DNA from: a virus
Length of the DNA stretch: 41,666 bases
Direction: 5' to 3' (one strand)
Virus record (IMG/VR): IMGVR_UViG_3300031673_000156
Positions 1-41,666 of this stretch are shown here, one piece after another. The notes below the pieces were generated by a model, which saw only the letters and a program-made list of their open reading frames with translations, made no database searches and had not been told where the DNA came from. Made by a program: the position numbers and the translations under genes. Each line of letters starts with the position of its first letter. The stretch's first letter is position 1.

Positions 1-1125
1 GGGTACGCCGTGATGATCGTGAACAAAAAAGGCGATCGCCGGGTTGAAGTCGGGCCTAAGACTATCTTGTTGGAGTACGACGAGACCTTAGAAGTTCTGA
101 GCTTTTCGACCGGCAAGCCTAAGAACACGGGCGATTTGCATCACACCGTTTACCTCAAAGAGAAGAACAACCAGATCTCTGACAAGGTCTACGCTGAGAC
201 CGGTGACCACGTTGAGATTGAGATCTTGATGTCTTACAGAGTCAACTTCGAAGGTGACAAGCCTAAAGAGCAACAAAAGTGGTTCGAGGTTGAAAACTAC
301 GTCAAGATGCTTTGTGACCACGCTCGATCTAAGCTCAAAGCCAAGATCCGCCAGTTCACCATCGACGACTTCTACTCCAAGTCCACCGACATCATTCGTG
401 ACTCTTTGTTGGGTGTGAAGAAAGAAAAGGGCGGTCGAGGCGGCTTACTTTTCTTAGAAAACAACATGCGTCTACACGACGTAGAGGTTTTAGGAGTTCA
501 GATTCGTGACAGCATGATCGCCTCGAAGATGAAGGACGCCCAGGTAACGGCTGTGCTATCTGCTATCACCACAGCCAAAGAGCGTAAATTGCTCGAAGTT
601 CGTAAGGTGCAAGAAGATATCAAGCGCCAAACGATCATCGAGACCGAAAAAACCAAGATCGCCGAGGTCGGTCAGCAAAAAGCGGACATCACACGGGCCA
701 AAGGTTTGAAAGCGGTCGAGCACGACAAGCGGCTGGACGATCTAGAGAAGACTGCGGCTGACAATAAGCTAGTCCAAGCCACAGCGGATGAGAATCTGTC
801 GTCCGAGTTAGCTAGGATCTCCGAGAGAGCCAAGGTCGAGCTTGAAGGTACGAAGGGTGTACAAGATCTCAAGATCGACCTTTTGAACAAGGAAACCGAA
901 GCGGCGGTCAAGAAGATGGAATCGGTCGGCCAACACTTCGCCGAAGCTATCGCAGCCCTACAAAACGAGAAGACGATGGTGTCTGTGGCGGAAGCGTCAG
1001 CTATCAACTCTTGGATGGGTGTGGATAACATGACGGAGGTGATGAAAGGTACGCCTTTCGAAGCCAAGTTCCAGACGATCGTCGAGAAAGCCCTTAAAAA
1101 CAAACCTAAAGCTTTGCAAGCTTAA
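1..1125 (+). CDS. SPFH/band-7 (prohibitin/stomatin-like) domain protein with C-terminal coiled coil. 5' partial: the frame is open from nt 1.
   Basis: ORF 10..1125 has no stop upstream in frame (ggg tac gcc). The SPFH-like core is AETGDHVEIEILMSYRVNF ... RLHDVEVLGVQIRDSMIASKMKDAQV, followed by a long Lys/Glu/Ala-rich heptad region typical of band-7 family tails. Confidence 0.5.
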   Translation, partial: GYAVMIVNKKGDRRVEVGPKTILLEYDETLEVLSFSTGKPKNTGDLHHTVYLKEKNNQISDKVYAETGDHVEIEILMSYRVNFEGDKPKEQQKWFEVENYVKMLCDHARSKLKAKIRQFTIDDFYSKSTDIIRDSLLGVKKEKGGRGGLLFLENNMRLHDVEVLGVQIRDSMIASKMKDAQVTAVLSAITTAKERKLLEVRKVQEDIKRQTIIETEKTKIAEVGQQKADITRAKGLKAVEHDKRLDDLEKTAADNKLVQATADENLSSELARISERAKVELEGTKGVQDLKIDLLNKETEAAVKKMESVGQHFAEAIAALQNEKTMVSVAEASAINSWMGVDNMTEVMKGTPFEAKFQTIVEKALKNKPKALQA

Positions 1126-1147
1126 CCCTCTTTTCTGTTATTAGGTG

Positions 1148-1181
1148 GCCCCTTCTACTCGATAGTAGAAGGGGCTTTTTT
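1148..1181. terminator. Bidirectional intrinsic terminator between convergent genes
   Basis: GC hairpin gccccttctact-cga-tagtagaaggggc followed by TTTTT on the + strand, and an A-run before it, so it is usable on the - strand. It lies between the + gene ending at 1125 and the - gene ending at 1180. Confidence 0.6.
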
Positions 1182-2232
1182 AGATTAGAAGGTGGCGGTT
1201 TATCCCTACGTCCATTGAAGGGATAAGGTATCTCGCCCGGACATCGGTGGAAGTCAAAACCCCGGCTACTACATTTTCATTTACCAGCACAATCTTGAAT
1301 TTTCTGGAATCCCGGCACCGGAAGAGTACGTCTTCGTTGCGGAAGTGCGGTAGGGTCTTAGCGTCGAAGAAAATAGGGATTTCTTGGTAGGCTTCGTACA
1401 CGCCGCTTTGTAAACCGGAAAATTCTTCTTCGGCTCGGGATAGGTCACCAAAGACAACAAGGTCGTCACGGATCTTGTACCGCACTATGAAGTGGGTGAT
1501 GACTGGTTTGGTGTCTACCCGTTTGAATTCAATCCTGATTTTAACATTGTCGAAAGCTAGAAAAGGAACAAAATCTTCTTTTTCTTTGATCTCAGCCGAG
1601 CCCCCTAACGGGTCGGTGGCGATTATTTTGGTGCCTCTATTGAAGATCGGCTGGTACAACATAAAGTTATCTACTACACCAGTGTTATTTTTAATAGGTA
1701 GCTGCGCTTCCACGTATCCTCTCTCGTGCCCTTCAACTAGCCGCAAGTATACTGGCCGTGTGTCCTCGTCGAAATTAGGTTCTACGTTTACCATCACCAA
1801 ACCTGGGGATGTGTAGTCGAGGACTTCGGCCCTAGTCCCAAACTTCTCATAGCCAGCTACAACGCCAGTGGCCAAGCAAATTGGACACTGGTTATCGGGC
1901 GATGTTTGACTCGTGTAACACGAACAACGTCGCCCGGTTCTTTTGCGCCTGTAATACAAAAATTCCCTACGATCCGACAAAACAGCGTTAGCCGACTTGG
2001 TTTGAATCCTCGGGGCTAATTGATCTCTTATTATCTCGTGGACGTGGTCGATCTTGTGATCGGTGTCCGAAGGCTCCCCGCTAAAAGCTGGGGGTGTGCT
2101 GCTACTGGAATGAGCGGTGAACCTAGCGTCGTAGGTCTTTTGAACCGCCCCACCATTGGTGTTGTCACGCCGCTCCCTAGATGTTCGAGCGGAACCTCGT
2201 TGATCTCTATTGTTTCTTATTGAACTACCCAA
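1180..2232 (-). CDS. Hypothetical protein with Cys4 zinc-ribbon-like motif (CSCY...CPIC)
   Basis: 350-aa ORF followed by the convergent terminator. Carries the Cys cluster RRCSCYTSQTSPDNQCPIC. No recognisable catalytic motifs. Confidence 0.6.
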   Translation of the reverse strand: MGSSIRNNRDQRGSARTSRERRDNTNGGAVQKTYDARFTAHSSSSTPPAFSGEPSDTDHKIDHVHEIIRDQLAPRIQTKSANAVLSDRREFLYYRRKRTGRRCSCYTSQTSPDNQCPICLATGVVAGYEKFGTRAEVLDYTSPGLVMVNVEPNFDEDTRPVYLRLVEGHERGYVEAQLPIKNNTGVVDNFMLYQPIFNRGTKIIATDPLGGSAEIKEKEDFVPFLAFDNVKIRIEFKRVDTKPVITHFIVRYKIRDDLVVFGDLSRAEEEFSGLQSGVYEAYQEIPIFFDAKTLPHFRNEDVLFRCRDSRKFKIVLVNENVVAGVLTSTDVRARYLIPSMDVGINRHLLI

Positions 2233-2276
2233 AACTTAACCCTCCCTACTATAAAGGTAAGGTTTGTTTCGAGACG

Positions 2277-2576
2277 CTACGGCTTTTTGAGTGCCGTCTG
2301 GATAACATCAGTTAAGTAATTCGGTTTGTTTTGTGTAAGATATAAGAGGGTAGTACCCGTTTCGATGAGGTTTTTGTCTAAACCTATTTCTATACCTCTT
2401 TTTAATAAGGCTTCAAGCTTAACGAGATCTTGTTGAAGCTTCTTCTTGTCTATAGGTCTGCTCAAGATAGCTTCTCTATTGCTAGCTACACTCTTTCGAA
2501 CTCCCTCTAATCCACGCTCAAAATCCAAAAAGCACCCCCAATAAATAAAAAGGTATCCTACCCTTAAACTCACCAA
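2277..2576 (-). CDS. Hypothetical small protein
   Basis: 99-aa ORF co-oriented with its neighbours. The C-terminal part is helical and charged; the N-terminal 20 aa look non-coding-like, so the start is uncertain. Confidence 0.4.
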   Translation of the reverse strand: MVSLRVGYLFIYWGCFLDFERGLEGVRKSVASNREAILSRPIDKKKLQQDLVKLEALLKRGIEIGLDKNLIETGTTLLYLTQNKPNYLTDVIQTALKKP

Positions 2577-2590
2577 AGTATAATGGGATT

Positions 2591-2878
2591 TTATGCCTCT
2601 TGTAGAATTTCCGCAGCATCGTCCAGTAGGAGTTGCAAGTGTTCTCCGATAGCTTGCTCTAAGCTAGAGAAGATCTCGCTATAGAAAGCTTGTTTGTCTT
2701 CACCCGCAGTTTCATAAATTGAAGCCAAGCTATTAAGCGCATCGCCGATGTCGAAAGGTTTCTGGCTGACGCTTTCCTTAATTTCAGCTAGTATTGCGGC
2801 TCTTTTACGAAGTTTCGATTCCTTTTGTAGGGATTCGATTTTAGCTAAAGCGTTATTAATCTTGTCTGGGGTAATCAT
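2591..2878 (-). CDS. Hypothetical small helical protein
   Basis: 95-aa ORF with SD AAGGAG 6 nt upstream of the ATG (minus-strand ctcacAAGGAGataatATG). Confidence 0.6.
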   Translation of the reverse strand: MITPDKINNALAKIESLQKESKLRKRAAILAEIKESVSQKPFDIGDALNSLASIYETAGEDKQAFYSEIFSSLEQAIGEHLQLLLDDAAEILQEA

Positions 2879-2920
2879 ATTATCTCCTTGTGAGTTTTAT
2901 AGGGTCAAAATAACAAAGGT

Positions 2921-3565
2921 ATGAATATGTTAAAGAGCAAGGAAGAGATTGCAAGACTTTTGCAATCCAAAAATAAAGTGTTGAAAGCGGTTCGGGACTG
3001 TAACGCCGGAGAATCTTCTGGTGCCGATCTACAAAAAGCTGTGTCCATCATAGCGTTGCACCACAATCTTAGTAAGAAAGATTTGTGGACTTGGGCTTAC
3101 AAGCAGCTAAAAGATATGAAGGTTAAAAATCTCACCGAAGAGGCCCAGGCCAAAGTTAAGGCTGAAGCGTTAGCGGCGAAGACCGAAAAGCGGATAGCGA
3201 AAGCTCAAGCGACAGCGGACGCCGCCGCAGCGAGGGCTCAAGCCAGGATAGAAGCGGCGGCGGCGAAGGCCGAAGCTAAAGCTGAAGCGAAGGTGGAAGC
3301 TAAAATCCGATCGCCTGAAGCTGCCCATGTTATGGAAGGCAAAAACCACTTGATCCAATTAGAAAGATTAGAAAAGTGTGACGAGGGGGTTTGGGTGGAA
3401 GTTTTCAAGAAGACTCGATCGCCTTTTTTGAAAAAGGCTATCTTGTCCGGCACCACTAACTATGAAGTTTATGACCTAGCGTTGCAAGGTACAAACACCT
3501 TACGGCTTGAAGTGATTAAACAAATCCATAAGCATGTGCTGCGTGGGGAAAAGCTTTGGGCTTAG
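2921..3565 (+). CDS. Hypothetical protein with Ala/Lys/Glu-rich coiled-coil segment
   Basis: 214-aa ORF divergent from the 2591..2878 gene, with only a 42-bp intergenic gap. Contains the AKVKAEALAAKTEKRIAKAQATADAAAARAQARIEAAAAKAEAKAEAK low-complexity helix. Confidence 0.55.
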   Translation: MNMLKSKEEIARLLQSKNKVLKAVRDCNAGESSGADLQKAVSIIALHHNLSKKDLWTWAYKQLKDMKVKNLTEEAQAKVKAEALAAKTEKRIAKAQATADAAAARAQARIEAAAAKAEAKAEAKVEAKIRSPEAAHVMEGKNHLIQLERLEKCDEGVWVEVFKKTRSPFLKKAILSGTTNYEVYDLALQGTNTLRLEVIKQIHKHVLRGEKLWA

Positions 3566-4275
3566 AAAAGTTTGCTAACGGCTGTGGCGACAGCCTTAGC
3601 TAATTCTTGTAGTAGAACTTCATCGGGTTCGAAGAAAAATTCGATTTCGTATTGAGCGTCGTCGATGGTAGACATATTAGGCCAATCCGTTACTTCGAAT
3701 CCAACTTCGGGGACTACATGAGCTATTGTTCGGTGGATTCTTTTCTTACCGATCTCTTGCTCTAAGGAGTCATAAAAATCTCGGTACAAGGTACCCGACG
3801 CTATGTTGCGAGGAGCCCCAATCTTGTCCGTGATATCTCCCAAAAATCCTCGTATAGTACATTTACCTTTTTCGGATCGGGTAACCGTCAGCGTCTTCGG
3901 GATGCGTCGGATGTAAGATGCCCTTACTTCAGCTTTTGTCTTCATGGATAACATCTTTTCATATTTGGGTTGATCGACCGGGGCGACAATGCGTTGGACC
4001 GTATCCCAAGTAAAGTTCCGCTTTAAAACGTCTTTGGGTACGACTTCAATAAAAGTCTCTAGGTCTTCTCCGTCTACCGACCACCGACTCTTCGGGTCAG
4101 ATAGCTCATCCCATAGCTCCCTAAAGTAACGGGTGCCGTCGATGTCCAGACCTTCCCGCTTTAGAAACTTATTGAAAGACTTGCCGGATTTTCCAAAGTC
4201 AAAACGAGAGCCCATCTTGCGGATGACCTTCACGTATTCCTTGAAAATACCTTGCTTTAATTTGTCAAATGCCAC
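3562..4275 (-). CDS. Hypothetical protein
   Basis: 237-aa ORF, tightly packed (3-nt gap) with the downstream minus-strand ORFs. Confidence 0.6.
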   Translation of the reverse strand: MAFDKLKQGIFKEYVKVIRKMGSRFDFGKSGKSFNKFLKREGLDIDGTRYFRELWDELSDPKSRWSVDGEDLETFIEVVPKDVLKRNFTWDTVQRIVAPVDQPKYEKMLSMKTKAEVRASYIRRIPKTLTVTRSEKGKCTIRGFLGDITDKIGAPRNIASGTLYRDFYDSLEQEIGKKRIHRTIAHVVPEVGFEVTDWPNMSTIDDAQYEIEFFFEPDEVLLQELAKAVATAVSKLF

Positions 4276-4277
4276 GA

Positions 4278-4652
4278 TTAACCCCGAAATTTAAGTTCTT
4301 TGGTGACTGAAACTTCATCTCCGCCAGCAGCTTCCACACCTTCACCATCGCCCATGCTTTCATCGTAGTAGCCTGGGAACCGCACTAAAAGAAACTTGAC
4401 CAGCTTCTTTGCTTGCTCGTCATTCAAAAGCTGGACTAGAAAACCGTCTACTACACTTTTTAATTCTTTTCGGCTCAACGGCTCCAAGAATTGCATCAAC
4501 CAATACCTAGCCGACATATCCGCAGGGGTTGATTCCATATCATCGTCAAAATCGCCTCGGGCTATTTGCCGATCGATTTCTGTGTTCAAAACCTCTGCTA
4601 GAGTCTCGATCTCTTCGTGCAAAGTCTTGATGTACTCATTACCCTTAGCCAT
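4278..4652 (-). CDS. Hypothetical protein
   Basis: 124-aa ORF in the same minus-strand operon. Confidence 0.55.
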   Translation of the reverse strand: MAKGNEYIKTLHEEIETLAEVLNTEIDRQIARGDFDDDMESTPADMSARYWLMQFLEPLSRKELKSVVDGFLVQLLNDEQAKKLVKFLLVRFPGYYDESMGDGEGVEAAGGDEVSVTKELKFRG

Positions 4653-4672
4653 TTTATAACCCCTTTTGTTTA

Positions 4673-5227
4673 CTACAGCCCCAAAGCGTCTTCAAATTCT
4701 TTTAGATCTTCATCGTCGCTAGTTTCTTCGTCGGCCCCGGCTTCTTCTTCGTCGGCTCCTTCATCGGCTCCACCTTCATCGGCGGCTCCTTCGTCGGCTC
4801 CATCGGCTGCCTCTTCTTCAGCGGGTGCTTCCGCTTCAGGGAGTTCGATAGCCGGTAAAAAGGCTGTGAACTTAACCAACTCATCGGAATCTTCGTCTAA
4901 AGTAACCTCGACCTCTTCTTCATCGAACCACTTTTTGGCTGACTCGTACCACTGTTCCGGTGTCATCTCTAAATCCACTCCGTGCTTATCCGCTTGGGGG
5001 AGGTAAAAACGACCGTTCAATCTTAACGTGGCTACGTTCTCAACGTTCTTACCGACCGGCTCGTCTTCATCCATATCTACTACAACTGTAGTAAAGGCCG
5101 GATCTAAGTCATGAGCTTCGATCAGATGTTGAGTCAACTCTTCCGAGATCCATAGCTCGAACTTGACGAACTCTTCCCGGTGAGTGTCCACAAAATGATT
5201 CAATGTGAGGACTTCAGGTAAAGGCAA
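4673..5227 (-). CDS. Hypothetical highly acidic protein (scaffold- or internal-protein-like)
   Basis: 184 aa with a C-terminal EAPAEEEAADGADEGAADEGGADEGADEEEAGADEETSDDEDL acidic tract. Abuts the upstream 558-aa gene. Confidence 0.55.
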   Translation of the reverse strand: MPLPEVLTLNHFVDTHREEFVKFELWISEELTQHLIEAHDLDPAFTTVVVDMDEDEPVGKNVENVATLRLNGRFYLPQADKHGVDLEMTPEQWYESAKKWFDEEEVEVTLDEDSDELVKFTAFLPAIELPEAEAPAEEEAADGADEGAADEGGADEGADEEEAGADEETSDDEDLKEFEDALGL

Positions 5228-5229
5228 AA

Positions 5230-6906
5230 TTAAGCTCTTTTCTTAGTCTTAAGGAACTCAAAGTACCCCAGGCCATCCATGCCAAAGACTTCAGCGACAA
5301 CGTCCGAGATGTTAGCTCGCAACCGAGAAGAACCTTCCGATAAGCCAATTCGACCTATTCGGATATTTTTCAAAATGTCATTGAGATAAGCAGCGACTTT
5401 GGGTGAAGCCTTGCGGACATCCCGCATAGTTCGACTCTTGCTTAGAGCGGCCAGAGAAGAGATCTGAGCTTGGTCCCGCTTGGACAACACACCTTGAGGC
5501 CCGTTGGGCAAAGGACGCCTCTTGGCCGTCTTAGCGGCTTCTGTGGTCGTTCCTGACTCTTGACCTAACTTACCAGCGTCAGAACGGTGAAAAGCGAAAG
5601 TTAAAAGGTAGTCACCGTCGATGTCTAAAAAGATCATCTCGCCGGGTAAGCCTACGGAGGTAGTCAACTTTTGAGCTAAGATGTCGGATCGGGTCTTCAC
5701 GTCTTGCAAAGAAACATCACCAGAAGCCAAAGCCTCACTAAAACCTAATTTTTTAGCTATCGCTTGCCCAGCCTCGGGAGAACCCATCTCGTCAATAGCC
5801 GCTACGATCGAATCGATCACAATGGTTTGAAGATCGTTGTCGTCTAAGACGTGGGTCTTAACAGCCGTCAAAACCTTTTGCTTCAACGCTTGGGTGTCAT
5901 AAGGACCAACCACCTTACCACCACGTACAACACTCCTGACTGAAGCCTTGGCTGTAGCCGGGGCCTTGCCTACCGGAGGAAGACCTAAAGTGAAGCGTAG
6001 AATCCTTTCTGCGTTAGCATCCCCAGGTATCCGGGTGTACTCTTCCAAAGCCCGTATAACCTCGTTCTCTGTAACGTCAGCTAAAATAGGGTCACGCTTT
6101 AACTTGAATGCCAACTTTTTACCAGCCATACCTCTTTTTCCTCCTATGGTCCCCTCTACAGGGGTGTCGATGTGCTCTTCACGATCCACCGTTGGCTCGC
6201 TTTCAATTTCGTCTAACAACTCTTTTAAAAATGCTTCCTCGTCTACTTCCTCTTCCGTCTCCATCATCACTTCTTCTTCTTCGTCTTCTTCAACTTCATA
6301 CACGCTAGGTTCTTCTGGACGGTCTTCAGCATCATCAACAAACTCAGTGCCGTCTACTACATCGGGATCTTCAACTTCAAAGTCTTCTTCCGCAGCTTCT
6401 TCCGCAGCCTTTTCTTCATCTAAGATGATAAGGTGTTCGTTGACCCCATCCCGGTAAGCTTGTTCTAAATCTTGTTTGTACTGCACGAGGATCTTTGAGG
6501 AGTCAGGGACCGTTTGAATTTGGTCCCCGATATTATCTTCGAAGGTCTTCACCAAATGCTGGGACAAAGAATAAGGCATAGGGATCTTGGTTTTGATCTC
6601 CTCGTTTCTTTCTTCACCCGCTGGAGCGGTCATGTCTACAGTATGCAGCTTTAGCTTGACTTCGTTTAGCCCGCCCTGGAAAGCTTTGAAAGCTAGCTTT
6701 GAGTACCACGACGCTATCTTTTCAATATAGTTTTGGGGAATGTTGTGCATCAACGCCTGGAAAGGCTCCGAGAACTCGAAGGTAGATGCGATTATCTTTT
6801 CCGTTTCGAAAGCTTGATTGACTAAATGAGCTTTCACCAAAGACGGGATAGTGTGAATCAGTGACCTGATTTCTTGTTTGCGTCGAGCTTCCATTGTGAT
6901 TGTCAC
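5230..6906 (-). CDS. Hypothetical large protein (558 aa), probable virion/morphogenesis protein
   Basis: Long uninterrupted ORF with an acidic internal tract (EEDEEEEVMMETEEEVDEE). Start is GTG at 6906 or ATG at 6894, with GGGAAGG upstream. Confidence 0.65.
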   Translation of the reverse strand: MTITMEARRKQEIRSLIHTIPSLVKAHLVNQAFETEKIIASTFEFSEPFQALMHNIPQNYIEKIASWYSKLAFKAFQGGLNEVKLKLHTVDMTAPAGEERNEEIKTKIPMPYSLSQHLVKTFEDNIGDQIQTVPDSSKILVQYKQDLEQAYRDGVNEHLIILDEEKAAEEAAEEDFEVEDPDVVDGTEFVDDAEDRPEEPSVYEVEEDEEEEVMMETEEEVDEEAFLKELLDEIESEPTVDREEHIDTPVEGTIGGKRGMAGKKLAFKLKRDPILADVTENEVIRALEEYTRIPGDANAERILRFTLGLPPVGKAPATAKASVRSVVRGGKVVGPYDTQALKQKVLTAVKTHVLDDNDLQTIVIDSIVAAIDEMGSPEAGQAIAKKLGFSEALASGDVSLQDVKTRSDILAQKLTTSVGLPGEMIFLDIDGDYLLTFAFHRSDAGKLGQESGTTTEAAKTAKRRPLPNGPQGVLSKRDQAQISSLAALSKSRTMRDVRKASPKVAAYLNDILKNIRIGRIGLSEGSSRLRANISDVVAEVFGMDGLGYFEFLKTKKRA

Positions 6907-7087
6907 CTTCCCAGGTAGATTTTATCCAAAACGTCGATTTAAAGTTAAGATAACTAAGGACGATTAAATAATCGTGATGTTTCTGTTATAGACTACTACA
7001 CCCTGGGAGATTTGATTTGTCTACACTGGTGGTTACGTTCAAAGCGGAAGCTGGCGGAATAACACTTTTCGAAGTACCGTTTAGTGT

Positions 7088-7426
7088 TCAATTACCTATC
7101 CAAATTCCGATACCGTTCCCGCCCCCGGACCCACTAGATTTTCTTTTAGGGCTACTCCTAGACGCTTTAGGGCTGCCGTTCCCTTTGGAGATTCCATCTT
7201 TGCCTTGCCCTTTTGAATTAGATCTATTATCTTTGTTACCACCGATACCGCCGATCATAATTCCCGGCTTGCCGCCTATACCGTTCCCTCCGCCTGACCC
7301 CTTAGATTTTCTAATAGGAGCGTTGTTAAATGCTTTGGGTTTGGCGTTTCCATTGGAGATTCCATCGCTGCCGTGCCCATTTGAATTGGATTTGTTATCG
7401 CTCTTACCGCCGATACCACCGATCAT
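7088..7426 (-). CDS. Low-complexity Gly/Lys/Ser/Asn-rich repeat protein. The frame is open up to 7588 and in frame with the stop of the upstream 535-aa gene.
   Basis: The minus frame MIGGIGGKSDNK...GGGNGIGGKPG has purine-rich first codon positions (RNN). It is collinear with the flanking minus-strand operon. There are no stops between the TAA at 7589-7591 and the TGA at 7088-7090. Confidence 0.35.
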   Translation of the reverse strand: MIGGIGGKSDNKSNSNGHGSDGISNGNAKPKAFNNAPIRKSKGSGGGNGIGGKPGIMIGGIGGNKDNRSNSKGQGKDGISKGNGSPKASRSSPKRKSSGSGGGNGIGIWIGN

Positions 7427-7560
7427 AATTCCCGGCTTGCCGCCTATACCGTTCCCTCCGCCTGACCCCTTAGATTTTCTAATAGGAGCGTTGCTCGACT
7501 TCCTAGGTATCCCTGATATCGAGATACCTTCTTTGCCGTGTCCGTTCCCGGCAGGGATAA
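7107..7560. repeat. Tandem direct repeat, unit 168 nt, about 2.7 copies
   Basis: The 11-mer ataccgttccc recurs at 7110, 7278 and 7446, and the surrounding sequence is near-identical between copies. The unit length is divisible by 3 and both strands are open across it. Confidence 0.85.
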
Positions 7561-7588
7561 CTTTGACAATAGACGTAAAGGTAATCCC

Positions 7589-9196
7589 TTAAACTAAATT
7601 ACCTTTCATCTTTATAAATGCGGATGAAAAAGCCGTAGCCGGGTTCGCATTTATAAGGGCTGCGGTGTTAGGCGGCAACGGCGGGCCGGACGGGCCTGTG
7701 GGTGTGGCGTGAATATGAAGGTCAAACAAAAGTGCCAAAGGCTCCGCTAGTGTAGCAGAAAAAGCAGCCAAGGCTCCTAGGGCTATAGAACCACACTGTA
7801 CGTCCAACTTAGGGCTGTTTAGTAAGATATTGAGGTTCGATTGAAGTTGTGCGGTGGTCTTACCGTCTAAGATCAAAGCTTGGAACGGTGACACCAGCCG
7901 AACGTCTTGACCCATAGAAACATAGGTGCCTAGGCCTGAAGTTAGGGAAGTCGTCAAAGTAGCTGCGTTCATGTAGAGATTTGAGCCGTCCCCAGCGTTC
8001 ATCTTTACCGAGCCAACTTTGTCGAAGGTCAACCGAGATCCTGAAGAATGTATTACATTTATCGTTTCGGTGTCGCTGGTGTCGTCCATAATAAACGAAT
8101 GCCCACCGCCGGTTGTAAGAGCAAACTTAGTCTCGCCTGCTACATCCGAAAATTGCATTGTTTGGCCGCCGCCACGAGACCGAAGCTCGAACAAACCGCC
8201 AATATTGAACCTTAAGGTCTCACCGATTTGATAGATCGCATTCTTTTGAATCTGGTAAGTTAAATCGCCACGGATCGTAGCCTTCTCGTCTAGGTCTACT
8301 ACACGATTGTAACCGCCGCTGGGTATTAAGAGGTCGTAACCGAAAGCTGCACCGGTGCCGAGACTGAGGGCGTAGTTACCCGCTTCATCAATTTCAACTG
8401 TAGTAGCGGTGTCGTCGTTAGCGAAATATTCTTCTACGTGTCTTAGAGCGTTGCCGGATCGGCTGTGGGCAAGAGCGAAACCTTTTTGATTGAGGACGTG
8501 CCCGGATTGCTTGCGGAACAAGATCGCAGGCTCTTCGTTGCCGGGGTTTCTAAGTTGTTGGTAGTGTTCGGCGGTGAAAGATCCTCGAACTTTCGGGTAT
8601 CTTTTTTCCCACGAAGAAAAAGTGCCGTCTTCATTCTCCTTGGGCCGGGACACAATCCCGAATCGATCTTCGTCACCCAAGGTGTTGGAACGGTATTGCA
8701 AGCCTTGGCGGTGGTGTATAGGAGCCCTATCACCAGCTACCATCTTATCCTGGTCCGCCCACCGCCGTATCATACCGCCGTAGGTCTCGATCGAAGGGCG
8801 ACGGCTCATGAATATTTGAGCATTACCGCTGGAAAGCATATCGATCTCACCCGGTAGCAAAGGCCGGTATAAGGACAAGCCGTTCTTGTAGCTAGCGATC
8901 TTGTTCCGAGCGCCTCGTTGAACGGTTGTCATAATCTGAGGCTTGGCTTCGTCCGACCTAAATTGTAAGACAAAGTTGGTCCCGCCTTCAGGCATCGCTC
9001 TGATCCAAGACTTTTGTGAGATAAAAGGGTGAGTCAAGGTCAAAGCTTGAGCGCTGTTACCGTAATGGCTGAAGAACCCAGACTCGGTGTCGGGGGACAC
9101 AGCGGTAAGAATCGCTCCAAAGGGAAACCGCAGCGATTTCCGCAGCGATTCTTCCCTTTCATCATCAATTGCTTGGTCTCTATCGTAATTGGGCAT
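7589..9196 (-). CDS. Hypothetical structural protein (535 aa)
   Basis: Long ORF whose start abuts the stop of the downstream 745-aa ORF (9196/9197). Gly/Thr/Ser-rich beta-like composition. No enzymatic motifs recognised. Confidence 0.7.
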   Translation of the reverse strand: MPNYDRDQAIDDEREESLRKSLRFPFGAILTAVSPDTESGFFSHYGNSAQALTLTHPFISQKSWIRAMPEGGTNFVLQFRSDEAKPQIMTTVQRGARNKIASYKNGLSLYRPLLPGEIDMLSSGNAQIFMSRRPSIETYGGMIRRWADQDKMVAGDRAPIHHRQGLQYRSNTLGDEDRFGIVSRPKENEDGTFSSWEKRYPKVRGSFTAEHYQQLRNPGNEEPAILFRKQSGHVLNQKGFALAHSRSGNALRHVEEYFANDDTATTVEIDEAGNYALSLGTGAAFGYDLLIPSGGYNRVVDLDEKATIRGDLTYQIQKNAIYQIGETLRFNIGGLFELRSRGGGQTMQFSDVAGETKFALTTGGGHSFIMDDTSDTETINVIHSSGSRLTFDKVGSVKMNAGDGSNLYMNAATLTTSLTSGLGTYVSMGQDVRLVSPFQALILDGKTTAQLQSNLNILLNSPKLDVQCGSIALGALAAFSATLAEPLALLFDLHIHATPTGPSGPPLPPNTAALINANPATAFSSAFIKMKGNLV

Positions 9197-11434
9197 TTAA
9201 CCGCCTGATTGGTCGTTAGCTTCGGATGATTGTGTCTTGTCGTCTGACTGTTCTTGCAGGGTTTTCTTAATCGTCGTTGTCTTACCATCTTTGATTTCTT
9301 TGGTTATGATCGAGATGCCGTTGCCTTCTATATACCCTGAAGAAGTTCCATCGGCGGTCTTATCAAAAACGGTACTGTAAGATATCGGCATCTTTTCACC
9401 ACCCGTGATGAATCTGAAGTTCTCACCTTCCAATCGACGGACGTAAGACAAGCTCATTTCCAATGATACATCCTGACGAATTTTCCAACTATAAGTGATC
9501 GAATCGCATATCGCTATTCTTTTCTTGACTACGTGATAGACCGGGCGGTTCAACCCCACAAAAGGTCTGTAAGACACCATCATGTCGAATTTGTTAAAGT
9601 TGGCGAGCCTTTTGTTGAATTCCAAAAGAGCGTACTGGGCCAGCCGGTGGTGGTTCGTTATGCCTGGTAGGCTGTGCGTCTCAACGTGAACGCCGATCCT
9701 AGAGGCTAAAACATTAGAAAAGGCGGTGGCCCGAAGTTCCCAACCTTGAGTCGGGGCAACCCCAGCGCTGCTGGGGTGATCACTGGCGATCTCGTCCGGC
9801 AAAAGCCGTGACGTAACCTCCATCGCTGACACAGGCGTACCACCCTCGTCGTTGATAGCGTCGGACATCACATGCCCATGAAACGTTTGAACCTTATTGT
9901 AGATCGTGTTGTAGTCCGCAGGCATGAAGTCATACATAGGGAACTCAAAGATCAAGTCACCCATACCTGATATATAAAATTGATAATCAATAGATTTAAC
10001 CAATTGGACGATAAGCTCCAAACGAGACGCCCACTCCACACGAGCCGTAACCCTAGCGTCAACCGTAGCGGCGGCGATAAGGTTTGATACAGGGCCTAAG
10101 TCTGGCGGTAAAAGAAAATGAACCCTAGCCACGTCAGGGGAAAATTGACCGCCGTCCTTAGTCCCTTGGCCCATAAGCGTCATTTCGCCCAGGGTTAAGA
10201 ACCTTTCCACGATCGTGCCGAGCTTACCTGATTTAGCATCCTCACCCTGTCGGACCAGTTCAACATCGGGTGTGGTGTCAGGGGGGCCACCTTTGGCGTT
10301 TGTAGTAGCCCCTTCCGGTTGTTCGGGAGCGTTATCCGCTACTTTCGGTAACGGGTAAGAGCCAAAATTGATAATGTTGTTCCATTTTTCTAGCGTAGTC
10401 TTCTTTAAAGGTTCGCTAGCTTCGGGGTCGTATCTTAAGACTACACCCAGAGATACCTTGCCAATCCCACCGACAAAGGCGTTGTTTTTCTTTATACCGA
10501 AGATTAGATATTTTATAGAATCTAAAAAGGTCTTACCGTATAAAGCGTGCCCACGGGAGGCCGGTGTCCCTGATTGAACGAAGTCCGATAAAAAACCTAC
10601 GTTTTCAGAGCCCTCAACGTTGGTGCGGTTGGCCCCGAAAAATAAGGTTTTCTCATTACCGTATTGGATATTTGGGTTGGTGTTGGTTCGCATCACAGCC
10701 ATCTGAGACCGGATGTCTTGGCACGTAATGTTAATCACCGAACTACCGTTGATATAGCTTTGTGAAAATGGCTTGGTATCTACATAGCCTGTAAATTCAC
10801 AAGTCCATTCGGTCTTCTTTGTGCCCGCTGGACCTGCCAAAGGATTCAGCACAAACATTCTGATAGGGTCGAACTTGTGAAACACCAAAGAGCCTACGCT
10901 AAACAGATATCTATCGGTAGTAGCCTCGGTAGTGTTAGCTGCGTTGAAAGGATCGGCGTTAACGATCGGGGCGTTCGGCTTTTTATTTTGAAAGCTGGTG
11001 CCATATTTCGCAACTTTGTGCTGCCAATTCGTGTTGCTTTCCTTCTTATTTTTATAAATCGTAGCTTTGGCTAGCTCGGAATAAGCTCCCCCAGCGCCGT
11101 AGGGATCGTTCATCCTAAAGTTGGACGTTGTTGTCCGGCCAGTGGCCTCGTTTTTAACCTTGTTTTCGCCTGTCTTAGGGTCCGTGTTGGCTTTGTTTTT
11201 GCCTACGTTTAGGTTCTCTTCGGTGATCTCGAAAGCTCGCATAGCATTCGATAGGCTGAATGTAAGAGAACTTATCCCTTCTCGGTCCACCTTAGTCAAG
11301 TTCACCGCTGACGTGATCCAAGGTGTGATATCCGCCCCTTGGATGTAGATCTTAAAATCATGGTAGTAGACTTGATTCCGTTCTTCTCGGAAGTTGAAGG
11401 GGGTCTTGGTCTTAGGATTAGTAATATCAACCAT
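9197..11434 (-). CDS. Hypothetical large structural protein (745 aa)
   Basis: 2.2-kb uninterrupted ORF heading the 11.4 to 1.2 kb minus-strand block. Confidence 0.7.
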   Translation of the reverse strand: MVDITNPKTKTPFNFREERNQVYYHDFKIYIQGADITPWITSAVNLTKVDREGISSLTFSLSNAMRAFEITEENLNVGKNKANTDPKTGENKVKNEATGRTTTSNFRMNDPYGAGGAYSELAKATIYKNKKESNTNWQHKVAKYGTSFQNKKPNAPIVNADPFNAANTTEATTDRYLFSVGSLVFHKFDPIRMFVLNPLAGPAGTKKTEWTCEFTGYVDTKPFSQSYINGSSVINITCQDIRSQMAVMRTNTNPNIQYGNEKTLFFGANRTNVEGSENVGFLSDFVQSGTPASRGHALYGKTFLDSIKYLIFGIKKNNAFVGGIGKVSLGVVLRYDPEASEPLKKTTLEKWNNIINFGSYPLPKVADNAPEQPEGATTNAKGGPPDTTPDVELVRQGEDAKSGKLGTIVERFLTLGEMTLMGQGTKDGGQFSPDVARVHFLLPPDLGPVSNLIAAATVDARVTARVEWASRLELIVQLVKSIDYQFYISGMGDLIFEFPMYDFMPADYNTIYNKVQTFHGHVMSDAINDEGGTPVSAMEVTSRLLPDEIASDHPSSAGVAPTQGWELRATAFSNVLASRIGVHVETHSLPGITNHHRLAQYALLEFNKRLANFNKFDMMVSYRPFVGLNRPVYHVVKKRIAICDSITYSWKIRQDVSLEMSLSYVRRLEGENFRFITGGEKMPISYSTVFDKTADGTSSGYIEGNGISIITKEIKDGKTTTIKKTLQEQSDDKTQSSEANDQSGG

Positions 11435-11604
11435 ATCTAGCTCTTCATCTTAAAGGGTTCATTCTAAAGATAAGGGCTGTCTTACTGGGCCATGCGGTGT
11501 TAAAACTAAGATGCTCATCAGTTGGTTAGAGCAGCGTTACATGCCGAGGGCCGGAAGTTCGAATATGTTCCACGCCCGGACAGCCCATTGATCCCGTCTC
11601 ACTT

Positions 11605-11940
11605 TCACTCCGCCCTCCTCTTAAAGCACTGGCTTCCGCTACGATCCATCTGAGGTGAGGACCAGTAAGCCCGGACGCACTTGAATCTTTCTACCCGCAC
11701 CAAATCTTCCAAACTAAATTCTCGGTAGGGGTTGTCACGATCTTTAAAGCTTACCCAGATATTAGGACCGTCACTCAGAATATCTACTACAGGAATTTCC
11801 ATAACCAACAGCCCTTCGTGTTCAAGCTGTTTTAGGTATTCGAGAACGGTAGCTTTTAAAGCCTGTAGAACCGTGGGGGATACCAGTTCGTACCTGAACC
11901 GATCAAAGATTTCATCAAGCTCTTCTTGACAGCCTATCAT
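11605..11940 (-). CDS. Hypothetical protein
   Basis: 111-aa ORF with a 4-nt overlap with the upstream J-domain gene (11937). Confidence 0.55.
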   Translation of the reverse strand: MIGCQEELDEIFDRFRYELVSPTVLQALKATVLEYLKQLEHEGLLVMEIPVVDILSDGPNIWVSFKDRDNPYREFSLEDLVRVERFKCVRAYWSSPQMDRSGSQCFKRRAE

Positions 11941-12728
11941 TTTTTCATCTCTTCAAACTTTTTAAACAAATCGTTGTCTTCTTGATTTTGTTTGTCCGTT
12001 TTGGCCCAATTTATCCCTAACGATTTCCAAGTGTCTTGGTTCTTAAGATCTTTTTCTTCGGGGTATACAGGCTTCACCGCACAATATTGGTGACCCTTCT
12101 TATCCACCCCGCCCCCGACGATCCTTAGATGATCTCCCGGTTTTGCGCCAGGCGGCACCCAAACCATTTTGATACCCCACAAAGTCTCAACCGAGATGTA
12201 GTCACCTTTCAGCATGATCTCAAGTTTGATATTCTCGTCTACAAAAACATCTAAACCCTTCACCGTGTACCTGGGGTGCTTTTCAGCGGTCACGGTAACC
12301 AAAGCATCCCCGGTTTGATTCAGGCATTTCTTCCCTTTGCGCTTTTCAACATGCCGGAACCCTGAGATAGAGCCCGGTGGAAGATCAAAAGCAAAGGTGA
12401 CCGGCTCGAAGTCTTCCGACTTGATAGGTTCTAAGTTCGCACCCAAGGAAATTTGGTTGTAAGACACCACTAACCGAGTGCCGTAAAAGGCATCATTGAA
12501 GGTGGTAATCATCTGGATGTTGAAAGTTAAGTCCCGTACCGGACGGATGCTTTGCTTCCGAGCGTATGACGGGTCGGTGATCATCCGATAAGCGTGGGTG
12601 ACCTCCACAAACTTATCGGAATCACCACCTTGGTCTGGGTGGTGTTCCAAGCACAATTTACGCCAAGCCTTCCGAAGAGTGTCCGGCGAATCGTCAGGTT
12701 TACAACCCAGTACCTCAAAATAATCCAT
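11937..12728 (-). CDS. DnaJ/CbpA-like co-chaperone: J domain plus DnaJ C-terminal substrate-binding domains, no Zn-finger region
   Basis: N-terminal DYFEVLGCKPDDSPDTLRKAWRKLCLEHHPDQGG with the HPD tripeptide. The C-terminal GDALVTVTAEKHPRYTVKGLDVFVDENIKLEIMLKGDYISVETLWGIKMVWVPPGAKPGDHLRIVGGG fits the DnaJ CTD pattern. Confidence 0.8.
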   Translation of the reverse strand: MDYFEVLGCKPDDSPDTLRKAWRKLCLEHHPDQGGDSDKFVEVTHAYRMITDPSYARKQSIRPVRDLTFNIQMITTFNDAFYGTRLVVSYNQISLGANLEPIKSEDFEPVTFAFDLPPGSISGFRHVEKRKGKKCLNQTGDALVTVTAEKHPRYTVKGLDVFVDENIKLEIMLKGDYISVETLWGIKMVWVPPGAKPGDHLRIVGGGVDKKGHQYCAVKPVYPEEKDLKNQDTWKSLGINWAKTDKQNQEDNDLFKKFEEMKK

Positions 12729-13343
12729 TTAGTGTCCTGATTCGACCGGGATATCTAATTTCTCTAGGGTCTTTTGCATCGACCGCTTTAAAATACCCTG
12801 CACCTTGTCTTGTGTAGTATTGTTAGGATTCGCTATCGTAGCTTTCAATTCGTGATCTTCGTTAGCTTCGGCGGCGGCCTTCTTTTCTGCCTGCCTTTTT
12901 GCTTCGACCTTCTCGATCCGTTTTTGGAAGACAAAACCCATGCCGCTAATCAAGTCTTCGGGCTTCACTACAAGGTCCACAACCCCAGAAAAATAAGGTG
13001 GTACCGACGCCAAAGTATTAGAAACGGCTAACATAGGCTTGCCAAACACAGCCGCTACGGCCATGAAGTGAACGTTGGGTGAGCTATCTAAATCTAAAAC
13101 CAGGATATCTGATTCTGATATGCCCCAAAAATCTTGCCGCATAGAAGTTTCCCAAGGGTGGGGGACGACCGGGGGCTCTGTTTCAAAATGCACTAATATT
13201 TCCCGGCCCTTCTCGTTGTTATAATCGTATTGATTATGTAACAGAATTACGTTTTCTGTTCGTTCCACTACATCTAATATAGGTGAGTGCTTACCCGATT
13301 GATCCCGCTCAGATGCTACAAACACCACCAATTTCTTTTCCAT
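12729..13343 (-). CDS. Hypothetical protein, possibly nucleoside 2-deoxyribosyltransferase-like Rossmann fold
   Basis: 204 aa. LVVFVASERD ... ESDILVLDLDSSPNVHFMAVAAVFGKPMLAV resembles the D..D(S/T)G...E.G.A.A.GKP core of NDT-like proteins. The resemblance is weak. Confidence 0.55.
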   Translation of the reverse strand: MEKKLVVFVASERDQSGKHSPILDVVERTENVILLHNQYDYNNEKGREILVHFETEPPVVPHPWETSMRQDFWGISESDILVLDLDSSPNVHFMAVAAVFGKPMLAVSNTLASVPPYFSGVVDLVVKPEDLISGMGFVFQKRIEKVEAKRQAEKKAAAEANEDHELKATIANPNNTTQDKVQGILKRSMQKTLEKLDIPVESGH

Positions 13344-13351
13344 AATATCTC

Positions 13352-13783
13352 CTATGATTGTCTTACATCACCAGCAACAACCCCGTGGTCCACCAAATAA
13401 GACTTCCGAGGCTTCGATGGCCGATTATAAATTAATTCCATTTCTTTGCTTATGATTTCATCCATTTCATTGTGCAACCCTAACATCCCACAGAGCCGTT
13501 TGACGACATGGATTTTTTCGATACGAGACGAAAACAAGTCCATAAATTCGTAAAGGTCTTGGGGATTTTCCCTCGAACCGGATTTCAATAGAGCATTGGT
13601 GTAGCTTTCCTTGGCTTGGTGCAAACCTTTGTCGTAGTCCAAGATTTCTAAAAAGATTTGGTGGAAAGCTTTCTCGTACTCTGCCATCGAACAACGTTTT
13701 AAGATTTCCTCGTTTACCTCTTTGAACGGGGTGTCGTCTTCGGGCAGAATCTCTTCTTCGTCGTCTACTACATTCTCTTTCAT
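13352..13783 (-). CDS. Hypothetical acidic protein
   Basis: 143-aa ORF overlapping the upstream gene by 4 nt. Confidence 0.55.
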   Translation of the reverse strand: MKENVVDDEEEILPEDDTPFKEVNEEILKRCSMAEYEKAFHQIFLEILDYDKGLHQAKESYTNALLKSGSRENPQDLYEFMDLFSSRIEKIHVVKRLCGMLGLHNEMDEIISKEMELIYNRPSKPRKSYLVDHGVVAGDVRQS

Positions 13784-14481
13784 TGGGCGTACCTTTCTCG
13801 GGAGAACAGAAGCTTTTCGGACGAAGCTAAGATTTTCGACAAGGTAAATTCAGTGGAATCGAACTTTTTGTCGATGTATTCCGCCACGGTCAAACACTTC
13901 TTTAGATTTTTCTTCACCGGAATTTGCTCCGGCAAGATCCGGTTCATCGCTGCGTTGCGGATCGCTTCGTTTTTGAGTGTAGTCATTTTGCTGTACTTGG
14001 AATAAAGCCAAAGCTCAGCGTGTTGTAGTAGCTCTTCGAGTTCGTACTTGGTATCGATCAGCGAGGTATAGATCGTAGAGACCCTAGAGCGATTGACCAC
14101 TATTTTTCTAAGGTAGCGGTTGATTTCTTCCAGGTCTTGCTGGGTGCCGAAGCGGTGTTGTGAGAAATCATCCTCTACTACATAGTTCCTAAGCTCTTCT
14201 AGGATAGAGTCGTCCACGTTAAACTTCGGTGCGGTAAGCTGCTTTCGCACCCCTAGCACGTATTTATCGCACAAGATCTCTTGAAACCCGTCCATAAGTG
14301 GTTCGGTGTACTCGACACAAGCCAAGGTGAGGGCTTCGACTTCTCGGGTGACCGAACAGTTCCCGCTATCCCCAAAGCCTGCTTTGTACCACTGACAAGA
14401 CCCGCAATAAGTTTCGTCAGCTTCGGCTTCCGGGTGTTCGCCGGGATACTTCCCATTAGGCACGGGGCATCTCCTTGTCAT
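13780..14481 (-). CDS. Hypothetical protein with N-terminal Cys cluster (CPVP...CGSCQWY...CSV) and helical C-terminal half
   Basis: 233-aa ORF. A Zn-binding-like Cys cluster is followed by an alpha-helical basic region (possible DNA binding). Confidence 0.6.
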   Translation of the reverse strand: MTRRCPVPNGKYPGEHPEAEADETYCGSCQWYKAGFGDSGNCSVTREVEALTLACVEYTEPLMDGFQEILCDKYVLGVRKQLTAPKFNVDDSILEELRNYVVEDDFSQHRFGTQQDLEEINRYLRKIVVNRSRVSTIYTSLIDTKYELEELLQHAELWLYSKYSKMTTLKNEAIRNAAMNRILPEQIPVKKNLKKCLTVAEYIDKKFDSTEFTLSKILASSEKLLFSRERYAQ

Positions 14482-14872
14482 CGATAATCTTATCCGTGGC
14501 CGTAGACCGCCACCGGCCCACTAGCATGTAGTCCTTAACCTTGTTCGGGTGCTCATAAGCTATCAAGCGCACGACTTGATCTTCGAAAATCACCTCGAAG
14601 GAAAGGTTTTCGGTGTTGACCTCCCCTTTTTTGTTGTAAACAACACCAAAAGAATTGAACAAACAAAACTTCGGGTAGATTTCGTCGTACCTATACCGCA
14701 AAAGATAGCCGATCATTTTGTCCTGGGGGCTGTAGATCAATTTGAACTCAGCCCGAGAGACTTTGTAGACCCTTCTTTGCTTCGCACCTTCTAAGGATTC
14801 ACCCTTGAGCACAAATAATTCGCCCATACCGTCGGTGATCTTGTCTTCTAAATACCACTTGGCCATCTTCAC
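14456..14872 (-). CDS. Hypothetical protein
   Basis: 138-aa ORF, co-oriented, with a 26-nt overlap with the upstream gene. Confidence 0.5.
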   Translation of the reverse strand: MKMAKWYLEDKITDGMGELFVLKGESLEGAKQRRVYKVSRAEFKLIYSPQDKMIGYLLRYRYDEIYPKFCLFNSFGVVYNKKGEVNTENLSFEVIFEDQVVRLIAYEHPNKVKDYMLVGRWRSTATDKIIDDKEMPRA

Positions 14873-14884
14873 GGGATTTCTCCT

Positions 14885-16012
14885 TCACACCAAACACACA
14901 GGGAAAATGTAATTCAAATCTAAAGACGCTCCACCAGATTCCAGCCCGCCTTTGTAGTAGACCATCCGCTCGTTAGCCGACATCATTCCTTTGTCCACAG
15001 CAAAAAGCTTGGTGTGGTCTTCGAAAGCCTTGGGGAACATATTTATCTTGTACGTCCGCTCTGAATTCTCATTGTAGATTTGGTCTACATCATCAACACC
15101 GTCTACTACAGCATCACCAATGTCTACATGCTTCATCTCCAGAGTCATCGTATCGGTTAAAGACACGGTGAGCATAGCCCCGTCGGATTTCTTCGGTATC
15201 ATCCCTACCAAAGGTTTGATAGCGGTAGCCAAAGATTTAGGCACAAAGGTACAAGAAGTTTTAGCTTGGAACTTAGAGAAGATCGTATCAAAGTCCGAAG
15301 AGCTTTGGTTGATACCCGCTGAATAAATCTCAAAAGTTTCATTCCTAAACATCGTTTGGAACTTACTCACACCAATCTGGATAGGTGTGTCATCCGTGAT
15401 GCTACCTTTGCCGTACAAACAATCAAGCAGATACTTAGGCGCTTTGACATCGAAATCTTTGGTCACTACTACATCCGAGGTGATCTTCGCCAAGGAATAT
15501 TGATCGTCCGCTGACATCGTGAGGTGACCTTTTTCGTTGCGAAACCGCACCGGCATCAAATCTTTCTTCTCGTCGTGGAAGGCAAAAGGGATGCTAAGGT
15601 ACTTGGTAGCCGCTGCCAACACCCCGTATGGGATAGTGATCGCATCCATCCCCTCGGGAATATCTTCAAACTCTGGTCTAGGCACCGCTACCCGCAAATG
15701 GGTGGTGAGCCGACCGTTTACCAGCTTAAGCTCTGACTTTTCATCTTGCCAAGACAATACTACATCTTTTCCAGCCAAGCTGATATTCATCAACACAGTC
15801 GGATCGAACGAATAGTCGGTGTTACCCGTGCCGTGGTGAGTCGCTGACGCTGGTTTGGCCGACACCAAAGCGTTGTCCGTCACCATTATCATCCTAAAGG
15901 GTTCAAACGTGAAGGTTATTGTCGGCTTTTTCACACTGAAAGCGGCGAATTTTGCGAACGTCTTTAGTGTCTCCCTGAATTCCTTGGCGTTGAACATTAC
16001 CGTGGTGCTCAT
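14885..16012 (-). CDS. Possible DNA polymerase sliding clamp (beta-clamp-like), about 375 aa
   Basis: The start is chosen at Met16 (MSTTVMFN...) because a strong SD, AGGGGGG, lies 5 nt upstream. The length and segment pattern loosely parallel the bacterial beta clamp (MFNAKEFRETLK...; LRVAVPRPEFEDIP versus beta FSLSTLPAADFPNL). It is adjacent to the helicase module. Confidence 0.5.
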   Translation of the reverse strand: MSTTVMFNAKEFRETLKTFAKFAAFSVKKPTITFTFEPFRMIMVTDNALVSAKPASATHHGTGNTDYSFDPTVLMNISLAGKDVVLSWQDEKSELKLVNGRLTTHLRVAVPRPEFEDIPEGMDAITIPYGVLAAATKYLSIPFAFHDEKKDLMPVRFRNEKGHLTMSADDQYSLAKITSDVVVTKDFDVKAPKYLLDCLYGKGSITDDTPIQIGVSKFQTMFRNETFEIYSAGINQSSSDFDTIFSKFQAKTSCTFVPKSLATAIKPLVGMIPKKSDGAMLTVSLTDTMTLEMKHVDIGDAVVDGVDDVDQIYNENSERTYKINMFPKAFEDHTKLFAVDKGMMSANERMVYYKGGLESGGASLDLNYIFPVCLV

Positions 16013-16835
16013 ATATCCCCCCTGATGGCTCGTCGTAATAACAGAACCGCAAAACATCTAGCAAAAATTCAATAGAATTTTGCAATGATAACCAATCCGC
16101 AACAGAACCGAAACCAGAATCCCTAGTGTAATCCATCCTAAGTTCATAAGTGGTTTGCAAAGAACGATACGCTAAGAAGAATCTTTCTTGAGCCTCGTGT
16201 AAAGATTTTCTATTTTCTACCTGCAATATTTCATTCTGGTGGTGGTCTATAAAGACAGAAGCTAAGTTCTTCAAGCTCAACGCCACCGACATCCCAGAAA
16301 AATAAGTCTTCTCATTCACCAAACCACTCGGCATTAAACTTTGCTTCGAGGTCGGGAAGACTACTACAGCGTCGGTGCCAGTCAAAAATTCTAACTTCAT
16401 CTTAACATTCCGCAACCAAGTCTTGGCCAAGGTCTTCACCGATGTCAAACCCGTTAGCTCCTTTAGCTCTGTGAGCGCACCATCCGATCCACAAAGCCGG
16501 AAGTCCGGGTGGATGGGCCGTAGGTATCTCAGATAACTACGAAGCTCTGAGGCGATAGGGCTAACCTTGATGAAAGCATCCACCCCACGCAAACCATCTT
16601 CTATTTTTTGTAAGATAAAAATAATCTGCGTGGCTATCCCGTTGTGTAAGATATCATCTTTAGAAATCCCGTAGTCAAAACAGATATCAGGATGTTCGTT
16701 TTCTAAAAAAGCTATTACATCCCCCACCGTGGTAGTGTCGGTGAAGGCGTCGAGATTAGGCACGGGCAAATAAATCCCGTCGTTGATCGCTTCGGCGTAA
16801 CCTATGGCCCATATAGCTGTGTAGTAGGGTATCAA
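15903..16835 (-). CDS. Hypothetical protein (310 aa) in the replication module, function unknown
   Basis: ORF immediately downstream of and abutting the DnaB-like gene (16835/16836). Its 3' end overlaps the next gene by about 110 nt in another frame. Confidence 0.55.
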   Translation of the reverse strand: MIPYYTAIWAIGYAEAINDGIYLPVPNLDAFTDTTTVGDVIAFLENEHPDICFDYGISKDDILHNGIATQIIFILQKIEDGLRGVDAFIKVSPIASELRSYLRYLRPIHPDFRLCGSDGALTELKELTGLTSVKTLAKTWLRNVKMKLEFLTGTDAVVVFPTSKQSLMPSGLVNEKTYFSGMSVALSLKNLASVFIDHHQNEILQVENRKSLHEAQERFFLAYRSLQTTYELRMDYTRDSGFGSVADWLSLQNSIEFLLDVLRFCYYDEPSGGIYEHHGNVQRQGIQGDTKDVRKIRRFQCEKADNNLHV

Positions 16836-18164
16836 TCAAGACCTCAGTTCCGGCATCGAAGGTACTTTTTTCCTAGATTTCCTAGGCTTTTCTTCCTCTT
16901 CATCTTCCAACGGGCTTGGGCCGAAGTAGTCTTTGAAGGTAAAGGTCGTGAAGTCTTTTTCCAAGTAGAAGTTGTACACCGGAGCATTACGAGCTTTAAG
17001 ATGTCTTATATTTATCAGCCCAGCTTCTCGTTCTTTTTCTCCGTGGTCCCACACCCATACAAAGTTCGCATTGGCTTGGATCGCCTTCGAATACTTGAGC
17101 TTGTTACCTTCATCGTCGTATTGCGCCAAGAGTACCACAGCCGCATTCAAGTTGTTGGCCGCTAATTTAGCGTGGCGGGAGTGATCGCCTAAGATTTCCC
17201 ACATCGCTTTTTTAGGATCAGTCGGCTTCAAAAGACTGATGTAGTCGATATAGATCACATCGTAATTCATCGGCTTAAGCTCTAAAGCTATCTGTGGGAT
17301 GGTAAGCTCCCTCGACGGCGTCCAGATAGTCAACCTATTGTCCGAAGGCGTTTGGGATAAGAAATCTTTGAATCTGCTTTTGATTAGATCTATATGTTTA
17401 GAGGTCAACCGCTTCAAGTTGATCTTAGAGTGCTCGATCCGTGATTGCGTCGATAACATCCGGTACCGAAGTTCGATCTCGTCCATTTCATAAGACACAA
17501 AACAAACATTATAACCTAATTCGTATTGAGCGGTGGCCATGTTCAAAGCCAAAGCTGACTTCCCGCCCCCAGGCACCGAAGCCATCACCAACACATTCTT
17601 GCGGTGTAGGCCCCCAGAGCGGTCGTCAAAGACCTTCAACCCAGTCTTCAATAGATCATCGTCGTTGGTGTCGGCTAGCTCGGCTCCGATCTTTTCTACG
17701 ATCTTGTCAGCATCCGCCTTAGTGTAGTGAACCATCTCGGTGGAGTCGTTGGTGGTATGGCAGCTTTGCAGCATGTTCTCCACGTTGCTCACCACTAGGT
17801 CCACGTCTACGTTGGTGCCGGACATCACCTCCATCGTGTGGGCCATAGCCGCTGAAAGGATTCTAGCCTTGCGGTGCTGTACTAGGTTCTCTATCGCCGC
17901 CTTGATATTCCCGGCGTCTAGGCTATTGGGTTGGTTCAAAAGGCTACGGGCTTCCTCGGATAGCGTTTGGTCGTTGCGGAAGACCTCACTAGAAGGAATT
18001 TCTTTGCCCACGTTCATAATCGTGATGACCCTGCGGTAGATTTCTTGGGCCGGGGCGTACCCGAAGTAGTCTTCCTCGACTTGACCCAACAAAGCACCCC
18101 GGTTCGGGGCGTCCAACAAAGCCCGGATTACCTGGACCTCAGTCGTAGCATCGACAGTTTTCAT
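16836..18164 (-). CDS. Replicative DNA helicase, DnaB family
   Basis: Walker A in MASVPGGGKSALALNMA, preceded by FDDRSGGLHRKNVLVMA (DnaB H1 region). The N-terminal helical domain and RecA-like C-terminal domain are of the expected length (442 aa). Confidence 0.85.
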   Translation of the reverse strand: MKTVDATTEVQVIRALLDAPNRGALLGQVEEDYFGYAPAQEIYRRVITIMNVGKEIPSSEVFRNDQTLSEEARSLLNQPNSLDAGNIKAAIENLVQHRKARILSAAMAHTMEVMSGTNVDVDLVVSNVENMLQSCHTTNDSTEMVHYTKADADKIVEKIGAELADTNDDDLLKTGLKVFDDRSGGLHRKNVLVMASVPGGGKSALALNMATAQYELGYNVCFVSYEMDEIELRYRMLSTQSRIEHSKINLKRLTSKHIDLIKSRFKDFLSQTPSDNRLTIWTPSRELTIPQIALELKPMNYDVIYIDYISLLKPTDPKKAMWEILGDHSRHAKLAANNLNAAVVLLAQYDDEGNKLKYSKAIQANANFVWVWDHGEKEREAGLINIRHLKARNAPVYNFYLEKDFTTFTFKDYFGPSPLEDEEEEKPRKSRKKVPSMPELRS

Positions 18165-18206
18165 TTACTTACCTCACCTGATTCAGTCACCTAAGACTTT
18201 TAACGA

Positions 18207-18806
18207 TCAGGTGAAGTTCTGGTGAGAAGTTTTCGCTAGCTGCCACACAATATCAGGATTGTTACCCAGCTTTTCGACTACAAACTTCATGATGTTGGGG
18301 GTCGTAGCTATAATGATTGTAGTAGCGGATTCGGTGCGGCGGATGAAGTCCTTGGCGATCTCCAACTTTTTAAGCTCGGTTTGTTCGGACAACCCGTGGA
18401 TCACAGCCAAGTCACATTCTTCTGTAGATTTTAAGAAGTCCCAGTCCGGGTGACCTAAGTCGATCCACTTGACTAAACCCATATCACCTTGGGAAAATTG
18501 GAAGTTGAAAAACTCCCGGCTGACCAAAGTAGCTAACTCGTAACCCGCTTGCTCCGTTGGGTAAGAACCTACTACATATAAACCTGGGCCGCCGAGAGCA
18601 TCGATGTTTTCTAAGACATCGCTCAAGGCGGCGGATTGACTTTTAGGGTTGATGATAAAAGTTCCCTTGGCCGCTTGCACCGAAGTCGTGACGAAATGGA
18701 GTTGGGCCGGGGTGATCTTCTTTTTCAGATAGGTAATAGGAGCCCCAGACAAGGCTAGAAGCCGGTCGCTTTTCGGTAAACCGTAGAACTTACGACCTCT
18801 AGCCAT
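18207..18806 (-). CDS. Hypothetical protein (199 aa)
   Basis: ORF between the vWA and DnaB genes. No P-loop found, so its function is unassigned. Confidence 0.55.
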   Translation of the reverse strand: MARGRKFYGLPKSDRLLALSGAPITYLKKKITPAQLHFVTTSVQAAKGTFIINPKSQSAALSDVLENIDALGGPGLYVVGSYPTEQAGYELATLVSREFFNFQFSQGDMGLVKWIDLGHPDWDFLKSTEECDLAVIHGLSEQTELKKLEIAKDFIRRTESATTIIIATTPNIMKFVVEKLGNNPDIVWQLAKTSHQNFT

Positions 18807-18834
18807 AAAGGAACACCTTATTATTCTGCTACAT

Positions 18835-20973
18835 TCAGAGATCTACAATAACTTCTCTTACACCGAACGTAAAGTTCTTTCCATCCACGTCAAGGACGCT
18901 GTCTTCTCGGCTGTCGAATTCGTCGAACCACTTAGAAGCCAGTAGAATAGCGAACTTGGTTCTTTGGATGTGCTTACGATTTTTCAAAAGCTCATGATTC
19001 TTATACTGAATCAAGTCATCCAAGATCGCCAGCTTGACTTTGTCCGATCCCTTGGCCTTCTCAGCCAGCACCAAACCTTCGTTCACCAAAGCTCCGGTTA
19101 CCGTCAGCTTTTTGCCGCCCACTAAACGATTTCGCACATCCTCGATCTTAGGCAAGCTAGAATGGCCTTTGACCTTCACGGTGAATTCTTTGGCGTGGTA
19201 GTAGTCTTTGGCTTCGCCTTTCACCATCGGTGGGGCGTAACCGTTCTTGCCGATGCCATTCTCTTTCAAAAATTCCGCTTGGGCTGGGGTCAACATCTCA
19301 GGCTTGGCATCGTCGCCTTCGATCTCTTTTTTGACGAACTTCAACGCTTTAAGGTGCGCTTGAGTCACGATCTCTGAGTAGACTTGGCGGCACATCGTAG
19401 TAGCTGACGTGTACCCGTCGGCGATAGCTCGGTTGATAACCGGGATGCTCTCTAACACTAAGATGTCGGTGCCGTCTTCCGCCGTTTCAATCATGTTGAT
19501 GTCGTTGAAAAACTTCCTCGTGGCCTCAGAAAGCTTCACAGGCAGCTTCTTGATGTTTAAGAACCCGTCCTTCACCAAAGCATAGTTCCGGTAAACAAAC
19601 GTCGGGTACTCTTTTTGGAAGCCAACCCCGGCGAAACCATCTTTCAATTCGATCGTACCTTTGATCGTAGCCCTTACCGACAAATTCAGCTTCTTTTGAT
19701 TCCAAGTCAAAGCTGAGATAGGGCACGTCGGGTTGTCTTCCGCTTGGAACTTGGCGTAACCCTCTTCCGGTTGTGAAGCTAAACCGATCTTCCGATAGTT
19801 GAATTCCTTGTGCCGTGGCAAGAAGTAATTCTCTTCGTCACCCATCAACACGTCTAAGGCGTCTAACAAGCAAAAAGCATCCCTGGGCGGCAGGTAGTTG
19901 GTGTTGCGGCCCTCGGCGAACCTAGCCTTGGTGTGGGTGACCGCTCGCTTGATCTTACCTTCAGCTTGGCCAAACTCTTCTAGGGTGTAAGCGTTGTTGA
20001 CCCGGTTGATCAAAGCTACGTCGCCCACGGTTCCTAAGATCTCCAAAGCTTCATCCGACTTGGCCTTCTGGGTGAGAAGCAAAGCCGAAGCGTAAGCCCC
20101 TTTCAAAAGGGGATCTTTCGACTCCTTGGTGAGCGTAACTTCAGTCGCTCCCTTGGGCGCAGCTTTGGTCAACACGTAAACCTGGGAAGCTGACGACTTG
20201 TTCGGGCTTAGGATCACGGTGTTGTCAGGAGAAACGAGATACGAATTCACCGCCCCGCCGTTCAAAGAAAAGACCACGTCGCTTTGTTGGGTGTCGGTGA
20301 TAAGATCAACCTTCACCTTTTTCGCTACGTCGGTGGTGCCTTGGAAAAATTCAGATAGCTGGGTTTGGTACTCGCCCAAAGAAGAACAATGCGTCAACGA
20401 ACCGCCGATCCCGTTAGCCATATCGGTCATCAACGCCTTGTTGTAGTAGTTACCGTAACCGATGAACAAACCCGCTGTGACCTTGTTCTCGATCGCTTTC
20501 AAAGCCTTGTGGATGTTCTCGATCTCTTTGGTGCGGTTAGACACCACAGGGTAGCCGTCAGTGAAAAAGGATAGCGTCACGTTGTCTGAAAATACCGCTA
20601 AGTCATTGATAACTTGGTCGGTGTCAGCCAAAATCTCCGAGAAGCAAGTACAACCCACAGGCGTCAGATTAGAATTCACCGCCTTCTCTAAAGCTTTGTA
20701 GTCGCCTTCTTCATTGATCTTGAATCCCTTGAGAATAAAATTCTTCTGCCCTTCACCGGAAAACCAACCCAAAGTCACCGTGTCACCAGCCGGTAATTCT
20801 TTGAGCTTGGTGATGATGTCTTGGCCTAAACCTCTTAGCTCGTAAGACATCGAATAAGATCTATCAAAAATAAGGATATGGTTGGTTGAAACCGGTGCCG
20901 CCTTAACCTTCGACAAAGCAGGCACGGTCTGTTCTACTAATACTAGATCGTCTCGGATTTTCAAATAACGCAT
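18835..20973 (-). CDS. von Willebrand factor A (vWA/MIDAS) domain protein, 712 aa
   Basis: N-terminal HILIFDRSYSMSYEL matches the DxSxS MIDAS motif, followed by a T...D vWA fold pattern and a long C-terminal extension. Confidence 0.75.
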   Translation of the reverse strand: MRYLKIRDDLVLVEQTVPALSKVKAAPVSTNHILIFDRSYSMSYELRGLGQDIITKLKELPAGDTVTLGWFSGEGQKNFILKGFKINEEGDYKALEKAVNSNLTPVGCTCFSEILADTDQVINDLAVFSDNVTLSFFTDGYPVVSNRTKEIENIHKALKAIENKVTAGLFIGYGNYYNKALMTDMANGIGGSLTHCSSLGEYQTQLSEFFQGTTDVAKKVKVDLITDTQQSDVVFSLNGGAVNSYLVSPDNTVILSPNKSSASQVYVLTKAAPKGATEVTLTKESKDPLLKGAYASALLLTQKAKSDEALEILGTVGDVALINRVNNAYTLEEFGQAEGKIKRAVTHTKARFAEGRNTNYLPPRDAFCLLDALDVLMGDEENYFLPRHKEFNYRKIGLASQPEEGYAKFQAEDNPTCPISALTWNQKKLNLSVRATIKGTIELKDGFAGVGFQKEYPTFVYRNYALVKDGFLNIKKLPVKLSEATRKFFNDINMIETAEDGTDILVLESIPVINRAIADGYTSATTMCRQVYSEIVTQAHLKALKFVKKEIEGDDAKPEMLTPAQAEFLKENGIGKNGYAPPMVKGEAKDYYHAKEFTVKVKGHSSLPKIEDVRNRLVGGKKLTVTGALVNEGLVLAEKAKGSDKVKLAILDDLIQYKNHELLKNRKHIQRTKFAILLASKWFDEFDSREDSVLDVDGKNFTFGVREVIVDL

Positions 20974-21127
20974 GGTGTCTCCAAAAGTAAATGTGTAACA
21001 GAACTCTCTTACATAATTTGTACTACATACGATTATTATCTACTACACATTTCTACCTTAAAAGTTCAAATGCTCTCACTTATTTTTAAAGGTAGAGGAT
21101 ACAAAATTCAGGGGTGGGGGAAGAAAA

Positions 21128-21355
21128 ATGAAAGCTATTTTGGAATTTAATCTGGATGATATTTCGGATCGGTTAGCCCACAAAAGATGTGTAAACGCTA
21201 CCTGCGCCTACCTCGCTCTTTTCGAGGTAAACGAAAAGCTTCGCCAAATAAACAAGTACGGTGACGGTAACGACAAGGTTGATGTAGGCGAGCTTAGAGA
21301 GATTATTTTTGATATCTTTGATGCTAACGGCGTAAACCTAGATGATTTGGAATAA
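21128..21355 (+). CDS. Hypothetical small protein
   Basis: 75-aa ORF with SD GGGGGAAG 7 nt upstream. It is the first gene of a plus-strand block after the divergent region. Confidence 0.5.
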   Translation: MKAILEFNLDDISDRLAHKRCVNATCAYLALFEVNEKLRQINKYGDGNDKVDVGELREIIFDIFDANGVNLDDLE

Positions 21356-21358
21356 AGA

Positions 21359-22276
21359 ATGGCCTATATATTAAGGGTTAAAATTATCGGGGTGGCTAAC
21401 GAAGCCGGTGACGTGGCGGTCAATATGCAATGCCATCTGACCGACACCGCTGGGGTGCCTTTCACTAACACCGCTGGGGTGTTGGACGAGTTCGTGGTAA
21501 GAGCCCCGAAGTCTTCTGATCCCGGCACCGGTCGCCTAGCGTACCTCACCGGCCTAGCTGAAGACGCTATCGCTTTGAAATACGACGTGTCGTTGGCTGC
21601 GGACGGCTCCGACGGCTCGGACGTATTGACGATGGCTACCACCGCTGTGGATCAGATCTTTTTGGGCCTTCTCGTGGACGGGCCGGGGGTCACCACCCCC
21701 ACGCCTTTGATATCGGTGTTGTCTACTACAGATGTCTTACTGACCGATACTTTGACCTTGGAATACACCGGCGACACCATAAGTAATGAGATTGATGAAA
21801 CCGGCGACGTGACCTTAGACGACAACACCATAACTTCGATGTCTTCTACGGCGGATGTCACCGCAGGGATGTTTGTGACTGGGCCGGGGATACCCGTATT
21901 CGCTTCGGTGGTGTCGGTGACCTCGGGTACGGAGCTAGTGATCTCGCAAAATGCGGTGTTGACCACCGGGTCGGCAGCTTTGGTTTTCACCGACAACCCC
22001 GAGTCAGAATTCTTAACTGCGGTGACCCCGGCTATCTTACAAGATAGCTACGTTGGTATGTCTATAGTAGGGGACGGGATACCGGACGGGACTTTGATAG
22101 CCGAAGTTATTGCCACGGACGAGCTAAGGTTGTCGGCTTTGGCGACTTCTACCAATACAACTTCAGCTTATTCGATCGCTGGGACGGCTCCGTACTTTTT
22201 CGATACTTCCGGTTTGACGGTGGACTACACGGATCTGCAAAGGGTGCTGGATATAGTAGACTTTGATAACTTGTAA
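21359..22276 (+). CDS. Hypothetical Thr/Ser/Asp-rich protein (possible structural/decoration protein)
   Basis: 305 aa with a low-complexity T/S/V/D-rich beta-like sequence. Confidence 0.55.
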   Translation: MAYILRVKIIGVANEAGDVAVNMQCHLTDTAGVPFTNTAGVLDEFVVRAPKSSDPGTGRLAYLTGLAEDAIALKYDVSLAADGSDGSDVLTMATTAVDQIFLGLLVDGPGVTTPTPLISVLSTTDVLLTDTLTLEYTGDTISNEIDETGDVTLDDNTITSMSSTADVTAGMFVTGPGIPVFASVVSVTSGTELVISQNAVLTTGSAALVFTDNPESEFLTAVTPAILQDSYVGMSIVGDGIPDGTLIAEVIATDELRLSALATSTNTTSAYSIAGTAPYFFDTSGLTVDYTDLQRVLDIVDFDNL

Positions 22277-22287
22277 GAGGCTTTGAG

Positions 22288-22857
22288 ATGAACCACAAAT
22301 TGATAGCAGCGTTGCACCGGGTAGTAGCCCAGGGCCTTTCGGGGCAACAGCTTTCCACTAGGCTACGGCAATTAGATAAAAATTACGGCTTTTACGACAA
22401 GAGCCAACAAGCTTATTTGCAAAAGATCTACAACGATGCTTACCACGACGGGGTAGCAGCGGTGAATAAGGATGCCTTCACGGATTCCACCCATGTCACG
22501 TTCCAAGAAGTTAGGGACCGATTCGAAGATTACGTCAAAATCGACGAAGAAGATTGGGATTTCATAGCCCAAGTAGCGGCAGGCAACCAAGGATCGATAG
22601 ATGAAATCTTGAAGCGCTCCGGCCAACCCGGTTTCGAGAACGACTTTGACTACGATCTATACGAAAAATACTACATCGATGGCTCTCGGAAGCTGGAAGA
22701 AGACGAAGACTACGCACCCAAGGAAGGGATCAAAGGTGAAAAGATCTTCTTCGTCTCAGATATGGCCTATTCCGATGGGGTTGGCAAACGGCTTTGGAAG
22801 TTAGCTTCCCAAACAATCAAAGAGCTAGCTGACGAATTGATGGAAGAAAAAGTTTAA
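22288..22857 (+). CDS. Hypothetical protein
   Basis: 189-aa ORF with SD AAGAGG 8 nt upstream. Confidence 0.6.
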   Translation: MNHKLIAALHRVVAQGLSGQQLSTRLRQLDKNYGFYDKSQQAYLQKIYNDAYHDGVAAVNKDAFTDSTHVTFQEVRDRFEDYVKIDEEDWDFIAQVAAGNQGSIDEILKRSGQPGFENDFDYDLYEKYYIDGSRKLEEDEDYAPKEGIKGEKIFFVSDMAYSDGVGKRLWKLASQTIKELADELMEEKV

Positions 22858-22877
22858 GAATCGGAAACCGAATACGC

Positions 22878-22906
22878 TTGACAAAAACCCCGCACCGGTA
22901 TTACTT
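22878..22906 (+). promoter_or_regulatory. Sigma70-like promoter candidate (TTGACA-17-TTACTT)
   Basis: Perfect -35 TTGACA at 22878-22883, a 17-nt spacer, and a -10-like TTACTT at 22901-22906. It points toward the tRNA cluster. Confidence 0.4.
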
Positions 22907-23017
22907 TGAATACTCAACCAACGCCAAGGAGCGAACGTGCTACTTCACTACATTCAAATTAGCTTTATTAAGCCTAAGCGGATGTTCTGAAGCGTTTCCT
23001 GTCTTAAAGATATTAAA

Positions 23018-23047
23018 CGCCTAAGAACATCTTTCTTAGGCGTTTTT
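23018..23047 (+). terminator. Intrinsic terminator-like hairpin
   Basis: 9-bp stem cgcctaaga/tcttaggcg with loop acatctt, followed by TTTTT. Confidence 0.6.
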
Positions 23048-23055
23048 GTATTTAA

Positions 23056-23128
23056 GCCAGGGTAGCTCAGTAGGTAGAGCACTAGGTCGAAACCCTAGGT
23101 GTCAGCGGTTCAAATCCGCTCTTCGGCG
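23056..23128 (+). tRNA. tRNA-Phe (anticodon GAA), with an unusual C at position 33
   Basis: Manual cloverleaf: acceptor gccaggg/cttcggc (1 mismatch, 2 G-U), D arm gctc-agtaggta-gagc, anticodon arm ctagg-tcgaaac-cctag, variable gtgtc, T arm agcgg-ttcaaat-ccgct. Confidence 0.6.
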
Positions 23129-23141
23129 CTAAATTATTTAA

Positions 23142-23213
23142 TGGGTAGTAGCTCAGTGGTAGAGCGCAAGTCTGATAAACTTGAGGTCGGCTGTTCAACC
23201 CAGCCCTACCCAA
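23142..23213 (+). tRNA. tRNA-Ile (anticodon GAU)
   Basis: Perfect cloverleaf: acceptor tgggtag/ctaccca, D arm gctc-agtggta-gagc, anticodon arm caagt-ctgataa-acttg, variable aggtc, T arm ggctg-ttcaacc-cagcc. Confidence 0.8.
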
Positions 23214-23349
23214 CTATTTTTACTATGGAGGTCTTAAGAAAATGAATACTACGACAACGCTAAGGCAAACCGGTAAGTCCTTCAAGAAATCTACCAAAGA
23301 GATTCTTCTCAAACATAAATAGCCCTCTATACATAGTCTGATATCTTAT

Positions 23350-23438
23350 GGGCTAGTTGTCGCTAGTCCATCCTGCTGGAGATGTAGAGCATGGCACTTT
23401 TAATGCCAGGGTCGCAAGTTCGAATCTTGTCTAGCTCT
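23350..23438 (+). tRNA. tRNA-Lys (anticodon UUU)-like, atypical. The 3' two-thirds is canonical; a 16-nt insertion sits between the acceptor 5' strand and the D arm. It may be a pseudogene.
   Basis: D arm gctg-gagatgta-gagc, anticodon arm tggca-cttttaa-tgcca, variable gggtc, T arm gcaag-ttcgaat-cttgt, 3' acceptor ctagctc. The only complementary 5' strand (gggctag) lies 16 nt further upstream than expected. Confidence 0.4.
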
Positions 23439-23469
23439 TTTTGTAAGATATTAAACGAAGGAATTCAAA

Positions 23470-23691
23470 ATGAAATATTATAAGCAATGTACTTTTAGGC
23501 AAGAAAAAACGGTCACCACGGCTTGGATAGAAGAGCGTGGGGCTAAGGTGGGTAAGAAGGTGAAGTTCAAAGATGCGGACAACGACGATTGGTGGGACGT
23601 GATTTCGGTGGGGGAAGACCGCCGCCCGGAAACCGCCGTCAAAATTTCAGAGAGATCTTACCTACACCAAAGGTCTATGTCGGACATCTAA
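23470..23691 (+). CDS. Hypothetical small protein (73 aa)
   Basis: ORF with SD GAAGGA 8 nt upstream. It ends exactly where inverted-repeat copy A begins. Confidence 0.5.
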   Translation: MKYYKQCTFRQEKTVTTAWIEERGAKVGKKVKFKDADNDDWWDVISVGEDRRPETAVKISERSYLHQRSMSDI

Positions 23692-23782
23692 CGCCTGGAA
23701 AAATCCCCTGGGGCAAAACAAAGAATTTTGCTTGTAACCTTCCGATATAATAAAGCTCTACTGATCTACGTTAGTCGGGTAT
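23691..23782 (+). repeat. Inverted-repeat copy A (about 90 bp), partner at 30461..30549
   Basis: cgcctggaaaaatcccctggggcaaaacaaagaattttgcttgtaacc...ataataaagctctactgatctacgttagtcg is about 85% identical to the reverse complement of 30461..30549. Confidence 0.8.
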
Positions 23783-23834
23783 TTTTGGGACTTCGCCAGG
23801 GTTACTTTTTTAGAAACGAACCTAGGGGGATGGG

Positions 23835-24410
23835 ATGAGTGCGTTGCATCGGGTCTTAGCGATCACAGAAGATGAAACAAAAAAGTTTATCTCCGACCAC
23901 GGTGGGCGGCCCACCCAAAAGGATTTGGACAAGTACGTTCAAGACAAGGGTATGGATAAGGATGAGATCTCAGAGATCATGTACGATCTCGTGAAGAATC
24001 AAATAGGTGGTTTGGAAGCGCCGAAACCGAAGCCTAAATCTAAGTTAGATACTGAAGCGATTAAAAAATTGGCGAAAGCTACGGGCCTCGAATACGAAAC
24101 GCACAACTATGAGGTTCGCTTCTTTCTCGAAAGCATGATCTACGTCGATGCTACTAAGATGACGGAAGACGAATACGACGAGATGGAAAAAGAGATCAAA
24201 AGTTTTTCCTTAAAAGGCGAAGGTTATGAAATTTTCGCTTGGAATGATGTTAGCGGGTACGATTATTGGTCTCAGCCGGATGAAGAGACAAATTATATTC
24301 AGATAGAAGTTAAAGTAGACAAAGATAAGATCGAATCGATAGACCCCAAGCAATTGAAGTTTGATGTAGAAGATGCTCAGAATACTTTTCACCAGTGGGA
24401 TAACGGATGA
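23835..24410 (+). CDS. Hypothetical protein
   Basis: 191-aa ORF with a strong SD (AGGGGGATGGG) directly upstream. Confidence 0.6.
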   Translation: MSALHRVLAITEDETKKFISDHGGRPTQKDLDKYVQDKGMDKDEISEIMYDLVKNQIGGLEAPKPKPKSKLDTEAIKKLAKATGLEYETHNYEVRFFLESMIYVDATKMTEDEYDEMEKEIKSFSLKGEGYEIFAWNDVSGYDYWSQPDEETNYIQIEVKVDKDKIESIDPKQLKFDVEDAQNTFHQWDNG

Positions 24411-24817
24411 CTAGACCTCTAATCTTAATCCAAGCTGAAACCAATCCTATAATCATGGACCAAGTGATAGAAGAGGTTGGTCCTAGGGTATTAGAGATCG
24501 TGGAAAGTTTTTCGGCTAAGGCTTTGAATCGGTATAACGTGCGCCCAGGGAGAATCTTCGGTAACCCTAGGGGCAAGGAACGGTTCAAGGTGGTTGATCT
24601 AGTCGGCTCGAAGATCGTGTGGAAGGACTTACAAACGAACCGCACGACTTACGATGATGTAGACGAGATCTTAGAAGCTTGGTCTTTGGCGGGGTATCAA
24701 GAAATTTCCCGGATCGATCAAATGCTAGAAAAGTTGAAGTCCTGGTTAACTCCATTTTTAGGAGCGGTTATTGTAGGCGCTCTGCTTTCATGGCTGGTTA
24801 ATAAGTTAGGACGGTAA
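24407..24817 (+). CDS. Hypothetical protein with C-terminal transmembrane anchor
   Basis: 136 aa. ATGA overlap with the upstream gene. C-terminal WLTPFLGAVIVGALLSWLVNKLGR is a hydrophobic helix. Confidence 0.6.
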   Translation: MTRPLILIQAETNPIIMDQVIEEVGPRVLEIVESFSAKALNRYNVRPGRIFGNPRGKERFKVVDLVGSKIVWKDLQTNRTTYDDVDEILEAWSLAGYQEISRIDQMLEKLKSWLTPFLGAVIVGALLSWLVNKLGR

Positions 24818-24955
24818 AAATGATCTTAGGTAATATTGAAGTCGAAGACGAAAAAGTTGTGTTACAAGTTGTATTCGAAGATGTCGATCAAGCTTTGGGT
24901 TATTGCATCGACCACGAAATTATGATCTCCCCTAAATTTATAGACGAGGGTTCTA

Positions 24956-25276
24956 GTGAGCGAGCATAAAGATTTTATCGTTGCTAAGACCTTGGAAGCT
25001 TTCGAGCGGTTCGATCCGGTGGTGGAAGAAACGTTACCCCAAGAGCCAGGGTCGCCTTCGGTGGCCCCGGACGGTGTGCCTGTCTTCGACTTAGAAACGA
25101 TGAGAAATCTGGAGCTTCACAAAGATAAAGTGATCCACGCCCCTGATTTTGAAGCGTTTATGGATCTCTTACAAAACGTAGCTACGGAAGAGAAACTAAA
25201 CCCGGCTCAAGACTTTGACAAGTTAGCCTCGGTGTTGAACCGGTTTAGAATAGACGAAGGGCTGGACCCACTTTAG
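24956..25276 (+). CDS. Hypothetical acidic protein
   Basis: 106-aa ORF with a GTG start and GAGGG 7 nt upstream. Confidence 0.5.
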   Translation: MSEHKDFIVAKTLEAFERFDPVVEETLPQEPGSPSVAPDGVPVFDLETMRNLELHKDKVIHAPDFEAFMDLLQNVATEEKLNPAQDFDKLASVLNRFRIDEGLDPL

Positions 25277-25536
25277 TATCTAGCTCGTGGTTGTCTTTCT
25301 TGCGCTTCGTTGACTTTGATGGTTCTGCCGTCGAATTCCTTGCCGTCTAATCCGTGCATGGCGTCGTCAGCGTCCTGGTCGCTAGAGTAGGTTACAAAAC
25401 CAAACCCCCTAGACCGATCTGTCTCACGATCGAAAATCACCTTTGCTTCGGTGACTGTACCGTATTGCTCAAATTTAGCTAACAATGAATCATTGTCAGT
25501 GCCCCACGAGAGACCACCCACGAATAACTTTTTCAT
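25273..25536 (-). CDS. RRM-domain RNA-binding protein (RNP-1/RNP-2 type, Rbp/CIRP-like)
   Basis: The start is chosen at MKKLFVGGL, with SD AAGAGGA 9 nt upstream. RNP-2 is LFVGGL and RNP-1 is RGFGFVTY, within a single about 80-aa RRM fold. Confidence 0.85.
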   Translation of the reverse strand: MKKLFVGGLSWGTDNDSLLAKFEQYGTVTEAKVIFDRETDRSRGFGFVTYSSDQDADDAMHGLDGKEFDGRTIKVNEAQERQPRARY

Positions 25537-25576
25537 CTCTATCATCCTCTTAACCTGAAATTGAAGTCTTCTTTTG

Positions 25577-25604
25577 ATCTTACAGAACAAGGCTAGACTG
25601 TCAA
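25577..25604 (-). promoter_or_regulatory. Sigma70-like promoter candidate for the RRM gene (TTGACA-16-TAAGAT on the minus strand)
   Basis: Minus strand reads tgtgtagTTGACAgtctagccttgttctgTAAGATcaaaag. The -35 is at 25599-25604 and the -10 at 25577-25582. Confidence 0.4.
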
Positions 25605-25657
25605 CTACACATTTTCATTACCTTTTCCTACTACAACAAACCAAGGTTAGTTTGTAT

Positions 25658-25673
25658 CTGAGTATATACTCAG
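25658..25673. promoter_or_regulatory. Perfect 16-bp palindrome ctgagtatatactcag (operator-like) about 20 nt upstream of gene 25693
   Basis: Self-complementary sequence in a divergent promoter region. It shares the TGAGT/ACTCA arms with the hairpins at 36771-36836. Confidence 0.5.
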
Positions 25674-25692
25674 GAAAGGGGGTGTTTAAAAA

Positions 25693-26043
25693 ATGGCAGG
25701 TATTAAAGAAACAAAAGAACTCTTAGAGTTCATCATCCGGTTAGGTGAAGCGGTAGACCGCAGCATGGAAGATGGGGAGATAGGTTTCATGGATATGAGC
25801 AATTTAGTTTCGGCTATGCTCGCAGCCAATGCAGCTTTCTCTGACATCGCTCTCATACCAGCGGAGATCAAAGATTTAACGAAAGAAGAATCTGAAGAGC
25901 TTTACGCTTACGTGCGAGACGAGCTTGATCTCGAAAGCGACAAGATTGAGATGATCGTCGAAAATGCCTTGGAAATAGGGATGAAAGTTTACCAACTTAT
26001 CCTAGCGATCCGAGGCGAAGCGCCAGCCGCACCAGCCGCATAG
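25693..26043 (+). CDS. Hypothetical protein
   Basis: 116-aa ORF with SD AGGGGG upstream, followed by a terminator. Confidence 0.55.
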   Translation: MAGIKETKELLEFIIRLGEAVDRSMEDGEIGFMDMSNLVSAMLAANAAFSDIALIPAEIKDLTKEESEELYAYVRDELDLESDKIEMIVENALEIGMKVYQLILAIRGEAPAAPAA

Positions 26044-26045
26044 GG

Positions 26046-26068
26046 TAGCCCCTTCGGGGGCTATTTTT
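26046..26068. terminator. Bidirectional intrinsic terminator
   Basis: tagcccc-ttcg-ggggcta hairpin followed by TTTTT. Lies between convergent genes (ends at 26043 and 26071). Confidence 0.65.
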
Positions 26069-26070
26069 CC

Positions 26071-26949
26071 TTAGAAAATCTTCTGCAAATCCACTTCACA
26101 ATCTTCATCCCACAAAGGGCCTTCTTCGACTTCGGGCTGGTTCAACACGCTCGTCTCTAAATCTAAAGCGTAATTTAACCGCACCAACTTATCGTTCAAA
26201 AGAATCGCTTCTTTGGCGTCCTTGAGCTTTTGGCGGCACTTAGGTGAAAGCTTGGCTTCAGCTACTTTGTCATAAAAGTCTTCTAAGGAGCCGTCAGAAG
26301 AAGCCATAATGCTGATAAGCTCGTTCTTGGTCCTTAGCACCACGTTGGGTACCGAGTCACCTGAATCGCCCCACAGCGACTTCCACAGCCTTATTTGAGC
26401 AAACTCTGTAAGGTGCTCATGTATAACTTTGTGCTTGTCTTTTCGGCAAAAACTAGCTCGAACGTGGTGTTTGCCTATGAACTCTTTTTTCAGCGGATCG
26501 TAAACACCGGCGTTGGGGTGGTCGGATATTTGCCAGATATCTTTGTCTGTGGTGATGACCGTGACTTCATCGTTAAAGTGCTGGGCGACAAAGGAAGCGA
26601 TAGAGTCGTCGGCTTCGTACCCTCCGGCTATGATCGTGGTCGCCTCACCTAGATTTTGTTTAATAGCTTCGGTGGCGTCGAACCGGGTGCCATCTTGGTG
26701 CGTCAACTTTTGCCTGCCTGCCTTATAACCAGGAAGCAATCGATATTTTTCTTCAGGCCTACTATCTAAGGCGTAGATAAATTTAGCCAACCCGTTCCAA
26801 CGCCGGTAGCTGGCTATACACTTCTTAAAATAGTCTACGTGTTCGGTGTAATATTTGGGGACTTGATCTGGTTTGCCACGGTAAGCAGCGAAGAAAGCGA
26901 TGTAAACTAAATTTGAGAAATCGACCACAACATAACTTTGTCTAAACAT
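26071..26949 (-). CDS. 5'-3' exonuclease / flap endonuclease (phage RNase H / FEN family)
   Basis: N-terminal VVVDFSNLVYIAFF (PIN-like), the conserved GYEADD box (IAGGYEADDSIASF), and a helix-hairpin-helix-like C-terminal part. The 292-aa length is typical. Confidence 0.8.
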   Translation of the reverse strand: MFRQSYVVVDFSNLVYIAFFAAYRGKPDQVPKYYTEHVDYFKKCIASYRRWNGLAKFIYALDSRPEEKYRLLPGYKAGRQKLTHQDGTRFDATEAIKQNLGEATTIIAGGYEADDSIASFVAQHFNDEVTVITTDKDIWQISDHPNAGVYDPLKKEFIGKHHVRASFCRKDKHKVIHEHLTEFAQIRLWKSLWGDSGDSVPNVVLRTKNELISIMASSDGSLEDFYDKVAEAKLSPKCRQKLKDAKEAILLNDKLVRLNYALDLETSVLNQPEVEEGPLWDEDCEVDLQKIF

Positions 26950-26994
26950 AAGGAACCTCCATTGCCGGGAGTATACTACACCAGGGTTAGGAGT

Positions 26995-27378
26995 TCAATC
27001 GTCGGTAGGGTCACTGGAGTACCCAGCTTCAAAGAGATTAATCAAAGTCCACTCAGAGATAGGCCGCCAGCCGCCTCTAAGGTCTACAGAGAATTTAGTT
27101 TCAGACATATCTTTGGTACCTAGGCATGTACTACATACCCGATTACCATTGTTGAGGCTTTTAAATTCTCGGCTGCACCGTAAACAAGACCTTTGTTTAG
27201 CGTCGGCTTCTTCATCGATGTCGTAGCCTTCAACATCTTCTAGGGAAAGATAAGGGCCTAGGCCGTTCCAATCCGAAACGTCTTGGTTCCGAGGTCGGGG
27301 TGGTCGCCCCCGGCCCCTTTTAGCTTCTTCCTCTTGTTCTTTGATTGTAGATTCAAGGTATCTTCGGACTTTCCCCAA
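26995..27378 (-). CDS. Hypothetical DNA-binding protein with AT-hook-like RGRGRPPRPR and Cys4 zinc ribbon
   Basis: 127 aa with CLRC...CSTC spacing typical of a zinc ribbon and a basic GRP-containing segment. Confidence 0.55.
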   Translation of the reverse strand: MGKVRRYLESTIKEQEEEAKRGRGRPPRPRNQDVSDWNGLGPYLSLEDVEGYDIDEEADAKQRSCLRCSREFKSLNNGNRVCSTCLGTKDMSETKFSVDLRGGWRPISEWTLINLFEAGYSSDPTDD

Positions 27379-27392
27379 GAGTTACCCCCATT

Positions 27393-28325
27393 TTAAGTTT
27401 TCGTATTCAGCTTAGCCATAAATTCCGCTCCTTGGATGCCGCCGTAGCCGTAATAGAGATCTTTACCCGATCGTCCGAGGTCTATAGCGGTTTCTTGCAA
27501 CGTGTTCTGTAATAGATCACGCATAGCCGCACGTCCGATGGAGGGGTTCTTTTTCAAGAGTAGAGAAGCCCCGAGCGCTAACAAACCAGCTACGGTCGGT
27601 GAAGCCATCGACGTACCCTGCAATTTTCTGTAGGTTTTGCTTAGATAAGTAGAATAGCAAGAAACACCTGGGGCTGCCACCGCTACGTGATCGCCGTAAT
27701 TTGAAAACCACGCTCGATTTTCGTTCTTGTCGATAGCCGCTACGGCTAAAACCCCGTCGTAAGCTGCCGGGTAAGAATCACTTTGGGTGTTTTCGTTGCC
27801 CGCCGCCGCTACGAGTAACACCCCACGGGCGTGAAGTTCCTTACAAATTTGAGCTTGCTCGGGAGAATAGTGAGTCGAACCCAAAGACATATTGACGATG
27901 TGCGGATCGGGTTGGGCGGCTACCCACCTCAAAGCGGCAGTGGTGTAATGGGTATAACCAGAACCGTTGTCGTCTAAGGTTCGAAGCGAAGTGATTCTTG
28001 AACTAGGAGCCAAGCCGACCCCAGCGGCTCCAATCTTACCGCAACACCAAGTTCCGTGGCCGTTGCCGTCGTTAGGGTTGTTGTTGCCCTGGATAAATGA
28101 ATACGCCTTCACAGGGGAGTGAGCAAAAGCGAAGTGGTCGGGGGTACACCCAGAGTCTATTACATAAACATTTACCTTTTCACCTTTGACCCCGTACTTA
28201 GCCCACAAAGAAGGGATCTTGAGTTGATCGAAATCCCAAAGGGTCTCGCCTACCGACAAGCCTTCCACGGTAGGCCCGTCCCAGATGGGGTTGATGCTAA
28301 TTTTATCCTTAGCTTCCTCTGTCAT
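27393..28325 (-). CDS. Subtilisin-like serine protease (peptidase S8)
   Basis: The catalytic triad context is complete: Asp in VYVIDSG, His in GNGHGTWCCG, Ser in GTSMASP. Asn oxyanion-hole region AAAGNE. Confidence 0.85.
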   Translation of the reverse strand: MTEEAKDKISINPIWDGPTVEGLSVGETLWDFDQLKIPSLWAKYGVKGEKVNVYVIDSGCTPDHFAFAHSPVKAYSFIQGNNNPNDGNGHGTWCCGKIGAAGVGLAPSSRITSLRTLDDNGSGYTHYTTAALRWVAAQPDPHIVNMSLGSTHYSPEQAQICKELHARGVLLVAAAGNENTQSDSYPAAYDGVLAVAAIDKNENRAWFSNYGDHVAVAAPGVSCYSTYLSKTYRKLQGTSMASPTVAGLLALGASLLLKKNPSIGRAAMRDLLQNTLQETAIDLGRSGKDLYYGYGGIQGAEFMAKLNTKT

Positions 28326-28333
28326 AACATCCC

Positions 28334-28696
28334 CTATATTTTGATGTAGTAGGTTTTAGTTACTAATATCTTTCCTTCGATATCCGAAAAAGTCGCTACC
28401 AACGACACTCTTTGGTCGGGGTACTTAGGCAAATAAATCAAGTCTGAGACTTCGTAAAACCCTAGGTACTTACCTTTGTAGACTATTTCTAAGGTAGCAG
28501 CGTTGGCGGGTAAGTAGTTCGGATTGAATTTTATCCGTAGGGTGCCGTTGGCCGCCAGAGAAAATTGCTGTTCTTCTTCAAATTCACCTGGGGCTGGGTG
28601 CGGTGCTGTGGTGTCGAGCGGTGGGGCAGGTTTAGGTGTAGCGACACAAGCCGTCAAAGCTAGGCCGCATAGGAATAATTTTAGTTTGGTGAGCAT
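28334..28696 (-). CDS. Lipoprotein (signal peptidase II substrate)
   Basis: The start is chosen at MLTKLKLFLCGLALTAC because AGGGG lies 10 nt upstream. Lipobox L-T-A-C after a hydrophobic core. The rest is a Pro-rich linker plus a beta-rich domain. Confidence 0.7.
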   Translation of the reverse strand: MLTKLKLFLCGLALTACVATPKPAPPLDTTAPHPAPGEFEEEQQFSLAANGTLRIKFNPNYLPANAATLEIVYKGKYLGFYEVSDLIYLPKYPDQRVSLVATFSDIEGKILVTKTYYIKI

Positions 28697-28742
28697 TAGA
28701 TTTACCCCTATCGTAAACATTTATCTATAAACAATATAACAG

Positions 28743-28769
28743 AAAAAGGAGCTTGCCGAAGCAAGCCCC
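28743..28769 (-). terminator. Intrinsic terminator downstream of gene 28799..29524
   Basis: Minus strand reads gcttgc-ttcg-gcaagc hairpin followed by tcctttttctg. Confidence 0.5.
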
Positions 28770-28798
28770 TTTCGAGGAAATCTAAATTACGTTACGAA

Positions 28799-29524
28799 TT
28801 AGGCAGTGAATCTGATTCGTAGTCCAAGGTACGGATTGTCCGAAGTAGGTACGCTAACGACGATAGCGTCTAAAGCAACCGCTGTGCCTTGAGTGATTTG
28901 ACCTGCGTCACCTAGGGTGATAGCAGTACCGGCTGACCAATCCAAAGATGTGTCAAACTGGTCTGTCCATAGTTCTCCGAGACCGTTTCCAAGCTCGATG
29001 AACCCATGCTCACTGTGAAGTCCACGGTTGTTGATGAATCTCTCACCGAACCGTTGCTTGGATTGAACCAAGGTCAAGTCATAGAGGTAAGTGATCGTAA
29101 CGGTGGCACCAGCTTCGTCGGCGTGGAACTTTAATCGGCCAGTTTGAAGGTCAACTTTTACAGAATCATTTGCCGTTGCGCCTGCAAACGTCTCGTCGAT
29201 TGTGAGCACCAATCCGCCAGCCGTTACGGCCCGGATTCTTAGAGTAACTAGGTTCTGGTTTCGAAGATCAACTTCCAAAGCCGCTGGAGCGGAAGGAACA
29301 GTAAGAACTTCTACTTCTGAAGTACGATCGGGCTGTGAGTCAGCGGTTTGCGAATACCCGATTGGAATCTCAGTACCACCGATGGTAGCAACGAGTTCCG
29401 CTTTTTCAACACCGTCTTCGATAATGCCGCACATGATCAAGCCTTCTTGGGCTACGACTGTACCGGATGCCAAAGCTCGGTTGATGCGTTGCGAAGAAAA
29501 TGTTCGCTTTAGGTCAATAGACAT
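28799..29524 (-). CDS. Hypothetical protein (241 aa), beta-rich
   Basis: ORF with SD AGGAG upstream (ccAGGAGttactaATG). Its own terminator follows. Confidence 0.6.
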   Translation of the reverse strand: MSIDLKRTFSSQRINRALASGTVVAQEGLIMCGIIEDGVEKAELVATIGGTEIPIGYSQTADSQPDRTSEVEVLTVPSAPAALEVDLRNQNLVTLRIRAVTAGGLVLTIDETFAGATANDSVKVDLQTGRLKFHADEAGATVTITYLYDLTLVQSKQRFGERFINNRGLHSEHGFIELGNGLGELWTDQFDTSLDWSAGTAITLGDAGQITQGTAVALDAIVVSVPTSDNPYLGLRIRFTA

Positions 29525-29685
29525 TAGTAACTCCTGGAATAAACTTTTTCAATTTGGATATGAGCTAGCGTGCTGAAAACGAACATTTTCTACCCACTGT
29601 CATTTTTCTAAGTTAAGGGTGTGGTAAAGATTTTTAGTAGATTGTACTGTACCCTTGTCGTAAAAATTTAAAAAAGGGTGGGGCT

Positions 29686-30465
29686 ATGAATCAGCTAAGC
29701 GGCGAGTGTTTGCTCATCGGGGATGTTGCGGGTCAATACGAAGCTTTGATGAGCCTCTTAAAGTCCTGTCCTGACGTTCTCCCGGTGAGTGTTGGTGACA
29801 TGATCGACCGAGGGCATGACTCCAAAAAGGTAGTCGACTTTTTCAGAGACCACGGCAAAAGGTTGAAAGGCAACCACGAGCATATGTGCGTGGACTTCAT
29901 CCAAGATAGAAAATATTACGGCAGTGGTATCTGGTTTCGTAACGGGGGCGAAGCGACGGTAGAATCCTACTTAGGTGAATCAATCCGAGATTTAGAGACT
30001 GAATTTTGGAATGAATACGAAGACGGCTCTGCACAGGATTTCAACAACGAGATCAGAGAAAAGCTAAAAGCTACCGGGTTGGACAAAGAGCTAGATGATT
30101 TGCCCTTGTACTTTGAACTCGACGGTGGTGGTATCGTCACCCACGCCCCGATCCGAGCCGGGTTGACGTTGGATACCGTTTGCGAATTAGGGGTGCGAGG
30201 TTTCACCAGCTTCAGTAAAGCAGAAGCCAAAGCCGACCAGTCAGTGATCTGGAACCGCTACCCGCCCTGCAAAATGGAAGGCAAGTACCAAATCTTTGGC
30301 CATAACTCGATGTGGGGTCATTGCTTTATGAAGCACGACGAGGACTCGAATTTATCAAGGGACAATTTTAAAGAACCTTGGGGTGTTTGCTTGGATGATT
30401 CCCGAGCAATGAGATTAACCGCTATGCACTGGCCGTCCAAAAAGATCTATCAAGAAGTATTTTGA
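29686..30465 (+). CDS. Lambda-type PPP-family Ser/Thr protein phosphatase (calcineurin-like metallophosphoesterase); motif I reads GDVAG instead of GDxHG
   Basis: GDVAGQY, VGDMIDRG (GDxxDRG), GNHE, and lambda-PPase-like QSVIWNR and IFGHNS motifs. Confidence 0.85.
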   Translation: MNQLSGECLLIGDVAGQYEALMSLLKSCPDVLPVSVGDMIDRGHDSKKVVDFFRDHGKRLKGNHEHMCVDFIQDRKYYGSGIWFRNGGEATVESYLGESIRDLETEFWNEYEDGSAQDFNNEIREKLKATGLDKELDDLPLYFELDGGGIVTHAPIRAGLTLDTVCELGVRGFTSFSKAEAKADQSVIWNRYPPCKMEGKYQIFGHNSMWGHCFMKHDEDSNLSRDNFKEPWGVCLDDSRAMRLTAMHWPSKKIYQEVF

Positions 30466-30549
30466 GGCGACTAAGGTAGATCAGTAGAGCTTTATTATTT
30501 CATAAGGTTACAAGCAAAATTCTTGTTTTGCCCCAGGGGATTTTTTCAG
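30461..30549 (-). repeat. Inverted-repeat copy B (about 90 bp), partner at 23691..23782
   Basis: Its reverse complement, cgcctgaaaaaatcccctggggcaaaacaagaattttgcttgtaacc...ataataaagctctactgatctaccttagtcg, matches copy A. Confidence 0.8.
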
Positions 30550-30557
30550 GCGTGGGC

Positions 30558-31091
30558 TCAAAAAGACTTCCGCTTTTTAAGCTGTTTGATGATGATAGAT
30601 TCTTCACCTAGATCGATTTGGGCTGTGGGGAATCTTTTGGCGAGATCCGCTAACACACACCCCCGGACGTAAGCTTCTTGGGAAAGCTTAAGCTCTTTGC
30701 TTCGAGCTTCGATCAAGGTCTTGTGTTGGCGGCGGATAGTAGAAGCCACGTTGACTAGCTCGTTAGGTTCGTGGCCGCCTCTATCCTTCTGGGTAATCAT
30801 AGCGTTCCGAACCTGCACCGCTAGATCCAAACACCTTTGCTTGGCACCTTCGTTCTCTTTGAAGATGATCGACAAGGAGTCGATGACCTTGGCTTGGCCG
30901 TGGTGCTTAACCATCAACTTGTAAGCGACGTTGTGCAAAGCGTCGTGGCACCCCGGACAAAGGTCTATCAAATTATCGATAGTGTCTTTACCGCCTAGAG
31001 CCCTGGGGGTTTTGTGGTGTGAGTGCTTGTGGATAACCGGGTAAGCCTCTTCACAACACCCACACCTGAAGATTTTGTTGAAGTCGTTCAC
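30558..31091 (-). CDS. HNH endonuclease
   Basis: CGCCEEAYPVIHKHSHHKTPRALGGKDTIDNLIDLCPGCHDALH carries the C-X2-C...HH...N...H...C-X2-C HNH signature. The start is proposed at a GTG overlapping the TGA of the upstream methyltransferase gene (GTGA). Confidence 0.7.
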   Translation of the reverse strand: MNDFNKIFRCGCCEEAYPVIHKHSHHKTPRALGGKDTIDNLIDLCPGCHDALHNVAYKLMVKHHGQAKVIDSLSIIFKENEGAKQRCLDLAVQVRNAMITQKDRGGHEPNELVNVASTIRRQHKTLIEARSKELKLSQEAYVRGCVLADLAKRFPTAQIDLGEESIIIKQLKKRKSF

Positions 31092-31732
31092 CGCCCCGCT
31101 CGTACCTCGTAGTCGTGTAAAAAGTTGTCGGGAGTAGAGATAGCGTTGGAAGCGTAGATCGCATAGCCCATCCACCTACCTTTGGGGTGGTCCGCCCTGG
31201 GGTCTCGGAGAACAGCATGAATGTCCACAAAAGAATAGTGTTTACGGAACAAAACGACTAGCTCGGTTTCGGTGTAGTGCCAAATGTGATAGCCCCGGCG
31301 CTCCGCTTTGGTCTTGGGCTGGTACGGGAAAACGTTGCCGTTGGGGGTGGTGCAATAGATACTAGGAGCTTTCGAAGCGAACCAAGCTAATTGCTTGTCG
31401 AGGTCATCTTTTTCTAGGTGTTCTATCGCTTCGATCGAGATCACCATGTCGATAGGCTCGGTAAGGCTTTCGAGGTCGTGGGTGTACCGCAAGGTTTCAG
31501 ACCCGAATAGCTCGTTAGCTTTGTCTACTACAGGTTTGTGTAGATCAAATCCAGTGATCTTCAAAGCCCAAGGGTGGAGAAAGTAGGAGCCGTGGCCGTA
31601 CCCGCACCCGAAGTCTAGGACAGATTTCCCTATAATATAAGGGGCGGCACCGTGGTACAGGCGTCGAGAATTGATAAAGTCACCGTCACCGCCGTTTTGG
31701 TTCAGCTTGGGTCGTTCTTCTGTAGTAGTCAT
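31088..31732 (-). CDS. Class I SAM-dependent methyltransferase
   Basis: Motif I VLDFGCGYGHGS, followed by an acidic motif II and a Rossmann-like pattern. No DPPY/NPPY motif, so not obviously a DNA N6-MTase. Confidence 0.75.
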   Translation of the reverse strand: MTTTEERPKLNQNGGDGDFINSRRLYHGAAPYIIGKSVLDFGCGYGHGSYFLHPWALKITGFDLHKPVVDKANELFGSETLRYTHDLESLTEPIDMVISIEAIEHLEKDDLDKQLAWFASKAPSIYCTTPNGNVFPYQPKTKAERRGYHIWHYTETELVVLFRKHYSFVDIHAVLRDPRADHPKGRWMGYAIYASNAISTPDNFLHDYEVRAGR

Positions 31733-31780
31733 ATAGTCCCCTTTTTTAGATCAGAGTCTAAAACTAAAGGGAACCTTTGG

Positions 31781-33397
31781 CTATGGTTTGTTCCTAAGAA
31801 TTTTGAAGTCTTCGAGCTTGGCGTTGATGGTAGAATTCGCCGCTTCTAACGAGCCGACCGTAACGTCTATGGTTTGATCGATCGTGTGAGTTTGGGCGTG
31901 GGTAGAGATCAAAACATTATCGATATAGAATTCTATGTTGGTGCCGTCTAGGTACAACCCGTACAACACCACGTCGCCTTCTGGGGTTGAAATTTGGTCC
32001 GATCCAACGTTAAACAAGCAAACCCCGTTTACATCGAAAACTAAAAACCTTAGCCGATCCGACGACGCTAGAAATTGGAAGCCGTCTTTTTGGTTGGTTG
32101 TAGTAGAGACTAGACCTCTACGGCCCGGCCCTCGGATGTGGGTGGTCTTAAGCTGGAAGTACAAGGGCAGCTTAAGCTCGACTTGCTTGGTTGTAAGATA
32201 CAAATCGTGAATTCTGTCGGGTAAAGCTCGGGTGGTGAAGTAAGGCATCGCTTCAGCTTGGGGTAGATACAAATCCAATTGGAAGGTGTCGGTGGCGTCT
32301 ATCCCTGGAATTTCTATTTCAACATCGAATGTAGCAGCCGTCAAAGGAATCTCAGAAGATTGGACGGTGCCGTACAAAGGAGCCCACACCGAAATTTGTT
32401 CCGCTGGGGTGGTTGTGGTTTCGGTAGATAGGAGATCGCCGACCACGTTGAAGAAGTTGATGTTTATATTGAAATCGGTGAAGGACAAAATTCCGGTGTC
32501 GGAAGCGAGCTTGTGGTAAACAGAAATAGTGAGCGCCCTTATGCCTGCTTGTAAGGGCACCGGGTCAATAATCTCGATGTTAAGGTTATCGAAAGCTGAA
32601 AAGGGGTTGACGTTAGAAGCTCTGATCCGCCATTCGTAAGTGCCTTCGATGTCGCCTTCGGTCAAATTGGATGTCGCCACAAGCCCTGGGGCTTCGATGA
32701 TATAATTTTCTGGCCGGGAAGTTTCGTCCGGGTCGGCTACAAATTGTGGGTTAGGCATAAAGTTGGTGATCGAGTTCTCAATGTAAATCACATCCGATTT
32801 TTCATTGTACTCCAACGGTATGAAAGTTCCGTCGTCGGCTGAGTTAGTCCCGTCCGGCGGCTCGAAATATACTCTGTGGGAGCCTTGGGAAAGAAGAATA
32901 TCGTCGTTGCTAAGGGTGTACAACACCGACTCTACGATCGGCTCGGGAGTGGAGATATTATCTTCCGGGTACACCGCCAGGCTTGCAGGGATGTTTTCTT
33001 CGAACTCATCGTACTTGATTGGCTGCGGCGTTAGCTCCCGAGCTTCTTCGGTCGTGTCTAACACCGGTACTCGGGTTGTAACCGCTACCGTGTCCCGAAC
33101 CTCTAGGATCTCCAAGAATAGATCTATCAAATAGCTAGGGTTGGCTATCGTGACGATAGCATTTTGCTCGAAGGTAGTAGTCCCAAACAATCCGTTGGAC
33201 GTGTCTAAGAAAGACGCAGGGACTTCGAAGCTTTGTAACTCCAATTCCTTTAGCGTTTCATTAGGCGTGATGTACTGGTGTAACAGCTTCACGGTAATAT
33301 CCACGGGGTCGGGATTTTCACCCACATCAATTCGTCTGATGTACTCCCCGTGGATTACATTGCGGTCTAAGCTGGCTTTTATTTTGGTAGTTCCCAT
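31781..33397 (-). CDS. Putative tail fibre / receptor-binding protein with C-terminal LamG/concanavalin-like domain
   Basis: 538 aa. The C-terminal about 150 aa (LRFLVFDVNGVCLFNVGSDQ...VVLYGLYLDGTNIEFYIDNVLIST) resembles a laminin-G jelly-roll. The rest is beta-rich. Confidence 0.6.
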   Translation of the reverse strand: MGTTKIKASLDRNVIHGEYIRRIDVGENPDPVDITVKLLHQYITPNETLKELELQSFEVPASFLDTSNGLFGTTTFEQNAIVTIANPSYLIDLFLEILEVRDTVAVTTRVPVLDTTEEARELTPQPIKYDEFEENIPASLAVYPEDNISTPEPIVESVLYTLSNDDILLSQGSHRVYFEPPDGTNSADDGTFIPLEYNEKSDVIYIENSITNFMPNPQFVADPDETSRPENYIIEAPGLVATSNLTEGDIEGTYEWRIRASNVNPFSAFDNLNIEIIDPVPLQAGIRALTISVYHKLASDTGILSFTDFNININFFNVVGDLLSTETTTTPAEQISVWAPLYGTVQSSEIPLTAATFDVEIEIPGIDATDTFQLDLYLPQAEAMPYFTTRALPDRIHDLYLTTKQVELKLPLYFQLKTTHIRGPGRRGLVSTTTNQKDGFQFLASSDRLRFLVFDVNGVCLFNVGSDQISTPEGDVVLYGLYLDGTNIEFYIDNVLISTHAQTHTIDQTIDVTVGSLEAANSTINAKLEDFKILRNKP

Positions 33398-33415
33398 ACC
33401 ACAAAAATAAGCTGG

Positions 33416-33742
33416 TTAAGCGCCTAACTTAGTCTTGAGGTGTTCCAAAGCTTCAGGTCTCGGTTCTCCACTGTCGTTTAACAACCCACGAGCTTTAAAA
33501 TCTCTGTCGATTAAGGATCGGAGGTACTTGGAAACTTTACCCGTAGAGGTTTCGGAACCGTGATCCAATTTCGCTAGCGTTTTAAGGCTCTCAGAATAAA
33601 AAGGCACCTTCTTCTTTGGGATGTAAAACGTGATACTGTGGATTCGATCGTCCTTAACTTTAGCTTTCTTGGCAACAGCTTTCTTGGCAACTATTTGGGG
33701 TGGAACCGACGCAGTAACCCCAGATTCAACGACATTAGTCAT
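33416..33742 (-). CDS. Hypothetical basic protein (possible DNA-binding)
   Basis: Start at MTNVVESG, chosen because SD AGAGGGA lies 7 nt upstream. The longer ORF to 33826 lacks an RBS. Contains a KKAVAKKAKVK basic tract. Confidence 0.5.
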   Translation of the reverse strand: MTNVVESGVTASVPPQIVAKKAVAKKAKVKDDRIHSITFYIPKKKVPFYSESLKTLAKLDHGSETSTGKVSKYLRSLIDRDFKARGLLNDSGEPRPEALEHLKTKLGA

Positions 33743-33929
33743 GGAAACTCCCTCTTGGAACAATAGATTTTCTGGAAACTCTAAGACATAATACGAATGT
33801 AAAATACCGATGTCCAGACAATCCATTATTAAAAAGCCAGATAATCTAATAAGTTGTGTAGTAGAGTTTTTCTAAAGGTGTGATTTTAAAATAGTAAAAC
33901 TATGATTTTGCGAAAGCGTAAAACCTAAT

Positions 33930-33951
33930 TAGTAGGTTAGATAACCTACTA
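33930..33951. promoter_or_regulatory. Inverted repeat tagtaggtt-agat-aacctacta (operator-like) about 40 nt upstream of the beta-helix gene
   Basis: 9-bp arms with a 4-nt spacer in the divergent intergenic region. The arms contain the CTACTA core. Confidence 0.4.
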
Positions 33952-33991
33952 TGCTTACTTTATAACCAACTTAAACTTTGGGGGTATAGTC

Positions 33992-35590
33992 ATGGGTAAG
34001 ACCGTTATTGTAGAGGAGAAAGCTTCAAATTTTTCCAGTGGAACCTCTGCCGATAGTTTCGGTGTGGGTAACAACACAGCAAATAAAACCTACTACAAAA
34101 GTTTCCAACCGGACTTTGATCCATATATAGCTTACGATCCCGTGCTTCAGACTTGGGTACGTAGAGATTCCGAGGCTTCGGTCGAGATTCCTTTTGCTGA
34201 TGCTACCGCTTCCGAGGAAGAAAACTTTGTAGCTACAGAGATCGGTTTCCACCATACAAACCAAAAGCCTCTTACACCGGCATACGGCTTGGATGCTATT
34301 ACCAATTTAGTGGACTCTGGTCTTTCGGTGGTGAAAGTATCCACAACCGCAGGGGCCAACAACCACGACAAGCTTATAGCGGCGATTGCTTCGGCGAGTG
34401 CTGGGGATATCGTGTGGGTAGATATTGCTAGCTTCGCAGAAACGTTTGATGGTGGGGAACTCGTTATCAACACCCCCATCCACCTAGTTGGTTATAACGG
34501 AGATCCAGCCGAAACTATCATAACGATGGGTACGGGGACTGTAGGGGCTTCTCAATCATGCCTACGCTTAAATGTTGGTGGGACAGGCCCTTTGTGGAAA
34601 GATAGGGTTGTTATCAGCGGAATTACCATCGACGGTGCAGGGATTAATACCACCGACGACGGAATCAACGTTACCGGTTTTCATGCTGTCTTAGTTGATA
34701 AATCATATGTTACTTACGAAAATTGTGTAGCCAAGAACTGCTACGGTTTTGGTTTTAATTTAGAGTCAGTAAGCACCACCACCGACTTTGTTTTTAAGGA
34801 CTGCGTGGCTTCATATTGTGCTCATGGTTTCAAAGCTGGTGGTGGGACAGTAGAAGACATGAAGATCCTTAATTGTGTAGCTCACGACAATCGCCACCAC
34901 CCAAGCTCAAGCGGCACCACAGGTAGTGGTTTTTTTATTCGACCACTATTGATTCGGTTCATTATGAAGGATTGTGCTTCTATCTCGAACCAAGAGCACG
35001 GCTTCAGCACCGAACAGTTCACTTGTGACAGCCTTGTAGAAAATTGTTTGTTCGAAGGTAATGGCTGGGACATAAATGCTTTTAACCCTTCCGGTTGTAA
35101 GATATCCCAAGGGGATGGGGAAGAGGTCGATGGCTTAACGTTCAAGCGGTGTGTGTTCCGGCATAACGGTTTGAGAGCACCTTTCACAGACACGGACGGT
35201 AACGATCGGGGTATAGGGGTTCTATTCAAAGTCAAAACTGCTACTTCGAAAGATGTGCTGTTCGAAGAGTGTACGTTCGACAATAACGGTCATATCGGCA
35301 TACACTGGCATGGCCGAGACGGTGAAGCCCCCACTACATCCAATTTTGTCGTGAAGGATTGCAATTTCTATAATCATGAATTTGCTGGGCTGGGTATGGA
35401 TAACCTGGGGTCTACGGAAAACCAAATTATTACGGCTACCGGTAACTATTGGGGCTCTACGGACGGGGCTAGCGGTACAGGCCCAGGCACCGGGGACGCT
35501 ACCTTAACCTCTACTCCCTACGGAGCTAAGCGGGTAGCGAACGAAGGTGAAACACTCCAAACTTCGATCATTGTTTTGACAATCGATTAA
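33992..35590 (+). CDS. Right-handed parallel beta-helix (pectate-lyase fold) protein: candidate tailspike/polysaccharide depolymerase
   Basis: Repeated PbH1-like coils: ITIDGAGIN, NCVAKNCYGFG, DCVASYCAHG, NCVAHDN, NCLFEGNG, RCVFRHNG, ECTFDNNGHIG, DCNFYNHEFAGLG. SD TGGGGG upstream. Confidence 0.8.
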   Translation: MGKTVIVEEKASNFSSGTSADSFGVGNNTANKTYYKSFQPDFDPYIAYDPVLQTWVRRDSEASVEIPFADATASEEENFVATEIGFHHTNQKPLTPAYGLDAITNLVDSGLSVVKVSTTAGANNHDKLIAAIASASAGDIVWVDIASFAETFDGGELVINTPIHLVGYNGDPAETIITMGTGTVGASQSCLRLNVGGTGPLWKDRVVISGITIDGAGINTTDDGINVTGFHAVLVDKSYVTYENCVAKNCYGFGFNLESVSTTTDFVFKDCVASYCAHGFKAGGGTVEDMKILNCVAHDNRHHPSSSGTTGSGFFIRPLLIRFIMKDCASISNQEHGFSTEQFTCDSLVENCLFEGNGWDINAFNPSGCKISQGDGEEVDGLTFKRCVFRHNGLRAPFTDTDGNDRGIGVLFKVKTATSKDVLFEECTFDNNGHIGIHWHGRDGEAPTTSNFVVKDCNFYNHEFAGLGMDNLGSTENQIITATGNYWGSTDGASGTGPGTGDATLTSTPYGAKRVANEGETLQTSIIVLTID

Positions 35591-36639
35591 TCCCGGCTAT
35601 AACCTTCAGCGGGCACCCCACGGGTATCGGCTGGTTTGCCTTGATTCATCCGCACAGGCCTTAGTTTGGCTTTCGCTCGCTTAGGCTTGGTGGTTGATTT
35701 AGAAGTTTTTTGGCCGCCTTCTTCGACCGAGAACGACTTCAAACCGCAATCCTTGCAAACATTGGTGTTCTTCTTGAACTTACCCCCACAATGTTGGCAC
35801 TCTGGATTCTTAGCGTTGTAGGTTTTGGTATGTAAGACAGAAATGTGACGACCGAATTCATCGATCTGATCGTTCATATACCAGAACAACAAACGAAATT
35901 GGTATGGAATCTTAGGTAGAACCTCTTCCAATTTTTCATCGTCCACGTCTAATTCTTCGTTGACGAAGGCCTTGCGATCTTTTGGCTTGATTTTCTTCTT
36001 CAACTTTTCAGCGTAGAACTTCGGGTCAATCAAAACAGCGTCCGTTTTGATGCAAGAGGTCAAAAGTTTGCGGAACCTAGCCGGGACTTCAGCCGCTTTG
36101 TCCATTAGTTCTTCCGCCGTCAACGGCTCTATTGCAAATTTGAAATCCGTCTTGAGGAACACCCGGAAATCGTCTATCAGCATCGCTCGGTGGAAGAAGC
36201 GGCCACGTTTTACCACTACACCTCTATCCTCCAGCTTACCCCTTATGGACGCCTTGACTTCAGCTTCTTGAGCTTGCAACCCAGCTAACGCTCGTTCATA
36301 GCGCTCTTTTAAAGCGTTCACCTTCAAGTCTATTTTATCAAGCTCGGCACAACCAGCACCCACCGCCAACTTGACCTTCGCAGGGATATTTTTGTTGACC
36401 TTGACAATGTCGTAGAAAACCACGTAGCCTGTTTTTTGATTGCCGACCTTGGGCAGCTTTTTGACGGTATGGGTCGAGCGCATAAGCTTATCTTTTTCGT
36501 CATGCTCAAATTCCACCCCACGAGACGCAAGCAGCCCCACCGCTTCCCTGTAGATCGTATATAGTTGATAACCCTCGTCGGTCTTTTCGTAACCTACGTA
36601 ATACTCTAGTTTTAGTGCTGGTTTCGTCTTCGCTGTCAT
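35587..36639 (-). CDS. Hypothetical protein with C-terminal zinc ribbon (CQHCGGK...CKDCG) and basic tail
   Basis: Start at ATG MTAKTKP, with SD GGGGGC upstream; the track's earlier start is TTG. 350 aa. Confidence 0.6.
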   Translation of the reverse strand: MTAKTKPALKLEYYVGYEKTDEGYQLYTIYREAVGLLASRGVEFEHDEKDKLMRSTHTVKKLPKVGNQKTGYVVFYDIVKVNKNIPAKVKLAVGAGCAELDKIDLKVNALKERYERALAGLQAQEAEVKASIRGKLEDRGVVVKRGRFFHRAMLIDDFRVFLKTDFKFAIEPLTAEELMDKAAEVPARFRKLLTSCIKTDAVLIDPKFYAEKLKKKIKPKDRKAFVNEELDVDDEKLEEVLPKIPYQFRLLFWYMNDQIDEFGRHISVLHTKTYNAKNPECQHCGGKFKKNTNVCKDCGLKSFSVEEGGQKTSKSTTKPKRAKAKLRPVRMNQGKPADTRGVPAEGYSRD

Positions 36640-36770
36640 GCTTGCCCCCAAAAAGGTTACCTCACAAAACCCTTTTCGGTTCTATAGCGAAATCACTTTA
36701 GCATTTTTTACGGATTTGTCTTACAAAATATATAAGATGTTGTTTTTATTAGGTAGGGGAAGGGGCCGCA

Positions 36771-36836
36771 ATTTGAGTGGGAATACACTCAAATTGTGCC
36801 GATGTGCGGTATTTTGAGTGTACTTCTACTCAAAAA
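36771..36836. promoter_or_regulatory. Two adjacent TTGAGT(G)-N6-8-(C)ACTCAA hairpins/palindromes in the upstream region of gene 35587..36639
   Basis: atttgagtg-ggaata-cactcaaat (36771-36795) and ttttgagt-gtacttct-actcaaaa (36812-36835). Confidence 0.5.
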
Positions 36837-36867
36837 GATTAATACGTGAACCCATATTAATCTTTTT
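36835..36867. terminator. Bidirectional AT-rich hairpin terminator downstream of gene 36870..37412
   Basis: 10-bp stem aagattaata/tattaatctt flanked by A-runs and T-runs on both sides. Confidence 0.5.
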
Positions 36868-36869
36868 AG

Positions 36870-37412
36870 CTAGCTAAGAGAAGATAGTGGCTCTACTACA
36901 GAGGAGGCTTTTACCTTAGCTTCTTTTTTCTTAGACTTTCGTTTGGTGGTGTGTTTGGTTTTCGATCCTTTAGGCCGCCCGGTTTTCTTCTTAGCTTTGA
37001 CGGTATCGTCGATAGCTTTGATTATTGACTTGGTTAAGACTGGGCTAGCGTCAGTGGTTTTCTCGCTAGGTACTAGGACTGCATGAGAAGCTTTTACGGT
37101 TGGGAATTCCTTTTCGGTGATCTCTTTGACTACTTCGATAGCGTTGTCTACGGCTTGAGCCAAAGTTGTTTCGACTACACTAACTTTTTCAGCTTTGACA
37201 TCGAGCATCACCAGAGCTAATTGGTAAGCTGTTTGCCCGAGCATTTTAAAATAGTCGGTGTTGTAAGAGTTGGGATTCTTGGCGATCATCCCGCTGATAA
37301 TTACGCCTACCATTTGATCTACATATTGAGCTTCTGCTACCGTAAGTTCACGCATACCCGTTCTCCGTATAATTCTTTTGAACATCCTTACTTTTAGATA
37401 ACAGAGGAGCAT
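36870..37412 (-). CDS. Hypothetical protein with Lys-rich AT-hook-like C-terminus (KKKTGRPKGSKTK)
   Basis: 180-aa ORF with SD AAGGGGA 9 nt upstream of the ATG at 37412. Confidence 0.6.
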   Translation of the reverse strand: MLLCYLKVRMFKRIIRRTGMRELTVAEAQYVDQMVGVIISGMIAKNPNSYNTDYFKMLGQTAYQLALVMLDVKAEKVSVVETTLAQAVDNAIEVVKEITEKEFPTVKASHAVLVPSEKTTDASPVLTKSIIKAIDDTVKAKKKTGRPKGSKTKHTTKRKSKKKEAKVKASSVVEPLSSLS

Positions 37413-37443
37413 CCAAAATTTCCCCTTCGTGAGGTTCCCTAAT

Positions 37444-37839
37444 ATGGGTGACGTAACTTATGTTCAGCAATTAGAAATCGTAGCTGGTAAAAGTCCCGGT
37501 AGTGCTGGGGCGGCTATTAGAGAAAAAGACTTTGAAATATCCCCCGCTGAAGTCTTAGAATTTTCAAACATCAATGAAAGCTCTTCCCACCGATACGTGA
37601 TCGAAGACGGCACGGTAGATTCCGATCTATGTGCTGGTACTATCGCTTTGATTAAAGTTATGGTGATCCGCCCGGACGCTGACTTGGATGTCAAGTTGGT
37701 GAATGCCGCTGGAACATCTCAAAACATCACATTTACCGGAGGTCGTACCTCGATCATCCACGCCAACCTTACCCAAATTTTAGTCTCGAACTCGTCTGGG
37801 GATGCCGTAAAAGGGATCTTTTTCGTTGCTGGTGACTAA
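37444..37839 (+). CDS. Hypothetical protein
   Basis: ORF with an ATG at 37444 preceded by GAGGT (9-nt spacer). The track start at 37429 is GTG. Confidence 0.5.
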   Translation: MGDVTYVQQLEIVAGKSPGSAGAAIREKDFEISPAEVLEFSNINESSSHRYVIEDGTVDSDLCAGTIALIKVMVIRPDADLDVKLVNAAGTSQNITFTGGRTSIIHANLTQILVSNSSGDAVKGIFFVAGD

Positions 37840-37881
37840 AACATTTCTATAGTGTTACAATTTAATCGAAAGGGTTTCTTA

Positions 37882-38157
37882 ATGGCCAACCTTAAAGCCG
37901 TTCAACCCATTGCGGACACGCCCGAATTTCCACCCGAAGTCATCGAGAAGATGAAAAACCAAGTCAAATTACTCCACGAAGGTTTCATCGTCTATATCAA
38001 AGACGTGAAGGACAGCAAAGAAGATTCGAACCATGTGACCGTGAAGGTGACCCTACTCTCTAAAGTCAATACTATGTCGGTCTTTGGGGATATCGAACTA
38101 AGGTTCACCAAACAAGCGATACCAATGCTCAAGCAACAATTGAGCAAGGTTAGCTAG
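37882..38157 (+). CDS. Hypothetical small protein
   Basis: ATG at 37882 (MANLKAV) with AAAGGG 8 nt upstream. The longer track ORF begins at GTG 37852. Confidence 0.5.
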   Translation: MANLKAVQPIADTPEFPPEVIEKMKNQVKLLHEGFIVYIKDVKDSKEDSNHVTVKVTLLSKVNTMSVFGDIELRFTKQAIPMLKQQLSKVS

Positions 38158-38212
38158 CCATAGTTAATTTGGAGACTAAGGCTATACCCTAATCTCCAAT
38201 ATTGGCGTTGAT

Positions 38213-40783
38213 ATGAGCATTCGATTTTCCGGCATTTTGACGATCGATACCGTAACGGTAGTAACATCGCCTTATGTAGTAGAAGCTACATTTTCCGATT
38301 CGAGGGGCTATTTCGATGAAACTTTGATTGCTGTCGATAACGTGATTATCGACGCAAACAAAAATCGTTATGTAGTCACCGACGTTACTAGCGTTACACC
38401 TTTGATCCTAGAATTAGAGTGGGACGACCTCGATGCGCCCGCCCAACCCACCACGGGCGATGGTATTATCGGTGTGGTTTCTTCCGCTAGGGAGCTTTTA
38501 GAAGTTACCCCGGACGCACCAACCGGTGTGGCAACCGCAGCCCGTAACATCGATTTCTTCAAAAACTTAGATACCACACCAGATCTAGTTACCGGACCCG
38601 CTGGAGTCGCCGGAGCTACCGGCTTTGGCTTCGGCCAACAAGGTCTCACCGGCCCTTCCGGCGCTACAGGTATCGCAGGTATCATAGGACCACAAGGTGG
38701 CACAGGGCTAGCGGGTGTGGCTGGTGTGGCGGGAGCCGTCGGGACCAAAGGCGCTACCGGTCTCGGTGGGACCAAAGGCGCTACCGGTACTAAAGGCAGC
38801 AACGGCACCCCAGGTGTTGACGGTGTAACAGGCCTTACCGGAGCCGTAGGAGCAATCGGAAGCACTGGTATGGTAGGTTCCCAAGGATCTCAAGGTCTCA
38901 CTGGAATTGACGGGACCAAAGGTGACACCGGAGCGGGCGGTTTGGTTGGCGACACCGGAGCGGGCGGCCAACAAGGCCTAACCGGATTATCAGGTTCCAC
39001 TGGTCTTCAAGGCGTCCAAGGCAACATAGGATCGCAAGGTACGACCGGAACAAGCGGTGCTACAGGATTACTAGGTGGCACAGGTTTAATAGGTCAAACA
39101 GGGGTTTCGATAACCGGCCCACGAGGACACACCGGACCTTTCGGTCCTACAGGTTTAGCGGGAAGCACCGGAAGCCAAGGTGATACGGGTTCTCTGGGAC
39201 TAAAAGGCGATACAGGCGTAGCGGGGACCAACGGCACCACCGGAGCGGGCGGCCAACAAGGGCAAACGGGAGCGTTAGGTCAAACCGGAGCCGATGGGGG
39301 TGTAGGCCAACAAGGTATCACAGGATTCGGCGGTACTACAGGCTTACTAGGAAGCACCGGAGCAACAGGAATCCAAGGGTCCGTAGGCCAACAAGGTCTC
39401 ACAGGCCCCGCAGGTGTAGGCGTAACAGGATCACAAGGTCAAACAGGTGCCGTAGTTCAAGGTGATACTGGAGTTTCGATAACCGGTCAGACCGGTTTGG
39501 CAGGACCGACGGGTAGTCAAGGATCGACAGGCCCGTTAGGTCTTGTTGGAGCCACCGGAGCAAGCGGCACCAAAGGCGATACAGGTACGATCGGCGTACA
39601 AGGAAATACAGGCCTTAGTTTGCAGGGAAGCACAGGCCTTCAAGGTTCACAAGGTACAACCGGATTCAATGGTAACGCTGGCTCTACAGGCGTAGCTGGC
39701 TTGCAAGGTGATACGGGTACAATAGGTGGTCAAGGCTCTGCCGGTGCTACAGGCGTTAACGGTCTTCAAGGGATAACTGGCGGTGTTGGTATTCCCGGTG
39801 AAACCGGAACACAAGGTGTAGTAGGAAATGCGGGAGCAACGGGTGTTGTCGGTACTCAGGGTATAACAGGATTAAATGGTACTACAGGTATAGTAGGTAG
39901 TACAGGTGCTACTGGAATTAGCGGAGCCACCGGAGCCTTTGGAGTAATCGGAGCTACCGGAAGTCAGGGCACCACGGGCGTAGCTGGAATCCAAGGAGCC
40001 CAAGGTTCCACCGGAGCCCAAGGCCAACAAGGAAATACCGGCCCAATAGGCACCACAGGTTCTATGGGTTCGCAAGGACAGCAAGGTCTGACCGGTGGAC
40101 TCGGGCTCCAAGGTTTGACGGGATTATTAGGCGGCACTGGCGTACAAGGTGGCGTAGGAGTTGATGGTACCACCGGGGTGAAAGGGCCTACAGGAGTACA
40201 GGGAGCGACGGGTCAACGAGGCTTCACAGGCATAGGCATTATAGGACCGCCAGGACCGATAGGCTCCACCGGATTCACTGGAACTACAGGTGTTCCCGGC
40301 GAAACTGGTGCTGGTTTACAAGGCCAAACCGGAGCGGGGGCCACAGGTCCAGAGGGTCACACAGGTGTCCAAGGAATTGCGGGAGCCACCGGCCCACAAG
40401 GTATAGCCAGAACCGCTTACAACTGGACGATCTCCAATAGTTCAGGTTTAATCGTTGGTACTTATATCGTTTACTTTGCGATGGAAGCGGTGACGATCGA
40501 CGAGGTCGTGGTGACGATGATTAATTCAGGTACAGGCGGCACCGGCGCAACCCACTTTGAATTCTATAAATTGGGAGCTTCCATTTTACCGACTTCACCA
40601 CCGGTCGGTACCGGCGACTTCACGGTCATCATCCCGGCAGCGGGCGTGACGGTTATGAACGGCACCAAAGTAACCACCTTAGCTTTAGGTTTGGCCCTAA
40701 ACGAATCTTTGGTAGTAGGGATCTCAGCGGCCCCGGACACCCCAGGTAATAACGCTTTGATTTCGATTCGAGCTTTGTTGTAG
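38213..40783 (+). CDS. Collagen-like (Gly-X-Thr rich) triple-helix repeat fibre protein with non-collagenous N- and C-terminal domains
   Basis: About 590 aa of uninterrupted G-X-Y triplets (GPAGVAGATGFGFGQQGLTGPSGATG...). They are flanked by a 130-aa N-terminal domain and a 120-aa C-terminal beta-rich domain (TAYNWTISNSSGLIVGTYIVYFAM...), as in phage and Bacillus BclA-type collagen-like fibres. Confidence 0.9.
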   Translation: MSIRFSGILTIDTVTVVTSPYVVEATFSDSRGYFDETLIAVDNVIIDANKNRYVVTDVTSVTPLILELEWDDLDAPAQPTTGDGIIGVVSSARELLEVTPDAPTGVATAARNIDFFKNLDTTPDLVTGPAGVAGATGFGFGQQGLTGPSGATGIAGIIGPQGGTGLAGVAGVAGAVGTKGATGLGGTKGATGTKGSNGTPGVDGVTGLTGAVGAIGSTGMVGSQGSQGLTGIDGTKGDTGAGGLVGDTGAGGQQGLTGLSGSTGLQGVQGNIGSQGTTGTSGATGLLGGTGLIGQTGVSITGPRGHTGPFGPTGLAGSTGSQGDTGSLGLKGDTGVAGTNGTTGAGGQQGQTGALGQTGADGGVGQQGITGFGGTTGLLGSTGATGIQGSVGQQGLTGPAGVGVTGSQGQTGAVVQGDTGVSITGQTGLAGPTGSQGSTGPLGLVGATGASGTKGDTGTIGVQGNTGLSLQGSTGLQGSQGTTGFNGNAGSTGVAGLQGDTGTIGGQGSAGATGVNGLQGITGGVGIPGETGTQGVVGNAGATGVVGTQGITGLNGTTGIVGSTGATGISGATGAFGVIGATGSQGTTGVAGIQGAQGSTGAQGQQGNTGPIGTTGSMGSQGQQGLTGGLGLQGLTGLLGGTGVQGGVGVDGTTGVKGPTGVQGATGQRGFTGIGIIGPPGPIGSTGFTGTTGVPGETGAGLQGQTGAGATGPEGHTGVQGIAGATGPQGIARTAYNWTISNSSGLIVGTYIVYFAMEAVTIDEVVVTMINSGTGGTGATHFEFYKLGASILPTSPPVGTGDFTVIIPAAGVTVMNGTKVTTLALGLALNESLVVGISAAPDTPGNNALISIRALL

Positions 40784-40806
40784 AAACCTTACGTACCAAT
40801 AAAAAT

Positions 40807-40847
40807 ATCCCGGCTTGGTAGGCTTCTACTGACCGGGATTTTTTTAA
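40807..40847 (+). terminator. Intrinsic terminator after the collagen-like gene
   Basis: atcccgg-(19-nt loop)-ccgggat hairpin followed by TTTTTTTT. Confidence 0.7.
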
Positions 40848-40940
40848 TTTTATAGCTTGAAAAAGCGGCCTCGACCTTTAAAAGAATAGTAGACGCTACT
40901 GATTTTCGTCTAAACTATTTAACGCTAGAAGGATACTACA

Positions 40941-41666
40941 ATGACTGCTACAAAAAAAGTTACCGACAAGAACACCAAGAAACAGATCTTAGATGTTTTG
41001 GCTGACACCCAAGCCGAACTCCGGGCTGAGAAGTCTAAGAGCGGGGTAAACAAGCGTGCTGATTTGAAAGTTGTACAAGAGCAAGAGGTCGTGGAAAAGG
41101 TCAAGGCAGCTTCGGTCGAAGAAACGATCAAGAACTTCCGGGTCGAGCTTAACAAAGGCCTAGCCGGTTTCGAACAAAAGCTCTTAGAGAAGCAAGAAGA
41201 GTTCGAAAATATCCAAGAAGCGATCGATATTCAAAAGACTAGCCTCAAAGACATCCACGAGATCAGCCAAGAAGCCGACACGCTGGATGCTTTGCTAAGA
41301 GCCCAAGAAAAACAAGAAGAAGAATTCAATAATTCCATGAATGAAACTCGGTTAGTATGGGGTAAAGAGCAACAAGACCATGCTAAGGAGCTTCAAGAAA
41401 AAGAAGCCGAGCTTCGGAAGACCCGCACCAGGGAGCAAGAAGAGTATTCTTACGATCAAAAGCTCAAAATCAAGAAGGACAAGGACACTTACGAGGCTGA
41501 AAAAGCTGTAAGAGAGAAAGCTCTTAAGGACCAAGAGCAAATCGTTTTGGCGGATCTCAAAATAAGAGAAGATGCTTTGATCGCCAAAGAAGAAGAAGTC
41601 GCTGCGCTGAAAGCTACGGCTGACAAATTTGAAGAAGTTAAGCTAGCAGCGGTAGAAGAAGCGGTA
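40941..41666 (+). CDS. Coiled-coil protein, 3' partial (runs off the window)
   Basis: ATG at 40941 with AGAAGGA upstream. 242 codons with no stop. Charged, highly helical K/E/Q-rich sequence. Confidence 0.6.
   Translation, partial: MTATKKVTDKNTKKQILDVLADTQAELRAEKSKSGVNKRADLKVVQEQEVVEKVKAASVEETIKNFRVELNKGLAGFEQKLLEKQEEFENIQEAIDIQKTSLKDIHEISQEADTLDALLRAQEKQEEEFNNSMNETRLVWGKEQQDHAKELQEKEAELRKTRTREQEEYSYDQKLKIKKDKDTYEAEKAVREKALKDQEQIVLADLKIREDALIAKEEEVAALKATADKFEEVKLAAVEEAV

Follow-up and report, generated by a model that had tools for sequence, protein, structure and literature searches.

A dense, strand-independent octamer shared in drifting form by related phages, with position-conserved copies near promoters

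The commonest octamer in the viral DNA analysed here, a stretch of 41,666 nucleotides (the window), is CTACTACA, or TGTAGTAG on the complementary strand. It occurs about once per kb, some 40 times more often than chance, on both strands and mainly inside genes; three related phages share a dispersed word of the form TGTA-R-B-AG at about one per kb. Because it is so far above chance, mostly intragenic and present on both strands, the word resembles a genome-wide recognition word rather than an ordinary promoter. We tentatively prefer, at somewhat less than an even chance, the explanation that a clade-specific DNA-binding protein reads an 8-bp recognition word, TGTA-R-B-AG, in either orientation, both at promoters and genome-wide, with TGTAGTAG/CTACTACA as the word's preferred version.

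Exact k-mer counting gives 34 copies of CTACTACA in the window, 21 on the + strand and 13 on the - strand, against 0.91 +/- 1.05 in dinucleotide-preserving shuffles. The excess is stronger than that described in the first-pass annotation, which had put the 7- and 8-mer at more than 25 copies against about 5 by chance; the 7-mer TACTACA alone occurs 45 times against 3.1 expected. The positions given there are right to within about 20 nt, except that 21012 and 27125 are copies of the 7-mer only. The next octamer, GTAGTAGA (n=19), overlaps CTACTACA by 7 nt, and single-mismatch variants reach at most 7 copies each, so that the word is sharply 8 nt long. None of its one-mismatch neighbours in the window, C-to-T changes included, is depleted. 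The window copies show no flank consensus, extended or otherwise, apart from a T at -1 that results from Val-Val-Asp/Glu coding, and no inverted pairs that form terminators. The excess persists beyond the window in the 69-kb contig, with 8 copies in each flank of about 9 kb; 59.6 kb of the extended contig hold 50 copies against 1.3 expected, in a 28:22 orientation ratio. A scan of viral contigs revealed no unrelated phage with dispersed copies, the matches being low-complexity Thr/Tyr-rich genes.

Thirty of the 34 copies (88%, or about 90%) are intragenic, and four reading frames are used. They are listed below by position and strand of the copy, gene and gene strand, and peptide on the coding strand. 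R is a relative with about 68% protein identity to the window phage; L007 and L008 are other relatives.

1266..1273, +, gene 1180-2232(-), coding strand T-GTA-GTA-G (N-V-V-A)
1671..1678, +, gene 1180-2232(-), G-V-V-D
3608..3615, -, gene 3562-4275(-), sense CTA-CTA-CA (L-L-Q)
4448..4455, +, gene 4278-4652(-), S-V-V-D
5077..5084, +, gene 4673-5227(-), V-V-V-D; followed by the inverted 7-mer TGTAGTA at 5087-5093
6354..6361, +, gene 5230-6906(-), D-V-V-D
8296..8303, +, gene 7589-9196(-), R-V-V-D
8399..8406, -, gene 7589-9196(-), sense A-T-T
10301..10308, -, gene 9197-11434(-), sense A-T-T; R has GCTACTACC, one synonymous change off
11784..11791, +, gene 11605-11940(-), P-V-V-D
13765..13772, +, gene 13352-13783(-), N-V-V-D; common to R; N-I-L-G in L007
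14024..14031, -, gene 13780-14463(-), L-L-Q; arose by amino-acid replacement, since relatives read L-E-H or L-I-Q
14175..14182, +, gene 13780-14463(-), Y-V-V-E; Y-I-I-E in L007 and L008, TATGTCGTAGAG in R
14953..14960, -, gene 14885-15886(-), V-Y-Y-K; R has GTTTACTACAAA, one synonymous change off
15103..15110, +, gene 14885-15886(-), A-V-V-D
15466..15473, +, gene 14885-15886(-), D-V-V-V
16361..16368, +, gene 15903-16835(-), A-V-V-V; A-V-I-I in R
16820..16827, -, gene 15903-16835(-), P-Y-Y-T
18318..18325, -, gene 18207-18806(-), A-T-T; synonymous origin (relatives have GCC-ACC-ACC and similar)
18569..18576, +, gene 18207-18806(-), Y-V-V-G; common to R
20442..20449, -, 712-aa gene 18835-20973(-), N-Y-Y-N; common to R; the same peptide is encoded AAT-TAT-TAC-AAC in L007 and L008
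21723..21730, +, gene 21359-22276(+), sense S-T-T; relatives use other Ser/Thr codons
28345..28352, -, last codons of ORF 28334-28720(-), T-Y-Y-I; ACCTATTACATC in R; the subtilase gene starts 20 nt downstream, at 28325
31525..31532, +, methyltransferase gene 31088-31732(-), P-V-V-D
31721..31728, -, gene 31088-31732(-), T-T-T
32099..32106, -, gene 31781-33397(-), S-T-T
34090..34097, +, beta-helix gene 33992-35590(+), T-Y-Y-K
36893..36900, +, gene 36870-37412(-), S-V-V-E
38275..38282, -, collagen-like gene 38213-40783(+), coding strand Y-V-V-E
39817..39824, -, collagen-like gene 38213-40783(+), G-V-V-G

The GTA-GTA Val-Val frame, to which many genic copies had been ascribed, does account for 17 of the 30, but the other 13 encode Thr-Thr, Tyr-Tyr or Leu-Leu-Gln, with the word on the other strand. 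Permutation of synonymous codons, with all proteins kept, predicts 2.1 +/- 1.4 genic copies against the 30 seen, and 30 of the 77 peptide positions able to encode the word carry CTACTACA/TGTAGTAG. The excess is independent of codon use, that is, it reflects selection at the DNA level. An artefact of amino-acid composition or codon pairs, suggested by the Val-Val coding of about half of the genic copies, has next to no probability and is rejected on the shuffle, the four frames, the occupancy of compatible positions and the other codons that relatives use for the same peptides. Orientation relative to transcription is about equal (17 of 37 compatible positions against 13 of 40, P=0.25). The first-pass annotation had made its case depend on codon-pair usage and on enrichment before gene starts, and the outcome is divided: codon pairs fail to explain the excess, and the window shows no excess of copies within 30-150 nt of a gene start or end. 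A copy may lie anywhere from 17 to 128 nt from the next start, and intergenic density is not above genic (4 intergenic copies against 3.0 expected).

Comparison with relatives indicates that sites arose through synonymous changes and through replacements of the Ile-Ile to Val-Val type. Only 3 of 17 coding sites are common to the window and R; R has private sites, and many of its orthologous positions are one synonymous change off the word. Because coding sites turn over so quickly, it appears to be the number of sites, not their place, that is selected. The word itself drifts, its preferred version passing among the three phages from TGTAANAG through mixed use to TGTAGTAG. TGTA[AG][CGT]AG exceeds order-2 expectation 6-fold in the window contig, 3.9-fold in R and 6-fold in L007, at 0.9-1.4 per kb, and A is excluded at position 6 in all of them. 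The dispersed word is absent in L008, L009, L010 and about 40 other relatives whose sequences reach 10 kb or more.

The four intergenic copies and the features around them are as follows.

6993..7000, +, intergenic copy in divergent spacer 6907-7016; the - strand reads TGTAGTAG-TC-TATAACAG, two adjoining boxes
20994..21001, +, TGTAACAG box in a control region; the same column is TGTAATAG in L007 and TGTAGTAG in L008
21005..21013, -, TGTAAGAGA, box 3 of an array, 32 nt before the start of the 712-aa gene
21020..21027, -, TGTAGTAC, box 2 of the array; conserved in L011/R
21040..21047, +, intergenic copy, reading TGTAGTAG on the - strand; box 1 of the array that precedes the 712-aa gene
25577..25604, -, predicted sigma-70-like promoter of an RRM-protein gene, TTGACA-16-TAAGAT
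25602..25609, -, TGTAGTTG box overlapping the -35 hexamer of the RRM-gene promoter
25628..25635, +, intergenic copy, reading TGTAGTAG on the - strand; the RRM-gene -35 lies 23 nt downstream
33788..33816, -, sigma-70-like promoter of the basic 108-aa gene 33416-33742(-), TGGACA-17-TATTAT; conserved in L224 and L225
33857..33864, -, intergenic copy; the TGGACA -35 lies exactly 40 nt downstream
33930..33951, no strand, operator-like inverted repeat TAGTAGGTTA-GA-TAACCTACTA with a TAGTAG core

All four copies lie in divergent spacers, whose 804 nt would hold 0.66 copies at the genome's own density (P=0.005), and the three testable boxes are all kept in R, against 3 of 17 coding sites (P=0.018); both are post hoc tests based on 3-4 sites. 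Conservation of the boxes could in part reflect shared descent; the probability that an 8-mer survives about 35% neutral divergence is about 0.03. The orientation of these copies with the downstream gene, emphasised earlier, is uninformative, because either orientation in a divergent spacer points at a gene. A fifth copy once placed between genes, ahead of the protease ATG, is the one at 28345, within the last codons of its ORF. The array upstream of the 712-aa gene, TGTAGTAG-N12-TGTAGTAC-N6-TGTAAGAG, is conserved in L011/R with diverged spacers, and the same spacer holds the only exact copy in L007 and one of the three in L008. The boxes at 20994..21001 and 21005-21013 make up an inverted pair, TGTAACAG-N4-CTCTTACA; in L007 and L008 the complementary strand of the former column reads CTRYTACAC. 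The box at 21005..21013 also looks like a -10 element (TAAGAG), and the GC-skew minimum, at about 21 kb, lies beside this array and the replication genes.

At the RRM gene, R conserves the -35 element, has TAAAAT as -10, and carries TGTAATAG in the column of 25628..25635. The promoter also includes TGTAAGAT, a copy of a second motif. The box at 33857..33864 is identical, with the same 40-nt spacing, in the window and in R (L224), where the flanks have diverged. The TAGTAG core noted earlier in the inverted repeat at 33930 is present; in the 75% relative L225 that spacer has TCTAAGACCTTACA..TGTAAGGTCTTAGA instead, with a changed half-site. The two inverted-repeat copies that had been linked to the word do share a 15-mer, GCTCTACTGATCTAC (23755 +, 30476 -), but it is not the motif. 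Because of the spacer enrichment and the three boxes position-conserved in R, regulator binding is plausible for the intergenic copies, as had been proposed; the suggestion of a middle/late promoter element is unsupported.

If the word were a promoter element through which a phage-encoded sigma factor, RNA polymerase or activator drives middle/late genes, the four copies in divergent, promoter-bearing spacers would be accounted for, and homologues of the 712-aa protein occur in PBS1 and AR9, phages with their own RNA polymerases. We consider this role very unlikely: 88% of copies are intragenic and in both orientations to transcription, gene-start enrichment is absent, start distances vary widely, and the promoters beside the boxes are sigma-70-like, their -35 elements lying 23-40 nt downstream of the box. 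A true promoter word behaves otherwise, as in the distant relative L009, where 9 of 10 copies of TGTATAAT are intergenic and all are co-oriented with the downstream gene. The main rival, possible though doubtful, is a Chi-like word read on unwound DNA by a host or phage helicase-nuclease of the RecBCD/AddAB type. The word would switch the enzyme from degradation to recombination, and copies in both orientations would serve to protect and recombine the phage's permuted linear DNA. Phages P1, LLS and MD8 accumulate the likewise non-palindromic Chi as their commonest octamer, about one per 1-2 kb; the second most frequent one shares 7 nt with it, and the excess is not due to codon use (PMC12315714), the same signature as in the window. 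Within the first 50 kb of P1 this top octamer is mixed in orientation (15 + and 12 -), comparable to the 28:22 here. The TGTAGTAG strand is G+T-rich and lacks C, as in known Chi words, and turnover at steady density with lineage-specific "dialects" is expected from adaptation to different hosts. However, the word is unrelated to any known Chi, and the strong orientation bias of cos phages with Chi (20:3 and 32:0; PMC12315714) is not seen. A Chi role also leaves unexplained the same word position-conserved upstream of three promoters, the control-region copy in relatives that lack genome-wide enrichment, and the TAGTAG core of the operator-like repeat; the degenerate TGTARBAG family common to related phages is a further difference.

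The word might instead be a target of DNA processing: a site at which bases are modified or DNA is nicked in a phage-specific way, a long start site for primase, or a word that biased repair or gene conversion has driven up without any function. This is improbable, although the per-strand spacing, about 2.4 kb, is comparable to the length of an Okazaki fragment, HNH endonuclease and SAM methyltransferase genes adjoin at 30558-31732, and the skew minimum lies where replication genes are found. The methyltransferase (31088-31732) belongs to families typical of small-molecule or RNA rather than DNA methyltransferases; repair drive predicts a depletion of one-mismatch neighbours that is not seen; orientations split 18:12 on the left of the skew minimum and 10:10 on its right, with no switch; and known phage nick sites are on one strand only. 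Uptake sequences (USS/DUS) of Pasteurellaceae and Neisseriaceae, for example Haemophilus and Neisseria, are host-chromosome features driven by transformation and often paired as terminators. Like the present word, they occur about once per kb on both strands, embedded in genes in favoured frames, with lineage "dialects". That the phage passively acquired such a sequence, or some other host-genome signature, is most improbable, since a large, apparently lytic phage escapes transformation drive, terminator pairs and an extended flank consensus are lacking, the word also occupies conserved promoter-proximal positions, and no unrelated phage in the contig scan had dispersed copies.

Stoperators of cluster A mycobacteriophages are dispersed asymmetric repressor sites, 13 bp long, that lie for the most part in short gaps between genes and follow the direction of transcription. 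Tens of such sites are spread over a genome of about 50 kb, some at promoters, and site and reader co-evolve between related phages, all of which recalls the present case. In contrast, the window word is 8 bp, 88% intragenic and orientation-independent, and neither repressor nor integrase was found in 60 kb of phage contig. To our knowledge, no characterised phage regulator has sites that are about 90% intragenic, orientation-independent and equally dense. The cyanobacterial HIP1 (GCGATCGC) is also a hyper-abundant in-gene octamer under DNA-level selection, with function unresolved, but HIP1 is a palindrome, has a link to methyltransferases and belongs to host genomes (PMC5861425, PMC4390886), whereas the window word belongs to a phage.

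In the preferred explanation, the clade-specific recognition word, the reader of TGTA-R-B-AG would be a sequence-specific DNA-binding protein, probably phage-encoded, although it may instead be host-encoded. No reader was found; the one candidate considered, the basic 108-aa protein whose gene adjoins the inverted repeat, has no Pfam or PDB sequence match, and its model (pLDDT 64) gave no meaningful fold matches. A single protein would read two layers of sites. The first would consist of a handful of copies in divergent control regions, each in a fixed place ahead of a sigma-70-like promoter, which would probably serve as sites for a regulator, either activator or repressor. The second would comprise the intragenic majority, made by synonymous or conservative codon changes and turning over quickly, with selection keeping the number of sites per genome rather than their location. 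Selection on density suggests that the reader must load on, mark or be titrated by the whole phage DNA. Binding may thereby contribute to self-marking of phage DNA, to a replication-coupled titration timer for the regulator, or to genome-wide modulation of a DNA-tracking enzyme.

The octamer CTACTACA (TGTAGTAG on the other strand) is the most abundant octamer of the window, with 34 copies (21 on the plus and 13 on the minus strand) against 0.91 expected; the second-ranked octamer shares a 7-nt overlap with it, and TACTACA is present 45 times where 3.1 copies are expected. The over-representation remarked on in the first-pass annotation is thereby confirmed, and it continues beyond the window: each newly added flank of about 9 kb carries 8 copies, and the longer contig holds 50 copies in 59.6 kb (28 plus, 22 minus, without orientation bias) against an order-2 Markov expectation of 1.3, an enrichment of about 40-fold. 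The word is sharply 8 nt long, no one-mismatch variant exceeding 7 copies, and its flanks lack a consensus except for a T at position -1 that derives from coding. A dispersed repeat element is rejected on the absence of flank conservation. A literature search for the word itself found no paper. Viral contigs were scanned for TGTAGTAG-N(0-30)-TGTAGTAG, and among the matches listed the densest were fibre genes or low-complexity genes rich in Thr and Tyr, with no relationship to this phage. A palindromic word, AGCTTAAGCT / GCTTAAGCT, is also over-represented at several sites in the window; the 10-mer palindrome was counted 6 times over both strands, and the 9-mer has 7 copies in coding sequence where 0.23 are expected.

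It had been proposed that many genic copies are explained by Val-Val encoded as GTA-GTA, and this is indeed the coding-strand reading (xT-GTA-GTA-G) of 17 of the 30 genic copies; those on the other strand fall in Thr-Thr (6), Tyr-Tyr (5) and Leu-Leu-Gln (2) contexts. Permutation of synonymous codons with all proteins kept, however, predicts only 2.1 +/- 1.4 copies, so that the excess is not a coding bias. The word is used at 30 of the 77 peptide positions able to encode it, including 5 of 6 Tyr-Tyr contexts. Orthologues in relatives have the same or similar peptides encoded by different codons, and several sites arose by conservative replacement (Ile-Ile to Val-Val, Leu-Glu-His to Leu-Leu-Gln). 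Together, the synonymous shuffle and the orthologue comparisons rule out codon-pair usage and amino-acid composition as the cause.

The window is a portion of an uncultured phage genome. Several ENA, JGI and Logan assemblies contain the same sequence (99.9-100% identity) on contigs reaching 69 kb, and contigs of as much as 87.5 kb exist towards a complete genome. Its coding share is 91%, and it encodes a DnaB-like helicase, a 5'-3' exonuclease, a subtilase, DnaJ, an RRM protein, an HNH endonuclease adjoining a SAM methyltransferase, beta-helix, collagen-like and vault-shoulder/SPFH proteins, and two tRNAs. No recombinase was found within the roughly 60 kb seen of the larger genome, and no integrase or recognisable repressor in those 60 kb. 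A phage collection yielded no nucleotide-level relative of the window, and a single-protein search of IMG/VR no close relative; relatives in GTDB are scattered among MAG bins of four phyla (Clostridia, Acidobacteria, Actinomycetes, Blastocatellia). PBS1/AR9 and Vi01-like phages encode homologues of a conserved 712-aa protein (phrog_2426). A 46% homologue of this protein lies on L223, a 946,942-bp contig of a Blastocatellia MAG (GTDB JBDIBI010000001.1); at nearly 1 Mb, the contig might represent a prophage, a very large phage or a chimeric assembly. Several other features of the genome were noted.

10-1125, plus strand, running on to the left of the window (an 884-aa gene, 11108-13762 of locus L135): major-vault-protein shoulder, vault repeat and SPFH/Band-7 domains, unusual for a phage-encoded protein.
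7017-7592, plus strand: ORF with a highly repetitive Pro/Leu/Ile-rich product; at the DNA level it contains repeats of about 170 nt, with 84.5% identity between 7107-7325 and 7275-7493; its coding status is uncertain because an antisense ORF overlaps it.
Right of the window (14029-16528 of locus L132): NAD salvage genes (NMN adenylyltransferase-NUDIX, NAMPT-like), which are typical of large phages.
21110-21127, 23815-23834, 25675-25692, 29668-29685 and 33975-33991: ribosome-binding sites that are unusually G-rich (GGGGG, GGGGT, GGGTGGGG) rather than GGAGG, which may be a clue to the host.

Related phages carry a degenerate form of the word. Counts of TGTA[AG]NAG words against order-2 expectation are given for the window contig, for relative R (about 68% identity in the 712-aa protein; its loci L011, L138 and L224 overlap at 99.9%) and for L007, a 57% relative.

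Table. TGTARNAG words in three related phages (observed / expected; most frequent versions).
Window contig, 59.6 kb: 81 / 13.4; TGTAGTAG 50, TGTAAGAG 13, TGTAGCAG 6
R, 36.8 kb: 34 / 8.8; TGTAGTAG 11, TGTAACAG 9, TGTAATAG 7, TGTAAGAG 6
L007, 22 kb: 30 / 4.9; TGTAAGAG 9, TGTAATAG 8, TGTAACAG 5, TGTAGTAG 1

None of the three shows enrichment for an A at position 6. The copies are again mostly intragenic and in both orientations, in R (19 of 21 TGTARNAG copies) as in L007 (22 of 24 TGTAANAG copies). From these counts, about 1 TGTARBAG per kb has been kept in the three phages, and the present phage has narrowed its usage to TGTAGTAG; the preferred version across them is TGTAANAG, then mixed, then TGTAGTAG. 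An excess of this type is absent from the further relatives L008, L009 and L010. The 80 additional metagenomic relatives analysed include about 40 loci of 10 kb or more, none of which has a comparable word; their outlier words are tRNA T-loops or repetitive genes. In 22 kb of L207, a 42% relative with 29% GC, TTCTAAAG (31 copies), TTTAAAGT (32) and CTTTAAAG (34) occur on both strands without flank consensus. All three are only 4-6-fold over order-2 expectation in this genome of 29% GC, and TTCTAAAG and CTTTAAAG, which had looked like a parallel case, were not accepted as one; the words may represent a weaker parallel or an effect of composition.

The first-pass annotation read the intergenic copies as a phage promoter or regulator-binding motif. 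For the bulk of the word a promoter role does not hold. Sigma-70 and phage promoter elements are expected to be mainly intergenic, co-oriented and at a fixed distance from the start, whereas 30 of the 34 copies (88%) lie inside genes in both orientations, and distances to starts span 17-128 nt. Orientation relative to transcription is not significantly skewed (17/37 versus 13/40 compatible positions used, P=0.25), the density of intergenic copies overall equals that within genes (4 seen, 3.0 expected), and no enrichment is found within 30-150 nt of gene starts or ends, contrary to the suggested positional excess upstream of starts. The orientation of intergenic copies with the downstream gene is uninformative: all four lie in divergent spacers, where a copy in either orientation necessarily points at a gene. 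Promoter behaviour was gauged on a positive control, TGTATAAT, a clear promoter word in the distant relative L009 (49%), where 9 of its 10 copies are intergenic and all are co-oriented with the downstream gene. A general promoter role is thus rejected for TGTAGTAG on its intragenic copies in both orientations, its location in divergent spacers and the lack of excess near starts; regulator sites remain plausible for a few copies.

Those few copies do look regulatory from their position and conservation. The divergent spacers (804 nt) hold 4 copies against 0.66 expected at the genome's own density (P=0.005 in a post hoc test). Three of the four can be compared with R, and the intergenic boxes are retained there in 3 of 3 cases, compared with 3 of 17 coding sites (P=0.018). 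The genes and repeat concerned are as follows.

18835-20973, minus strand: gene for the 712-aa protein.
25273-25536, minus strand: gene for an 87-aa single-RRM RNA-binding protein that relatives also have; a TGTA box precedes the gene's own promoter.
33416-33742, minus strand: gene for a 108-aa basic protein.
33930-33951: inverted repeat carrying a TAGTAG core.

Upstream of the 712-aa gene, the window array TGTAGTAG-N12-TGTAGTAC-N6-TGTAAGAG has its counterpart in R as TGTAGTAG-N12-TGTAGTAC-N5-TATAGTAG, with diverged spacers. The same intergenic region holds the sole exact copy of L007 in 22 kb and one of the three of L008, and a CTRYTACAC element aligns there in all four phages. At the RRM gene the box lies 23 nt upstream of a conserved TTGACA -35 hexamer and occupies the same column in both phages (TGTAGTAG in the window, TGTAATAG in R); the corresponding -10 hexamers are TAAGAT and TAAAAT. 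At the 108-aa gene, CTACTACA precedes a conserved TGGACA -35 by exactly 40 nt in both phages, between unrelated flanks; both -35 hexamers are sigma-70-like. The TAGTAG core noted earlier in the inverted repeat is present at 33930-33951, and in a 75% relative the corresponding spacer has another inverted repeat, with TGTAAGG cores. TAGTAGA presumably resembles the Arc operator. The 108-aa protein was considered as a ribbon-helix-helix reader on a strand-helix-helix pattern seen by eye, and this remains unsupported; sequence searches of Pfam and PDB gave no match for the protein up to E=10, its AlphaFold model has a pLDDT of 64, and Foldseek found nothing below E=2.8. The 75-aa acidic protein adjoining the control region is an unlikely DNA binder because it has 9 basic and 16 acidic residues.

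The cumulative GC skew reaches its minimum at about 20-21 kb (20000-21500), in the divergent control region next to the genes for the helicase and replication, and the skew stays positive rightward even across minus-strand genes (27-33 kb). This region is a candidate replication origin, coinciding with the TGTA-box array.

A second over-represented word, TGTAAGA[TCG]A (9-mers with z of 10-14 against the synonymous shuffle), has five intergenic copies.

11478-11486, minus strand
21005-21013, minus strand
23442-23450, plus strand
25576-25584, minus strand
36717-36725, minus strand

All five are co-oriented with the downstream gene, 20-66 nt from its start, and at 25577-25604 the word forms TTGACA-16-TAAGAT (TAAAAT in the relative). 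The word probably marks the -10 region of sigma-70-like promoters. Unlike these five, some 20 further copies are intragenic and mostly antisense. Two intergenic regions, 6.7 kb apart, share an 80-nt inverted repeat of 85% complementarity (23698-23777 and 30468-30547), which holds the 15-mer GCTCTACTGATCTAC of the first-pass annotation and a terminator-like hairpin.

The word falls within the known class of hyper-abundant recognition words. Its best documented precedent is Chi in phages P1 and LLS (PMC12315714): there it heads the octamer ranking with about 1 copy per 1.9 kb, is followed by an octamer sharing 7 nt with it, and is not explained by codon use. The window word is likewise a non-palindromic top octamer not due to codon use, falls within the 5-8 nt of Chi words, and reaches the density of about 1 per 1-2 kb expected of Chi in phages. 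A Chi word is read by the RecBCD or AddAB of the host, in whose chromosome it is enriched and strand-skewed. A bias of Chi orientation towards the DNA end that the nuclease enters is strong in the cos phages LLS and MD8 (PMC12315714) and absent from the first 50 kb of P1 (15:12, counted here); the count in the window contig is 28:22. Stoperators, too, are tens of asymmetric, dispersed sites that co-evolve with the phage lineage, but they lie mainly in short intergenic gaps with an orientation tied to transcription, unlike the present word (17 versus 13 by orientation, mostly intragenic), and their cognate repressor is encoded by a temperate phage. Uptake sequences (USS/DUS) match it in occurring about once per kb, on both strands and within genes; they also form inverted pairs at terminators and have extended flanks, whereas no exact inverted pair and no flank consensus are seen here, and a large phage that lacks terminator pairs is unlikely to use the word in this way. 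A polar, replication-oriented word of the KOPS or SRS type, with a skew switch at origin or terminus, is excluded, the orientation counts being 18:12 to the left and 10:10 to the right of the skew minimum. HIP1-like words are palindromes linked to a DNA methyltransferase; the present word is non-palindromic, and Pfam places the sole methyltransferase found in a non-DNA class. Spread driven by VSP-type repair is unlikely, since one-mismatch neighbours of the word are not depleted. A target for modification, nicking or priming is a less likely reading that nothing specific supports.

Inside genes the word behaves as if selected for number: its density is high, it shows no preference for position or strand, it turns over fast by single synonymous changes, and it differs among lineages. 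The explanation ranked first, tentatively, is that a single reader protein would act both at promoters and genome-wide, since this would account for the promoter-proximal boxes, the control-region copy and the operator-like repeat. A Chi-like site is ranked second, as somewhat less likely: a pure Chi model leaves unexplained the position-conserved boxes near promoters, the control-region copy in relatives without genome-wide excess, and the recurrence of the core in the operator-like repeat. A bolder and rather improbable idea is a "self-identity code" made up of the 8-bp word and a phage-encoded reader that co-evolves with it. About 1 copy per kb would be written into the phage's own genes on both strands. 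The one reader would regulate a few promoters and recognise the whole chromosome as self, whether to protect it from a nuclease, to recruit machinery of replication or transcription, or to keep count of genome copies, and the drift in preferred version would be the code changing in real time.

Few short words are hyper-abundant; Chi, uptake sequences and HIP1 are examples, and each has led to its own area of DNA biology. Here, exceptional enrichment is found in an uncultured large phage, within a degenerate family common to three relatives whose preferred version shifts, and the same word additionally occupies conserved positions adjoining promoters. If the reader is a host helicase-nuclease, the word would be the Chi of a soil bacterium not yet in culture and would serve as a sequence tag for finding this host; if it is phage-encoded, the word would reveal a new kind of genome-wide self-marking or titration system. 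Either way, it is a practical marker for metagenome fragments of this lineage and a directly testable candidate binding site.

Follow-up and report, generated by a model that had tools for sequence, protein, structure and literature searches.

Inverted repeats around a 6.7-kb gene block of an uncultured large phage, best read as copies of a small promoter-like intergenic element

Invertible DNA segments bounded by inverted repeats are exemplified by the G segment of Mu, the C segment of P1 and the Hin/Gin/Cin/Pin systems. Putative mobile promoters are reportedly promoter sequences that are shared upstream of unrelated genes. PeSLs, the promoter-early stem-loop cassettes of T4-type phages, occur in dozens per T4-type genome (Arbiol et al. 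2010, PMC2839356; Comeau et al. 2014, PMC4122927). Here, a locus with features of all three was analyzed in IMG/VR record IMGVR_UViG_3300031673_000156, the window being the whole stretch of 41,666 nucleotides.

An earlier note had described inverted repeats of about 90 nt and 85% identity around a 6.7-kb block. Alignment gave an 87-nt match between two inverted copies, A and B, with one 1-nt indel between them and an identity of 93% or 92% (80/87), so that the similarity is not much shorter than proposed and the identity is slightly higher. A repeat search returned two arm pairs, 23698-23777 with 30468-30547 (80 nt, 85% ungapped) and 23691-23728 with 30516-30553 (38 nt, 89%). The amended coordinates are as follows.

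23691..23777, + strand: copy A, intergenic element between a 73-aa gene and a 191-aa gene; a second phage (L050/L051, here phage 2) has a homologous intergenic region at the same locus
30468..30553, - strand: copy B, intergenic element between the convergent stops of an HNH gene (4 nt upstream) and a phosphatase gene (2 nt downstream)

Copy A overlaps the gene at 23470-23691 by a single base, the final one of its stop codon, and the three short strings quoted earlier were found in both copies alike. A 23-nt core occurred exactly twice in the window and in none of 100 shuffles; CCCCTGGGG was confined to copies A and B. Both arms are best interpreted as copies of a small intergenic element with promoter-like features, around which genes are gained and lost in a clade of uncultured large phages. 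The surrounding features are given below.

23015..23430, + strand: rest of the variable island around copy A, with terminator, tRNA-Phe, tRNA-Ile and tRNA-like fragment
23015-23045, + strand: strong hairpin terminator
23375-23430, + strand: tRNA-like fragment
23470..23691, + strand: 73-aa gene (phrog_25356), directly upstream of copy A; an unrelated 82-aa gene takes its place in phage 2
23835..24410, + strand: 191-aa gene, directly downstream of copy A; missing from phage 2, L047 and L049
24407..30465, no single strand: conserved collinear block encoding proteins of 136, 49 and 106 aa, RRM protein, 116-aa protein, FEN, 127-aa protein, S8 protease, 128-aa lipoprotein-like protein, 241-aa virion-like protein and phosphatase
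25273-25536, - strand: RRM protein
30558..31091, - strand: HNH endonuclease gene, a resident that precedes copy B; its position is kept in relatives with and without the element

The enclosed gene content had been named correctly (RRM protein, FEN, S8 protease, lipoprotein, phosphatase): the 5'-3' exonuclease (FEN), the S8 protease and a NinI-like metallophosphatase were identified, and the lipoprotein-like protein has a plausible lipobox (LALTAC). The description of these genes as accessory rather than core was half right, as most of them are conserved across relatives at 55-87% identity. A tRNA cluster lies outside copy A (tRNA-Phe and tRNA-Ile at 23056-23214), the 73-aa gene intervening. 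Copy A sits inside a variable island (tRNAs, 73-aa gene and 191-aa gene, the latter encoding 191, 195 or 199 aa depending on the strain) that is bounded by two conserved genes, and therefore does not mark the edge of an evolutionary unit. In the relatives L047 and L049, nothing of the tRNA island separates the homologue of the 189-aa gene from that of the 136-aa gene.

The suggestion that the block is an invertible or mobile segment found no support. When relatives were inspected for the presence, absence or inversion of the cassette, the block was present and not inverted in L047, L049 and L051: L047 and L049 (55-67% protein identity) have kept the enclosed gene order and orientation and lack the repeats, and L051, from the repeat-bearing phage 2, has the same block orientation as the window after approximately 30% protein divergence. 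Contigs spanning A came from 11 samples and contigs spanning B from 10, and all of them show a single arrangement; these counts bear on the majority form, which is the only form that assemblies display. Pfam and PHROG scans identified no invertase, integrase or resolvase in any gene from 16.8 to 36.6 kb, and no transposase was found. Judged from these comparisons, the 6.7-kb block is a fixed, conserved part of the genome rather than a mobile or flipping one, and the inverted geometry around it is best explained as a by-product of where the copies were placed. The locus thus resembles Mu G, P1 C and the Hin-type segments in having a stretch of several kb between short inverted repeats; unlike in these, there is no invertase gene, no evidence for a second orientation and no split tail-fibre gene inside, and the repeats are members of a dispersed family in which direct repeats occur as well. 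A composite transposon or MITE was rejected in view of the missing transposase, the synteny of the block in relatives without repeats and the lack of terminal inverted repeats on single copies.

Homologous recombination between the inverted copies might nevertheless flip the block at some frequency and yield two genome isomers, since inverted repeats of 87 nt and 92% identity are sufficient for phage recombination systems, and the likeness of the inverted copies within each of two phages points to sequence exchange between them. In view of the uniform arrangement across samples (again for the majority form), the unchanged orientation in phage 2 and the absence of an invertase or integrase from the genes scanned, we regard such flip-flop inversion as highly improbable. 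An apparent hint of it came from Logan k=31 contigs, which break inside both repeats in five samples, though A and B share no 30-mer. The breaks were considered as a recombinant junction of B-upstream with A-downstream sequence, and were then fully explained by a third copy, C (L045/L046), found in another contig by a metagenome scan. Each break point is predicted by the sequence of copy C (TTGG, an ATGAA patch and, past the core, a G), and in SRR29492071-73, which are devoid of copy C, both repeats were crossed without a break. The practical lesson is that contig breaks inside a repeat can mimic recombinant junctions when they are caused by a further copy in a co-occurring genome.

Eight members make up the element family, spread over three genomic contexts: the window phage has A and B, phage 2 has A', B', B'' and E, and L045 has C and D. 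Phage 2, whose proteins are 45-87% identical to those of the window phage across shared genes, has copies homologous to A and B at the same two positions and in the same inverted geometry. The place corresponding to copy B is occupied by B' and B'', direct copies (83% identity over 84 nt) that flank a 179-aa gene; the window phage lacks this gene and has just one copy, B, at that spot, and L055 and L047 have no element there. In L045, the direct copies D and C flank Tpt1 plus a 114-aa ORF. Copy C is 96% identical to copy B over 55 nt, although the two contigs share almost nothing else. As with putative mobile promoters, a near-identical promoter-like sequence thus lies beside unrelated genes, even in another contig; differently from these, copies often stand upstream of no gene, and no association with a transposase was found. 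Identities were 92% (window) and 76-81% within genomes versus 63-73% between genomes, and this greater likeness within genomes suggests gene conversion, or concerted evolution, of the copies. Of the eight copies, five (B, B', B'', C and E) are directed into the 3' end of a gene that converges on them; A, A' and D precede genes of their own orientation, with A following the strong terminator and the tRNA genes. Two copies were counted in 56.5 kb of the window phage and four in approximately 27 kb of phage 2, stretches of genomes that appear to span approximately 150-170 kb in this phage family.

Inspection of single copies revealed neither terminal inverted repeats nor a flanking duplication. 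GenBank phages returned no megablast match to 22.8-31.3 kb, IMG/VR yielded no hit to the exact core or to any of three sub-patterns, the core was not found in GTDB genomes, and protein-seeded locus searches in IMG/VR returned nothing. The idea that the element is tied to the HNH gene, to a homing endonuclease or to IscB was rejected, as the HNH gene is a conserved resident with or without the element. Its likeness to the IscB of L045 is limited to a 42-aa HNH motif, and copies C and B are oppositely oriented relative to the HNH-containing gene. The element was also considered as an end of the IscB/HEARO (IS200/IS605-type) element that lies near copy C, and shows no identity with the end hairpins of the latter (CCCCCTCCTTCAGGTGGGGG among others). 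Repeat and IscB element of L045 align to the window phage as two separate pieces, approximately 100 nt apart, and no HEARO was found near copies A and B of the window.

The part of the earlier note that gained support was the proposal that the repeats are a duplicated promoter/terminator module or a hotspot of recombination that would explain mosaicism, as gene gain, loss and replacement adjoin the copies. Next to copy A, the 73-aa gene is swapped for the 82-aa gene of phage 2, and the 191-aa gene is present in the window phage only; two gene sets, the 179-aa gene (B'/B'') and Tpt1 with the 114-aa ORF (D/C), lie between direct copies. Both element-bearing intervals were among the 6 variable ones of 22 compared, giving a hypergeometric estimate of p ~0.065 from few events. 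In L055, the stops of the HNH and phosphatase genes overlap with no element between them. Because the element is absent there as well as from L047 and L049, copy B looks like an insertion that is not needed for the expression of its neighbors.

Intact copies, with an element size of approximately 60-87 nt, share the order A-run with short palindrome, AT-rich stretch, -10-like hexamer, 4 nt, invariant CTCTACT and short leader (5' to 3'). The corresponding positions in the window are listed below.

23699..23713, + strand (copy A) and 30531-30545, - strand (copy B): A-run, then the 9-bp palindrome CCCCTGGGG
23746..23751, + strand: -10-like hexamer TATAAT of copy A, read from the sequence
30494..30502, - strand: extended -10-like motif TGaAATAAT of copy B (pattern TGn[AT][AT]TAAT)
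23756..23762, + strand (copy A) and 30483-30489, - strand (copy B): invariant CTCTACT; copy A has it where transcription would be expected to begin

The palindrome is found in every copy with varying sequence (CCTATAGG, CCTAGG, CCCTATGGG and CTATAG). In copies A and B it is predicted to form a hairpin of 3 base pairs and -2.5 kcal/mol, which does not outdo shuffled sequences; across copies, the 6-9-bp palindromes gave 0 to -3.5 kcal/mol, likewise not above shuffles and short of a stable terminating stem-loop. Given a hairpin of merely -2.5 kcal/mol, the palindrome is more likely a protein site on duplex DNA than a terminator. This bears on the idea that the element, read in reverse, is a terminator or insulator whose GC palindrome and T5-6 run stop transcription leaving the block at both borders, phosphatase mRNA included. 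Five of the six main copies, all except C, indeed end in the palindrome followed by T5-6 when reversed, and the five copies facing a converging gene directly follow the stop of that gene on its strand. However, the hairpins are of 3 base pairs (-2.5 to -3.5 kcal/mol) or missing, the terminator scan skipped the copies yet found strong terminators nearby, copy C is without a T-run, and the L055 genes manage with overlapping stops and no spacer. We consider this function very unlikely, and the more specific proposal of CCCCAGGGG plus T6 as phosphatase terminator was likewise not supported by the folding result.

The hexamer TATAAT of copy A aligns with AATAAT, TTTAAT, AATGAT and GATAAT elsewhere in the family; all seven intact copies have A at -11 and T at -7, and the distance from the hexamer to CTCTACT is 4 nt throughout. 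TGaAATAAT is also present in copies C and B'', and A' has TGaTTTAAT; the upstream TG occurs in four of the six main copies, whereas copy A lacks the T of TG but has the perfect TATAAT. These -10 features, the fixed 4-nt spacing and the placement of A, A' and D argue for a promoter. Against it stand the absence of a -35 hexamer at 16-18 nt (TTGCTT lies just 12 nt from the -10 hexamer), the consensus promoter scan, which called neither copy A nor copy B, the five of eight copies that face a converging gene and have no gene to serve, and the invariance of CTCTACT at the presumed start, which is atypical of sigma-70 promoters. By eye, patterns of sigma-54, sigma-28, sigma-32, ECF and T4 MotA-box promoters gave no convincing fit; TTTGCTT resembles a MotA box but is approximately 2 nt too close to the -10 hexamer and is missing in phage 2.

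The unusual invariance of CTCTACT(G/A)A at and past the presumed start could instead reflect a gene for a small RNA or some other cis-acting site, for instance a promoter for a phage polymerase or a binding site centered on CTCTACT, rather than a host sigma-70-type promoter. A small downstream hairpin (CUGA-N6-UUAG), which in copy A is followed by a U5 run, would fit this reading; however, it is weak and has no U-run after it in B or C, folds on either strand were no better than shuffles (z -1.5 to +1.5), Rfam gave no match at the repeats, and the 56 kb examined yielded no phage RNA polymerase. This alternative is very unlikely. The copies may also be scars only, that is, leftovers of cassette exchange that were spread by recombination and have no regulatory role. 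The five copies facing converging genes, the degraded -10 and CTCTACT regions of B' and E, and the dispensability of the element at the B position in L055 and L047 are in line with this. It is, however, at odds with the retention of the -10-like hexamer, its spacing and CTCTACT (identical in seven of the eight members) in copies of just 63-73% overall identity, with a palindromic character that survives sequence change, and with the location of A, A' and D where a promoter is expected, and we judge it unlikely.

The explanation that we favor, and consider somewhat probable, is a repeated, promoter-like regulatory cassette that also acts as a homology patch for gene gain and loss, similar to PeSLs. 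The element would be a promoter, probably regulated via its palindrome, and copy A would restart transcription of the 191/136-aa operon past the tRNA island. As the same ~80 nt recur at several intergenic sites, the homologous recombination system of the phage itself could use them as patches. We infer that recombination between copies would homogenize them within a genome by gene conversion, and that genes between or beside copies would be inserted, deleted or swapped. Copy B may be the sole remnant after loss of a gene once held between two copies, as the 179-aa gene is in phage 2, or a landing site for a gene of that kind; if active, it would transcribe the 3' end of the phosphatase gene in antisense. 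Like PeSLs, the element is a small composite intergenic repeat with a C/G-run palindrome ('GGGG...CCCC' in PeSLs), an AT-rich stretch and a putative promoter. It lies in variable regions beside genes of unknown function, bounds insertions, deletions and replacements between close relatives, encloses genes between direct copies, and the mechanism proposed for both is homologous recombination between copies. Unlike PeSLs, it has no -35 consensus, its palindrome is too short for a stem-loop terminator, 2-4 copies were seen per 20-56 kb instead of dozens, and several copies are mutually inverted and face converging genes. The phage also differs from PeSL hosts in not being recognizably T4-like, as the proteins compared with annotated phages match large non-T4 phages, at ~30% identity at most.

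Two phages approximately 30% apart in protein sequence have the inverted pair at the same positions, and the pair evolves in concert; this could also be taken to mean that selection keeps it at both block borders. The copies might then be two inward-facing, co-regulated promoters with a shared palindromic operator, and might drive convergent and antisense transcription across the block (e.g., switching the phosphatase off) or allow flip-flop at low frequency. This seems improbable; if true, the selected inverted pair would be a regulatory architecture undescribed for PeSL-type elements.

No new mechanism is demonstrated by these findings. Under the favored explanation of a promoter-like cassette doubling as homology patch, concrete test loci are provided by the 179-aa gene with its flanking direct copies, by the Tpt1 cassette and by the tRNA island, and the concept derived from PeSLs, that small repeated regulatory cassettes serve as homology patches for the exchange of accessory genes, would extend beyond T4-type phages to uncharacterized large environmental phages.

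The repeat pair reported in the earlier note is real: repeat search and alignment of the arms around the 6.7-kb gene block, copies A and B, gave 92-93% identity across 87 nt with a single 1-nt indel. The gene content listed there for the enclosed block (RRM protein, FEN, S8 protease, lipoprotein and phosphatase) was likewise borne out. A 23-nt core, ATAATAAAGCTCTACTGATCTAC, occurred at just two places in the window and was absent from shuffled sequences. The copies and the genes abutting them are as follows.

23470-23691: 73-aa gene; the last base of its stop codon is the first base of copy A
23691-23777, + strand: copy A
29686-30465, + strand: phosphatase gene, converging on copy B; stop 2 nt past the copy B end
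30468-30553, - strand: copy B
30558-31091, - strand: HNH endonuclease gene; stop 4 nt before the start of copy B

The block itself does not appear to be mobile or invertible, a possibility raised in the earlier note, since relatives lacking the repeats keep its gene order, only one orientation was found, and neither a recombinase nor a transposase is encoded within or near it. In two sets of related contigs, L047/L048 and L049 (712-aa protein 57% and 55% identical, respectively), no trace of the repeats was found, and genes, order and orientation were those of the window phage: 305 aa, 189 aa, 136 aa, 49 aa, 106 aa, RRM, 116 aa, FEN, 127 aa, S8 protease, 128 aa, 241 aa, phosphatase and HNH. 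The homologue of the 189-aa gene directly adjoins that of the 136-aa gene in these relatives; thus, copy A falls within a variable island (terminator, two tRNAs, tRNA-like fragment, 73-aa gene, copy A, 191-aa gene) rather than bordering a unit. A rival reading is a rare flip-flop inversion of the block, for which the inverted placement of the arms could speak; contigs from 11 samples cross copy A and contigs from 10 samples cross copy B, all with a single arrangement. The tRNA-like fragment (23375-23430, + strand), located between tRNA-Ile and the 73-aa gene, scored 30 bits with the Rfam tRNA model, covering model positions 10-63 only, and was not called by ARAGORN; it may be a decayed third tRNA. 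Further upstream (22881-23045, + strand) lies a good sigma-70-like promoter (TTGACA-N16-TATTAC), and about 110 nt beyond it a 13-bp hairpin terminator (23015-23045), the strongest in the region and immediately before the tRNAs; the two may define a short transcript or leader.

Logan contigs (k=31) broke within both repeats in five samples: the internal contig spanned 23747/8 to 30505, that of the left flank ended at 23776 and those on the HNH side ended at 30484. Fixed break zones (23747-23776 and 30476-30505) were seen in Logan contigs L006, L007, L013, L021, L022, L024 and L029-L031. Because A and B have no 30-mer in common, recombinant A/B junctions were first suspected. This explanation was rejected when a metagenome scan identified copy C, with the mosaic sequence GGAATTTTGGTTGTAACCTTATGAAATAATAAAGCTCTACTGATCTACGTTAGTCG, which predicts every break point: this third copy, probably in another, co-occurring genome, has 30-mers in common with each arm, so that k=31 breaks mimic recombinant junctions. 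In SRR29492071-73, samples without copy C, both repeats were crossed unbroken. The breaks thus do not argue for inversion.

The repeat is a dispersed family of elements. The contig bearing copy C (L045/L046) has only the element and an IscB/HEARO element in common with the window phage at the DNA and protein level. A closer relative found in the same samples, phage 2 (L050-L054; shared-gene proteins 45-87% identical), carries homologous copies at both window positions with the inverted geometry kept, and a third one. A profile built from the six main copies (A, B, C, A', B', B'') retrieved two further diverged members, D and E.

Copies of the element outside the window
L045/L046 (Ga0307378_10006187), 7455-7538: copy C
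L045, 6331-6411: copy D, upstream of a Tpt1 RNA 2'-phosphotransferase gene
L051, 17862-17945, - strand: copy A', upstream of a 137-aa gene
L051, 10539-10622, + strand: copy B', directly after the HNH stop
L051, 11197-11281, + strand: copy B'', abutting the phosphatase stop
L050, 6395-6475: copy E, decayed

B' and B'', in direct orientation and 83% identical over 84 nt, enclose a 179-aa gene; the window phage lacks this gene and has the single copy B there. Similarly, direct copies D and C enclose Tpt1 and a 114-aa ORF. No element was found in a third lineage (L055, HNH 75% identical), in which the HNH and phosphatase stops overlap, and in L047 a 95-aa ORF takes its place between the two genes.

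The HEARO RNA of the window phage (Rfam RF02033, the guide-RNA scaffold of IscB nucleases) lies outside the window, some 3.6-3.8 kb to its left (L039 18219-18459), without an IscB ORF. Its 87-93% identical counterpart (L045 7643-9380) has an intact 433-aa IscB (RRXRR + HNH) and is inserted within a small GGQ-motif (release-factor-like) gene converging on copy C; between the two elements, the hairpins at the ends differ by a compensatory change (TCGATGC/GCATCGA versus TCGATTC/GAATCGA).

No sequence similar to the window phage was found among GenBank phages and in IMG/VR, and matches to annotated phages did not exceed 30% identity among the proteins compared. Many metagenome assemblies carry it nearly base for base (JGI Ga03073xx; ENA ERZ272568xx; Logan SRR85545xx and SRR294920xx), on contigs of up to at least 69-87 kb. 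Relatives found via the 712-aa protein sit on contigs as long as 150-170 kb, indicating a lineage of large phages. Across 56.5 kb of the window phage (window and two loci joined), A and B were the only copies. Right of the window (L033 14029-16528), adjacent NAD-salvage genes encode an NMN adenylyltransferase-NUDIX fusion and a nicotinamide/nicotinate phosphoribosyltransferase. An 884-aa protein (window 1-1125, + strand, extending left; L039 13528-16182) has major-vault-protein shoulder (PF11978) and repeat (PF17795, weak) domains, which are unusual in phage. An 856-aa protein (38213-40783, + strand; 67% identical in phage 2) consists largely of collagen-like G-X-Y triplet repeats and is probably a fibre. 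A 191-aa ORF (7017-7592) contains about 2 1/4 tandem copies of a 168-nt unit (7107-7486; 79-82% identical).

Over the roughly 20 kb shared with phage 2, gene content differed in 6 of the 22 intervals separating conserved genes, both element-bearing intervals among them (hypergeometric estimate, p ~0.065, suggestive only). Upstream of copy A, the 73-aa gene stands opposite an unrelated 82-aa gene in phage 2, and the 191-aa gene downstream is present in the window phage only. Copies within a genome were 92% (window phage) or 76-81% (phage 2) identical, those at corresponding positions of different genomes only 63-73%. This higher within-genome likeness points to sequence exchange between copies, including inverted ones. 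One rival takes the copies as pure recombination scars; they also have the following ordered layout.

Read 5' to 3' from the aligned copies, an A-run precedes a short palindrome whose sequence varies while its palindromic character is kept (CCCCTGGGG, CCTATAGG, CCTAGG, CCCTATGGG, CTATAG), followed by an AT-rich stretch and a -10-like hexamer (TATAAT in A; AATAAT in B, C and B''; TTTAAT in A'; GATAAT in D; AATGAT in B'). All seven intact copies have A at -11 and T at -7, and CTCTACT stands unchanged exactly 4 nt after the hexamer. Of the six main copies, four have TG at -15/-14; copy A, the sole one with a perfect hexamer, has CG instead. A -35 box at 16-18 nt is absent, and a consensus promoter scan called neither window copy. 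The palindromes fold with 0 to -3.5 kcal/mol only and are probably sites for a protein acting on duplex DNA. A further rival sees the element as a small RNA or another type of cis site; whole copies folded no better than shuffles and had no Rfam match.

A, A' and D lie ahead of co-oriented genes. Restart of transcription would be expected at copy A, since a strong terminator and tRNA genes precede it. Each of B, B', B'', C and E faces the 3' end of a gene running towards it, an orientation compatible with the rival of a reverse-strand terminator or insulator. A second upstream motif, CACACC(C)TT..TAGAAAAA, is found ahead of both the 241-aa virion-like gene and the 136-aa gene (29590-29630 and ~33840-33870, both - strand), is conserved in phage 2 (L051 12525-12575) and, at 33866, is followed by CTCTACT; it may represent another promoter class of these phages.

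Our preferred reading, held with moderate confidence, takes the element as a regulatory cassette of promoter-like character, repeated at intergenic sites and doubling as a recombination homology patch; we infer both the promoter activity and the recombination mechanism. The promoter-early stem-loop cassettes (PeSLs) of T4-type phages comprise a G/C-run palindrome, an AT-rich stretch and a promoter, flank genes with two copies, and have been described as repeated promoter cassettes serving recombination and gene turnover (PMC2839356, PMC4122927). The element shares the G/C-run palindrome, AT-rich stretch, promoter-like part and genes between two copies. Unlike PeSLs, it lacks a -35 box and a stable stem-loop, is low in copy number, and often runs counter to the neighbouring genes; it would therefore be a variant of the PeSL type rather than a clean member. 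As a candidate promoter cassette present at several intergenic sites, it would offer homology patches to the phage recombination machinery, and recombination at the copies would homogenise them while adjacent genes are gained, lost or swapped, which would account for the homogenisation and gene turnover in these phages.
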